A DNA stretch of 63,990 bases, counting the filler, from Rhizaria sp. SCN 62-66 (Eukaryota): assembly GCA_001724265.1 (NCBI GenBank). It is 11 parts of 11 records of this genome, joined end to end, with 100 filler letters (N's around TTAATTAATTAA, not from the genome) between each part and the next. Parts side by side here need not be neighbours in the genome. Positions count along the whole stretch, not along the records: positions 18,322 to 24,357 come from MEDY01000625.1; positions 24,458 to 30,216 come from MEDY01000626.1; positions 30,317 to 36,058 come from MEDY01000627.1; positions 36,159 to 41,783 come from MEDY01000630.1; positions 41,884 to 47,485 come from MEDY01000631.1; positions 47,586 to 53,118 come from MEDY01000632.1; positions 53,219 to 58,669 come from MEDY01000633.1; 4 more parts are not named here. One strand, written 5' to 3'. The notes under the pieces were generated by a model, which was not told the DNA's origin, searched no databases, and saw only the letters and a program-made list of their open reading frames with translations. Of this stretch, positions 1 to 63,990 are shown piece by piece; the first letter of the stretch is position 1; each line of letters starts with the position of its first letter. The position numbers were made by a program, and so were the translations under genes.

Positions 1-27
1 TTGATATGGGCAAAAAAATTAGTCTTG

Positions 28-99
28 AGGAGACGGCGAGAATTGAACTCGCTACCTAGTGATTTGCAGTCACTCGCTCTGCCGATGAGCTACGCCTCC
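28..99 (-). tRNA. tRNA-Cys: tRNA-Cys(GCA), copy 1
   Basis: Reverse complement folds as a 72-nt cloverleaf: acceptor GGAGGCG/CGTCTCC, D stem GCTC/GAGC, anticodon arm AGTGA-CTGCAAA-TCACT, T arm GCGAG-TTCAATT-CTCGC, discriminator U. A T7 run follows shortly downstream. Confidence 0.95.
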
Positions 100-1156
100 G
101 ATTCGAATCGATAATGCTTCGGCCAAAATTTTAGTTATTTAATTTAAATGTTTGAACAACAAATATAAACTTATCTCGTAATATTCGACGTTCTTGGTTG
201 TTTTGGCGTGTTTAATACGTACAAATTATATATTTGCTTTCTTACCTTGTCAAAGGTCGTTCTAGTAGTGTATCTTGCTCGGGAAACATTAGTCTTAATC
301 ACACCAAGCTCCTCAGAAAAACTGTCGTCATCCACTTATACTTTAAGACGAGAGATAGAGCTACATAAGCGCCTGCCACTCCTGATCAACTAAAATTTAC
401 ATATGAATACTCTAAATATCTGTGTAAAAAGTCTGAGCAGTCTTGAAAGTGTTAGATTAGCTCAGGACCTGCTTGTTTGTCGAAGGTTGCAAAAAATATC
501 TTTCCCAAATGGCGTATCAGCACTACTCGTCCTGCTTTCACAAGCAAATCCGCATCAAAACAACAAGCGTCCCCGTCATACACCGCACAGATCTATTTGG
601 ATTGATCTGGTGGAACAATTTTTAATAGAATCAACGTTGAGGTGAAGACGGTCCTGATGGTGGAGAAGTATCGCCGCGGCCAGCTCAAGGAGGCCATTCA
701 AAGAAACGGACCGAGAGTGCTTGACTGAGCTCGGAGTACATTATGTCCAAACTCAATCAACATTGAAATGGCGTCAAAAATATCCACGTCAAGTTTAATA
801 GCTTCAAAATACGATTCCAACCCAGTACCAATCAATGATTGAACACGTCTGTCAACCCAGCAACTCTGATGTACTAGTATCCAGGGACACGCAATGAGCG
901 TGAGTAGGACCGGGGTCACAATTAAGCGACTGAATACAAACCCCTTAGAATAAAGCGAATACATTAAGAGTTACTCTTGATATGCCTCATCCTATCCAAA
1001 CACGAGACGAACTTTCCATGCAGTCCAACCTCCAACGGTTGATGACGAGGCAAAGTGGGCTACGAATCATCGTTCAAACACGGCTCAGTGATCGTCATTC
1101 GGTCTGCAACGTTCTGAGCTACTATAACCGTCATGATTAAAGCATCTCATGTAATT

Positions 1157-2244
1157 ATGTCGCACGCCGTCGCGTCCCCGGTTGTAACCATTGCCGTGGG
1201 TCAGATGTGCTCTGGTCCCGACCGTGCCAAGAATCTTGCCTCGGCATCCTCCCTCGCTGAGCTCGCCGTCAAGAAGCAGGCCAAGATGCTCTTTCTGCCA
1301 GAAAATTTCCACTTTATGGGCGACTCCTCTAAGCACTCCCTGAGCATTGCTGAGCCCCTCACGGGCCCTGCCATGGCGAGCTACGCGAAGCTGGCTCGCG
1401 ACTCGGGTCTCTGGCTCTCTCTTGGTGGCTTCCAGGAGCGCTCAGAGACTCCTGACACTCATCTGCACAACACACATGTCATCCTTAACCCAAACGGTGA
1501 CATCGTGCAGTTTTATCGCAAGATTCACATGTTTGACTACGCGACGCTCCGCGAGGTACGACCACCACAATCACAATCACAACTTGCAAAACGCACAACA
1601 TAAGCCGAGTTATACACATGATACCGCACCCCCAGCAGCTGAATCGTTCCTGCCCTAACTCCACTGATGTCCTGCTTTTTTTTTATGTCCCCTCTGTGAT
1701 GCTTTAGAGCAACTTCACTGCACCTGGCAGTGACCTTGCACTTTGCCCCCACACCCCTGCCGGCACTCTCGGCCTCTCGGTCTGCTACGACCTGCGCTTC
1801 CCCGCGCTGTACGCCTCCCTGCGCGCGGCGGGCGCCGAGACGCTCCTCATCCCCGCCGCCTTTACGGCCCGCACGGGCGTCGCACATTGGACGACGCTGC
1901 TGCGCGCGCGCGCGATCGAGACGCAGTGTTACGTGGTTGCCGCCGCGCAGACTGGCACGCACCCAACGGCGGGCGGGGGCGCGGGCGGCGCGCAGGCGGG
2001 CGCGGCGGCCGACAGCGCCAAGGCGGACGGCACCAAGGCCCCGCGGCCGCCGCGTGAGTCGTACGGGCACGCATGCGTGGTGGACCCCTGGGGCAAGGTG
2101 GTGGCCGAGGTGCCGCAGAGCGAGAAAGACGCGATCGCGGTCGCCGAGATCGACCTGGGGCATCTCGCGAAGATCAGGAAGGCCATGCCTGTAGAGGAGC
2201 ATGCCAGGCCCGAGGCGTACAAGACCGTGCGCACTGGTATGTGA
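1157..2244 (+). CDS. NIT1: Nitrilase-superfamily amidase, Nit1-like (deaminated glutathione amidase); exons 1157-1555 and 1708-2244, about 311 aa
   Basis: Catalytic E-K-C motifs FLPE, YRKIHMFD and CYDLRF, plus AHWxxLLRARAIETQCYV and SYGHACVVDPWG. A GTACG...TTTAG intron (1556-1707) joins LRE|SNFTAPG in frame. Stop TGA. Confidence 0.92.
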
Positions 2245-2880
2245 GTGCACCCATCGTTGCTCACAAGAGTAACCAGGAACCTCTCTGACTACAAATTTGA
2301 TTAGGCCAGTCGTGAGATCTCTGAATATTTCACCCTGAAACACGCTGTCAATACGAAGATATAGCATGTAATAATAATGGTTATGCTGGGCTACGACTGC
2401 AACTTTGCTCAGTGTGTTATTTACGCGTGTTTTTAGTCTTATTAACCACCAATGCCAACAGGCGATCCATATTTATTTAGCAAGATATAACTGTATAAAC
2501 ACAACATTTGGGAGTAATTCTAACTTGAAATGGGGGGATCTTATGTATTAATACAACACACTCCAATACCTAATCGATACAAGTCGAAATACAACCTACT
2601 ACACTTGTTATATTCCCTGCTTTCACGTTGCTGTTAGCGATTGTGGTCGCGATGGTGGCGACGTTGCTTGAACGCCAGCTGAAAGAAAATACGCAGCTCT
2701 CTTCACAACAGTCGTCAATATCAAAAGTACGCTTATTTTTGGCATTGAACTTACTAAAGGTATTCTTTTTCATTTTCAGTTTTTCTTCAAGACCTCGCTT
2801 TATCTCTCCTGGCTTCCTCCGATAACACGGCAGTTCGACACTGCAAACAGGCGCTCGCCCACGCCTCCTGCCACTCCGCC

Positions 2881-4392
2881 ATGCCTCTGCACGAGCTCCG
2901 CTTTGTCCTTCCGTTCTCCGTCGAGGAGTACGGCTATGGATACGCGTACACCCGGAGCAAGTACCGCGCCATTGCTCCTCCGAACCGTTCCTCTACAACT
3001 CTCGCGCAGGCCACTCTCTTCGCCCCCGCCTCAGGCGCCGAGCTGCCCCCCACGACGCCCGTTCCCGCCATCGCCGCCGCCTCATCCGCGCCGGGCGCTC
3101 CCGCAGGGCTGTACGTACGGTACCACCACGCATTCAAGGGTTTTCTGCCGGCCTGGGCGCTGTCGCTACTGGGCACGCCCGAAGTCGCGGTGGACGGCCA
3201 CGCCTGGGACGTCTACCCGCGCATCGCCATGCGCTATGACCTCCCCGCGCTCGGCGGCGGCTCCGGGAAGATCTTCCTCTCCTTCATGCACGTTGACAAC
3301 GACGGCGGCGATCAGAACAACGTCTTCGGGCTGACCCCGGCGCAGCTGGCCGAGCGGAAGGTGTTTCACATCGACATCTGCGACGATCCCGCCATCAAGA
3401 ACGACGGCCAGAGCGGCGACCCGGCGGCGGACCCCGCCGTGTTTGTATCGCAGCCGCTGCCGACGTCGGGACACGTTGCTGACATGGTCGCCGCCTCCGG
3501 TTGCAGCAGCAGCAGCAACAACGGCAGCAGCAAGAGTAATAACAACTCTGCTCAGACTGCAACTGAGAGCGCTCGAGTGGCCGTGAGCGGACCTCAGCTG
3601 CCCGCGAGCGCGCCTGTGACGCCCGCCGCGACGGCCACCGAGTCTAGCGGAAGCCACAGCAGTGCCAACATCAGCAATGGCTGTAGCAACAGCAGTATCA
3701 ATGGCTCTACTGCGGCCTCTGTCGCTCTGGCTCCGCGCGGGCCCCTGACCCGCGGCTGGCGCGCCGCCCTCACGAGCAGCAACACAAACACAAGCGGCAA
3801 CAGCGCAGATGGCGGCGCAGGCGCCAAGGGCCCGTTTATGTGCGTGTACGTGGCGATCCGCTGCGAGCTGTCGCTGCCGTTTCCGCTCTCTGCGTTCCGC
3901 GTGCGCGCCGAGGACCTGACCGCGGGCCACGTGCACGCCATCGTCACGGAGCTGCACCGCATGGCCTTCGTGTGGGTTAACGAGTGGTACCCGAAGCAGC
4001 TCCCCCCTGCTGTCGCCACCAGCGCGAGCACGAGCGCCAGTGCTAGCGCAAGGGCAAACACGCATCCCTCTAGCACTTGCCCGAACATCAACATCACGAG
4101 TGACGGCGAGGCTGAGTCCGAGTCCGAGTCCAGCAACGGCGTTGCTGTCGTCGTCCCGGCGTGGGGTGCGGCGGCGGCGGCGGCGGCGGGGCAGCTGTAC
4201 GCGCCGGAGCTGGGCACTGGCGGGACGGGCAAGGGCGTGCCCAAAATGCCCGCCCGGCTCGGCGACACCGGCGCCGCGACGGCCGCTGGGGCAGCGGGGG
4301 CGCCGGCGGCGACCGCGACGGCCGCGGGCAAAGGGGGGATTGTGTCGCGCGGCCTGAGCTCGATGCGGAGCAGGCTGCAGGCGAAGCTCTAA
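2881..4392 (+). CDS. Phosphatidylinositol transfer protein (PITP/IP_trans)-like protein with low-complexity insertions
   Basis: PITP landmarks in order: ELRFVLPFSVEEY, AWDVYP, NNVFGL...VFHIDI, DPAVF, RGPLTRGW, PFMCVY, HRMAFVWVNEWY. Stop TAA. Confidence 0.85.
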   Translation: MPLHELRFVLPFSVEEYGYGYAYTRSKYRAIAPPNRSSTTLAQATLFAPASGAELPPTTPVPAIAAASSAPGAPAGLYVRYHHAFKGFLPAWALSLLGTPEVAVDGHAWDVYPRIAMRYDLPALGGGSGKIFLSFMHVDNDGGDQNNVFGLTPAQLAERKVFHIDICDDPAIKNDGQSGDPAADPAVFVSQPLPTSGHVADMVAASGCSSSSNNGSSKSNNNSAQTATESARVAVSGPQLPASAPVTPAATATESSGSHSSANISNGCSNSSINGSTAASVALAPRGPLTRGWRAALTSSNTNTSGNSADGGAGAKGPFMCVYVAIRCELSLPFPLSAFRVRAEDLTAGHVHAIVTELHRMAFVWVNEWYPKQLPPAVATSASTSASASARANTHPSSTCPNINITSDGEAESESESSNGVAVVVPAWGAAAAAAAGQLYAPELGTGGTGKGVPKMPARLGDTGAATAAGAAGAPAATATAAGKGGIVSRGLSSMRSRLQAKL

Positions 4393-6128
4393 ACGTCCGC
4401 CGTCGAATTTGCCCAGGCAACAACAACAAATGTGATCGATTGTATAGAATTTTAGAATAACTAGTCTTTTAACGTATAAATAAACAACATATTGAGCTTG
4501 TTCTTGAGGAAAGTAACTTTTTCTTTGTCTAAATTTGTGGCGTGTTTTTGAAGCTACATGTATCGATTAAGTTACATGATACTGTACTACTAGTAGTGAT
4601 GTCACGAGTATCATAATCACGTCAGATATCTTTTAATATGCGAGCAAGTAACATGAAGAACATAACAGCATCATATCTCCGGTAAAAATAAAATAACATG
4701 TTTTGTTTGTTTCCCACGCAACAGTGATGTTTACAAAGAATCAACATTTCTTTGCATTTTACACCTGTATATTGACATAAAAATTAATATTGCTTAATAA
4801 AAAAGATTTTGATCGCCGCTCTCTTTTATGGGAGATTTTAAGCACATTTCTTGCGTATATGTTATCACAAAGAATAAAAATTGGGTATAAATGTTAGAAA
4901 GTTTATTTTACACCGCGCGCAAGTGTTATTATCATCAAAGCTTACGATTGAAAGAATATAGACGAGGAAAGTAGCAGATTTTGTCGGAGGAGGATGCTGC
5001 AACAGCTCTAATTTTCGCGTCATAATGGATTTAGAAAACTTCCACAGAGATAAATATTGTTTTAAATGTTCATCTTTATAATCCGTACATCACATCTGTT
5101 GATCGTTTTTGACGAAGATGATCCTCCGTGCATAAGCTGATGATGCTTAACGAGGGTGATGCTCTTCGTAAAACGCGGAAGTCAAGTACTTGCAGATGAT
5201 ACTGACAGTCGAAATAAGGCCCGATAAAGGTAAGAACAAGAAATAAACAATTTTAGGATAATTACTTACATATATCGTGATATTATTTTAATTGTTACAA
5301 ATTTGATTGCAATTATCATGATTTTGTATTAAATACCTAGCAGTCGAGACCACCTCAAGTACTGGTTGATCATTGTGGTGTGAAACTGTTTCAGTTGGTC
5401 AGAAAGCAGGTTTTACATTTTCATAGTTGAAAATCCCAGTGATCGCACGTTATGTTCCTCCTGTATGCCGAGAATCCAAGGTCACTTCTCAAATGTGACG
5501 AGTGTAGTGAGATTCATCTCACACAAAGAAAGTCGTCTTAATAATCAGGAAGGAATCAAGTCAGGACAGATTTCAATACACAGAAAAATACCACAACTGT
5601 TGCCGGACAAGTATTATGTTACTGATCAAACTTGAATTCTTTGAAACGAGTGTCATTTGATGGAGATACAGTGTTATGGAGCCTGCAGTCGAGAGGTGAA
5701 TCAAGTGAGCTCGTAGACCTAGGCAACCGATTCCGTGACTAGCATTGACAAGAGGATCACTTTACGAGGCCACGAAATCAAGCAATACAAGCAGATGTAT
5801 GATAAAACACTAACTGATTTACTTATTATTACCTTTAGCAGCACAGAAAGGTCGGTTGATGGTGAGCACTATACGTTTCCGTTTCGCAAAAGGAGACCAA
5901 ACGGCTGAGGTGAGTGGGGACCTCTCGCTCGATTTTCCCCAAGATTTACGGAATAATGGAACTTAGAGGAAAAACCATAAAATTAGCATTCGTATTTTAA
6001 ACGTTTTCATGTGGAAAACAGTTTAAAAACAGTAAAAATAGGTGGGTTGAAGAGAGATAAACCAAAATAGATTTGTTGACTTTGGGTTAGATATCCTAGT
6101 TTTTTCTAAAGATAACATCATCGGACTT

Positions 6129-6200
6129 GGAGGCGTAGCTCATCGGCAGAGCGAGTGACTGCAAATCACTAGGTAGCGAGTTCAATTCTCGCCGTCTCCT
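6129..6200 (+). tRNA. tRNA-Cys: tRNA-Cys(GCA), copy 2
   Basis: Identical to copy 1; same cloverleaf, GCA anticodon and downstream T7 Pol III terminator. Confidence 0.95.
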
Positions 6201-6227
6201 CAAGACTAATTTTTTTGCCCATATCAA
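6129..6227. repeat. 99-bp exact inverted repeat of positions 1-99
   Basis: 6129-6227 is the reverse complement of 1-99; identity begins at tRNA nucleotide 1. Confidence 0.97.
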
Positions 6228-6327
6228 NNNNNNNNNNNNNNNNNNNNNNNNNNNNNNNNNNNNNNNNNNNNTTAATTAATTAANNNNNNNNNNNNNNNNN
6301 NNNNNNNNNNNNNNNNNNNNNNNNNNN
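6228..6327. other. Artificial contig linker; further copies at 12245-12344, 18222-18321, 24358-24457, 30217-30316, 36059-36158, 41784-41883, 47486-47585, 53119-53218 and 58670-58769
   Basis: Identical 100-nt spacer of N-run + TTAATTAATTAA (stops in all six frames) + N-run. Confidence 0.99.
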
Positions 6328-6799
6328 CGTAGGGTTGTTGACGTATATTGACTGTGTTTCGCCGCACATTTAAGCGGCTACAAACACGCGGAAAAGAGGG
6401 GGAGCAGCGACAGCCACCGGGTCAACCAACAGAGGCCCCTTTCATAGGCTTGCGGCAGCCACGGTGAGCCGTGCCGAGGGAAAAACAGTGAAGAGGCAGA
6501 GGAAAACAAAGCAAAGCACAAAGATAAATAGAGCAAAAGCATCTTCTACTTGCACTCGGCTGCAGAGGAAAACGACGCCTGCGCGGCGACGGCAGAAAGG
6601 CGATCGACTCGAGATGCGCCCGCGCGTCACGAGTCGCGACGGATCTGCGCCCACAAAAGCGCAACAGCAGCAGCACAGACATGCTCACGCACACCCACGC
6701 CGCCCGGCCGTCACGATAATGCGAGCGCAAAGATAAAAAGATGTATAGAGAGATATAGGAGGCGTAGCGCCCGCGCCACACCGCATAAGCAGCGCGCGC

Positions 6800-9700
6800 T
6801 CACGCATCGAGCGCAAACGTGCGGCCGTCGGCGAGGAAGAGGCCGCGATTGTCCGGCGGCGCCCACGTCTCGCGCATGTACGACGGCAGCGAGCGCGCAA
6901 TGTAGCGCAGGTGCGCGCGCACCAGGACCACAAACGTGTGGTTGATCAGCTCGGTCGTGAACGGGTACTGCTTGAACTTGGCCCCGTTGCGCACATCCCA
7001 GATCGCCTGGAGCATGCACGCTTGGCCGACATTGAGCGCCGCGTAAATGGCCGGGAGCGTCTTGCAATAGTAAAGCAGGTCAGTGAGGATGTGCTGCTCG
7101 ACGCCGCCGCGGCGGCCGGGCGGCGGAGCATTGGCGGGCCGCGTCGCAAAGGCGCGCCGCACATAGTCCTCAAAGAAGCGCCACGCTGGCCGCACGAGCG
7201 GGCAGTCGTAAAAGAGATGGTGCGCCGTCTCGCGTTCGCCGCAGTACGACTCGCACGTGTCGTAGCCCTGGTCGGTCGAATGCACAAGGCGCGCATTGAC
7301 AGCGACGGCGCCGTGAATGATCATAAAGTGCAGCTGCCGCCACTCGGGGCGTCGCAGCGGCGCGTGAACCCAGCGCCAGTGCTGCGCGGCAGTGAGGGGG
7401 CGCGGCTGCACGCGCGGCACTAGCACGGGCCAGTGAAAGTCGGCAGGCGTCGGCGCAGGCTTGAGCAGCGGCGTGCCGTGGCGGAGGCGGTGCAGCATCT
7501 TGCGGAGACCGCGATTGGAAAAGCTCGACAGCGGCGCCATGTTCGTGTCGGCGATGGGCATGCCTGGGCGCCAGTCGGCGGCGGCCTTGGACGGCAGCAT
7601 GAGCATGAGCCGGTCCTCGCGCAGGTCGCGGCGGATGTCGGCGCCGAGCCGAAACACTTCGTTGATGACGATCTGCCAGAAGCGCACGGAGCTGCTCGCT
7701 TGGGGCAGCGCGCTCATGAGCGCGTCGTCGCTCGCGTCGAGCCAGGGCGGCTTGAGGCGGGCGACCGCGGGCACATTCATGTTGTCGCGCACGGTGATGG
7801 TCTTTCGCAGCGCGGCCCACGCGAGCCGCGAAGCCGGCGTAGGCGGCGCGTCGAGGAGGCGGCCGAGCAGCCGCATTTGCATGGCGCTCACCACGTCGTA
7901 CACGTCCAGCAGGCCCATCTTGCCCTCGGGCCGCAGGCCAAAGACGTGCTCGCGCGGGAGCGGCGAGCGCTTGCCGCCCCACACAAAGTTGTAAACATGG
8001 TCGTTGTGCAGGTCGGCCTTGCGCGGATTGAGCGGCAGGTGGCTCCATGCGTAGAGGAGGCGCGACGTGACGAGCGTGTTGGCGCACACGACGCGCGTCG
8101 CGGGAGAGGAGAAGCGCGCAACGGCGTCGAGGCGTTCGAGCGTCTGCGAAGCGCGCTGGTACGGCGGCGTGTAGGGGTCGTCGCCGCCGAGCTGCACGCC
8201 GAGATAGTTGATCGGGTCTGCGGCGGTGCAAAAGGAGGCTTGCGGAAAAGCGGCGCGCCATGGCGCCTGCTCGATGGAGGCCGAGCCGAGCAGCAGCACG
8301 CGCGTCTTGTGGTCGTTGAGCCGCGCGCCTGACGCGCGCTCGTAGAGCCTCAGCAGGTCGAGAAGCTTGCGCGCCTCGGCCGGCGAGTCGAGAAAGACAG
8401 CCACGTCGTCCGCGTAAGCCGACACGACGCAGTTGAGCACGGGCGTCAGTGTGGCGCGCAGCGCGGCCAGCAGCGGCTCGAGCGCAAAGTTGTACAGCAG
8501 CGGCGAGGACGGGTCGCCTTGGCGCACGCCGCGTCGCTGGGCAAAGACCGGGCCGAGGCCGTCGGCGCCGCGCACCTGCAGCGAGCCGCCGCAGTGAAGG
8601 GCGCGAACGAGGCTGAGAAAGTCACCGCCAAAGCCAAAGCGCTCGAGCGTCTCGAAAAGGTAGTGGTGGTCGACGAGGTCGTACGCCTTGTATTGGTCGA
8701 GAAAAACGACGGCGCAGCCGCGCGTCGCGCGCGCAGCCTCGTAGACGTCCATCACGGAGCGCAGTAGCAGGACGCAGTCGGTCGTCCGCCGCCCGCGCAC
8801 AAAGCCGCACTGTGACGAATGGAGCAGGTCGTCGGCGGCAAAGACTTGGAGGCGCGTGGCGACGGCCTTGGAGAGCACGCGCACGTCGGTGTTGATGAGC
8901 GAAATGGGGCGCCAGTTGCGAATGTTTTCGAGCTCGGCCGCGTCGGTCGACTTGGGCAACAGGCGCAGGTGCGCCGTCATCATGCTGCGCGGCAGCGCGC
9001 CGCGCTGCATGGAGGCCGCGGCGACGCGGGAGAGCGCGTAGGCGTTTTGGCTTGTCGCGCGCAGGTAAAAGCCGTACGGCAGGCCGTCGGGGCCGGGGCT
9101 GCTCGTGTGCCCGCGGTAGGAAAACAGCGCCTCCTCGAGCTCGTCGCGCTGCAGGGGGCGGTCGAGCGCGTCGCGCGCAGCCGCGGGCAGCGCGACACTG
9201 ATGTGAGCGAGAAGCTCGCGCCGCGCATCGCGACATGTGTCGACGGGAGTGTACAGGTCGACATAGAAGGATGTGATGTAGCGCAGCAGCTTGGCGGGCT
9301 CGACGAGCACTTGCCCGTCCGGCGTGCGCAGGCGCTGCGGGTGGCGCTCGCCGCTGCCGAAAGCCGACTCGGCCATGGCTCGCAGCGCGCGCGGCGCAGG
9401 TTCATAGTCGCGCACCCACGCGACGCGGCTGCGCTCGGCAAAGTGGACGGCGTCGTCAATGGCTACCTGCTCGCGCTCATGGGCAGCGGCGACAAAGGCA
9501 GCGACGGCGTCCTCGTTACCGGGGCGCGCGGCGAGGTCGTTGGCAGCGCGCGTCATGGCGTCTTGGGCCGTGTCTTGGGCAGCGCGCAGGTTGGCGGCGT
9601 GCTCGGCGCCAAACGTCTTGGACACGTTGCGCACGATACGCTTGTGCCGCCACCACGTGTGCCACATGTCGAGGTCGGTGTCGGCCGCGTCAATGAGGGA

Positions 9701-10576
9701 GTGAAGGAGCTCACGCACGCGCTGTGTGAAGGCGTCAAGGCGCAAAACGCGCGACGACAGCCGCCAAACAGTGAAAGGGCGAGCGCGCGGAGCCGCATCC
9801 GCCGGCGCGCGCGGCAGGTCAAACACGAACTCGACAGCGCGGTGGTCGAGCAAAAGGTTGGGCGCAGCAAAATCCCGGTGGCGCACAGTGCATGCGCCAG
9901 CGGCCGGGCGCACAAAAATGTAGTCCAGGCGCGACTCGGTGTGAAAAGTCACGCCATTGACACGACGCTCGGTCACGCACGTAAAGTCGCGCACGTCAGG
10001 ATGCGCATGGCGAAACGCATCGACGAGCAAAGTGTCAGCGAGAAAGCGGGCGATCTCGGCAGCGCCAGCGTCGGGCTGGTGGCCTGGCGCGGCGGCGCGC
10101 GTCGAGATTCGGTCGAGGTCAATGCGGCGGACGCAGTTAAGGTCGCCGCCGACAAACACAAAGTCGCTCGCAGCGATCTCGGGCGCCAGATCAGTGAAAA
10201 CACGCGACAGAAAATCGCGCCGTTCCGCCGTGCGGGAGCCAGAGGGCGCGTAGAGCGACGCGCAAAGGACGGAGCGGCCGTCTGTTAGCCAAATGCGCAC
10301 GGCAAGCGCGCGGTCGGCAATGTCAAACACATGCTGCACGCGGCGCACATGGCGGCACAGACGGGCGGAAAAGAGAACGGCAACGCCGCCAGAGGCAGCG
10401 CGGCCGGCAGAAAAGAAGGAGCGCGGGAAGAGCGGGCGGGTGTCGGCCGGCACGTCGTGGTGCGTTTCTTGCAAAAGCACAATGTCGGCGCCGGCAAAAA
10501 GGGGGAGGAGGGTCGTGCGGCGGGCGAGAGAGAAGTGCCGCACGTTGAGAGAGAGAACGCGAAACGACTCGAACAT
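6800..10576 (-). CDS. LINE ORF2: AP endonuclease + reverse transcriptase + C-terminal CCHC finger
   Basis: APE motifs LSLNV, LQETH, SLYAP, GGDLN, SRLDYIF, DHRAV; RT motifs PGPDGL, WRPISL, FLDQYKAYD, GVRQGDPSSPLLY, YADD, YLGV; finger CESYCGERETAHHLFYDC. First ATG at 10576, stop TGA. Confidence 0.95.
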   Translation of the reverse strand: MFESFRVLSLNVRHFSLARRTTLLPLFAGADIVLLQETHHDVPADTRPLFPRSFFSAGRAASGGVAVLFSARLCRHVRRVQHVFDIADRALAVRIWLTDGRSVLCASLYAPSGSRTAERRDFLSRVFTDLAPEIAASDFVFVGGDLNCVRRIDLDRISTRAAAPGHQPDAGAAEIARFLADTLLVDAFRHAHPDVRDFTCVTERRVNGVTFHTESRLDYIFVRPAAGACTVRHRDFAAPNLLLDHRAVEFVFDLPRAPADAAPRARPFTVWRLSSRVLRLDAFTQRVRELLHSLIDAADTDLDMWHTWWRHKRIVRNVSKTFGAEHAANLRAAQDTAQDAMTRAANDLAARPGNEDAVAAFVAAAHEREQVAIDDAVHFAERSRVAWVRDYEPAPRALRAMAESAFGSGERHPQRLRTPDGQVLVEPAKLLRYITSFYVDLYTPVDTCRDARRELLAHISVALPAAARDALDRPLQRDELEEALFSYRGHTSSPGPDGLPYGFYLRATSQNAYALSRVAAASMQRGALPRSMMTAHLRLLPKSTDAAELENIRNWRPISLINTDVRVLSKAVATRLQVFAADDLLHSSQCGFVRGRRTTDCVLLLRSVMDVYEAARATRGCAVVFLDQYKAYDLVDHHYLFETLERFGFGGDFLSLVRALHCGGSLQVRGADGLGPVFAQRRGVRQGDPSSPLLYNFALEPLLAALRATLTPVLNCVVSAYADDVAVFLDSPAEARKLLDLLRLYERASGARLNDHKTRVLLLGSASIEQAPWRAAFPQASFCTAADPINYLGVQLGGDDPYTPPYQRASQTLERLDAVARFSSPATRVVCANTLVTSRLLYAWSHLPLNPRKADLHNDHVYNFVWGGKRSPLPREHVFGLRPEGKMGLLDVYDVVSAMQMRLLGRLLDAPPTPASRLAWAALRKTITVRDNMNVPAVARLKPPWLDASDDALMSALPQASSSVRFWQIVINEVFRLGADIRRDLREDRLMLMLPSKAAADWRPGMPIADTNMAPLSSFSNRGLRKMLHRLRHGTPLLKPAPTPADFHWPVLVPRVQPRPLTAAQHWRWVHAPLRRPEWRQLHFMIIHGAVAVNARLVHSTDQGYDTCESYCGERETAHHLFYDCPLVRPAWRFFEDYVRRAFATRPANAPPPGRRGGVEQHILTDLLYYCKTLPAIYAALNVGQACMLQAIWDVRNGAKFKQYPFTTELINHTFVVLVRAHLRYIARSLPSYMRETWAPPDNRGLFLADGRTFALDA

Positions 10577-10687
10577 CAAAACAAACAATTTGCAAACTTG
10601 ATGAGCCAATCAAAAAGAACGAAAGAGCAAAGGTAGGCCGGGTGAACTTGGCGTTCGCCCGATGCCGTGACAGATGGAGAGAGGCGC

Positions 10688-12187
10688 TCACGGGCGCCCA
10701 GCAACGATGTTGGTGAAGCGGCGGAAGACGCTGGGAGAGCCAGAGGCTGCTTTGGAGGAAGCGGGCGAAGAAGGCGCCAGAGTAGGGGAGAGGGGTGAGT
10801 CGCTCGTCCTTTGCAGGACGCGCCTGTCGACCTGTGACGGCGTAGAAGGGCCGCCGCTCGGCGGGGTACGCATGTCCATGTTGCGCTTGCCGCCGGTCAC
10901 AGTAGACGCGGGCGCCGGCGGCGTCGAGTCAGACAGTGGCGCGCGGACGTTGGCAGTTGAAGGAACGCGCGCACCAGTCAGCGCGTCTGCACCACTGGCA
11001 GCGTCGGCTTGATCAGCGCCGCTTGATCCAGTGTCACGGTAGGAAGAGGAGGTGATCGTGTCGGGCAGAGTGGCTCCTTCGACATCACGACTGACAGCAG
11101 CAGAAGACTCAGCGCCTGAGGAAGAAGAGGAGGGAGAGGTGGCCGGCAGAGGCGCAGCAGCCGTGGAAGTGGTTGAAGAAGACTCGGCGGCCGGCTCAGG
11201 CGCGGCAGCCGTGTCGGTGAAGGAGGTCGAAGAGGTACGCGCCGTAGGGCGCTGTTGTCCTGCCGTGCTCTTGGGCACCGTAGTCGGCTGCGCCTCAACG
11301 TTAGCGGCGGAGCCTGGACTGGCGCGGGCAGCGTTGTCGGAGGCCGGATCGCGCTCACCTTTTGGTGCGCGATTGCGACGGCGCCTAGGCCGAGTGGAGG
11401 TTGACGGCGGCTGCTTGTCGCCGGCAGTGACAGCTACTGCGAGTTGTCGCAGAGGCACAGTGGCGCCGTCGCGCTCAATGAAAGCGGTCAAAGTACGCTC
11501 GCCGATGCGGAACTGGCGCGTACACGCCGGCTCGCGCAAAAAGTTGGGGGCAACCTTGGTGCGGATGCGCACACGATCGGAGGGTGAGTCCGTGCCATCG
11601 ACGCACGGCAGATGATCGGGCTCGACGAGATCGTCGTCGGCGAGCGCGATGCCGTCGCGCGCGAGTGCCTCACGCAGGTTTTGCTCGGTGGCCGGCCAGA
11701 CAAAACCTTGAACGCGAATGACGTGAGGCTTCTTCGGCGTCGGCACCCACACCGCGCACTGGTGGCCGATGACAGACAGAGATGGTGTTGAGCGCAGCGC
11801 TTCGGCCAAAGCGGTGCGCGAATCTAAGACGACCTCGTACGAAAGCCGCGCACGGCTTCCCACGCAAATATTCTTAAGCTGCGAGTGCAGATGAGGCCAC
11901 TTGCCGTGGATGGCGCGGCCGATGTCAGCGGCGATCCGCGCGGGATGGTGAGATGCGACCAGCGACGACACATCGATCAGTGCAATGAGCACGTTCGCGG
12001 TCACATCGTCAGGGAGAGCCACCTCAACGAGCCCGCGCGCGCGTGACGCGGGTCCGCCAGTGCTGTTGCTGGTTCCTTGCTCAGCGGTAGGGGCCGCGGC
12101 TTGCGCAAAGGACTGGCCTTTTGCGCCCGCAGCAGCCGCTTCGCCCGTAGGGTTGTTGACGTATATTGACTGTGTTTCGCCGCACAT
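10688..12187 (-). CDS. LINE ORF1 (possible RRM-like core, long Ser/Thr/Ala-rich tail)
   Basis: 499-aa ORF directly upstream of ORF2 on the same strand; VIRVQGFVWPATEQNLREAL resembles the RRM-like segment of ORF1 proteins; stop TGA. Confidence 0.75.
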   Translation of the reverse strand: MCGETQSIYVNNPTGEAAAAGAKGQSFAQAAAPTAEQGTSNSTGGPASRARGLVEVALPDDVTANVLIALIDVSSLVASHHPARIAADIGRAIHGKWPHLHSQLKNICVGSRARLSYEVVLDSRTALAEALRSTPSLSVIGHQCAVWVPTPKKPHVIRVQGFVWPATEQNLREALARDGIALADDDLVEPDHLPCVDGTDSPSDRVRIRTKVAPNFLREPACTRQFRIGERTLTAFIERDGATVPLRQLAVAVTAGDKQPPSTSTRPRRRRNRAPKGERDPASDNAARASPGSAANVEAQPTTVPKSTAGQQRPTARTSSTSFTDTAAAPEPAAESSSTTSTAAAPLPATSPSSSSSGAESSAAVSRDVEGATLPDTITSSSYRDTGSSGADQADAASGADALTGARVPSTANVRAPLSDSTPPAPASTVTGGKRNMDMRTPPSGGPSTPSQVDRRVLQRTSDSPLSPTLAPSSPASSKAASGSPSVFRRFTNIVAGRP

Positions 12188-13978
12188 TTAAGCGGCTACA
12201 AACACGCGGAAAAGAGGGGGAGCAGCGACAGCCACCGGGTCAACNNNNNNNNNNNNNNNNNNNNNNNNNNNNNNNNNNNNNNNNNNNNTTAATTAATTAA
12301 NNNNNNNNNNNNNNNNNNNNNNNNNNNNNNNNNNNNNNNNNNNNACAGCAAACATAACAATAAGCAACCATTTTCATATCGAGAACATCTGTCTGCATGC
12401 CGTTTTCCTCACCCCAAAGTTCCTCTGGGAGCCGAAGGAAGGTCGCCTCCCGTCACCAGTCCGTTGGGCTGCGAACGCCAATGAGGTCTGCTAGGGTCGT
12501 TTTCGGGCATTTAGTCGTAGTAATTTTTGTGATCTTCACTATACATCATATTCAATTCATAAACGCTGTAATCGCATGTAGTCGACGTCATTGTTATGCG
12601 CAAATGGTTAGCAATCTCACATTGTAGTTGCGCACACGTCGACACCACCTGCTCCTACCAGGGTTCTCAAAATATCAATAAGGGCGTGAGATGGCTCACT
12701 GGTCAGTGAATGACTGAGCATTAGGTACTCTCTGTGAGGTCTGTTTCATGCTAGAAACCACACGGAGGAGGCCATAAAATGATCATTTTATGGTGCCCTA
12801 ATGTCACAGCCGACATTCTGCATAAAATTCCATTCGACAGCATTTGCCGGCTGCGATTTAAAGGTGACGTTTCTTGTGTATACACACTTCGTTTTCCTGT
12901 GACAAACGCAGACTCTCTTTTTCTATGAAAACAATAAGAACCAAGTATATAATTCGAATTATATATTGTATCTCTGATATTATGAATTGTTATTGTTGTT
13001 TTCACAGAAAATAGAAGTCTGTGTTCCCAGGTAAACGCCACCTTTACATACCCCCGAAACGGCGGTGTTTGCCTCAGTGTGAGCCTGTGAGACTTGGTAT
13101 TCGATGCTAAATGTCGGTTGTAACACTTAAGCATGTACATATACTAGTATTATAGTAAGTTACTAGCATTAAGGTACACTTGTACGATTAATATTAATCC
13201 TAGTACACCCTGTACTAGTACCTAAAGGATTGGAGGCGAGGTTTGAGAAGAATGCGATTCCCTGGATTGTTCGCAAGAAGACGGAAACGATTAAATTGTA
13301 CATACTTTTATTTAAACGACTAATATTTAATTGTATAATTATTATTTCAACTCGTTGCTGTTTTGATTCATTCCTGAACAAAGTACATTTTCTGAGAAAC
13401 TTTCCGAAAAAGTGCCCGGAACATTTTGAAAACTAACTTAGTACTAAGTACATCTACACATAATGTACATTTTTGTACAAAAAAAATAAGTATGTCCACA
13501 TCAATACTCTTGAGTGTTCACTTCATTACTTTACGATTTTTGTTCAGGTAGACTAATTGTTGTACAATTGTCGATCGCCTGAAAACAAGTTGAAACACAA
13601 ATCCAGAAGACAGAGAGACCTTGAAGAAGCAACAAGCAATCTAAGTGAGAGCAAATCCACGAACAGTCGTTGAAACTGTCAAAAAGATGCAGGATCGGTT
13701 AACGCAAGTCGACCTTACCTGACCCTTAGACCCAGCTTCGTTATTTTGCTGTTCAGGTCCACTCGTCACTTAAGGCACAGTCTCTCTGTCTCCACTAAAC
13801 AAAACACACATAAGCCTAATGATTCAAACGGTATCACCGGTTTATTTCTATTTAAAAGAAAGTAATAATAATATATAAGGAATTAATTGATTAATTACGG
13901 TGTATACGTACATTATACATAGAATTGTTATATATCAGTGATGTCTTTCAGGACTCACGAGTGCCATCAGCTCACAAT

Positions 13979-16900
13979 TTAGTCATCGTCATCGCTAAAT
14001 GAGACGACTTCATCTTCAGCCTTCGGCTTCACAGTCGCATCATTCGCACTGACGACAACAGCAGCGGTGTCGTCATCGTCGCTGTCACTGAGCGTGATCT
14101 CACACTTTTCATCGTCATTGGCAGTCGCAGCAGGCGCCGCAGTCGCCGCAACAGCTGCGTTGTCCTCCTCGTCGCTATCAAGCACAACGGTGTCGTCGCT
14201 GTCCGCGCTCTTACTTGCGCTAGCGCCACTCTTGCCGCCCACAGGCTTCTTGAGCCGGTTGCGCTTGGCCTCGGCCTCCGCAACCGCGGCCCGGGCAGCC
14301 TCGACCTCGGCAGCGGCAGCCTGCGCGGCCATGGCCTTGGCGGCGAGCTCCGAGAGCGACGACAGCGGGCCCGTGAGCGTGAACGGCGTGCGCAGGTAGC
14401 CGGGAATCACGTCCACGTACCCGCTGGAGTTGATTGACGCAGCTGCATCAACGCTCGATGTCGCACTGTCAGAGGCGCTGTGGCCGTCAGCCGGCAAGGT
14501 GCGCACAAAGTGGTTCTTGCACACATCGGTCTCTTTCTCGGTCACGGTGCCGCTGATGCTGGTGTAGGGCATCCCCGCGGCAGCGCTTCGCAGCGACAGC
14601 TGGGTCAGCACGACCGAGTCCCACGCGTTATCGTTGTTGCTAGTCGCCTGGCCGTCGTCGCCGTTGCCGCCCTCGTCGTCGCGCATCGCACTGCTGACTG
14701 CGCTGTCGCGGTGGCGAATGCGCAGCACGAGCGCGGCGTCGCTGGCGCCGTCGCGCACCGTCAGCACGCTGCCGTCAGCGATGCCTAGCACGCGCAGCGG
14801 CCGTGACAGCGCGCTCTCGCCCGCGACGACAACGTCGCCGGCCACGCCCACGGTCACGCCGGGGCTCACCTCGCTGCCCACGGCTACCGCGCCGGCGCTG
14901 TTCAGGCCCTGCAGCGTCTTGCGCGCCTTGGCGAGTTTTTCGGTCCAGTCCTCATGGATGTCGATGTAGTCCTCGAACTGTCCGAAAAACTTAGCCTCGC
15001 CGCTGATGCGGTCCAGCGTCACGTCCTCGAGCCCTGTCTCATTGTGGCATAACACGTCGACCAGCAGGCCGCGCAGCGTGAGCGTGCGCGTGTCCGCGGT
15101 CACCGTCAGACACGGCCGCGCGCAGAAGCACTGCGGGCCCGGCGTGCCGAGCTCGATCGACTGCAACAGAGTCGGCAGCCAGTTGGTCACGGTCGCTGCG
15201 CGGCAGCTGCGCTCGATGCGCGTCGCCGCGGTGAACGCCGCCGCCACGCCCGCGCTCGGTGCGCACACGTTGTAGCCCGAGGCACCCGAGCCGTCCGCAA
15301 TACCGGCAGCGTCAGTTGGAGCGCTTGCATTACTGCTGCTGCTGCTGCTGCTACCATTGCTTGCAGTTGTCGCGGTGAGGAGCGCGTTCTTGCGGGTCTT
15401 GCTGGCGTGCACGAGCACGCACGCGTTCTTGACTGCGAGCCCCGACACGACGGCGTTAGTGGTGGCCAGCGCGTGCACGATCGCGCCCGCCATGCCCTTG
15501 GCGTCGAACTCCGAGATCATGGGGATGCCGTAGCAGTGCATGCGCAGGTTCGCTGCCGCCGCTACGAAGCGGACCGCTTCCTCGCAGTCCTTGTCGAACT
15601 CAAGCGCGCCCACCGGTCCGGCCTCGCCCGCGGCCAGCGCGGCGGCCGCAGTGAGGAAGTGCGCCGCGTAGTACTCGATGCCGCGAAGCTTCTGCTGCGT
15701 GGCGGGCGTCGAGGGCGAGGAGGCGCACAGCGCGCGCGCCGCCGCGGTCACCGCGAGTGCGGTCGCGGCGCTGAACGCAGGCGGGTGGTGCGCGTCCACA
15801 GCGTCCGTAGCGCTGTCGGTCTTCTTGCTGTCGTCGGCCTCGGTGGCAACGGCGGCGTCGGCGACCGGTGCGACGGCGAAGGCGGCGAGCAAGTCGACCT
15901 GGGTGGGGGCGGCGCGCGTGGCCCAACGCTCTGCGACGAGGCACTGGTCCGCGATCTCGGTCACAAACAGACGGCGGAAGGCCGCCAGCGCAAAGCTCGC
16001 CGCCGCGCGCTCGATCTCGTTCCGGTCCGCTGCGCTCGCAGTGTTGTTACTGTTGCTGTTGCTGTTGTTGGTGAGGGTGGGCAGGTGCGCCTCCAGGTCG
16101 CGGCGCAGGTCGATGAGCAGGTTCTCCTCGTCGACAGGACCGAAAAACACCGCAAAGAGGTGCTTGGCCCAGGCGATGCAGTGGATCGGCAGGTCCGGCG
16201 TGTTGCGGATGGTGCACACCGCGTACGACGTCTTGGCACGGCGGCTCGTGCACGAGTAGCAGTTGGTGGTGCCGTGCAACGTGGGCTCCGTCTGGCCCTG
16301 GAAACCGTGCGTGCCAGACTCGATCACGCCGACGCCCGCGGAGTAGCACAGACAGTTAAGGTACATGCGCGCCTCGACGTTGTCCAGTGCGGATAGCACG
16401 GCGTCGAACTGGCTCACGTACGCGGGCGAGAACAGCGGGTCCTGGAAACGAAGAAAAGGAGCGGCAACGAAAGCAAGAAAATGGAATACGAGACAACGTT
16501 TGTTAGAAATGCCACTCAACAAGGAGAATACAACATATATGTTAGTGAAGCATACACACGAGCTGTCAGGATTTGTGACTAGCATGTAGCAGTGCGTGCG
16601 TACCTGAATGCGGGTGTGGAGCGCCTCGATCTTGACGTCGGGATTCATAGCGAGGATGGCCTCGCGCGCAACCTTGGACTTGGACAGCCCGACGTGACGC
16701 TGGCGGAAGAGGAACTGCCGGTTGAGATTGGAGACGTCGATGGTGTCGAGGTCAAGCACGACAATATCCTGAAAGCCCGTGAGGACGAGGTTCTTGAGCA
16801 GCTCGCAGCCTACGCCGCCGGCGCCAACGACGAGGATGCGCGACGCCCGCACAGCGGCGAACCGCGCGTCGCCGAGCAGCAGGCAGATGTGCGCAAAGCG

Positions 16901-17098
16901 GTCGTTCGTCTCGGCCGCGGCAGCAGCGGCTGCGGCGGCGGAGACGGGCGCGTCCAGACGCGGACGCGCAGTGATGGGAGCTACATCAGCGGAGGTCACG
17001 ACGGAAGCCGCGCTGCTGTCACTCACAGGGAGGGACTGGGCAACTGTAAGGGCATCCGCAGCATCTGTATTGGAAGCCGAAAGACTGCGCTTCGACAT
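13979..17098 (-). CDS. UBA2: SUMO-activating enzyme subunit 2 (E1), about 985 aa after removing intron 16603-16442
   Basis: ILVVGAGGVGCELLKNL, DLDTIDVSNLNRQFLF, ALDNVEAR, catalytic YAVCTIRNTP, PIHCIAWAK, FDKD, AANLRMHCYGI, GMAGAIVHALATTNA. GTACG...CCAG intron restores HTRIQ|DPLF. Stop TAA. Confidence 0.93.
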   Translation of the reverse strand: MSKRSLSASNTDAADALTVAQSLPVSDSSAASVVTSADVAPITARPRLDAPVSAAAAAAAAAETNDRFAHICLLLGDARFAAVRASRILVVGAGGVGCELLKNLVLTGFQDIVVLDLDTIDVSNLNRQFLFRQRHVGLSKSKVAREAILAMNPDVKIEALHTRIQVRTHCYMLVTNPDSSCVCFTNIYVVFSLLSGISNKRCLVFHFLAFVAAPFLRFQDPLFSPAYVSQFDAVLSALDNVEARMYLNCLCYSAGVGVIESGTHGFQGQTEPTLHGTTNCYSCTSRRAKTSYAVCTIRNTPDLPIHCIAWAKHLFAVFFGPVDEENLLIDLRRDLEAHLPTLTNNSNSNSNNTASAADRNEIERAAASFALAAFRRLFVTEIADQCLVAERWATRAAPTQVDLLAAFAVAPVADAAVATEADDSKKTDSATDAVDAHHPPAFSAATALAVTAAARALCASSPSTPATQQKLRGIEYYAAHFLTAAAALAAGEAGPVGALEFDKDCEEAVRFVAAAANLRMHCYGIPMISEFDAKGMAGAIVHALATTNAVVSGLAVKNACVLVHASKTRKNALLTATTASNGSSSSSSSNASAPTDAAGIADGSGASGYNVCAPSAGVAAAFTAATRIERSCRAATVTNWLPTLLQSIELGTPGPQCFCARPCLTVTADTRTLTLRGLLVDVLCHNETGLEDVTLDRISGEAKFFGQFEDYIDIHEDWTEKLAKARKTLQGLNSAGAVAVGSEVSPGVTVGVAGDVVVAGESALSRPLRVLGIADGSVLTVRDGASDAALVLRIRHRDSAVSSAMRDDEGGNGDDGQATSNNDNAWDSVVLTQLSLRSAAAGMPYTSISGTVTEKETDVCKNHFVRTLPADGHSASDSATSSVDAAASINSSGYVDVIPGYLRTPFTLTGPLSSLSELAAKAMAAQAAAAEVEAARAAVAEAEAKRNRLKKPVGGKSGASASKSADSDDTVVLDSDEEDNAAVAATAAPAATANDDEKCEITLSDSDDDDTAAVVVSANDATVKPKAEDEVVSFSDDDD

Positions 17099-17348
17099 GA
17101 TGTCTTATGTCGCGCGATAGACGCGGTATCGGGGCTGGGGAAGGGGACGGGAGACTGCATTAGTGTCGAGTCAAAAACGCGTATCGCGCAAGAGTGTAGT
17201 GAGACACAAATACATTTTTAACGGAAATCAAAGCAAGGTCAAATACGAAAATCGCGCGTTCTATCTCGAAAACAAACTTAAACGCTATTATTATGATTAT
17301 AGATTGATATATTTGATCTCGAACATTTCCGATCTGGGCGCCAAGTTA

Positions 17349-17507
17349 GCCCACCAAATCGTGGTGACCTCGCCCTCCCCGTCGGCCAGACTAGTGACCG
17401 TGAGCACAGCTCCTGGCTGGCCCGGCTTGACTTCGGTCCGGCTGGACTGGGACTGCGCTGTGTGCCCCCCGGGCAGCGGTCATCTCGACGGCGCGACTTT
17501 GGAGGGT
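17349..17507 (+). ncRNA. Candidate rod-like structured RNA element with an apical cUUCGg loop
   Basis: Nested complementary blocks around GAC-TTCG-GTC (17429-17438); no family recognised. Confidence 0.4.
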
Positions 17508-17543
17508 CTTTTGTGAACAGTTTCATTCGAACTTCGGGTACTA

Positions 17544-18221
17544 ATGGTACGTATACGCTCTCTGTGCTGTATAATCTTTATTTGTTTTGCTCCCGCGCTT
17601 GTGCGGGTTTGTTTTGTGTCCGATTGGAGGCTGCCCGCGATTGTGCTCGTCCCAGCCGCCTTCACCTCTAGCTGAGCTCGCTTGCGTCGCTCCCTGTAGC
17701 TTTTCTCCGCCATCCGTCATCCTCTTGCTCATCTCCCCGCCTTGCCTACTCGCTACGCTTCCTCCCTCTATAGACTACTTCTAAGAAGGCCAACCGTCAC
17801 AAGCGCGGTAACGTCTCTGCCGGTCACGGTCGTGTCGGTACGTTCATCTCTCTCTTTCATGCCCTGCACTGCTGCCATTTGCCTTCTTCCCCACGCTCAT
17901 GTCGTAACTTCCCGAGCATTTGCCCAGTTGTATCGGATCTTCTTCTAACTCCGATTTCTATTCGCCTCTCTGCCGGCGTGCTCTGACGCTTGCAATACGC
18001 CTTCAAACCCAACTCACCTTGCCTTTGCTCTGCTGACTTCGCTACATCATTTAGGCAAGCACCGCTGCCACCCCGGTGGTCGTGGTATGGCCGGTGGTCA
18101 GCACCACCACCGTACCCTGCTTGATAAGTACCACCCCGGTTACTTCGGCAAGCTCGGTATGCGCTACTTCCACAAGACCCAGCAGAAGTTTTTCTGCCCC
18201 GCCGTCAACGTCAACCAGCTC
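17544..18221 (+). CDS. RPL27A: 60S ribosomal protein uL15/L27a, 3' truncated; exons 17544-17546, 17774-17837, 18055-18221
   Basis: Spliced product [62 protein letters not shown]; two GTACG...TAG introns. Confidence 0.95.
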
Positions 18222-18321
18222 NNNNNNNNNNNNNNNNNNNNNNNNNNNNNNNNNNNNNNNNNNNNTTAATTAATTAANNNNNNNNNNNNNNNNNNNNNNN
18301 NNNNNNNNNNNNNNNNNNNNN

Positions 18322-18413
18322 GAGGTATACGAGATATCATGCATGTGTGGCAAGGTATATGGACTTCTCGCGTGCAATGTAGGAGGTGTGATCAAATAAT
18401 CGCTCGAGAAGGC
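18322..18413. repeat. 92-bp direct terminal repeat, second copy 24266-24357; implies a 5944-bp circular or tandem unit
   Basis: Exact match of contig start and contig end. Confidence 0.93.
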
Positions 18414-18519
18414 CTACCACAAGCAGCTCTCCGTTGCCGAGCTCACCAACGCCGCCTTCGAGCCTGCCAACGTCATCACCAAGTGCAACCCCCGCCACGA
18501 CATGTTCATGGCCTGCTTG
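18406..18519 (+). pseudogene. Isolated degenerate alpha-tubulin fragment
   Basis: [38 protein letters not shown] versus the canonical EKAYHEQLSVAEITN..FEPA..MxKCDPRHGKYMACCL; no tubulin sequence on either side. Confidence 0.9.
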
Positions 18520-18723
18520 ATAATCCATCAAGAGAGCTTAAGTGTTCGAGTAGTATCGTTGAGCAAATAGTTTTATTTTATTAGAAACCTGTTACACGTA
18601 AACATTACATACACACGCGTAAGAAGCATATACACACAGAAGAAAATACACACATATAAGAAACATATACACACACGCACACACGATCATGCCTTCGTAG
18701 AATTTGCACAGTATTAACTAAGA

Positions 18724-21700
18724 TCAAATAGTGCCAGGCCCCACAACGATCGCAAAGCAAGAATTGGGGTCCACATTTGTGCATGTGAACGGATCCGTCG
18801 GCTGGAGATCCTCAGAAACAGCGTAGCAATAAGCAACTGTGACATCTCGGACCACCACATTTTCGTTATTTGCGTTTGTACTTTTAAACCCAGTGAAAGA
18901 GGTCATAAACTCACGCTTGAGTTGTTCCACACGCGTCGCGGCCTTAGAATAGTCAACTGTGTTCATTGTGCGCTTGACTTGCAAGAGAGTTACGCACAGG
19001 TCAACTTCGACTGAGTCGTTGCCCTTAGCGTTGCCCTTGGCGTTGCTCTTGGCGTTGCCCTTAGCGTTGCTCTTGGCGTTGCTCTTGACGTTGCCCTTAG
19101 CGTTGCCCTTAGCATTGCCCTTAGCATTGCCCTTGGCGTTGCCCTTGGCGTTGCCCTTGGCGTTGCCCTTGGCGTTGTCCTCGCCGTTGCCCGTAGCGTT
19201 GCCCGTAGCGTTGCCGTTGCCCTCACCGTTCTCTAGAACAGCGGTCTCACTCGCATCATTTGGGGACACAACAATCTCGGCGATGTGATACGCGTCAACA
19301 GCCTCGTGGCTAGGATCATTGGGATGGGCCATGATAAACTTACGGTCGCTGCGGAGAAGTTGAGAGACGAAGGGCTTGAGTAGTTGCACCACTTGAGCAG
19401 CAGATGCTTTCGGTGGGCAGTTTAAGGTCGACTGCTCAGTCTTCCGAATTAGCTCCAACTTGGGTCGGTCTACAGCCTGCCCATAGTTAATACGGGACCC
19501 GATGAAAGTGTACATTTGAAAGGGGCTGTCGTGTGGGAAGTTTAACACCAGTTGCTCGAAGAACTCGCCCATGGCACCGGGACTACAACGCCATATCATC
19601 TTCACGAGGTTGTCGTTAGCGGCACGAGCATCGTTATCCCTGAATTGCACACCCAGGGCGAACGCAGACACCGTCGACCGTGAGGTCAAACAAAACGTTG
19701 GATTCCTCAGGTAGGACTCAAGCTTGGCGTCGTCTTCGTACTTAAATGACGTGTTTAAGCCAAGACCGAATGTAGTGATGAGGCGGTGGGAGTTAAGACG
19801 AAACACAACCCCATCAAGTTTGATCTGAAGGGTGAACTCATCTCGGTGAGAGGAGATGGCGAGTTTTAATTCATTGAAGTTCTCGGCAGTCATATTCGCA
19901 ATAAACTTTGCGAGTTGTTCCTTGCTAAAAGGATGGGAAGGCGGATCGTGCGCGCACTGAACTCGGCCTTTGCAGGCGTTGTTAAACTTCCATATCAGAA
20001 GCCGCGGAGTGCCACAAACAGCAAGGTAATAGTGCTGCAACGCCTCATTAAAGCTTTTGAACGATGTGTCGCTAAAAAACGGTTCGAGAGGAAGTGTCTC
20101 GTTTCCGTCACGGAGCATGATCGGCAAGCCCTCTATGAGCTCCTCGATGCTCCACATGTCGGTGTGGTAGAAATGACAGTTAAGGTTCTTGCCGTTCTCA
20201 GACGCTGCCTCGTAGTTATTGGGATTCGGACTTGCAGCGACGACGTGAAACGAGCGATGGAGCCCAGGAAAAAAGAGAGAAGTTTGTGTGCCCCTCTCAG
20301 TTGGGTCGTACAGATAAAGTGTTTGGGGGTCGGTGATAGCGAGCTGAAATTCTAGTGATCCGATATTAACAACGCGTGCATCGCCACGACAGCCAAGCAC
20401 AAGTGCATACGACTGAAGACCGTGTTGGCAGACCACGTTCACGTTACCCATCTCCGCAGCGAGCAACACCAGTTTGTTCAGCGACGCCGTTTTGCCAGTG
20501 CCAGCAGGCCCCATCAAGACGATCGCGTTGCATCGAGAAGGCGGAGCTGTGTGAGACGTCTTAGCGGCAATGTTGAGCGAAAAATTGCGCATTACTAGCC
20601 TGTACGCGTCATCGTACTTTATCCGAGTCACGAGAGTGCGCCACTAACAGCTTTTTCCGGTGAAAAACCAGCATGCGTCATTGGGGATAGTGGTCATCCG
20701 CACATGCGAAAGCTCTTTAGTAAGCACGTGCTGAGCGACGTGCTCACTTTTGAGATACTTCCATAGCCTCGCTTGAGCCTGGAGAAACACGAGATTTTGG
20801 TCAGCGTCTGCCGCATCGGTAGCCTCAACTGTCTTAGCAGCTTTACCCTCCGTCGCTTCAGCTTTAAGAGTATTCGCAAGGTCGTCCTTGGCCGTCTTCA
20901 CATTAGCCTTGGCAGCCTAGAGCATATCCTGAGCCAGCTTCAACTTCTACACTGACCCGGCATTTTGCAGGAGGGTCGACTTCAGCTCGTTCACAAGCTA
21001 ATGATTACTGACAACGTCATCTTCAGCTTGGGCCACAATCACATGAGCCTGCGCAATCCGGACGTCAGAGGAAGCCTTGTTAAGTTTGTCTTCGGCCACC
21101 TTAACTTCAGCTCTAGCTACAGCTTGGTCAGAAGCCAGTTGCTCAACAGCTTCCTGAGCGAGATAGAGCTTGTCCTGGGCCAGCGCCTTGCGGAGCGCAG
21201 CCCTGTGCCACTCGTACTAGGCTGAGGCAACGGTGACCAGACTTTGTAGCCGTTTGTTTGTCAACTTAGTCTACGGGTTTGTCATCGCAGTCCGGCTCGC
21301 GCGGAGAGTCTTCTCTGCAAGGTCGAAGTTTGCCCTGGCGGACACCACGACTTCCGACTCGGGAGTGACTGGGTCAGGGCAGTGACGCTCTACAGTGGAG
21401 GTGATCTCCGGGCCAACGCCAGAGCGAGAGCGAGCGTGTGAGTCAGCAGCGCCAGCACAAGAGTCTGAGTCTGAGGCTTCAGGGTCAGAGTTCTGCAACG
21501 CCTTAAGATGACCGCCAGCGGTCGGATTAACGTTCGGCTTGGGGAGGTGGGACTGGCTGACAATGCTGTTGCGCTAGTTTGTGGAGTCGTCGTCGTCCTG
21601 TGGCGAAAACCTCGTGACACGCGGTGTATGGCTGTTGCGGCTGTTGTTGCCACTAGTAGAGTTGTTGACGTTGTCAGCAGATGAAGCATTCTTGTCACGT

Positions 21701-21960
21701 TGTTGGTCAGGCTCCCGCACTCGAGAAGCAGTGGACGGGAGCGAGATAATGTCTGAGGGCACTGTGAACACCATGCCTTGTGCAGTCGCCGCTGCGGTAA
21801 ACAAGTTGCCGTCAGCCAAATGCACGTCACCGGGCGCAGCGACAACGCTTGACGCGACAGCGCCGGACGTGACAGCGCTTAATGATGAGGAGGCAGAGCC
21901 GGTGGAGGTGCTCGCTTCTGGCTTCGCTGGGCGCGAACTGTGCAAGTTCATGCCGCTCAT
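18724..21960 (-). CDS. Crinkler/RHS-like protein (disordered N-terminus, coiled coil, P-loop NTPase, restriction-endonuclease-like domain); 1078 aa if its 7 in-frame TAG codons are sense
   Basis: Single frame from ATG 21960 to TGA 18724 with only TAG interruptions; IVLMGPAGTGKT, YLYD, AASPNPNNY, WSIEEL, GTPRLL, GEFFEQLV, AVDA and LLQVK match the CRN-type NTPase + REase layout. Confidence 0.75.
19017..19230 (-). repeat. Coding 12-bp minisatellite (AACGCCAAGGGC-like) encoding NAKG/NAKS/NATG
   Basis: Visible tandem gttgcccttggc / gttgcccttagc units on the + strand. Confidence 0.92.
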
Positions 21961-23007
21961 TGGTCACACGGTACACGTGAAGTTGAAAAGCAGAGGTTGG
22001 TAAGGCGATATAAAATGATATCGCAAGGGAACAGAGTAACAGCGAAGCAGGAGGACTGGGAGCTGGCGGGATTATGGGATTGTGAAGCTACGAGAGAGTT
22101 CGCGAAGCTGGTGGGAAAAAATGGTTTGGAAGAGGAAGGAACCCGTAAGTGAGAAAATGAAAGACATAGTCGGTTATGCGGTGAACACATTTCGGTATGG
22201 TAGTGAAAACAGATCTAATCCTGTGCGTGAAGTTGATTTACACATACTTCTCTTTCGCGAGTCGTAGCTGATGAAAAAAAATATTTTTTCGGAACCAACA
22301 GTCCTAAAAGCAAGGTACTATATTTTAGTGTGGGATTTCATCGCCATGGAGATCTCATTGAGTTGTCTTTATGGATCATTATAATTGTGCGGAATCGTTT
22401 TATCGGGAGTTATATTTGTACTATTTTGATTTAAACAACTTGAAATGTTTTGCTGTCCTCTCCAATGTCAGCATCGCTGCCGCCTCGCATGATGCCAAAG
22501 AAAACCTTGAATGAATGCAACTTCAGTCATGCAATCTTCAGCGCCAACAAAGTCGCTACTTTGGGCGGTTGCGGCAACAAGGTTTACGTCGAGCTTGATC
22601 CCCGCCTGAACGTCTTCGCCAACTGCTGGTGGGTCAAGGTCAGCACGGCAGCACTGCAGCGTGCTGGAACACCATTATGAAAGAGGAACGTGTCATTCTG
22701 CGATTAAGTCTTATCTCTGATAATATATTTCGGGCTCAAATATCGCGATTTTACGATTGGCAGCATCGGCGACCACATCGCGACTACCACAACAGGTCTC
22801 ACACGATGCGAATGATTCACTGTTTAGAAGGATTTCCTAATGTATGCAGCACATTTCAAGATTAAAACAATCGTTTAGTGACAGCTTAAAACGCAAAGTT
22901 AGATGTACTCCGGGTCGATTTTCTGTAACAAGTGCTATCTATTTTTGTTTATGTTTGTAGGTGTGTCGCTGCAGGTGTTATGAAAGCTGATTGAGGGGCA
23001 AATCTCG

Positions 23008-24264
23008 TTAAAGTTGTTGTTGCTGTGACCGAAGTTTGCGCTGGCGTAGCTGGCGGAGCCTGTCGTTCACCCCCAGCAGCAGCACAGACGTGTGCTGCAG
23101 CCGCAGCCGGAGCGAATAGTGGACCACATACACTGTCTTGCTGATAACATGATTCTCTGCATTGATGGGTGCGTTAACGCTGTCTGCCTATGCTGCCGTG
23201 TGTGCGTTGTTATTGGAGTGTTCAGATACGACAAGTTCGCGGGGACAAAAGATGGGTACACGCACACGGTCAACTGCAATCCTGCATTTGTTGGTCGCGT
23301 TTTCACTGCTCGTGCTCCTGTCGTCGTCGCAAATGCTGCTGAGCAGCCGCCTGCTGTTATTGTCGTCGCTGCTGGTGCTGCCAAAGTCGCCGCAGCTGTC
23401 CTGGTCATGGTTGTCGTTGTTGTTAGCATCACTGCCACTGCAGACAACATTAACTGCACCTCTGTGTGTGCCTTTATTAGCGCCAACGTGGCTGTTATTG
23501 CACGCACATGCGCCTGCAGTATCAGCTGCAATATCCACAGCCACGGCGCGTTCGCCGCTGTGGTCCGCAGTTGCCTTTGCATGATTGGGAATGTCATTGC
23601 TCTTATCGCCGCTAATGCTACTGTCACTGCCACTGTCACCTTTATTGCTGACAATATAGTTCGCTCGAGAGCTATAAATGTTGCCGTCGGTGTTACAAAT
23701 GCCGTTTAAACTGCTGTTCAGACTGCTGATGATGCTCTCAAGCTCGTCCGCGCCGCCCCACCCCGCCCGCTCACAGTCAATCACGGTCACCGTTGCAGTT
23801 GCAGCCGCAGCAGTCGCGGTAGAGTCAAGCTTCGGCATCGGCTGCTGTTGCTTCAGGTCTAATATGGACGGCAGTGGCACTAGATTGCGCACCCACGACA
23901 ACGCGAGCCCCACAATGCCGACATGCGCGTTGGCAGCAATCCTCGCGGTCGTCACCTCGCGCCCAACGCTCGGCGCCGCAGCCGCAACCGCGGGCGTAGT
24001 CACAGCTTCCGCATCAGCAGCAGCTGCATTGCCAGCGCCAGCGCGAGTGCCGGTGACGCGGGCGGCGGCGGCCGCGGCGGTGGCGGCGACGCGCGCGGCC
24101 GCGGCGCGGGCCTGGGTGCCAGCGCGGCCCGGGACGGTGCGGCGGCGGAATTAGCATTAACACTTGCACTCGCACTCGCACTCGCACTCACAATGGCCGT
24201 GGCAGTGGATGCGGATGTGGAGCTGATGAGCGAATTAGCTTTGTGTATATATTGCATGAAGAAC
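23008..24264 (-). pseudogene. Frameshifted fragment of a low-complexity host-type gene
   Basis: Ala/Ser/Asn-rich coding style changes frame near 24150-24100; the downstream frame passes a TAG at 23190-23188 and continues about 60 codons to TAA at 23010-23008. Confidence 0.45.
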
Positions 24265-24457
24265 TGAGGTATACGAGATATCATGCATGTGTGGCAAGGT
24301 ATATGGACTTCTCGCGTGCAATGTAGGAGGTGTGATCAAATAATCGCTCGAGAAGGCNNNNNNNNNNNNNNNNNNNNNNNNNNNNNNNNNNNNNNNNNNN
24401 NTTAATTAATTAANNNNNNNNNNNNNNNNNNNNNNNNNNNNNNNNNNNNNNNNNNNN

Positions 24458-25463
24458 GCTCTTCTGGATCCTGCCGCGCCACTTCAACCTCTTCTGTTTC
24501 CGTCACCAGGACGTCTTTGCGCGCATGCGCTCCAAGATGCGCTCGTGGCTCATCATTCTGTACGCGCTCTTCCTCCTCTACCCAATCGTGTCCAGCACGA
24601 TTCTCAACCACTACGTGTGCAAGACGATCCGCGACTCGGAGAACGCGTACTCGTTCCTGCTCGTCGACCTCTCGGTAACGTGCAAGACCGACACTTGGTG
24701 GCTCTTTGCCTATGTTGGCATTCCGCTCATCTTGCTCTACCCCATCGGTATCCCGGCCTTCTTCCTGTACTTGCTCTACACGCACCGCAAGCAGCTGCAC
24801 ATGAGCCAGGTCCAAGCCCAGTTCGGATTTCTCTACGCCGGTTACCGCGACGCCACGTGGTGGTGGGAGCTTGCCGATTCGTTCCACAAGCTCATCCAGA
24901 CCTCGATTCTTGCTTTCTTCCCGCTGCTTGTCCAGCTGCCCTTCGGCATGGGCGTCGCGATCGTGTATCTCATGGCCATCCTGCTCTTCAACCCGTACCT
25001 GCGCAAGGAAGACGACGCGCTCGCGATGCTGTGCCAGAACTTGATCTTCCTGCTTATGCTCGCCGGCTACTTCTTCCAGATTGAGGGCAACGTCAAGCTC
25101 TCGACATCCGAGGACGTGGGCATGACGCTGTGCTTGCTGTTCGCCGCGGGCGTGTTTTTTGCCGCGTTCCTCTACTTTATCGGCCGCGCGCTGGTGCTCA
25201 TGATCAAGGAGCTGCGCGACAAATACTGCCCCAACAAGCGCGCGCCCAAGGACCTCGGTGCGCTGCAGACCGCGGACACCAACACCGACGCCGACAACAT
25301 GGTTGTTGAGGAGATCATATCTTCGGACGACGATGATGATGACGGCGACAAGGCCGACGAGACGCAGGACGACGACGATGATGAGAGCCTTGGCGCGAGC
25401 GACACGCTCAGCTCCGCGTCTTCAAGCTCTGGCTCCGAGTCCGGCTCGGGCTCGGACGACTAA
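24458..25463 (+). CDS. C-terminal part of a multi-pass membrane protein (TRP_C-like/protist 7TM family) with acidic tail; 5' truncated
   Basis: About seven hydrophobic segments; DLSVTCKTDTWW, YPIGIP, FGFLYAGY, WWWELAD..K, NPYL; stop TAA. Confidence 0.8.
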
Positions 25464-27932
25464 AGCTCGTATGCGCCGTGCCGTTGCCAGCTGCGAGACA
25501 AGCAACAATGGAGTGCTGTATTCAAGATGTAGTTGACGCCATTTCCTTCGTCGTTCGAAGACGAAGGAAACTTGATTTGGTGGTGTCACTCAGCTTGAGA
25601 CTCCGCTGTGCTGGTAAAAACAGCTTTATGGCTTCCGTTGCATTCATTACATAAGTTTTCTTGTATGGGTGTTTGATCACTCCTTTCTTACTTCATCATA
25701 TGTTGATGTATTTGTGACTGCATCTCTCTTTTTGTAGAGTGTCTTGTTGTCCTTCAGTGTTCAAATTACCCATGATTTGTTGTTCATGTCACGAAATTGT
25801 TAATCTTCTTGATTGATTCTGATATTAATGATTTTTGCTTTACGTGTAGATTAGATGTAGCACTCCTATTTTGTTAGTTAGTGTCGTATTCGATTAGAAA
25901 AGTTGTATATGTGTTATTGTCTGTTAGATGTTCTTTTGCAGTGCTGTGCTGCTTACGTTCTATTTGTACTCGTACAAGTCGTTCGAAATAATGATGCATT
26001 TCTTTGTCCTTTATCATTGCGGACAATGTGTATTGATTGTTACTTTGAGTAATACTTTGTTCTTCCTGCCCACCTTCATATATGAGCAATTTTCCGCCAA
26101 CTTAGTCAGCGTAACAAAAAAAGACACGCTCCTCGGATCCCTGCTCATTCATGAACTTCACTCGCTAAGAGAAGTGTATAGGAGCGGCTCTTATACATCT
26201 GTCTTCTATCGGTTGATTCGCTATAAGTCAGCGTACACATACACGCGTAAAATGCCGCGCGTACGAAGGCTTTTGAACCATTGCACGCAAGGTTGAAGTC
26301 CTTCTTTCACCATCGGCCGCGGTGAAGATGAAAGACACCCTTCTTCCTCGTCGTCGTTTTTCTTCTCTGTGGGAGTAATATTACTCGTGAGACATTTTCA
26401 TTGTACTACTGCTACTTTTTCACGTCGTCTGTGTTCGGCAACATATTACAATCACCCTTAGCTTGACAAGCGTCGTTCGTCTCCAAAATACATTATGGAT
26501 TATTGTTGTCAAACGTGTACAAAACAGCAGATAGTAAAATATCTATTTATACCCCCCTATTTTACTATCTGCTAAACGTATTAATATTCGGGTTAATATC
26601 ATTTGTTTCGCTGATACGCGTTTGAATCTCGCACCCCACCCTCCTTGTTATCCCTCGCGTCGACCTGGACACCATCGCAGGGGCCAGTGTCAGCGATGTT
26701 GTCGCCAACTTTGTCGAACAACAAGCTCTTGCTGCCATTACTCTGGTAACTCGTGACTTGCCGCTGCTGCGATCGTTGCTTTTTGCACGAATGTTCATGC
26801 TCCAGTGTTTGAGCAATTACGATTCGATCGAAAGCTTAGTTTGCTTTTCCGTCTTTGTCACGGTCGCTGCGCTTAGCAGTAGGGCAAAAGTCCTCGAGGA
26901 GCCAAATGCATTGGTCTTGAGATATGATATATCCAAAGATATCTGATTATATTGAACAGCCAAACACTTTAGTTCACGACGATTTGTACTCGATTACACG
27001 TTTTTTAAATGCATAATTTTTTGGTTTGCATTGTTTGGACTTGTGCTAGAACACACAACTAGGACTGTGCATAGCTTACGAAATAGGTATTATTGCAATT
27101 ATTGCGATTATGTTTTCGTGTATTGAAGCCATACATACTATTTTGCGTCCTACTTAGTCTCATGATTGACCTTGGTGAGCAATTTCACCCATGCCTGCGA
27201 CTGCTGCCGCGTTTGTTCAAGTCACGCATTAGGCATGATATGGCACGTGAAACATATCCGTTTGTTGCGCTTTATACCTATACTGAAATTACTTTGAAGT
27301 TTTATGTGAATGGGCGATACAGTTGATTATTAGTCAGACCAGAAGAAAACTGTTGTAATGCCTTTGAATTTGGAAGTGTTGGTGACGTCAAAATCCAATT
27401 TGTGGTGACAACGACAACGCGTGACATTGGATATCAGTTTGTCGATTCATCTCGAAGCTAAGATGAACGACAAGGAAGAAAGCAGCAAGATAAAGAGCAA
27501 TCAAACACAATATCACAAATTGATACCAAAAGTATCAATTTCGAACTGCACCTGACCCGCTCCCAGTAGTTTCTCAGTCGACGACGGGGCTTAACTTTCC
27601 GATTGCCGGGCGCCTCCGGATGGGAACGAGTTGACGAGGCCAGATCCAAAAAACAGTCCCAGTGTTGTTCCACGTCATCGTTTGTGTACTGTAAATGTGG
27701 CGGGCGCAAATTACTCGATGAATTTTAACACCTACTTTTTTTGTTTGACAACAACACCGTCCTCGTCGTTGTTTCAAAAGGTGGTGGAGTCCGCAAAGAC
27801 CATGCCGTTTCGCGCCGGTTCGTCTCCTTTCGAGCCCTTTTCCTCGACTTCCTTCTCACTCCTTCAATCTATTCATGCTCATTTGTATTCTCAAAACGGT
27901 TGAACATATACCACCATTAGTTCGTTTTTCGA

Positions 27933-29656
27933 ATGAACCCTTCGTACAACCCGTACGGTGGCGGCGCGCCGATGGCCCCCCACGGCCAGGTTGCCGCCCA
28001 GCCCAGCCAGTACAACTACGGCGCCCCGCCCCCGGGCCACGGCCACGGCCACGGTCATGGCCACGGCCACCCCCAGGGTCCTCCTCCTGGCGGCTACCCG
28101 GGTCAGTACAACCAGCCTGCGGCAGCGAACGCGTTCGTGAACTCGACGTCGTCCGAGGCCTTCGGCGCCCTCGCCATGGGCTACCCGAACCACCCGTGGG
28201 AGTGCTCGGCCTGTCTCTTCGTCAACATGAACCCCGACCGCATGGACTGCGAGCGCTGCGACTCGACGCGCCCGCCGCTCAACGTCGGCGAGGCTAACTT
28301 CGCCATGCGCAACCAGCAGTACTACTGGGGCCGCTCCGGCTGGGAGAAGGAGGGAGGCGAGAACGCCGACGCCGCCGCGGGCGCTGCCGCCGCGGGCACC
28401 GAGCCTGCCGCTGCGGGCGCTGCCGCAGCCGCCGAGGGCGGCAGCGGCGCCGTGGTGTCCCCCGACGCGACCGCGGGCGCGGCTGCCGCGGCCTCTGGCT
28501 CGAACGCGGCTGCGCACTTGGCCGCGCAGCCCTCGGAGCGCGGCCCCGGCATGCGCGGCCCTCCTCCCGCGGGCTCCTCGCGCTGGGACCCCAACGCGGG
28601 CGGCGCCAAGGACTCGGCCGACACGTCCGGCGTGCTCTGTCTCTCGCAGGACATGTTCCAGATGCTCCTCGCGGCCGGTCTCGGCGGGTACCAGATCTTC
28701 AAAATCGTGATGGCGACAATGCTGTCCGTCTTCGTTCCCCAGAGCTGCCCCGACATGGTCGGCACCATCGAGCTACCGACCTCGCACGACTGCACCATCA
28801 CGGAGAACTTCACCGACCTGACTAACTTTAACACCGGTGTGCTCGTGTTCAATTTCGTTACGCTCGGCTTTGCTCTCATCCACCAGTTCGCCGTCTTTGC
28901 GCGCGAGAAGAAGCTCATCCAGGTACGCACACAAATATCGTTCAAATTCTGTTTATGTGAAACATGTTTTTTTCGTAAACGCCATGTAGTTTCGTATCGC
29001 CAGCTACTATCTGATCTCCTGTCACAATGCCCACATCTCTGCCTCTTGATATCTAAACTCTAAACTTGATGTTCTTTTCTTTTTCCCACCAGGTGCTCGA
29101 CGAGGATCCGTCCGTGACGAACGACTACCTAGTGCGCGAAGACCGCAAGGGCCGCAAGGTGATCGAGATGTACCCGCACGTCGCCCGCAACATTAACCGC
29201 AGCAACGGCTGGACGCTGATCACGTCCACCATGATCCTGGCCTGCTTCTTCGTCAACGCCATCATCTCTGCCATCCTGGTGTTCCGCGACTACTACGCCG
29301 GCTTCCGTACCGTCACCACTTTCCTGACGAACGTGTTCCTGATGATCCAGGTCTTCTTCAACCACTGGAACCTGTCGCGCGTCGGCTGGAAGTCGGGCGT
29401 TGCATACTCCTTCTTCAAGTCTGACCCCTCCGTGTACAACAACATCGACCGCTCCCTCCGCTCGGACCCCGCGTATTTCGTGCCGCGCAAGCCTGCTGCC
29501 GGCGGAGAGGGCGAGGGCAACGGCCCGCGCCGCAACGGCTCCGGCCGCCGCGAGAACGGCGAGGGCGTCGAGATGACCGACGCGGCCGCCGCGTCCCCCA
29601 CCTCGGCCAACGCGGCCCCCGTCAAGGCTACGCTCGTCACCGCGCCCCCCGCGTAA
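27933..29656 (+). CDS. RanBP2-type zinc finger + multi-pass membrane domain protein; exons 27933-28922 and 29093-29656, about 517 aa
   Basis: WECSACLFVNMNPDRMDCERC finger; Pro/Gly/Tyr/Gln-rich N-terminus; about four TM segments; phase-0 GTACG...CCAG intron; stop TAA. Confidence 0.85.
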
Positions 29657-30316
29657 GGCGGGCGCGATAGGGCTTAGTGAGCGATCGGCTAACGCTGTCG
29701 TGCGAGCTGCATTTGCGCTAACCTCGTTGTTGCGCGAGATTTGAGTTGCCGCTCGCAAAGCTGGAGGCCAATTCGTATCTGTTTTCTTATTTTGTTATTC
29801 TGCTTTTTATTTTTCGTTGTCACCGTACTTTGCTCTTTTCCTAAACCTCCATCATTTCGAATTGTATCACTAGTGTGCTGCCTTCTTATTTTGTTTTCTG
29901 AAACTGTCGTGCTTTCTTGTCTGTCCAGTCCAACAACAAACCGTGGAAGTGACCCGTGAGCGTCTTTTGATTGGCATTGTCGTTCTCAAGGCTTAGATAT
30001 GAAAACTGTACTCATCTTTGCTTACATAACGTCAATGACGTCGCGCCAAAAGGACAAAAAACAAAAACACACTTTATTATTCTGTGGCCTCGAGTGCTGT
30101 GGCTATTTTTCCCCTCCTATAGTAGTATATATTTAAGCGGACTATAACTCACACGAACAAAAATGAACTATCGCATAAGTCATCATAACTCAGTCACGAT
30201 CATAACTCAGTCACTGNNNNNNNNNNNNNNNNNNNNNNNNNNNNNNNNNNNNNNNNNNNNTTAATTAATTAANNNNNNNNNNNNNNNNNNNNNNNNNNNN
30301 NNNNNNNNNNNNNNNN

Positions 30317-31098
30317 AAGTCGGCAACGTGTCCGCCGCCGCAGCCGACGCCGCCGCCGCAGCCGGTCGCAGAGGATCGGAAGACCCCGTGCAGGGCGTCA
30401 TACGCGGCCTCGCGAGCGTTGCGGTCGCTCTCCACACCGGCCGAACGGCGCTGTAGCACGCCGCGAAGCAGCGGGACAAAGCCCGCGGCGGTGGTGCGGG
30501 GCGCGGGGACGCCATGCGAGCAGAGAGTGGCGACAGCGCCGCAGAGCATGTCGATGTAGCGGGCGTCGGTGGCCTCGGTGTCATCGCTGTTAATGTAGTT
30601 GTGACTATGCGTGCGGCGCACGTATGCGAGCAGGTCCAGCAGTACAGCGTGCCTGGTGGAGGCAAGAACAAATGGGGACATCGCGATCACGCGCACAAGG
30701 CGAAGCAAGCGGAGTGACAACGAACGCGTCGTCGTGTCCCGGCCAGGGTGTGCAAGCAGGCGGCTAACTTGCTCAATCGCACCGCTTTGAGCAAGCAAGA
30801 AGCAGCCCTGGGTGTCATAGAAACAGTCCAACCCACAGCCAGCAATGGTTTCAAACAGCTCAATGATGGCCTCGAATCGCTGTTGCGCAGTCGCATCACC
30901 CCTGCTGTTAGTGTTAAGTGACCTGGCAAGCGCGGAAATGACGCCGCTTTCGAGCACCACAGTCCAGAACGTTGCAAGGCGGAAGCGCTGGGTAATAATG
31001 CCTTTAAACTCTGCCAGTTCCGAGGAGCTTACTAATGCCAAGCTTTTTATCGGGATAAACGCGGCATTGAGACGATAGAGAAGCTCGTTTTCGGACAT
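30317..31098 (-). CDS. Hypothetical helical (possibly ARM/HEAT-like) protein, 3' truncated
   Basis: Open frame from ATG 31098 to the contig end; VLESGVISALARSL and LAQSGAIEQVSRLL resemble armadillo repeats. Confidence 0.5.
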
Positions 31099-32736
31099 TC
31101 AATCGTCAATCCGTTGTCGATAAAGGAACGTACGGAGCGGTCAAAGTCACAGTTGTGATTGGTGTGCTGGTTGCTTGCGTATCGAATACTGCTCGAACAA
31201 CAAGAGAAATGTGGTGATTGCGACTCAGATGCCAGAAAACGAACTCGCTTGGAGTAACTGCGAGAGGTTTTGAGGAGAGATTTAACCAAGAAGGGTGAAG
31301 AATAATTGATTGTGAGTTTGATAAAGGAAGACAGGGGATTTGGTGGGCTAGAATATGCTCAGACAGGGATATTAATACTGTTATCTGTGTCACAAAGGCA
31401 AAGATTGACACAAAGGTGCGTGAAATGAGTGTTATATGCTCATTAAACGCCATCCGCAAGGCGCAATCGAACGGCTCAGAGTTCGTTGATCTCCAAGATG
31501 TCATTGAGAGGATAAATCGGGTGAACTAGAAAAATATTTAAGAATCTACATACTGAAATAATAGAAAACTTATGTCAAAGAACATCAGCCGAGTTGACGC
31601 AGCCGATAAAGCACTAGCATTGGTTCGAGCACCTTGCCAACCGAGGATGCTTGCCACCACAAGATCCCTGAAGACAAGCACCTCGCCAGTGTTCGTCTAG
31701 GAAATGCGTGGTATCGGATATCAAGATAGCAATAAGACATATTGACGTGATATCATTACTTTTTGCTTTTGCGGATTGCTAGGTTGCTCTCTGGTATGCG
31801 CAATGAGGTGTGACTTGATGTACTGACAGACCTGCCTCGACGAAGAGCGATCAAGCGTGGGTCTCGGGACCGATAGTCATGCGATATCTTTGCTGCTCCC
31901 ATAATCAGTGCTGACAAACGCCTACTGGGGACGCGGGCATTAAGGGCACGCTGCTGGTGGCCTTCGGTGACTGACGAGTTAGGCACCGGTACACTACTGA
32001 GGACAGCGAGCTCCCCTATCAAAAGCGAACTCAGAACTGTCCGCGCGCTTGCACTGAGATGCGCGACTTGAATTTGCTCCCTCTTCAGTGACCAGTGCCA
32101 ATATCCTAGGTTCTATAGAGCTCCTTATACCCCAAAATAAAATGAAACCTCCAAATTGTGATCACAAGGCGTGTCAGCAACTCCGCAAGACTGCGTCACA
32201 TAAGACGGAAATCAGGTCACACATGCGCAGATTCGAACTTCATGTAAAAAAACTAAAAAAAAAAGAAGAAAGAACATACAATGTAAGTTTTTTTTCTTAT
32301 ATTGTTTTTCATACTTAATTTGAATACCTGGCACTCATATCACTCAATATTGAGCTTGAAAAAAGCTGAACGGTTAAAATTGGGGTGGGACAATGCATGC
32401 AACATCTAGATTCAACAGCTACACTGCACCCAAATGGCATTCAAACATATTACATGAATGACACCCAAAAGGTTTCTCATCAATAGAAAGCATTATAAAG
32501 GAACATTGAGATTCAAAGAGCTAAAGATTCGGACAAGTGCAGCAATCAGGTGAAAACAATTTCATGGTTGCTAAAGCCATATAGATGCGATTCGAAACAC
32601 ATGGAGAAACCAGGGTGAATTTAGCATGCAAAAATAACAACAACATGCACTCAAAATTCTGCGCGGTGATAAAGCGTACGTGAATGGAGAAATCTTGACT
32701 GATATATGCGCCCAGGTTCGGTCATGCGAGCACAAG

Positions 32737-35130
32737 TCATACTTGTGTGGCAAGCCTTGCTGGGTTTGCAGCAATTGGGGGCGTTGCGGAGCGGCTGCGC
32801 TGCGCAGTGCTAAATGATACTGGGCCAAATCCCTGCGCCGACGGCGGCCGTGGGCTCATGACCGGTGTGTTTGCCGCTGGCAGCACCGAGCTCGGGCCCA
32901 GAGCAGCAGCTGTGTGTCCAGTCTGGCTGCGAGGGGGCACAGGCAAGAACGTCCCAACGCAAGAACTGCTTTCGTCAGCTCCAGTCGGGCTCGCCGTGAT
33001 GCTGCGCGCCCGCACAGGCGCGCCTGTCACTGGCACAGTACGCGCAGGCTGTGCCACAGTGCTGCCCGGAGCGCCCAGTTCCGCACGCGCTGCGCTCGTG
33101 TTTGCAGCCGACGGCGCGCCGCAGCCGGCGCGGCGCGGCGCCGGCTGCGGCGGTGACCGCGGCGGCATCAATGACGAGCGCAACAATAACACCGGCGAGA
33201 GGGGCGAGATGGGTGCGAGCAAACCGCCGGCGGGCAGCTGCGGCTGCGGCTGCACCGGCGGCTGCGGCAAGGCAGCGGCGCGCCCAGCGGCGTCCGCACT
33301 GGCGCCACAGCCGGGCGTACTGGTGGTTGCGCGGGCGACTGCAAACGGCCTCGGGCGCGCAGTCTCGGGGCCGAGCGCGACGGCAGCCGCTGCGCCGCTG
33401 AGAGTCCCGTCGGCAAAGCTCGCGGCGGGAGCAAGGGGACTTGTGCGGAGACCAAGACTTGGGCTTGCGCTTGCGCTAGCGGCACCGGCAACGGAGGCGC
33501 TTGAGCTTGGGCTCCGGCTGGCGTAGAGGCTTCGCGCAGTCATAAGACTGCCGGCTCCAAGGAGACCCACGGTGCTGGCAGCCACGCTGGCGCTCGGGCT
33601 TCCGGCCGCGTTCCGAACAGGACCGCCAACGCAGAGTCTGAGATCAGCACCGTCGGCCTTCACACTGCCGGTTGACGCATACACAGGACTTGGACCCGCC
33701 GCACCGCTGCTATTACTGCCGCTTCTGCTCGGGACAATGCTCGGAAGCGTAGTCGGCGCCAGGCGCGCACGCAGAAAGCCAGCGTTTAAATCCGTTGATC
33801 TCTGCAAAGCTGTGCTACGCATTGAATGTGAAGAGTCAGTCAGTGTCCTATTTGTGGCGGTTTCCGCTCCTTCCGGTTGTGTTCCACCGAGGATAGATGT
33901 CAAGCGAACCCCGACACTGTTGGTTATGCTCCGGGCAGCCACAGGCGCGGCCGCGGCGGCTTTGGGCCCGAACTGCGGGGCCGCAACCGGAACGCCAAGG
34001 GCCAGCGCCGCGGTGCGCAGACCGAGCATCCGCTGCGCATATACCGCTTCGCGCTGCGCCTCGCGCTGCGCCGCGCCGTGCGTCGCGCCGCTCGCCACGC
34101 TCGGCGCCGCAGCGTTAGTGTTGACCAATGTCCGCGCTGCCGTCGCAACTGCGCCCGCAGCGGCGCCAGTGCGCGGCGAGAGAGGCGCTGCTGACGCAAC
34201 ATGCCGTGATCCGCTCTTGGCGGGCAGCGCAGTCGCCGTCACAGCCACCGCTCCTGAGGTGGGTGACACAGATGAGGAATGCAACCGAGCGACATTCGCG
34301 GCCACCGCCGTCGCAACAGTATCTTTATGCACAGAGACAGAGTCAGTCGTTACCAGAGGCCGGGACGGCATCGCGCGCGTGTCAGTTGCTCCAGACGCCA
34401 CCTTGGTGTCGTTCATGCGTTGGGCAGGTGATTCAGATTGAAAGCTTTCCAACTTCATCGCATTAACCTTTGCAGCTGCGGCGATGACATCGGCAGCGGC
34501 GGTAGCTGCAGCCGTCCTATCAACAGCAATATTAACAGCAACGGGAGTGATCAAATAACGCTCATCGCAACCAGTAGTCATCGTGTCAGTCAGCTGCGAC
34601 AGGCGGCGGAACACAAACTCGGATGCGCAGTCGCTCTGGCAGTAGCGTGGGTCAGGAATTGAGTCGGAGCCGGAGTCTGAGTCTGAGCCTGAGTTTTGAT
34701 CGCGAGAGCGAGAGCGATTACTCAGCGGGTGGAGGAACGATGCGAGGTAGGCCGACAGCTTGGGAAGCCCCGAAAGAAGCTGGACATGCACGGCTGCAAA
34801 GAGGCGAAAGCGAGCAAGCTGAAACAGCGCCTCTGCAGCAGTTGCGCGTTCAATGTCTTCAAAGCTGAGTAAGGATGGGAGGATTAAGCCGACAACATCG
34901 TGCGCGCCCAAAGCGTCGTTGATGCTGCTGTCGAGCTAAGCTGTGTCAGAGTTTTTAGTATCGATTGACAAGCGCACAGAAGCCATCAGTCGAAGAGCCG
35001 GCACAAAGCATACCAGGGGACTGCCTGGTGTGGCTGATGGGTAGCAAGTCGCAAGTAGACTCGTCACTGAGGCGAGATTCTGCAGCTGCTACTCGGCACC
35101 CGATGCCGCCCTCGCATTGTGCGGCATCAT
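32737..35130 (-). CDS. Large Ala/Ser/Pro-rich protein with helical N-terminus; two in-frame TAG codons
   Basis: The 724-aa ORF frame extends upstream through TAG 34938-34936 and TAG 35091-35089 to ATG 35130, just after a CAG acceptor at 35135; stop TGA. Confidence 0.6.
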
Positions 35131-36158
35131 CCGTCTGAGGCAAGGAACAACAAAAAATCACAGAATAGCAACATAGGAGGAGAATGTAATATGTGAATTA
35201 GGCAACTCCGACATATGGTCGTATAATCAACTTATATTCTATCCGTAATCGACGCGAAAGACAAGATGTTGTTCCAAGTCAAGTTCGTTTGCAGACCGAC
35301 ATTGCTAAGTTGATAGAAATGCACCAAGAACTAGACACTAAGAAAAGAAAACAAATGAAATAGATTGGACGCATATAAAATAAACAAAACGGGATTGCTA
35401 GTGCTGACTGGCGTTTTTGATGCGCTAAAATCTCTGTTGATTTGGATTGTCGCCTGGGTGTAATACTCCAAGCATTCTCACCACAAATTGACTTCAAACA
35501 TAAAAAATCAAATAGAATTCATCAATCCAAAACGCTATCGCATGTTTCAGGAAACTGAATAACACAACACACACTGGGAAATTTTAACGCAACGATATGT
35601 TCCACAACAACATGTGATTATCTTAACGTATTTCCACAACACATACTTGATCGGCTCAGTCACACTTGGAGGCGTGATTGCAGACAACAGTAACTATGAA
35701 GAGACGCAGTCAAATCACAAAGGATAAAGGATGTTGTGCACGCTAGAATGCTTGCAGTGTATACATATGCCATGCACACATAGCTAGGTGTTATAACCTG
35801 ATACCACCTTGTGTATCACGTGTTATAATCAATCGCATTTGTTCAAGTTGACTTGAGCAAGTGACTGGGGAGTCAGTTTGCTCATGCAATCATAGGCTTT
35901 GTCCACACTCTGTTTGAAGCCGGACACGATGTTGCAACCTGTGATCAGCCGCCTAGCATGCAGTGTCACTTTGATACGCAGGTTGTTAGCCTCAACGCTT
36001 GCTGCCTGAGCAGACACAGGGAAGTTGTTGACCCCCTTGTGGATGCACCTGGTCCAACNNNNNNNNNNNNNNNNNNNNNNNNNNNNNNNNNNNNNNNNNN
36101 NNTTAATTAATTAANNNNNNNNNNNNNNNNNNNNNNNNNNNNNNNNNNNNNNNNNNNN

Positions 36159-39100
36159 CGCGGCCGCGGCGGCCTCGGCGGGCGTCGGACACAGCGCGTC
36201 GCCCGCGCGCCCCGGCACCGCGGGCGGCGCGGGCAGCGGCGGGCGCCCCGAGCGGTCGTAGGCCGTGATCGAGTACGTGCCCTTGGAGCTCGCCAGCGCG
36301 TACCCGTCCAGCAGGCTGTCCACCAGCGCGTTGCCAGTGGTCTCGGCGGCGGCGGCCGCGGCGGCGGCGGCTGCGGCGGCCGCAGCGGCGGCGGCGGCGG
36401 CGTCGGCGTCCGAGTCCGAGTCGGTCGAGTCCTCCCAGTGGCCCTGCGCGCGGCGGCGGGCGCGGCGGCGGCGGCGCGCGGCGGTGGCGGCGGCGACAGC
36501 CTCGCGGCGCTCCGCTTCCTTGGCCTGCGCGAGCGCGACGGCGGCGACGGCGCGGCGACGGCGCGGAGACAGCGACTGCCCGGCCATGGGCGCCGCCGCG
36601 AGCACGGCCGGGATGGAGAAGGCCTGCGAGCGCCACACCGCCGTCTCCCGGGTGAGCGAGCCGGCCGTGCTCAGCGGTACGGAGCAGCGTGCCCAGCCGC
36701 CCTCGCCCGCGGCGTGCGTGGCGTGGAGCTCCGCGCGCGCCGCCGAGGCGGGATGCAGGCGGCGCGTGGTCGGGTACAGCAGCTGCATATCCCCGCTGTC
36801 GCGCCACGCGCGCGCGCGCTGCGTCAGGTAGTATCCCGCGTCGTTGTCTTCGCCGTCGCCGCTGTCGGCGCCGGTATGGTGGCCGTCGGTGCCGTCATCG
36901 CGGCCCTGCTCGGCGCCGCCGCGAAGGCCAGCCGCAGTCGTGTGCGGTCTCCGCAATTGCGACTGTGAACGTTGCTGCTGCTGCTGCTGTAGCTGCTGCT
37001 GTTGAGATGCGCCGGGCTTGCCTCTGCCGTGCGCCGCGCCGCTCTGCGCCGCGCGCGCGCCGGGCAGGAACACGGGCGCGTGCAGCACGCGCAGCCGCGG
37101 GTCGCGCCCGGCAGCCACGGCGGCGGCGGTGTTGGCGTCGGCGGCCGCGGCGGCCTCGGCGGCGGCCAGCGCCGCGGCAGCCGCGGCGGGCGTCATCGCC
37201 CCGCGCGCGGCGTAGACCGCCATGGCCAGCGGCGCGGCGGCGATCGTCGGGGGCAGATTCGCCGTGTTGGCCGCGGACGCCGCCGCGTTCGCGGGGTTGG
37301 TCGCGGTCGCGCTGCTCGGCTGGGGCACGGGGCGGAAGCGGGAGCGGGCGAACTTGGGCACCGCGGCAGCACCGGGGGACTGGTGCGACGGCGGGTGCGG
37401 CTGCGGCGCTGGCCGCTGCGTCTGCGCACGCGCGATGCCCCCCTGCTGTTGCTGCTGCTGCTGCTGTTGCTATGCTGCTGTGAATCTGTCCCCGCCAGTG
37501 CGCGCCGACTGCGCCCCCAACTCCGCCGTGCGCGGCGCACTGCGCGGCGCACTCTGCAGCTGCGCGCTCTGCGGTGCAGTGCCGGTGCGCGGTGCAGTGC
37601 GCGTGTAAGGGTCCTCGAGCGCGGTGTCAGTGTAAGCCAGCACATGCAACGGCAGAGCGGCGCGCGACGTCATGTGGTTGTTATACCGCGCCGCGAGCGG
37701 CACCGCACCCGCCAGCAGCGGCCTCGGAGCCGCCGCTGCGGACGCGCGCGGGGGCGGCAGCGCGGCGCGCGCGGCGAGCGTGATCGCGTAGGCGCCGAAG
37801 TTTCCGCCCGCGGAGAGCGAGAAGGCTGAAGGCATCACTTCAGGCAGCGCGGCGGCCGCGGCGGCAGCGGCCGAGGTCGCCGACAGCGGCCTGTCGCGGC
37901 CCGCGCGCGCGTCCTCAGCCGCAACCGCGTCGATGGCGGCGGCAGCGGCAGCGGCAGCCTCGGCGTCGGCGGCGGCGGCGGCGCGGGCCTCTGCGCGCGC
38001 CTCGGCGCGGGCGTCTGCGCGGTCGGCGCGGCGGCGCGCGCGGGCCTCGGCGGCGGCGGCGGCAGAGGCTTCGTCCGAGTACTCATCCTCACTCGCGCTG
38101 CTGCAGCTGCTGCTCGCCGTGTCTTCGCCATCGTGGAACAGGGCGGCGGCCGCGGCGTCGCGGGGGTTCACGTCGTCGTCCTCCTCGGCGGGCAGCCCCG
38201 CGGCGACAGAGAAATCGTGCGCGGCCTCGCCAGCGTCGTCGGCGTAGTCGTCTTCGTACTCCGCGTCCGCCGTAGGGTGGCCGCTTTGACCACCGTGCGC
38301 CTGGTGCGGCTGCGACTGCGATTCCTTCGACTGCGGCTGCGGCTGTTGTTGCTGCTGTTGTTGTTGTTGCCGTTGCTGCTGTTTGTTGCTGTTGATGTTG
38401 CTCTCGGCGACAGCGCTGCGCGCGGGCGCCGTAGGGAGCAGGCAGCCGGGCGCGAGCGCCCTGTAGGCGCTGAGCTCGACCCGGCGCAACAGAGACACCG
38501 ACGGCGGCAGCGGCTGCGGGAACAACGCATCCTTCTGCAGCGGCAGCAGCGACGCCGGGTGCCGCGGCGCGCTCGTCCCCGCCGCCAGCGCGGCCGCGCT
38601 CTCAGCGGCTTCGGCCTCGTCGTCCTCCTCAGCGTCAGCGTCGTCAGCCTCGGCGCCCTCGGCGTCGGCAGCGTCGGCAGCGCCGATGTAATCGTCTTCG
38701 TAGACGGCTTCGTAGTCGTCGTCGTCGTCGTCGTTTTGGCCGTCGTTGGCGGCGGCGCACTTGTTGTGGCCTTCATACTCGTCGCCATGTTGCTGATGTT
38801 GCTGCCGCTGTTGCTGCTGTTGCCTTTGCTTTAGCGACTGTGGCTGCGTCTGGGGCCGCGAGCCGCTCGCCTGCGTCTGAGGCCTCGTCTTGGTCCCAGC
38901 AGCCCCGCTAGCCCCGCTGTCATTGCTGCGGTGCTTGCGGCCCGTGTTGAGCTCATGCACGCGCGACAGCACCGCGAGCGTCTCGCCCACCGCCCCTGCG
39001 CGTGCGGCGGCGGCGGCGGCCGACTGCGGCGACGACGGCGCCAGCAGCAGGCCCCCGTGCGCCCCGTCGCTCTGCTCCTCACCACCGTGGGTCGCTGCAG

Positions 39101-39923
39101 AAGCGGTGGCGTCTTCATTAGCGCCAGCGTCCGCGGCTGCGGCTGCGGCGGCGGCGGCGGCGAGCGCAGGCTCCACGGCGACGTAGAGCTTGGAGGACGG
39201 GTGCGCGAAGGGCGGCACGATGAGCGTCTGCGCCCGCGGCTGCTGCGCGCGCACCGCCGCCGGGCCCGCGACAGCAGTCGCGCCCGCGCCGACGCCCGGG
39301 CGCGCGCGCTGCGGAGACGGCGAGGACGGGTGCGCGCTGCCGGCGGGCGCAAAGCTCTCGTACTGCATGATCGTGCGCGACTTGAGCAGGCGGTCCGAGG
39401 TGGCGCGCTGCGCGGCGGGCGCGGGCGGCGGCGCGGGGGCGCGCGGTCGGCGCAGGCGCGGCGCCTTCGCGGGCCGCTTCAGCAACCACACGGGGTGGTT
39501 GGGCCCAAAGAGCGCACGCTGCTCGGGCGTGTCTTCGAAGTTGGCCTCGACGCGCGCAAGCAGCGCCGCCGCGAACACGGGGTCGTCGCGGGCCAGCGCT
39601 GACAGGTACGCGTCCGCGGACGCGGCGGACGCGGCAGAGTCGCGCGCGCCGCCGTGCAGCAAGATACGCGGCTCAGCCAGGCGCGGTGGCGCGCGGGACA
39701 GCGGCGCGGGCGCGAGGTCGGTACTGAAGCGCGTCCCGCCCGTCGTCCCGCCGACAGCGCGGGCGCTGCCGGAGGACGACGCACTGCTCGTGACCGCTGC
39801 TGACGAAGAGGGAGGGGCGCGGGAGGAGACCGAGGGTGTCTCACCGTGTCCGGCGCCGGCGGCGGACGACCGATGGTGCGGGCCGCCGGCGGGGGAAGAC
39901 GCCGGCGGGGGCATGGGATACAT
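36159..39923 (-). CDS. Very large low-complexity (Ala/Gln/Asp-rich) protein, 3' truncated; one in-frame TAG
   Basis: ORFs 37470-39923 and 36111-37361 share a frame and are separated only by TAG 37472-37470 at the head of a poly-Gln run. Confidence 0.75.
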
Positions 39924-41523
39924 GGGGATCGTGGAGACGGCTCAGAAGCAGTCAAGGAGTTTGAGTCGTCGTCAGATGCTCTGGGCACTAGATCTAAGGC
40001 AAGGCCTGTGAGAGACCAAAGAGGTATGAAGAAATACAGCGCTGTGAATCGATGTAAATAAAGCGCGCTAATAATATATCCAAGAAAAAATGATCAAGAT
40101 GAATGTTGGCCGTCATGGTGAATGAAAATAGTTGTAGCTCTGTGTCAGGAGCCGTTACCGATCAGAGGGCAATATTGCACAGCGAGTACAGAGGGACAAA
40201 TGTCACCTTTAGAGGAGAAAATTAAAATACCATCAAATAAACGTATACTCTGACTCCGAAAACTGTTTGTGGAAACTTTGATGATCACATATGGACGAAT
40301 GAGCTCTGCAAAAACACAGTGCTGGGCCTGGTCGCAGGCGCAGCAGCTGCAGCTTCAGGCAGCATGTTAACAATAACAGCAGGAACAACAATGTGGTAGG
40401 TGGTTCACTGGTCTGATCGCGGTGAAATTTAGTATAACTGTATTCTCGTTCAATTCTGTTGATGCTGTGCTTGTCTCTGATGCGCAGCCTCAGCTTGCAG
40501 CAGTCGCTGATCGCTTGAGGTGGAGAGTGACGGAGACAAAGTCATCATAAGTGTCCCTGGTGGTGCCCCGGCAGTTACAGCTAGCGCAGCCGTGTGAGCT
40601 GGCTCTACACGCATTGCGCTTGACTCCGAATCGACGCCACAGGCCCTGCAGCCCACACATCCAGTGCACGCAGCCACAGCATGTCACGCACGTAACCCAT
40701 CGCAGTGACCACCAAATTACAACGACCGCAACACTGACCGCAACGCTGATGGCAACTGCGGCCGCGAGCTGGACGGTGTCGGTGATTGTGCGCGCGCCAT
40801 TGACGGCGACGGAGGCGGCGTGCACGCGCTGCGCCGGCTTGAGTCACTGTCGGACGACTATGACGGCGACTATTACTCCAGCACCGACGAATACTACTTG
40901 TAAGTGCGAACGGTGCCAAAAGAGACGTATTGGTTTTGATTTTTATCAATAATACTTCTTCAAAACACGGACTGCTTATGGCCAGAGAGTGCGCAGACAC
41001 CGACAATGAAGATTCCAATTACGGGTGAGTGCGGATGTAGATTGCAATATGTGTGCGAAAACCTGGAGTGCTCTCTCAGCAAAGCTGGGTAGACATGACT
41101 TCAATTCACGATTACGCAAGAAAGAAAAGCTTCATGTCTCTCTCTGTAACGTGTTAGAAGTTGTCTACATCAATTAAATGATTGAACCATGGAAGGAACT
41201 GATAGGCATTTCTGACTGCCGAGTCATGAGTGGAAGAAAAGACGAGTCGTTCCACGCATGATACACAAATTATATCGTGTTTATCATATAAAAATGTTTG
41301 CTTCTTAAAGTTTTATGTGGATATTTCTGCGATAAGTAGCATGCATGTCGATAGGTATACTCAAATCCGGTTTAGCTCTTCAACCAACACTTCTGCAACG
41401 AGACCGAAAAAAACAACTGACTGTGGGCACCAGCTGGCGGGCCGAATGCGCACAAGACGAGCGAGCCGTCGATTGAGAAAAATCGTTCTGCGAAGGGAAT
41501 ACTCCTGGAGATCCGGAAAAAAC

Positions 41524-41783
41524 ATGTCTACTAAGAAGGTTCGTCTCTTAAAATCATCTTGTACTATTTCACACTCGCCTGCATCCGCGTTTATACCGTC
41601 TTTAGCCGCACGTGCGCTCACCCTCTTATTTGCCCCCCTGTGCTGGCCCATCTTGCCTTTGTTTCGCTGCTTTACGCTCCTTACAGACCCAGAAGAAGAG
41701 CTCTGATAACATCAACTCCAAGATTGCCCTCGTCTCCAAGTCCGGCAAGTACACCCTCGGCTACAAGACCACCCTCAAGACTC
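41524..41783 (+). CDS. RPL30: 60S ribosomal protein eL30, 3' truncated; exons 41524-41538 and 41687-41783
   Basis: MSTKK|TQKKSSDNINSKIALVSKSGKYTLGYKTTLKT; GT...CAG intron. Confidence 0.93.
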
Positions 41784-42065
41784 NNNNNNNNNNNNNNNNN
41801 NNNNNNNNNNNNNNNNNNNNNNNNNNNTTAATTAATTAANNNNNNNNNNNNNNNNNNNNNNNNNNNNNNNNNNNNNNNNNNNNGAGTAGTAACAAAAAAA
41901 TGTTGCAGCAGTGCACTCGTGAATGTACGGTGCACGCAAAGTGTGCACCCGCCGCATTTTGCAAACTTGGCAGCACTAGCAAAATTTTTAGCTTCTCTGC
42001 GCATTTTACTCGTATTTTTTTTGTGTAGCACCACACTTGCCGTATAGCTTCGCTACGTCCAGGCC

Positions 42066-42896
42066 ATGAACGTCATTCAACTGGGTACACCGCAGGAGCG
42101 CGCCTACAACGAATTTCTCAGTTGGTGGCTGCCACGCTACTTTCCGCAGAACATTTTGTACCCGCTGCGCTTTGCATCCTTGTCGGTGCGCTTCGACTTT
42201 GGCCGTGCCGTCGCCTTGAGCAACATTGACGTGAACGTGGCAGCCCTCACGACCGGTCGCACTACGGTCATAGACAACACCACCTTTAGCAACTTGTTTA
42301 CTACCATTACGGATCCCGTGTACACCAACCCCAGCTTGGATCTAGAGCTCATAGCGCGCCTCAGCAATCTGTATTTGGCGGCCAGCGTGCAGGGCAACGC
42401 TACCAACGCGCAGATTGGCAATGGGCGCGTTACCGTTTTGCCGCCCAGCAACTTGATTACGCAAGCAGCACGCTTTCTGCGCAACCGTGGCAAAACGCTG
42501 TTGGCGGAACCCTTTGCTACACCGCCCTTCATCAGCAACACGTGGGGCAACCAACCGTGGCGTGCAGCCGGCGCACCTTTTCAAACGCAAATGTTCGGGC
42601 CCATCGACTACCAATTTGCAGCGCGCTCGGACGGCCGCGGTGGCATGCGCATGTCCAAAGTGACATCGTTAGACGGCCCCAATGCCACCGCTGCGCTCCT
42701 GCAAAACAGCAATTCGGACATGTGGGAATTGTTGGGCATGCAGATTACGTTGGATCCCAATCCGCAGGCCGTCGTCGTACTACTGTACTTTTCTGCGTGG
42801 GAAGTGACCAGCGAACGCTTGTTCAAATTTGTCGCGGAAGTACCGCTTACCGCACTGGTGCAAGCTAACGTGCGCGTTACGCCCTTCTACGATTAA
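42066..42896 (+). CDS. Hypothetical protein, 276 aa (virus-like contig)
   Basis: Clean intronless ATG-TAA ORF without low-complexity tracts; no family recognised. Confidence 0.7.
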   Translation: MNVIQLGTPQERAYNEFLSWWLPRYFPQNILYPLRFASLSVRFDFGRAVALSNIDVNVAALTTGRTTVIDNTTFSNLFTTITDPVYTNPSLDLELIARLSNLYLAASVQGNATNAQIGNGRVTVLPPSNLITQAARFLRNRGKTLLAEPFATPPFISNTWGNQPWRAAGAPFQTQMFGPIDYQFAARSDGRGGMRMSKVTSLDGPNATAALLQNSNSDMWELLGMQITLDPNPQAVVVLLYFSAWEVTSERLFKFVAEVPLTALVQANVRVTPFYD

Positions 42897-43127
42897 ACGG
42901 CATTGCATGGTCTACACGCGCGTTGCACACACACTTTTTCTGTAAAATAATGCTTGTCTGCATGCGTATAATAAACAGTGCACTTTGTACGTGCTGTAGC
43001 TGCAGTTCAAAATTTCAAAGTTGGTGCGTCACGTGCACGTAAATATCCCTGATATAGTGCACGCAACGCATAAAAGTGCGGTCAAAATGAACTGCATATT
43101 GTTACTATTGACAAAACATACGACCAC

Positions 43128-43535
43128 ATGAGCACTACTAACGACACCAAGAGCGACGAGACGCCAGCGATCAGCGTAGTGACACCTGCGCAAGACATGT
43201 CCACGCTCGAATACTACAAAACACTGCTCGAACGCATGCTGTTGGACGTCAATCTGCCAGAAGACCGCAGAGCCATGGTACAGCAACACTTGAAGTTTGC
43301 CGAGGCTGCGCCCGCCGAGCGACGCGAAGAAGCGTACGCCGTCAGCTTTGTGTTGTGCGCTGCCGATACGCCGCACCTGCCCATCCCCGAGGCAGCCGTC
43401 TCCGACGTGCACGGCAACACACCTTTGCCCGAAAATTTGCCCGTGCCCGTGCACGTTACCAAGTGGCAGCCCATCTTTGTGCAGCTAAATACTAACGTAC
43501 AGCCACAATCAGAACCATCTGCAACTGATCACTAA
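43128..43535 (+). CDS. Hypothetical protein, 135 aa
   Basis: Intronless ATG-TAA ORF between AT-richer spacers. Confidence 0.6.
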   Translation: MSTTNDTKSDETPAISVVTPAQDMSTLEYYKTLLERMLLDVNLPEDRRAMVQQHLKFAEAAPAERREEAYAVSFVLCAADTPHLPIPEAAVSDVHGNTPLPENLPVPVHVTKWQPIFVQLNTNVQPQSEPSATDH

Positions 43536-43632
43536 CTACATGTAATGTACAAACAGATTTGAATAAAAGTGCTATGCTGCTTTATTAAAAATCGAGTGGA
43601 ACACAAAGCGTGCGTGGGCGTACACAGCTGCT

Positions 43633-44331
43633 TTACTGAGGGAAGGCATAGGTCCATGCCAAAACGCAGCGCACGTCAAAGTAGGACAACCAGATTTGTT
43701 GATTGGGAGGATAGGCGTAGGCAAAGTGGAAGCGAATTTCGCCGTTGGGATCGAGATAAATGTTGCGCCAAGTGGGGCTGCCGTAGCTGTCAAACTTGAA
43801 GTGGCCAATCTGGTTGAGATCGCGCACAATGTCTACATCGCCGTAGATCACGTCCTTGGTGTCGGGGTACAAGGGATACGCTTGCTGCAAGCTCTGCGGA
43901 ATGGGATAGCCGGCCAACGAAGTGGGTTCGAGGGGATTGATAAATTCAACGTCGCCAGCGTCGCCTTGTTCGAGCACCATAGCTACGGTGGCCATATTGT
44001 CGCAGCTATCGCAGGGAATGTTGACGCTCAAACGGTGACCGGCATAGTCGCAGTCGGCGGAAAAGGCAATGATCGTTGAGGGCGCCAGCGCTTGTTGCAC
44101 GACAAACACGAGATCCGAGGCGCCTTGTTGACCGACGGTGCGACCCGCAAAGTACACGTTGTTTCTGTACCAAGTCTGGTAGTGCGTACCGTTGAACTGC
44201 TTGTAAGCGCGCGCGTTCTTGTTGTGCAACTGCGCGACCACGCGGTTCTCCTTGTGGTGGCCCGCGTACGCTACGCACAGCAAAGCGAGCAGCGCGCAAC
44301 CGAGCATCCAGTGTTTCGCAGCACCTGTCAT
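43633..44331 (-). CDS. Hypothetical secreted protein, 232 aa
   Basis: Signal-peptide-like start MTGAAKHWMLGCALLALLCVAYA; intronless; stop TAA. Confidence 0.7.
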   Translation of the reverse strand: MTGAAKHWMLGCALLALLCVAYAGHHKENRVVAQLHNKNARAYKQFNGTHYQTWYRNNVYFAGRTVGQQGASDLVFVVQQALAPSTIIAFSADCDYAGHRLSVNIPCDSCDNMATVAMVLEQGDAGDVEFINPLEPTSLAGYPIPQSLQQAYPLYPDTKDVIYGDVDIVRDLNQIGHFKFDSYGSPTWRNIYLDPNGEIRFHFAYAYPPNQQIWLSYFDVRCVLAWTYAFPQ

Positions 44332-44470
44332 GACTACCTGTTTGGTGTTTTTGTAGGCTAGTGTGGCGATCTTCGAAAGTTGTGAAGTGAATAACTAGCG
44401 CGTGCGCCTCAAATTTTATAGCTGCGTTGTTCACCGAAATTTCTCGCGTAACGGTCGGCGCACTCCGTTC

Positions 44471-44506
44471 TTTTGCACTATTTACCTATTATTACTATAT
44501 ATAGTA
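44471..44506 (-). promoter_or_regulatory. AT-rich motif with palindrome TACTATATATAGTA; inverted second copy at 46787-46822
   Basis: Minus-strand TACTATATATAGTAATAATAGGTAAATAGTGCAAAA versus plus-strand TACTATATATAGTAAAAATAGGTAGTAATAGCAAAA. Confidence 0.55.
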
Positions 44507-44587
44507 TATAATGTACAAATATAGTAAAGATATAGGGAATAAGTGCAAGTTTATGTACAGACGACTATATTACAAAGGGAAAAGCAT

Positions 44588-46648
44588 CTAAAAAAAGTAG
44601 GCATCGTTCGCCGAGTAGCGCTGCGTAGTGCGCGGCTGCTGTGCCAGCACGTCGAACATGTTACCGGGCAACTTGCTGATCTGGCCGTGGAATAAGTTGT
44701 TGTAGAAGAGCTCTACTTTGGTATCGACCATAATGGCATTTTCGTTGAAGGTGCGCAGCTTGAGGCCTTCCAAATTGCGAACGCGCGATAAGGCTACGTA
44801 TGCTTGGCCCGCGGCAAACACGCCGTCCAGCGACACTTCCACGCTATCCAATGTCATGCCCTGACTGCGGTGAATGGTCAGTGCCCAGGCCAGCGCCAAG
44901 GGAATCTGCGTGTAGCTGGCAATGATAAAGCCCTTGTCGTCTTCAATGTTCCACGTGTGCGGGTTGATGATGCGTTGATTGCCGTTGGCAAACTTGACGA
45001 TGGGATAGCGCGTCTCGGGTGCAAAATCGACTACTACGCCTTTGCTGCCATTGACGAGTCCACCTTTGGTGTCGAGATTGGTGAGCAGCACTACTTGTGC
45101 ACCGACGCGTAGCAACAAGCAGCGATCGCAGGGTTCGCGATCCGCCGTAAACATGCCGTCGCTGCCCGTAGCGAGCGCTTCAAATTTGCGAATAGGCGTG
45201 TCGAGCGTGTACAGCTTTTGCAGATTGTATTCGCGCACGTTGCTCTTGGTGGGGTACAGCACGGTCGGTTCAATGCTAATGCCGTCTATGCTGCGCGGCG
45301 TAAACACGTTGATGCGCTGCGACAGCATGCGAATGTCGGCACGATTCATGTAACCGATGCGTAAGCGCGACAGCAGATCGGACAGCTCGCAGTCGCCGCT
45401 TTGGCGGTAATTGTGCTTCAAGATGAATACGCGCAGCTGCAGCATGTTCCACAGACTGGATTCGAAAAAATAGCGCACCTGTTTGTTCTTGCGCGGACTG
45501 CCCGTGAGCGGCACGCACGCATTGTTGAACAGGTCAAATGGTGACAGATTGCTGGGCTGCGCAGGTGCAGCGGGTGCGTCGAACGTGGGAAAAGTAGGTT
45601 GCTGTGCAGCTGCACTGTTGTTGTTGTTGTTGGGCACGGGCGGCAATTGATAAAAGTCGCCTACCAGCACAATCTGCACGCCACCGAACGGTTGGTTGCA
45701 GCGGCGCACCTGTTGTGCAATTTGATCCAACTTTTCCATGTAGTCGCTATCGAGCATGGAAGCCTCGTCGATGATCAAGGTGTCCACGTCTACCCAGCGC
45801 TTGCGCGAATACATGTTCATGGTCTTGACGTAGTGCTCTACGGTGTTGTTGCCAGTACCAATGCCTGCAAAGCTGTGCAGCGTCATGCCCTTGACGAGCA
45901 CGGCTGCAGATCCAGTGGTGGCCGTAACCTGCACGTGCTTGCCGGCGACCAACAGTGCAGTCTTGCACAAGAGCAGCGCGTAGCTTTTGCCGACACCCGC
46001 ACCGCCGGTGAAAAACACGTTTTCGCCGCGCAGCACTGCCTCGAGGCCAGCCAACTGCTCAGCGTTGGCATTTTCGCGCAGCGTCGTCAATTCTTCCTGC
46101 GTGTAGCGATTGTACTGGCTGGGCGCCACTGCCACTTGTCGTATCTTGGTGGTAGGTGTAGCTTGCTTGATTACGTAGTCGTTGTCGCGCACTACATTGA
46201 TTGTGGTACTGTGCTGCTCGCTACTAGCTTGATTGGGGCGCTTCTCGCGGATGGCATTGATGATCATGTTGGTCATGTCTGCTGCAAAGCCATTCATGGC
46301 TACGGCACGATTAACGCCAGGAAAATTGATGGGCACTGCCGGCTGTTGTTGCACTTGCTGCTGCTGCTGCTGCTGCTGCTGTTGTTGCTGTACCTCGCTC
46401 TTGAGCCGCTTGATAGCAGGTCTGTCGGGCGCTTGTAGCACGTCGCACGTACGTTTGCGACTTGTGCCGTCACCGTGTGCCTGCAACGCTTCTTGTTTGA
46501 TGACCACGCTGTGCTGCGGATCGGGCTTGATGGGAATAACCATGTTGAAGGGTTCGGGCACCAAAATAGGGGGTTCTTCTACGTGCGCGTTGCACACGTT
46601 GTGCACGCCGTGCAAATACAAGGTAGCGGTGCTGCCAGAAGTAGCCAT
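44588..46648 (-). CDS. PIF1: PIF1-family SF1B DNA helicase
   Basis: FFTGGAGVGKS, TATTGSAA, TLHSFAGIG, LIIDEASM, FGGVQIVLVGDFYQLPPV, GAQVVLLTNL, LVNGSKGVV, QIPLALAWALTIHRSQGMTLD, GQAYVALSRV; intronless; stop TAG. Confidence 0.95.
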   Translation of the reverse strand: MATSGSTATLYLHGVHNVCNAHVEEPPILVPEPFNMVIPIKPDPQHSVVIKQEALQAHGDGTSRKRTCDVLQAPDRPAIKRLKSEVQQQQQQQQQQQQVQQQPAVPINFPGVNRAVAMNGFAADMTNMIINAIREKRPNQASSEQHSTTINVVRDNDYVIKQATPTTKIRQVAVAPSQYNRYTQEELTTLRENANAEQLAGLEAVLRGENVFFTGGAGVGKSYALLLCKTALLVAGKHVQVTATTGSAAVLVKGMTLHSFAGIGTGNNTVEHYVKTMNMYSRKRWVDVDTLIIDEASMLDSDYMEKLDQIAQQVRRCNQPFGGVQIVLVGDFYQLPPVPNNNNNSAAAQQPTFPTFDAPAAPAQPSNLSPFDLFNNACVPLTGSPRKNKQVRYFFESSLWNMLQLRVFILKHNYRQSGDCELSDLLSRLRIGYMNRADIRMLSQRINVFTPRSIDGISIEPTVLYPTKSNVREYNLQKLYTLDTPIRKFEALATGSDGMFTADREPCDRCLLLRVGAQVVLLTNLDTKGGLVNGSKGVVVDFAPETRYPIVKFANGNQRIINPHTWNIEDDKGFIIASYTQIPLALAWALTIHRSQGMTLDSVEVSLDGVFAAGQAYVALSRVRNLEGLKLRTFNENAIMVDTKVELFYNNLFHGQISKLPGNMFDVLAQQPRTTQRYSANDAYFF

Positions 46649-46958
46649 GGGCAAAGTACGTTGCGTGGTAGTCGGTGTGCAGGAAATGTTGTAATGAATG
46701 CTGCACGCATTGCATTTTTACCTTTTGACTGGCAGCCCTGAAACTTATTTCCACATTGTTACATCTTTACTATATATGGTTATTATTACTATATATAGTA
46801 AAAATAGGTAGTAATAGCAAAAAGGTCGCACAACCTTGTACACGTACAGCCATACACGTGCAGATATACCCACGGCCACGTGGCGTGCACCGCCCGAAAT
46901 TTATTCATGTCTTTCAGGGCTATCGTGCAACAAGGCTGCAATTGCGCACGCAGCGCAC

Positions 46959-47485
46959 ATGTCTACCACCGCAACGCTTGCGCCCTACGCCACACAATGT
47001 GCTAAGAAGCACGCAACAAGAAATCTGCGCGAGGCCTTCACGGCTGTCATTCTACTGCAATGGCGACTCAACCGCGCCACCACGCTCGAAGAACTCGTGC
47101 AATGCGCCGATCACTACGTGTGGTACTTTTACCGCGGACACCGGAACGCAATCTACTTGCTGTGGACACTGTTCTGGCCGTTCCTGCACTGGCGCGGCTG
47201 CACGCACACCTACAGCATCTTTCTGACGTGCCTGCGCTTCCAGAACTTGGCAGAACTGTGTCCGCGCTGCAGTTACGAATACGGCGACCTATATCAAATG
47301 TTCGTCAGTGAGACTACGCACGTAGTTAGCAAAGTACTGCGCTTAGTGCCGACCAACAAACCTACCAGCATGTACCATTGGAATCCCCACGTGTCGCGCC
47401 TCATGTTGTTAGCCACTGTGCGCAACATACTCACGCAGCTCTGTCGTTATGCGTGGGATGTGCGGCCTTACAAAAACAGTCGTGC
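46959..47485 (+). CDS. Hypothetical protein, 3' truncated
   Basis: Open frame from ATG 46959 to the contig end. Confidence 0.55.
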
Positions 47486-47586
47486 NNNNNNNNNNNNNNN
47501 NNNNNNNNNNNNNNNNNNNNNNNNNNNNNTTAATTAATTAANNNNNNNNNNNNNNNNNNNNNNNNNNNNNNNNNNNNNNNNNNNNC

Positions 47587-47970
<384 letters not shown>

Positions 47971-48484
47971 GCACTGTCCTGTCATGTTATAAGTTGCGAC
48001 TGCTGTGAAGTCAAGCCAAGTAAATAAGGGATCATTTATTATTGTATATGTTCATTTCTTTCCCGTATGGCTGACCCATTTCAAAAGAAATTTCCAAAGT
48101 TCTTTACGAACCAAAACACTCACAATTTAGTTTAGCAATCGATGTCATTGTCAATAGGTACGACTATAAAATGAAGCAATTCGTAGAAGAGAATGTACTA
48201 ATATTTTTCACATTTACAACGAAGATAAACAATTTATTTATTTAAGGTTTGTTTTTTTACTGTTACGTTTGTTTGTTGTGTTATAATACTGAAATAAGCA
48301 TGAAATTAATTGTTGTTACGCGCATATCCTGTTACGTCATGCGATGGAAAATTGGGTTGACATCTCCGCGTATTGCAAAGAATAAACAAAGAAATACAGT
48401 GGATACATCTGATACATATGTACTACTAATGATAAAACTATTTTTAAAGGTCATTGTTTTGCTTGTGTGTGACTAAAAGTAAAA

Positions 48485-51400
48485 TTACACACTGAGCACC
48501 ATTACAGGCTTACCTGCCTCGGCTCGTTGTCCGTTTACGCGGCCCCACACGTGGCGCTGCCACAGCGGTAAAGACGTGCTTTCTGCCGACTGTGCTCGCT
48601 CGGCCCTGCTGCGCGCACTGGCACCCACAGCCACCATCTCAACCATCTCTGTCCACTGTCCGTGCTCGCGATCACGATTACACGAGCGTATTGGACTGTT
48701 GTTGCTGTTTCCCGCATATCTGTCGCAGCCGCTCTCATAAGATGAGCAGTCACAGGCGCCCGCACAAGCGCACGCAAGACTCGCCGATGACACGGGCGGA
48801 GCAGTGCTAGCGACGTCATTCTCAACAGGTCCGCTCTCGGTCGCCAACACGCTTTCATGCGCGCACGCGCCGCACACCAGCAAACCGTCGCGCTCGACAA
48901 AGCTGTTGTTGTTGCCGTCAGCGTGGCAGTCGCGGAGCAGCGGCGCATCGCATGCGGCGCAAGCCACCAGTGCAGAGCAGTCACGGCAGAGTGTGTATGC
49001 GCGCGCCAACGCGCCTGAAGATGGCGACGCGCGCGTCGTGCGCGGTGAGACTCGAGCCGCAGCAGTGGCAACAGCGGCGGCCGCGGCAACTGCGGCCGCG
49101 TCCGTGGCAGCAGCCACAGCCGTCAGCGCCACAGGATCACGCAGCAGCCCCAGCAGCTCGAACGCCTTGAGAGGGATGCACTGACGCGCTGCCATCGTGC
49201 TGGGGCTCATGGGGGCGTAGCGGGAGACAGGCGCAGGCAGAGCGAGAGCGGCAGTGAAGTCCGTGCCGGTATGCGTATTGTCAAAGCGAGTGTCGATGTC
49301 AGCAGACTCGCCGAAGTCAGCTTGAACAAGCACAAAACCGTCCTCAGCATCGTCAACTTCGTCTTCCTGCCCGCAGATCTTGGTCACATCGTGCACCTTA
49401 CTGACCTCTCTGCGGACGTCACCAACCACACGTCGGCCTCCGCGGGCACGGCGACGGCGTCGGGCCCAGTCCGCAGCGGGCCCATCGGGCACACCGCAGT
49501 GCAAGCAGCGCACAAGCGGCCACGCCACCCACGGCCCCGCGCGCACTGTGTTCGTGAGTGCCACTTCTGTGACTCGCTCCAACGCGTTGGTTGCTGTCTT
49601 AGTTGCGGGCTCCAGAGCCTCTGGCGAGTCTTCGGGAGTGTCGCTTTCAACAAGCTCAAACGCACTAGCTTGGAGATTGCATTCAGGACCGACGACTGCG
49701 CTATCCGTCTTAGCGGCGTCACCCAGCGTATCGCGCGTGTCGCAGACATCGCGGCTCTCAGCGTCGGAAATGCGTCGGACGACCTCCATCACGGTCGGCA
49801 CAGCGTCGTCAGCGCGGGCGCTCCTGCTGCTGCTGCTGCTGTTAAGACTGCCTGCGTGGCTGCAGCGCGGGCCGGGCCGGTCGCCGGGCAGCCACTCGGC
49901 GCAGAGACTGGCGGCTAGCGAGTGGGTCGCCGAGCCCAAGCCACCGCGCGCGCAGCCCGCGCCGCCGCACTCGCAGCAGTCGTCACAGGCACGCGCGCCC
50001 CACGCCGCGTACCGCACGCTGCACGCCGTGGCAGCTCTCTCGCCTGCCTCGCTGCTGCCACCAAGACTGTCGCGGTCTGCGGGCGCGTCCGCCGCGGCGT
50101 CGTCGGCGGGGCGCTCGCTGTAGCACTCCTCGCAGTCGCCACAGCCGCCGCAGCGCCCGTAGTATAGCCCGCCCGCGCACCCGGCGGCCGCGGACAGCGG
50201 CGTGCCGGGACGCGGCGGCCCGCAGCCGTACGCGCCGCCGCCGTTGTGGCCGTACGGAAGGGCGAATGACGGACCGACCAGCGCGGCGTGCGCTTGCGCG
50301 GCGGGGTCGAGTCCCAGCGGCGCGGCGAACGACAGCGCCCCGTAACGCGCGCCGGCGAGCTCGAGCGCAACGAACGCGCCGTCGCAGTCGTCCGCATCCG
50401 CACCGTCGCCGCGTGGGCCAAGGTCTCCGGTGTGCGAGCGCGCGCGGGCAGCGGTCGGGGTAGCGCCACTACGGTCGCTGTCGAGCCAGTCCCAAGCCTC
50501 GGCGCCCGCCAGCGAAGGCGCGGGCGACAGCGCGGGCGTGCGCACTGCGTTGGCCGTTGTCGTTGTCGTCGCCGTTGCGGCGGCAGTCGCGCCGGCCACT
50601 GTCGCAGCGGTCTTGCACGCATGCCGTGCGTCAGCCCCACGGTACGGCAGTGAAGCGCGCAGCGGCAGCGCGGACGAAGCTGCGGCGCCCGCAGTCGCTG
50701 TCTTCGTCGTCGCCGCCGAGCCCGGGCGCGATGGAGCCAGCGACGCCTCGCCTGAGCCGCGCGACGCAAACGAGGCCTGCGAGACAAGACGCACGCTGCG
50801 CCCGTTGTTGTTTGCAGCAACACCGGCGCCCGCACACGCGCCCGCGCCCCCCGCGCCCGCCGCGCTGTCGTCGTCGGAAGTGCCCACGAGCGTGAAAGAG
50901 AGCGCACACGAGGACGCCGTCGCGGGCAGCACGCTGGCTGCCGGCGAAGCGCCTGAGCGTGCGTTGCTCAGGTCCGGCGGCTGCATTGTGCGCCGCGCCA
51001 GCGACTGCTGCGGCTGCGGCTGCAGGGTTTGCAGCGTCAGCTCGGGCTCGGGCTGCGGCTCCGGAGACTGTGTTGCGTCCTCGGAGCTGGCGCCGCTGCG
51101 CGCGGTCGCCAGCGGGGCAGGCGCTGCCAACGTCAGCGTAAGCGAGCGCGTTGGCGCTGCGCTTTGCACAGCTATCGCCGTTGTTGACGCCGTTCGACCT
51201 GCCCCTGCGCCTGGGACAGCCATCTGCGCGCTGCCCGTTGAAGCTGCGACTGAGGCCGAGGCGGAGGCGCCGAGCGTCGCGGAGACGGTCTTGCCCGGCC
51301 GGGCGCCTGCGCGGCCCGCACGGCGCGAGAGCCCCGAGCGCTGCAGCCCCACCAGCGCGGCGTGCTGAGCCTGCGTCGCGAACGCGTGCTGCCCAGTCTT

Positions 51401-51769
51401 GACCGGCTGCACTGCTGTCGGGCCCGCCACTGGCGAAGGCGAGGGCGCGGGTGAGGAGGCGAGAGAGCTCAGATGCAGCGACAGCTCGTCAGAACCCCCA
51501 GCGCTGCCGGCGGTGCAGGAAATATGGTTGTTCAGAGTGGCAGCCGGGGCTGGAACTGTGGCAGGACTATCGCTTGCGGCGGCTGAGGGCGTAAAGCCGC
51601 AGGAGGAGGCGAAGGCGAGTCTGGCGCCGGCCTCGCTCTCAACGCAGTCACCGTCAACAAACTCAAACGTGGAGTTGCTAGTCGGCATGGATAACTGCGA
51701 CTGCGCGTCCGCGTTTGAATGTTCGTCGAGGGGAAGCCGCGTAAGTTCGCGGGGCGCGTCCGTCGCCAT
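48485..51769 (-). CDS. 1094-aa low-complexity protein with Cys clusters (C-terminal LIM-like finger)
   Basis: Long ATG-TAA ORF; CRDC...CAACDAPL...FVERDGLLVCGAC. Confidence 0.65.
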   Translation of the reverse strand: MATDAPRELTRLPLDEHSNADAQSQLSMPTSNSTFEFVDGDCVESEAGARLAFASSCGFTPSAAASDSPATVPAPAATLNNHISCTAGSAGGSDELSLHLSSLASSPAPSPSPVAGPTAVQPVKTGQHAFATQAQHAALVGLQRSGLSRRAGRAGARPGKTVSATLGASASASVAASTGSAQMAVPGAGAGRTASTTAIAVQSAAPTRSLTLTLAAPAPLATARSGASSEDATQSPEPQPEPELTLQTLQPQPQQSLARRTMQPPDLSNARSGASPAASVLPATASSCALSFTLVGTSDDDSAAGAGGAGACAGAGVAANNNGRSVRLVSQASFASRGSGEASLAPSRPGSAATTKTATAGAAASSALPLRASLPYRGADARHACKTAATVAGATAAATATTTTTANAVRTPALSPAPSLAGAEAWDWLDSDRSGATPTAARARSHTGDLGPRGDGADADDCDGAFVALELAGARYGALSFAAPLGLDPAAQAHAALVGPSFALPYGHNGGGAYGCGPPRPGTPLSAAAGCAGGLYYGRCGGCGDCEECYSERPADDAAADAPADRDSLGGSSEAGERAATACSVRYAAWGARACDDCCECGGAGCARGGLGSATHSLAASLCAEWLPGDRPGPRCSHAGSLNSSSSSRSARADDAVPTVMEVVRRISDAESRDVCDTRDTLGDAAKTDSAVVGPECNLQASAFELVESDTPEDSPEALEPATKTATNALERVTEVALTNTVRAGPWVAWPLVRCLHCGVPDGPAADWARRRRRARGGRRVVGDVRREVSKVHDVTKICGQEDEVDDAEDGFVLVQADFGESADIDTRFDNTHTGTDFTAALALPAPVSRYAPMSPSTMAARQCIPLKAFELLGLLRDPVALTAVAAATDAAAVAAAAAVATAAARVSPRTTRASPSSGALARAYTLCRDCSALVACAACDAPLLRDCHADGNNNSFVERDGLLVCGACAHESVLATESGPVENDVASTAPPVSSASLACACAGACDCSSYESGCDRYAGNSNNSPIRSCNRDREHGQWTEMVEMVAVGASARSRAERAQSAESTSLPLWQRHVWGRVNGQRAEAGKPVMVLSV

Positions 51770-53218
51770 GATGCTCCGCCCTGTTTGTTGCTAGACTACG
51801 CTGCTACTTAGAATTCAGCACAAATCTGACGACAGATAGAAATGTGAGCAAATAAAAAAGATAACATGTTAGTATTTAATTCGGAATCTCGAATTACCAT
51901 CGTGTTTTCTGGATGATCAATCGCTATCAAACTCGATAAAGAAAAATCGCGTGTGATGGGTCACGTCGATCTTTGATTCGGATCATTTGACCGGTCACAC
52001 TCGTTTGTCTGCGGCGTTGTGCGGAAACCAATAAAGAATCGTAAATTAACATTATATTATAATATGAACTTAATGTCAAAATATAATAATACGGTGAAGA
52101 TCTTGTACATCTCCCAATGAAGAATGTCAGCCTCATGCGACGTTCTTCCGACTCGATCCGGACCACAAACGCGGTTTTTGTATGCAAACGGCACCATATG
52201 ATGCATTTCACGTGGAAATTGGATTAAGAACGTGCGAAAACTTTATATATTGTCGCTAGCACTTGAACGTACCCAATAATTGTATTTTTCAAGTTTTCAT
52301 TGAAAATATACCAGTTTATCTTTGCTCGTTCTACGACTATGCGCTCCGTAGCGACGTCTGTTGAGAGCAATAAGACGTCTAGACAGCACATTTCATTAAT
52401 CGAACGGCTTCGATTGCAATATCCCAACGTATCATTTTAATACGTAACTTATGGTAGAAAGCTGAATTAGGCTTGTGATCAAAAGCCTGCATTGATGGTC
52501 TTTAGGGCAAGCGTGGCAAGTTGTAAGTGGGTACAAACGCATGGATATACGTTCTAATAGACACTTTCAAGATAAATATGCACATTCCAGGAAATAAATT
52601 TGCTCTAAGTAGCATATACTGACGAATTGAACTTGATCTTGCCTATAATTAAGCGTTAGACCTTGTTCACATCCGTCTCGTAGTTTTCGAGAGAGCAGTG
52701 TGGAGGGTCCAAAGAGAGATGACAGCGAGGGCAGGAGTTTGATGTGACAACAATGAGCTTAGAAAGAGAAATATTAGTGGTACATTATAAGCACTTAATA
52801 CATTACTACGCGTAACAATACCCTCTGTGACGATCATTAAGTGTGTATTTGCCTTGGCGGAATCAACCTTGAGTGGGCCTTACTCATGCCCTTGAGGGCA
52901 GAAGCAGACGACAGGTTTGCCCCAGGACTTAGCGAATACGGGGAAAGGAAATGCCTACACAAATCCGCATATGTGCGGCAACATAAATTCGCGATATGTA
53001 TATTCCTGCATTCAGCTATTGAAACCGCACAAAACCGTACATATTTGAACGCAAAAAGCTATGGGCAACCAGTCAAACCCGTTAACATTCCATTAAGGGG
53101 CGTTATGTAGATGGTCAGNNNNNNNNNNNNNNNNNNNNNNNNNNNNNNNNNNNNNNNNNNNNTTAATTAATTAANNNNNNNNNNNNNNNNNNNNNNNNNN
53201 NNNNNNNNNNNNNNNNNN

Positions 53219-54592
53219 CGTGCTGCCGGGGTCGTAATCGTCCTCGTCGCTAGGGTTCGGCGCCAGCGCCGGCAGTACGCCCGCCGGCAGCGGCACGGGG
53301 GTCGAGAAGTGTGGCACAAAGCCCTTGCCGCCGAGGGGGGGGCGCCACGGCAGCGCGCTGGCCTCGTTGATGGCGGCGGCAGCGACCTGGCTCTCGACGT
53401 CTTTGCCGAGGAATGGCAGCAGCGCCGCGTCCGGGTGGCGCAGGCGGCCGGTTAAATAGCGGCGGTGCGCGCAGTTGTCATAGGCCCAAGAGGAGAGCGC
53501 AGCGCCAGAGGAGCGGGCGGCTGAGGGGGCCAATATTGAAGCGGCAGGGGCCGAGGGGGCTGAGCTAAGCGGAGGCTGCAGTCGGAGTGCGGTCGGAAGT
53601 GGCTTTTTGCTTGTGCTAGCATGTGCATGAGGCGGACTGTTCGCTTCATTGACATTCTCGATCGAGATAACGACTTCTTGAGTGGTCGCAACGTCAGAAA
53701 CGACACGCGCAGCACATGTCGCGTTAGCGGTGCTGTTGACAGGAGCGGGATTAGTTCTCTGTGGCCCGTCTTCCTCCTCTTCCTCTTCACTGCTCACAAA
53801 TACGCCATCTTTGTGCACACTAGCGCATGCAGCGGCCCCCGGCGCAGCGCCCGTCGAGTCGTCATTGTGACTGCGGGCCTAAGCCTGAGCCTGAGCTTGA
53901 GCAGTAGCAGAAGCAGAAGCAGAAGCAGCTGGCGAGGGGCACGCTACGAGCGCAGCCAGTGCGTCTGCTGCGGCTGAATGGAACACTTGCGCAACAGTGC
54001 AACGCTTCAGGTACTGCATGCCGGGGGCCTCCCACGTAGTGGCGGGAGCGTTGCCGACGAGCGGAGCAGGATGAAGCAGCGGGCCGGTGGCGATCGTGCC
54101 CAACGCGCGGCGCAGCACGAGGTCGGTCAGCGCGGCGTTGGCTACCAAGACCGGAGACGCGGCCATCGCGGGGAAACGCGGGCCGGGGGCGAAGGCGCCG
54201 CGGGGGCGCGCGGCGGCCGTTGCGGCTTCGACCGTGGCGGCCGAGTAGGGCGCGAGGTCCGACGGCAGCGGCAAATGCTGCAGTGTGGAAGCGTGCAACG
54301 CAGATGTCGGGTCGTCTGAGAGAAGGACTGAGGAAAGTGATGTGTTTGTGGTGTACAGTGCACGCTCTGAGTTGTCATGAGTGGCGTAGTCATTATTATT
54401 GTGGTTGTTACGGTGTGTGCTGTCGCTGGTGCTGTTGTTGTCAGTCAGAGCGTGCTGAGGTTGATGTTGCCCGGAAGCGGAATTGGGCTCACAGTACTGT
54501 TTGTACTCTGGGTTTTGCTGCTGCTGCTGCGGCTGTGAGACAGTTATGATCGCGTCCCATCCCAAGAGGAGCTCGTACTCAGCGGTGGACAT
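53219..54592 (-). CDS. Low-complexity hypothetical protein, 3' truncated; one in-frame TAG
   Basis: ORFs 53879-54592 and 53171-53818 share a frame and are joined across TAG 53881-53879 inside an Ala-Gln repeat. Confidence 0.65.
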
Positions 54593-55568
54593 GCTGCTGA
54601 TGAAGCAGACTGGCTTGCTTCCTTACAAACGGACCCTCAATGATAGCTACAACGGGGACAAGTGGGAAATTAGGGCCCGGTACCACGTAGAAACCAAGAT
54701 GTGGGCTAAGATAAGAAGAGCACATAGAAAAAATCAAAAGACTCATCGTCAGAAAATTGGCAAAAAGAAAAACGGAACCCTGCCAGTGGAACTTGTTAAA
54801 GCGGCTTGCAAATATATCTCATGAGCCTTTCATTCGTGATTCGTTGCAAAAAAAGCCAAAAAAAGAATTGATATGGTGCATTGTCTAAATTTGTTAAATT
54901 ATGCATGTGTTAAGCTGCCCTACATCGACATGTACAGGATTCCATATCAACGCTCTGCCGATCTGCGAACTTCCAAACGGCTCCGAACAATAGAAACCTA
55001 CATCACCGACTATATTGGCACATATACAAGTGCCTGGGCGTTTGTCTGCCTGTTTTTCCATGCTATAATTGCATTACATTGACAATGAAACTGAATGATG
55101 AAGGGCTTGATTTGCTTGGGGTGGATTTACGGTGCGAAATCGTATCATACATGTGTCGTAGTTCTGGGCTGAACCCAATGTTGCGGCAGAACGTCTTTGA
55201 CAGATATGCAAAAGAAATTACGCTATGTATGACTTTGGAGTATGATGCTGAGTGTGTGTGCGGATATGCGTACATATACATACGTGTTGCATAGCAAACC
55301 AAGACCAAAAATGAATCTGCGTTCGCATGACGTACGCTTACCACAGGCTGTTTTCAAAGACAAACGTTTAATCACAGAAAAAAGAAAATTGACAGAAAAA
55401 AAAAAAAAAGCACAGAAAAATATGTACACTCACCATAAAAAGTCATACCTTTTGACTCGTTCACGTCTGCATGCGCGCAACGCATGACGACTTTGTAGTT
55501 TAAGTTACTTGGGTTTCGAACAACGCGAATAAGTATTGCTTACGCTGCTGTTGTTGTTTGTTATTGAT

Positions 55569-58500
55569 TCACTCAGGAATTCGGCGAGCCAGGGACTCAA
55601 AGTCAACCTGTAAGTGCCTCCTGGAGTTGGCCGAGTGGCCGCCACCGTAGAACTCGTCGGGGCAGCAGCACTCGTCGTCGAGCGTGTCGTTGAACACATA
55701 CACGAGCCCGATCAGCATGGGCACCATGTAGATGAAGAGCGGGATGTTGGCCACCATGAGGGACGGCGCCCAGAGCGGGTCTGCGGGGTTCCACAGCCGG
55801 TTGACGTAGAGCGCGAGCATTGCGATCCAGATCACAAAAGGCGCGAAGCCCAGTGAAATTACGATAGCTGTGAACATGCCCTCTTTGTACCGAAACCAAA
55901 TAACGGCGATAAACATCGCGAGGGCCGTGGCGAGGAACGGGGAAAAAGCGGCAAGGCCGGTGATGTTAAAACCTTCAAGCTTGGCGTTGACAAGAGCGAA
56001 GAAGCAGAGGAACTGGCCCCAAACGAACCACGCCATGCATACGCGAATGCCAACCCGGTCGAAAAGCTTGTCACAGCAGTCTTCGTCGGAATCGTCGAAG
56101 GAGACGCAGGGCGGTAGACACTGCATTGCGAGAAAGGCATAGGCGGGAATAAAGCCGATGGTGTACGAGACAGAGATAAGGTCTGTGCAGATTAGCACAA
56201 CCATGATGATTTGCGCAAAGATCGCGAACGCAGATGAAAACATCCAGAATGAGCCGCAACAGCTTTCTGAGTAGACGTCGGCAAGAACGTGGAGGAATTT
56301 GGCGACGAGACCGTGCGGACTGGGAAGCTGGAAGACCCACTTGCGAGAACGGCGTGGCGCGAGCGCGCCCACAGTGTCTGCGCTCACAGTGGGGGCGTCG
56401 CAGCAGTAGAGCCGGAACCCAATCTACGCCACAGGTGAAAGAAAGAACAGCAGCAAGGAATTAAACAGATGATGAGTATGAACAAGCGTATGAACAGTGT
56501 GAAAAAAGTATGGCAAAGATGTTTAATTTCGACAATGGTTTTACATTGAAACGTACCTGACTCTCTGCGGCGGCCGCGACATGCTCTAAAGAGACTTCTT
56601 CAGTTGTAGTGTCGCTGTCCGGCCTCTCCGAACAACAGTCTAGCTCTGCGACAATGGACAGCGCAAAAGACAGCGTGATCGCGATCAAGAACACAACGGC
56701 GGGCCACATCTCGTAGATGGAATAGCTTCCGCCGACGTGTTTGCGGTAGATGAGCAGAATGGGGAACGCGATCAGCAGCAGCAAGATTGCGATGTGTATA
56801 ATGTGCGTCTGAAAGCACTTGTACAACCGTTGGACGAAGTTGCACTCGTACAGAGAGTCCTGGATTTCGCGCTTGGCCGCGTTGTCGGTCCAGTCGAAGA
56901 GCGCTTGCAGCAACATCTCCGGCTGCCGGGGCCGCTGCAGCAGCGCCAGCGGGTGGACGACTGACGGCACGGAGAGTGCATCCAAGCCGATAAAAACGCC
57001 GAACATGGGTGCTGCGGGCCAGAAAGACACGGCGGGACCGAATACGTCGGCGTCGGATGGCACATCGCTGCCCTTCGTATTGCTACCGTCGTTCTTGGTT
57101 GGCGCACGTGCATTCGCACTTGCACTGTCCGAACTGCTGTTGCTGCTGCTGTTGTTGCTGTTGTTGCAGCCCGCGAAAGGCTGGCGCAGCGGTTTCCCGG
57201 CCATCGGCACCGACCCCAGCGCAATACGCGGCTGCGTCGACATCAGGAACGGCTCCAGCGGCGACGGTGCGTAAGTGCGGGCGCCGCCGCGCGTGGTCGC
57301 AGCGGACAGTGCGGAGCCCGGCGGGGCCGGGACTGTGGCCGGCAACAAAGCGTTATGGGGCACATTGATCGACAGACAGGTTGCTACGAAGAGACCGTTG
57401 AGAAAGGCGGAGGCCGCAGCGTTGACGGCCTCAGCGCCCGCCTCGCCGGCGCTGGCGTTCAGATTCGTCGTGCTGTTGACGCTCGTCGTGTCCATGTTCG
57501 GCTTGGGGGCCGCGTCGACGGCGACGTATTCGACGATGAATGGCAGGCCGACAGCGTGCGTCGCGGCCCGGGACTGCGCGCCAGCACCCGCGCGCAAGCC
57601 TGGGGCGGCGGCGGCAGCAGCGTCAGCGTCGCGCGCTTGAGACCCGGACGCGACGGGGAGCGGGGGGGCATCGCACTGGAAGTGGAGCGGCGGCGGCGGC
57701 GGGGACGGCTCAGTCTCAAGCAACGCCGCTTGCGACTGCAACTGCGACAGCATGAGCTTCGAGAGCACGACGCTCGACGGCGACGACGGCACCAGCATAG
57801 CGCCGTGGTCGCTCGTGCTCGTGCTCGCACTTGCAGCAGCGCTGCCGCGAGCGCTGTTGGCGCCAGCAACGTCTGCAGACACGACGTACACCTGACTCCG
57901 CGTGCCGTCATTACCGGCGCTGGTCAGAGTCTTTGTGTGACCATTGCTGTCCTTGCTGCTTCCCTTGATGTTGCTGACATGCGTCGCCGCGGCGCGCTGG
58001 GCATCCGCTCGCGCCTGCTCGGCAGCCAGCACCGTGCCGACCACCGGCGCGGGCCCCGCCGGCCCCACAGCGCTGGCGGGCAGCACCGAGCCCACCGCGG
58101 CCATGGCGCCGACGCCGGGGAGCGTCTCAATCGGGCACCGCTGCAGCCACGTGTGCGACGTCGCGTGCAACTCCGGCATGGTCTACTCGCCCATACTTTC
58201 AAGCGAGCGCGCGGTGGCGCGCGACGCGCGGCCCGCCCAAACCGGGTGCGCCGAGAGGTCCGCGCGGTGCAGAGTCTTCAGCTCGAGCAGCGCGAGGCGC
58301 TCCTCGGCGGTGAAGAGCGTCGAGAAGTGGAACAGCGCGGTGTCCACCGGCTGCAAGGCAGCAGCGACGCCGTATTGCGCTGTCGTTGCAGTTGTGCCGA
58401 TGTTGTTGTTGTTGTTCTCGTTCTTGTTAAAAGTCGCAGAGGCATGGATCGGGATGGACTGGTCAGCCTGGTGGCTGTGACTAGGACTGTGGTTCGCAGA

Positions 58501-58669
58501 ATTGACCGGATTGACCCGGCCGTTACTGTCATGACTGTGAGTAACACTATCAGGCAACCGCGGCACCGTCACTGCGTTCAGCTCTGCAGTGGAGAAGACT
58601 TGAAAGCGGATTAGCGGCAGCAAATCCCAGAGCTCCAGCCTGACCAACCGGGGATCCTGGTCATCGAGC
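55569..58669 (-). CDS. Large protein with C-terminal multi-pass membrane region (TMEM185/FAM11-like); intron 56556-56424; one in-frame TAG; 5' truncated
   Basis: The frame runs from the contig end through TAG 58185-58183 into the 572-aa ORF; a phase-0 GTACG...TAG intron joins ESQ|IGFRL to the 272-aa TM ORF; LVNAKLEG...AFSPF and LALYVN...IPLFI repeats; stop TGA. Confidence 0.7.
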
Positions 58670-59016
58670 NNNNNNNNNNNNNNNNNNNNNNNNNNNNNNN
58701 NNNNNNNNNNNNNTTAATTAATTAANNNNNNNNNNNNNNNNNNNNNNNNNNNNNNNNNNNNNNNNNNNNTATAATGAGATCTAAATGAAATCCATGGTGT
58801 GAGACGATTTCCATTCGACCAATCAGGTGCCTCCTTTTCGTCCCGTCAGGCAAAAGTGCAGTGCCTATCCATAATATGATTCCGGAACCGATAATTGTCT
58901 GGTGCGGTCAGGCAAAAGTGCAGTGTTTGCCGTTAGGTGACAACGCACTCGAACAATGGCGCCAACCGCACACTTTGCACTTCGTGCGAGCTCGTACGAG
59001 GCCCGGGTAATCTACG

Positions 59017-59559
59017 ATGCCGCCCTGCACCACCCTGTCTAAGGCAAACGTTCGCTGCGTGGGCATGATCCACATGGGCCACTGGGATGATCCTGACGAC
59101 TTGAACGAGTTCCTCAGGTCGCTACCTGCTGTGTACTTCCAGTATGGTGCAATCCGCCTTCGAGCCGAGCCCAACGAGCACGACGCAACAGGTACGCGAG
59201 GTTGCGGACTATTTTTTTTCTCCTCTTGTTACGCCAATGTTGCATCGCTCACCAGCTCCACAGCTGTTGGCGTTTTTGATTATTCCGACGCCAGCGCACC
59301 CCCTCGCCGCTGTGGCTATGTTCATCGAGCTGCCGCCCGCGTGCTTTTCCCCGTTCTTTCAAACGGCGCGCTGGTGATTTCGTGCCGTGTTACACACGTT
59401 CTTGTACGTCGCGCCCTGGTACACGATTTTTCTTACGCGTTTTCTCCACAGGTCGACGGACGTACACCGGGCTGCATGGCCCTTGGGCTTCATTTCACGG
59501 GCCCTACCTCCATGAAGTTGACCGCGGACAAGCTTTCTCGTCTCCTCCGAGCGTGTTAA
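59017..59559 (+). CDS. Stand-alone HIRAN-domain protein; probable in-frame introns 59192-59263 and 59404-59451
   Basis: After splicing: CVG...IRLRAEPNEHDATAVGVF...CGYVHRAAARVLFPVL, matching the HIRAN pattern L.REP.N..D.NAI.V...GY..R..A..L.P; stop TAA. Confidence 0.7.
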   Translation: MPPCTTLSKANVRCVGMIHMGHWDDPDDLNEFLRSLPAVYFQYGAIRLRAEPNEHDATGTRGCGLFFFSSCYANVASLTSSTAVGVFDYSDASAPPRRCGYVHRAAARVLFPVLSNGALVISCRVTHVLVRRALVHDFSYAFSPQVDGRTPGCMALGLHFTGPTSMKLTADKLSRLLRAC

Positions 59560-59800
59560 ATTCATTTGTTGCTCTGTACGGTCGAATATATAGCGCCCTC
59601 TTTTTTTTGAATTGCCGTTCACTGCAGTCATAATTATGATGCCGAAAATTGTGATACATTATTCAAGTGTCGACAAGGTAGAATTTACCTTAACAATAGT
59701 CTCTTTATTATAATTATATCTTTTCTACTCTACCTGTTTGCGAAGAACTACTCTACTATCACTATTCACGAGCGCACTACGGCGAAGCTCTACTACTACT

Positions 59801-62053
59801 CTACGAACTGTACTCACGCACGCATTGCGGCCAATGCTCCCTCTCTATGTACTTGAGGTACACATTGTGAAGATCCTTGATCTTTTTAGGGACCCCGGGC
59901 TTTGCGATACCCGTCACAGGCAGCAAAGGCTCGCCTGTGGGCATCACCGTCTGCAGAAACCCCTCGTCACCTACGTTCGTCCTCTTCCTCTCCAGCACGA
60001 TGTTGCCGGCATCGTCCTTGCGGGCCCGGATCCACCGATCCTCTCGGATGCCGGCCACCTCCCTATAGCGGTCGTCCAGCGCGGCCTTCCACTGCTTTAT
60101 ATGGGTCGCCTTCACCTCCTCCACGGCGATGCGGCCCGGGTCAAGTGCGCTGGCCACGACTCTCCGCAAGCCCTCGACGTCAAAGACGTCGGCAGGCCTG
60201 TACTTGGCCGAGATGCACGAGAAGAGACGGTCGGGCGCAAACTTGGTGTGCCCCGGCACCATGAAGGAGCAGCGTACTTCAGAAAGGCGGTGGCTACGAA
60301 CCTGCTCTGCCGCCCACTGACACAGGAAACGGGACTTGATTGTCGCAGCATTATCGCCCCACACCACCAAACGCGCGCGCTCCGGCACCCTCTGAACCAC
60401 CAAGTCAAGGTACGTAAGCAGTGTGTCCGCTGACTTGTGCCCCCCTTCGTCCTCGCTTGTCAGGAAGACGAGGTTGTCCGGTCCCGGCATGCCTCGATGG
60501 ACGCACACGCCAAAGACGTGGACAACCAGCTTCGACTGGAAGTACGTTTGGCCCGGCTGGTTTCTGTTGCCGAAATAGGGCAGGTTTCGCTCCTGTTGGT
60601 AGTCGACCGATATCACCACTTCCGGGACATCGTCGAGGAGAGGCTGCTCAATGATGCAGGCGTTGTACGCCTCACGCTCGCGCCTTGCCTTGCCGAGGTG
60701 TACTCGACGGAGTTCCTTCACGCTCTCTACATCATCCAACGCAACAGTGGTATCCGCCCCTGCGTCACCCGTGCGCCGGTACGTGCCTCCGCGCGAGGAC
60801 TGCGCAAGACGGAGCTGGGCGCACGTGTCGCAATAGTCTGAGAAATGCGGCTTGATCGTCACTCCGCGGCACAGGTCGCGGAACCACCGCCGGATTGTAG
60901 CATCAGCAGGAATTTCCGCCGCACCTTGATCTTGTAGATGGCGTTGAAACGCCATAACGACTGACGCGCTGGGGTCGTGGTTTTGAGCAATCTCCTTCTC
61001 TGAGTACTCGGCAAGACGGCGGAAGCTCGCGTCGAAGAAGCGTATCGGACGACCTTGCCCTTGTATACGCCCAGATGGCTGGCTGTTTTCGTTCACAAAC
61101 ACAATAAACATTGTAATCGTCTGGGGCGAGTATGCGTTGCCTGGCTTGCGGCCTTGATTCCCATGAACGAGGCCCATGCGCAGACTAATTCTAAGTGACG
61201 GCCGGGCAAAGTGCCACCAATCCAGTACCGTCGCCTCTGCCTCGGCTACTTCTGGAATCAAAACACGGCGCAGTTGATCCGGGCGCACATATCGCCTTTC
61301 CAAGAACTCGACGCCTGCTTTCGCAACGCGGCCTTTAGCGAGAGAGTGAAGCCGCGCGTGCGTTTTGGAGTGAATTTGGAAAACAGACTCCACGCACAAT
61401 GCGCAATAGCGCTGATTTCCCTTCGCATCAAAAAGTCGATCAAACAAAAACGAGTTGCGGCTTGTTCGATGGGGCTTTCCGCGGAATGCGGCCTTGCCAG
61501 ATGTCGCCGGGTGCACCAGGGCGACATACTCCACTAGCAGAGGAAGAAGCTCAACGAAGCATACACAGGATGTTCGCAGGAATCGGGCCTTAGCCAAATC
61601 CAAATATTTATCTCCACGTTCCCTTTTAAGACACTCGATGGCCTCCGGCGGAAGATCATCCTCAACGACTTTACGAAATGCCGCTTCGTCTCGAGGCGAA
61701 GACACGGCTCGCTGAACATCATCCCGCAGCACCATCCCGCCGCGCAGATCACCGGCATGGAAACGATCGCGTGTTTCAATCCTGCGGCCAGCTCGAGTCG
61801 TCGCGCGAGAACCTGCATCGACCTCTTGTTGAACCATATCTGCTTCGGCTCCGGCCTCTCCGTCGACGTCAAACTCGTCGCCATCGTCTGATGGCCCATG
61901 GCCGAGCTGCGCGGGTCGTCCATCGTCGATCGCTGCGATGATTTCAGCAAGATCATCAAAGCTTGGAAGATTGTTGACGTCATGCAAAAGGACTGCTAAA
62001 GCTTGGTGCTCTTCGGTCCACATTTCGTTGCCATCATCTTCCGCGCTGTCCAT
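59801..62053 (-). mobile_element. DDD-type DNA transposase, Sola-like
   Basis: DYCDTC, VISVDYQQ..LP, QTYFQSKL.VHVFGV, SEDEGGHKSADTLLTYL, LVVWGDNAA..KS, FMVPGHTKFAPDRLFSCI; ATG at 62053; intact and intronless. Confidence 0.75.
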
Positions 62054-63990
62054 GGTCCGCAGCGTGGGTTGGGAGCAGCCCTCTGATTGCGAACCAATCG
62101 GAGCACGATTACAAGGGCTGAATCCAGGGGGGACTATGCAGACATTCAATCCCGAACCAATCCGGCATCAAGCCACAATGATTTGATTGGTCGAACAACA
62201 ACGATCGAACGCAACTTTTTGGATGTTTCGTCTCAGGGCCTTTTCCTGATCATAGGCGGGCAGTGGTCAAATTATGCAGTTCTTCATTGACTTGAGACAA
62301 AAACTACTAAGCCAATCGCCGAGCTGGTGGCAGATTTGGAATCAGCGCAGCAAACTGCATTGGAATTGCAATAGAATCCACTTTCACAGGGTTGTGGCAA
62401 TACTGCACATTTGCCTTACGGGAGCCTCAAATGTCATCCAAATGCTGGGCGGTAATTCTAAAGCGGATGTGTAGGATGGCAGAGCCTGTTGATCCTCGGT
62501 CTTAGTGCCAGGTCGGCATGTTGTTGTCCGTCCACATTTTTTTGTTGGAATATTTTTTCGAGGGCGTTTGCGGCGATTGTTCAATCGCGAGTTAGCAGCC
62601 CCTGCCTCGTTCACGGGCCGGCCGCTGACGAGTGGCGACGCCGCAGCACTTTCGGCGTTTCAAGTAATCTCTTTTGGCTCGACTCTGCTACTATCCGTCG
62701 TTTCATTGGCCGGGGATATTGGGCTATTATTGGCGCAGAAAGATTGTTTTTGACGACGGCTTGCGGCCAATCGTGTGTGTGGGTCTTCCCTTTGTTTTCT
62801 TTCTCGCTTCGAGACTCTGGGATCCATCACATCCTTTTGTGAACTCCGTTGTCCATATCAACATAGAGCTTCGACCCAGGTCCAGCTGCCCAGATCCCCA
62901 GACCTGAATTCTCACATGCGGTTGCAATGAATTCCCCGATTCTGCAATGATTTCCCCGATTTCCTTCGGCAACGTATCACATACTATATATTTAAACATG
63001 CGTCAATAGGAATTTAAGAAGACAGTTTTGCAGTTTGGACAGTAAAATAATTCGTCTGATAATTTATTTTGACGCCTATGCGAAGAGAGAGGAAGCGGCA
63101 GCAATGGAAGACGCACCGGTGCTTCTGAGCCAGGTTGTGGGCGGTCCATCGACGATGCTGACCTTGCGTGAGGCGATGAGGACGCGCTTGGAGACGCCAA
63201 AGGCAAAGCTGTAGTGATATACACAGCGCAATGAGCGTTGCGAAAGCAAATGCCGATGGTGCCTGCGGGGTCAGAAAATCGAGGTCGGCGCACGAAAGTG
63301 GTGATAGCGACACCGGCATCTCATAACTCACGAGAAGAGATACTAGTATAATTATACATAATTCCCAGCGCGAGGACTGACAGCGTCAAACAGCCGACGT
63401 TTAAAACTTTAAAATACTTTTAAGCTGCAAGGAGCCTTTGGGCGCGCTCCGGTCGCCACGCCGTACTCGCCATTGCTGCCACGCACAACCAATCAGGGGT
63501 GGAATCAGCCCCGGATCATTTGTTCAGGCCGCCTGGTAACACACTACGGAAACAGTACTATGAACACACAAGTATCACACATAACATTATTTATAATAAT
63601 CGTCATTCACCTGGCTGGAAACAATAAGTATACCTTATCCATTTGGAGCGCTTAAAAGTACAGTATGGCTGCGCTACCGCTAGATGGTGCGGGAGTGGTT
63701 CGGCCTTCTCATAACCTCCTTAGAGTGGTATACGAAAAAAAGGATCTCCACAAAAATGACGTCGCTCAATCTACAAAATAACGTTCATCTGGGGGCAATT
63801 CTCACCTAAACTACACGATTAAAACGCATAAAACAAAACATACATCGCAAATGCTAAAACGCAGATATAGGGACACCCAATCGGGATTCAAGATATTAGA
63901 CTGTCACATCTTCATTAATAATAATAAACGCAACACAAATTACTCGCTGACAACAGCGTTGATACGAGCATTGATCTCAGAGATCATCGG

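Follow-up and report, generated by a model that had tools for sequence, protein, structure and literature searches.

Genetic-code changes in which UAG alone becomes a sense codon while UAA and UGA are kept as stops are of a rare kind. PMC5304391 describes UAG-only reassignments in Iotanema and in the rhizarian exLh, where UAG is rare or unevenly distributed among genes, and PMC11687900 describes further ones in phyllopharyngean ciliates. According to PMC5304391, sense UAG is a minor codon in Iotanema, at ~8% of glutamine codons, and in exLh UAG occupies conserved leucine columns (82 of 86 hyperconserved positions). UAG = Gln with UAA and UGA as stops is the code of Iotanema spirale (Fornicata) and of the ciliates Hartmannula sinica and Trochilia petrani. 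A sequence-only reading of the DNA studied here had cited such uncoupled UAG cases as background, in agreement with both papers.

The window, i.e., the whole 63,990-nucleotide stretch that was analyzed, consists of 11 short eukaryotic contigs with spacers between them, whose G+C content varies from 0.50 to 0.67. The source organism, detected in wastewater and bioreactor metagenome runs, is an uncultured eukaryote, and a UBA2 single-gene tree hints at a grouping with Rhizaria; this one tree is what bears on the suggestion of the sequence-only reading that UAG = Gln may have arisen independently here. Two tRNA genes were found in the window, both Cys-GCA, with no tRNA(CUA) among them. With a probability of roughly 0.7, we propose that in the nuclear genes of this organism UAG is a sense codon and UAA and UGA are the stops.

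The sequence-only reading had listed 13 in-frame TAG codons in six genes on four contigs, and every position, frame, and strand proved exact: all 13 are minus-strand TAG codons, each within a frame free of TAA and TGA, and the six frames are located on contigs 4, 6, 7, and 10 of the 11. Its claim that frames continue through the TAGs holds in that neither TAA nor TGA interrupts them at any of the 13 sites; two sites, both on contig 6, are without upstream coding support, and the other 11 have same-frame coding signal on both flanks. When all stop codons in all frames of the window were subjected to an unbiased six-frame scan, in which a codon passed if its own frame outscored the other five on both flanks, 9 of 126 TAG, 0 of 100 TAA, and 0 of 472 TGA codons passed. 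All nine TAGs were already on the list, and the assertion that TAG, but never TAA or TGA, occurs inside coding frames thus holds (0/572 TAA/TGA). The codon model was trained only on TAG-free genes of contigs 1, 2, 3, 8, and 11, and it picks the correct frame in contigs 4, 7, and 10. TAG is missing from the conserved genes of the window and concentrated in fast-evolving or low-complexity parts. UBA2, LINE ORF2, and PITP contain no TAG, the genes for a PIF1-like helicase and a DUF7869 protein contain none before their 3' ends, and TAG-free and TAG-bearing genes are found on different contigs. TAG use is very uneven, both between and within genes, which counts against reassignment.

Seven of the TAGs belong to a coiled-coil and P-loop NTPase frame (18724..21963, minus strand; 1,079 codons, ATG at codon 2, TGA stop), labeled CRN-like in the sequence-only reading; its nSTAND_NTPase5 match is weak (21.3 bits vs a cut-off of 34). 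All seven are within the first 440 codons: codons 130 (21574..21576), 231 (21271..21273), 249 (21217..21219), 322 (20998..21000), 339 (20947..20949), 349 (20917..20919), and 440 (20644..20646). Each passes the scan, 21576 at a threshold of 0.10. Of the 26 Gln-type codons in this part, 7 are TAG; the 20 in the other 639 codons include no TAG, and the frame shows no frameshift over its entire length. Stop codons within the first 440 codons are distributed over frames 0, 1, and 2 as follows: TAG 7, 2, and 2; TAA 0, 1, and 11; TGA 0, 10, and 20. Summed over the two other frames, this gives 4 TAG, 12 TAA, and 30 TGA, and by our own hypergeometric arithmetic the finding that 7 of 7 in-frame stops are TAG has p ~2e-6.

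Paralogue P0131 aligns without gaps over TAG 322, 339, and 349 (50% identity, E 1e-24), with D, K, and T, respectively, opposite the three codons; predicted fragment P0145 stops exactly ahead of the TAG 349 column. TAG 440 is flanked on both sides by blocks that are conserved in distant NTPase relatives, and the alignment of a distant relative starts 17 residues ahead of this codon and extends into the P-loop domain (E 7e-14). Because P0131 and the distant relative align across the TAGs, these are codon positions and not introns. The NTPase gene belongs to a multi-copy family (X2 has 246 placed contigs, of which 122 are 90-95% alike) that, judging from the 35 listed variants of the ORF (10 synonymous, 25 non-synonymous), appears to be fast-evolving and nearly neutral. 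Its copies could be non-functional.

The other TAG-bearing frames are likewise on the minus strand. A 380-codon frame (23008..24150) ends at TAA and contains one TAG, codon 321 (23188..23190), which passes the scan and is flanked by same-frame codon scores of 90 upstream and 13 downstream. A 1,261-codon frame with a GC3 of 0.87 (36159..39941) is open at the contig edge; its one TAG (37470..37472) is followed by nine CAA/CAG codons and scores 240 over the 823 codons upstream and 133 over the 437 downstream. In a 468-codon frame (53219..54622), also open at the contig edge, the single TAG (53879..53881) takes the place of a Gln codon in a (GCT-CAR)n repeat, with scores of 46 and 49. A 735-codon frame with a TAA stop (56461..58668) has one TAG (58183..58185), which passes all versions of the scan (scores 56 and 159; GC3 0.90 upstream, 0.96 downstream). 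At these four sites, the other frames score negative. The exception is an 806-codon frame on contig 6 (32737..35157, TGA stop), whose two TAGs come early, close to the 5' end, where the sequence shows no coding signal. The TAG at 35089..35091, in the context GAG-TAG-CAG-CTG-CAG, is in frame, but coding is not supported and both flanks score about zero (-1.1, -1.4); the one at 34936..34938 is in frame with coding signal downstream only. Since the upstream segments score -1.1 and -1.4, both TAGs may belong to a 5' UTR or to some other sequence that is non-coding.

Contigs of X1 and X2, two runs from different studies, carry the TAGs unchanged. TAG 130 of the NTPase gene is the same in contigs of both; record 6 of X1 and record 15 of X2 run across TAG 231 with 0 differences; and TAG 321 of the 380-codon frame reads identically in record 8 of X1 and record 16 of X2. 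JGI loci L001-L003 are 99.9-100% identical to the window, with one mismatch (L001), and carry the same TAGs. At TAG 440, a T>G variant at 20645 in X2 and X5 changes the codon to TCG (Ser) in one variant copy; another X2 copy retains TAG despite nearby differences, and this TAG is common to at least two diverged X2 copies. TAG 20919 and 20949 are also spanned, with 0 differences, by X8 record 29, a contig of poly(A) RNA, which bears out the presence of TAG in RNA, the support consisting of assembled contigs at a depth of 2-4 from a library type that can contain DNA. The TAGs are therefore real letters in DNA and RNA contigs.

We examined how 14 frames end: six at TAA, six at TGA, and two with TAG as the first stop. 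The sequence-only reading had stated that all complete genes it named end in TAA or TGA. This was confirmed for nine of them, with TAA in PITP, UBA2, and the genes at 25463, 29656, and 48485, and TGA in NIT1, the NTPase gene, and the genes at 32737 and 55569; the "ABCC" gene could not be located, no Pfam match to the ABC-transporter family being present among the 25 frames scanned. The two genes that reach TAG first were absent from that list and are of transposon type. The PIF1-like helicase gene meets TAG at 44588..44590 (minus strand), with TAA five codons on. At the 3' end of the DUF7869 gene (59759..59803, minus strand), TAGs at 59803, 59779, and 59764 precede a TGA, all in an (AGT)n-like stretch that yields TAG in several frames. 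Sequence near the first TAG of both genes is A+T-rich or simple. Since two transposon-type genes reach TAG first, it is possible that termination at TAG is leftover or context-dependent in some genes. Under the standard code, TAG is expected as the first stop of about one-fifth of genes. By our arithmetic, two or fewer TAG ends out of 14 have p ~0.28 if a quarter of stops are TAG; therefore, stop-codon usage by itself does not distinguish the readings.

The data are poorly explained by random decay, RIP-like mutation, introns, or editing. In a neutral-decay model, where TAG accounts for 0.48 of new stops and stops for 2.5% of mutations, 7 of 7 stops being TAG has p ~0.006, and ~280 substitutions are implied, as against the unbroken NTPase frame. 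RIP and random decay of repeated genes share with this locus a multi-copy family, point changes, and premature stops; here, however, CpA is not depleted ((CpA+TpG)/(ApC+GpT) = 1.23), there is no frameshift, transversions are common among the variants, and TAA is absent although CAA codons (22) outnumber CAG (17). Introns at the TAGs were rejected on the alignments described above.

If UAG is translated, it most plausibly specifies glutamine. Glutamine is favored because three TAGs occupy Gln slots of Gln-rich repeats and because TAG is one transition from CAG. The sequence-only reading had proposed UAG = Gln on such contexts, and the three it quoted are exact: the TAG followed by nine CAA/CAG, GCT-CAA-GCT-CAG-GCT-CAG-GCT-TAG, and GAG-TAG-CAG-CTG-CAG. 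Aligned glutamine did not emerge: among the TAG sites that align to relatives, none is on a conserved column, and distant relatives have D or E/N/N/I/I/N, with Gln absent. A sense UAG that encodes another amino acid, Leu (the meaning in exLh and some phyllopharyngean ciliates) or else Glu, Lys, or Ser, is unlikely, though it deserves serious thought. The residues found opposite TAG are D, K, T, and, in a near-identical copy, Ser, but never Gln; each candidate amino acid has a codon one step from TAG; and the UBA2 tree groups the organism with Rhizaria, home of the UAG = Leu case (PMC5304391). The three Gln-repeat slots argue against it, as does the fact that the published UAG-only and UAR changes covered there mostly give Gln (PMC5304391), and by BLOSUM-type reasoning Leu is disfavored by the charged or polar D and K found at coiled-coil positions of the alignment. 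We give distinctly less credence to a context-dependent UAG, sense inside genes and terminator near some 3' ends, as in a reassignment still under way or in a code resembling those of karyorelict ciliates and Condylostoma; codes of this stop/sense type are described in bioRxiv 10.1101/2022.04.12.488043. Frame counts, codon scores, and the scan support the internal TAGs well, and in two genes the first TAG is at the expected C terminus, in A+T-rich or simple sequence, with TAA or TGA close behind. These are two cases only, both transposon-type genes that could be decayed, newly arrived, or extended by 5 and 15 codons, and in the DUF7869 gene the repeat itself makes TAG in several frames.

It is improbable that the code is standard and that the TAG frames are pseudogenes, dead repeat copies, or nonsense alleles, the pattern being due to chance and to selection by the reader. 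The copy number and near-neutral variants of the NTPase family, the close copy with sense TCG at TAG 440, the lack of TAG in conserved genes, and the two genes that end at TAG are all in its favor. Such an account has to accommodate 1,079 codons with 7 TAG, 0 TAA, 0 TGA, and no frameshift, a frame 0 enriched in TAG (7 vs 2 and 2) from which TAA and TGA are excluded, and the unfavorable decay arithmetic. It also meets four more genes on contigs 4, 7, and 10, each with a single TAG and strong same-frame signal on both sides, the 0/572 scan result for TAA and TGA, the missing RIP signature, and the sharing of TAG 440 by diverged X2 copies. We consider it more improbable still that the bin is mixed and that TAG-bearing contigs 4, 7, and 10 come from another organism or a separate replicon, in which case the code change would not cover the whole window. 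The two ends of contig 4 carry a direct repeat of 92 bases, as expected of a circle or tandem unit, G+C differs between contigs, and TAG-bearing and TAG-free genes are on separate contigs. Nevertheless, TAG-free contig 2 has a terminal repeat of the same kind (99 bases), the model trained on TAG-free genes chooses frames correctly in contigs 4, 7, and 10, the flank of paralogous locus L004 and contig 3 have a 175-base repeat in common (78% identity), and viral contigs yielded no relative (0 of 2 candidate stretches).

We infer that TAG is translated as a sense codon. By analogy with UAG-only cases described elsewhere, UAG would be read by a cytoplasmic tRNA whose anticodon is CUA, and eRF1 would no longer recognize it efficiently. 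Mutation may have brought TAG back into coding sequences at a fairly recent date, which would be expected to leave it, as seen here, missing from conserved genes and concentrated in fast-evolving or low-complexity parts.

Compared with described codes, this system resembles those of Condylostoma, karyorelict ciliates, and Blastocrithidia in that a stop codon is found both inside genes and at their ends. In those organisms two or three stops are affected, whereas no TAA or TGA is in frame here (0/572 in the scan), and terminal TAG is limited to the two transposon-type genes. The likeness to exLh (Sainouroidea, UAG = Leu), as described in PMC5304391, includes the restriction to UAG, UAA and UGA as sole terminators, and an uneven use of UAG between gene groups, and the two organisms may belong to the same supergroup. 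They differ in habitat (insect for exLh; bioreactor and wastewater runs here), and UAG here is opposite D, K, T, and Ser and in Gln repeats. As for the UAG = Gln systems, our organism is G+C-rich, from wastewater, and grouped with Rhizaria by a single-gene tree, and is no fornicate or ciliate; glutamine is suggested here by repeat context and not by a conserved Gln column, and two genes meet TAG first. In other respects it is like Iotanema and the ciliates with this code: UAG alone is found in frame while UAA and UGA end genes, UAA and UGA are the commonest terminators (6 and 6 of 14), and, as in Iotanema, sense UAG is rare and uneven.

In each of the 13 places on the minus strand where the sequence-only reading had put an in-frame TAG, the codon is present, every host frame is free of TAA and TGA, and the three sequence contexts quoted around TAG are exact. 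Seven of these codons lie in one 1079-codon frame (18724-21963, minus strand, contig 4) encoding an NTPase; their first bases are 21576, 21273, 21219, 21000, 20949, 20919 and 20646, that is, codons 130, 231, 249, 322, 339, 349 and 440. With a codon-usage score trained only on TAG-free genes (UBA2, ORF2 of the LINE-like element, PITP, and the cores of the PIF1 and DUF7869 genes), same-frame coding was found on both flanks of all seven NTPase TAGs and of TAG 23190, also on contig 4. TAG 58185 (contig 10) likewise has the same frame coding on both sides, with GC3 of 0.90 upstream and 0.96 downstream. Around TAG 37472 (contig 7) and TAG 53881 (contig 10), whole-segment same-frame scores were 240 and 133, and 46 and 49, respectively, and the other two frames were negative throughout. 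Upstream of the two contig 6 TAGs (35091 and 34938) there was no coding signal (scores -1.1 and -1.4), and these sites were therefore left uncounted, which leaves 11 of the 13 sites supported; they belong to five genes, located on contigs 4, 7 and 10.

The first 440 codons of the NTPase gene, read in its own frame and then in the other two, contain 7, 2 and 2 TAG, 0, 1 and 11 TAA, and 0, 10 and 20 TGA. The reading frame is devoid of TAA and TGA and, if anything, enriched in TAG. We then scanned every stop of all contigs in six frames, a stop passing when, on each flank of up to 120 codons, its frame outscored the other five and reached at least 0.10 per codon. Nine of 126 TAG, none of 100 TAA and none of 472 TGA passed, and all nine were sites that the sequence-only reading had listed. 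A looser first scan with 50-codon flanks admitted antisense frames (14 TAG, 4 TAA and 6 TGA passed); in a very strict version 58185 was the sole pass. The gain in ORF length per stop read through was abandoned as a measure in favour of these scans, being confounded by G+C content, with TGA giving the largest gain. Also set aside were a minus-strand frame at 1525-2472 with a TAG at 1539, which is antisense to the NIT1 gene and irrelevant, and TAGs 42045, 44397, 27918, 51793 and 56426, which are uninformative, lying before the first ATG or in 5' regions that are uncertain. The frame at 56461-58668 ends in a transmembrane-like segment, and the adjoining frame at 55569-56522 has similar hydrophobic segments; the two may be exons of a single gene, which would make the TAA at 56461 intronic. 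We conclude that the in-frame TAG codons are a real observation and not a product of chance.

The letters themselves were compared with assembled contigs of independent runs over contig 4, which carries eight of the TAGs. Contigs of runs X1 and X2 (different study and year) span all eight, with no difference at any TAG site; the X1 contig bridging TAG 21576 has one differing letter, located elsewhere than the TAG. A metagenome scan recovered only the same NTPase gene in three pieces and, besides it, a C-terminal paralogue that has no TAG. The three pieces, JGI metagenome contigs L001-L003, match the window at 99.9-100% identity over 18682-23415, the one mismatch being in L001, which covers no TAG. 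In a poly(A) metatranscriptome (X8), one RNA contig (20873-21026) bridges TAGs 20919 and 20949 with no differences, and TAGs 21000 and 21576 are covered as well, within 26-27 letters of contig ends; these are assembled contigs of low depth, from RNA libraries in which carry-over of DNA is possible. On contig 4, the identical letters in X1, X2, JGI and X8 contigs thus give no sign of sequencing error or RNA editing. No X8 contigs cover 21958-23371, and that stretch was not counted as evidence. Two joints in X2 contigs, one with a net loss of 186 bases and one skipping 57 bases with the letters between unread, suggest in-frame length variants; they were aligned at 90% likeness with short sides and may come from other copies, and they too were kept out of the evidence.

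A full HMMER search with the NTPase gave 150 hits, most of them to a GNAK low-complexity repeat; the eight that cover either the part with the TAGs or the NTPase domain directly downstream were aligned. The (G/S)NAK-type repeat, at residues ~917-989 (window 19000-19230), swamps word-based searches, and word-based protein searches with the NTPase returned nothing or only the window's own 85-residue fragment. A scan of viral contigs revealed no relative. The paralogue fragment P0131 aligns without gaps across TAGs 322, 339 and 349 (50% identity, E 1e-24), and the alignment to a distant relative, P0166, starts at residue 423, spans TAG 440 and extends into the P-loop domain (E 7e-14). From these two alignments the TAGs occupy codon positions. 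Over 20639-20674, X2 contains three variants: the reference itself, a second that keeps TAG 440 but carries changes at 20648, 20656 and 20673, and a third with TCG in place of TAG 440. Among 35 variants listed for the NTPase ORF, 10 are synonymous and 25 non-synonymous, and there are 119 further differences. The gene belongs to a multi-copy family whose evolution is close to neutral.

Decay of a pseudogene has in its favour that non-functional NTPase copies certainly exist. It should, however, leave mixed stops and frameshifts, whereas the NTPase gene has seven TAG, no TAA and no TGA in an unbroken frame of 1079 codons. In a decay model that took its codons from this gene and its transition/transversion ratio from the differences among copies, TAG made up only 0.48 of new stops and stops arose from only 2.5% of mutations; seven TAG out of seven then has p ~0.006, and some 280 substitutions are implied, yet there is no frameshift. 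A single dead copy is also contradicted, since TAG 440 is shared by the diverged X2 variant and hence persisted through some divergence. RIP-like C-to-T mutation, which should deplete CpA/TpG, raise TpA and create TAA alongside TAG, fits the composition poorly: the TAG-rich part has indices of 1.0 and 1.23, the latter for (CpA+TpG)/(ApC+GpT), and contains 22 CAA, 17 CAG and no TAA, and the sole polymorphism seen at any TAG, TAG/TCG, is a transversion. Retained introns were rejected because of the gapless alignment across TAGs 322, 339 and 349; moreover, the supported TAGs lack a T-rich tract, unlike the verified intron of the NIT1-like gene.

That UAA and UGA remain terminators was borne out by the ends of genes: 12 of 14 examined frames end in TAA (6) or TGA (6), and the frame at 29057-29656 has a TAA end as well. 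In the other two of the 14 (PIF1-like helicase and DUF7869 gene) the first stop is TAG, and the next stops follow closely, a TAA 5 codons on and a TGA 15 codons on, respectively. By our own arithmetic, two or fewer TAG ends among 14 would have p ~0.28 were a quarter of all stops TAG, and stop usage alone is therefore indecisive. The two TAGs may be former stops that translation now passes before it ends at a back-up stop; they may reflect residual or context-dependent termination; or they may be evidence for the standard code. The PIF1-like gene (44570-46717) has a run of Gln codons near its N terminus and is flanked by inverted stretches of 64-66 bases with 83% identity (44471-44534 and 46760-46822), and may belong to a mobile element.

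Of the explanations considered, the best supported is a code with UAG as a sense codon and UAA and UGA as stops, to which we assign a probability of about 0.7. This organism would then translate UAG and terminate at UAA and UGA. By analogy with published UAG-only cases, a tRNA with anticodon CUA would read UAG, and eRF1 would no longer recognize it. The window contains two tRNA genes, both Cys-GCA; Rfam gave only these two, none with CUA, and no eRF1 gene lies within the window.

The assignment to glutamine is favoured by the three Gln-repeat contexts, in which one TAG precedes nine CAA/CAG codons, one occupies the Gln slot of (GCT-CAR)n, and one adjoins CAG-CTG-CAG. TAG and CAG are separated by one transition. 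A conserved Gln column is missing: none of the columns aligned to TAG is conserved, the residues opposite TAGs 322, 339 and 349 in P0131 are D, K and T, and the TAG 440 column has D or E/N/N/I/I/N in distant relatives and Ser in the near-identical copy. Leu was not found opposite TAG in the few aligned, non-conserved columns; Ile occurs at one site, in two of six distant relatives. The charged residues opposite TAG in the coiled coil speak against Leu, and do not separate Gln, Glu, Lys and Ser. Provided that TAG is a sense codon, Gln is the somewhat favoured meaning, and UAG = Gln as a whole is plausible from codon context.

Use of TAG is very uneven. Among Gln-type codons of the NTPase gene, TAG accounts for 7 of 26 up to codon 440 and for 0 of 20 over the 639 codons that follow, and it is absent from UBA2, LINE ORF2 and PITP, and from the PIF1-like and DUF7869 genes before their 3' ends. 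A codon re-entering genes by mutation would be expected first at unconstrained positions, and on this reasoning the reassignment would be recent. A more specific scenario, tentative and on balance rather unlikely, is that an uncultured wastewater rhizarian has reassigned UAG alone to glutamine in a young change, the second known in Rhizaria, and that genes formerly ended by TAG now run to back-up stops. Were it true, Rhizaria would have a second code change with a meaning unlike the first (Leu in the rhizarian exLh), TAG would still be confined to fast-evolving and repeat regions with conserved genes free of it, and the PIF1-like and DUF7869 genes, once ended by TAG, would now be a few codons longer, to a back-up TAA or TGA. 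Such a genome would show stop-codon capture in nature while still at an early stage.

The window consists of 11 contigs in descending order of length, from 6227 to 5221 bases (5.2-6.2 kb), joined by 44 N + TTAATTAATTAA + 44 N at 6228-6327 and nine more places; the contigs are not one molecule, and a frame across a spacer is meaningless. Their G+C ranges from 0.50 to 0.67, and their gene content is eukaryotic. The NIT1-like nitrilase-family gene (plus strand) has two exons, 1118-1555 and 1708-2244, matching CN_hydrolase profile positions 1-118 and 139-255, and a canonical 152-base intron at 1556-1707 (GT...T-rich tract...TAG). This gene illustrates how the final TAG of an intron can mimic an in-frame TAG within a stop-to-stop frame. 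Further genes encode PITP, a LINE-like element with APE and RT, SUMO-E1 (UBA2), a TRP-like protein, the PIF1-like helicase and the DUF7869 protein. A plus-strand frame at 41606-41783, at the end of contig 7, reads ...KIALVSKSGKYTLGYKTTLKT, which may resemble the N terminus of ribosomal protein L30e.

Several contigs have repeated ends. On contig 1, a 99-base inverted terminal repeat (1-99 and 6129-6227) places tRNA-Cys(GCA) at both ends in opposite orientations and may be an assembly fold-back. Contig 2, which carries the LINE-like element (6800-10609; endonuclease, reverse transcriptase and zf-RVT) and a 499-codon ORF, has a 99-base direct terminal repeat (6328-6426 and 12146-12244), reflecting either an assembly circle or a tandem array. 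The first and last 92 bases of contig 4 (18322-18413 and 24266-24357) form a direct repeat of 100% identity, as a circular or tandemly repeated unit would; when run contigs were aligned to contig 4, none extended past its ends. Its last part (23978-24357) is G+C-rich, of low complexity, and reaches a depth above 1000 in X1 and X2. A 175-base stretch with 78% identity is common to the flank of a paralogous NTPase locus (positions 1060-1234 of JGI metagenome contig L004) and contig 3 (12514-12680), suggesting a dispersed repeat of the same genome.

Sampled words of contig 4 are present in runs from bioreactors, wastewater, microbial fuel cells and activated sludge, and the contig was found, at least in part, in 13 runs of 8 studies. 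UBA2 is without close relatives: its best matches are 32-34% identical. In a maximum-likelihood tree of 41 sequences selected among the 120 matches listed, it was placed in a 14-sequence split with support 100/99, in which the only named members are two rhizarians (Norrisiella and Paulinella), the others being unnamed environmental sequences; the 27 sequences on the opposite side are all named, bar one environmental row. The tree is of a single gene, with an arbitrary root and a composition bias flagged for the window's row, so the grouping of the organism with Rhizaria is a lead and not a placement.

Full-text literature searches turned up no earlier account of this kind of code, whether in a wastewater eukaryote or in a cercozoan, and the organism would thus be a further case of the known UAG-only type; its origin would be independent provided that the organism is indeed a rhizarian and UAG does not mean Leu. 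Each new UAG-only case bears on the mechanistic coupling of UAA and UAG and on stop-codon capture, and if the change is recent, intermediate stages would be visible. A further case outside the ciliates, from an engineered habitat that is common, would be easy to sample again and could be followed with metatranscriptomes and metaproteomes. Gene callers using the standard code fragment this organism's proteins, P0127, P0128, P0131 and P0145 being such pieces in public protein sets, and annotation of bins of this kind therefore needs the right code. Changes of UAG without UAA are described for only a few nuclear lineages (PMC5304391, PMC11687900): to Gln in Iotanema spirale and to Leu in exLh (PMC5304391), and in phyllopharyngean ciliates to Leu, with Gln in Hartmannula and Trochilia (PMC11687900). 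UAG use is reported to be uneven in exLh and low in Iotanema, at ~8% of Gln codons (PMC5304391). The pattern in the window agrees with the UAG-only cases described for Iotanema, exLh and phyllopharyngean ciliates (PMC5304391, PMC11687900).
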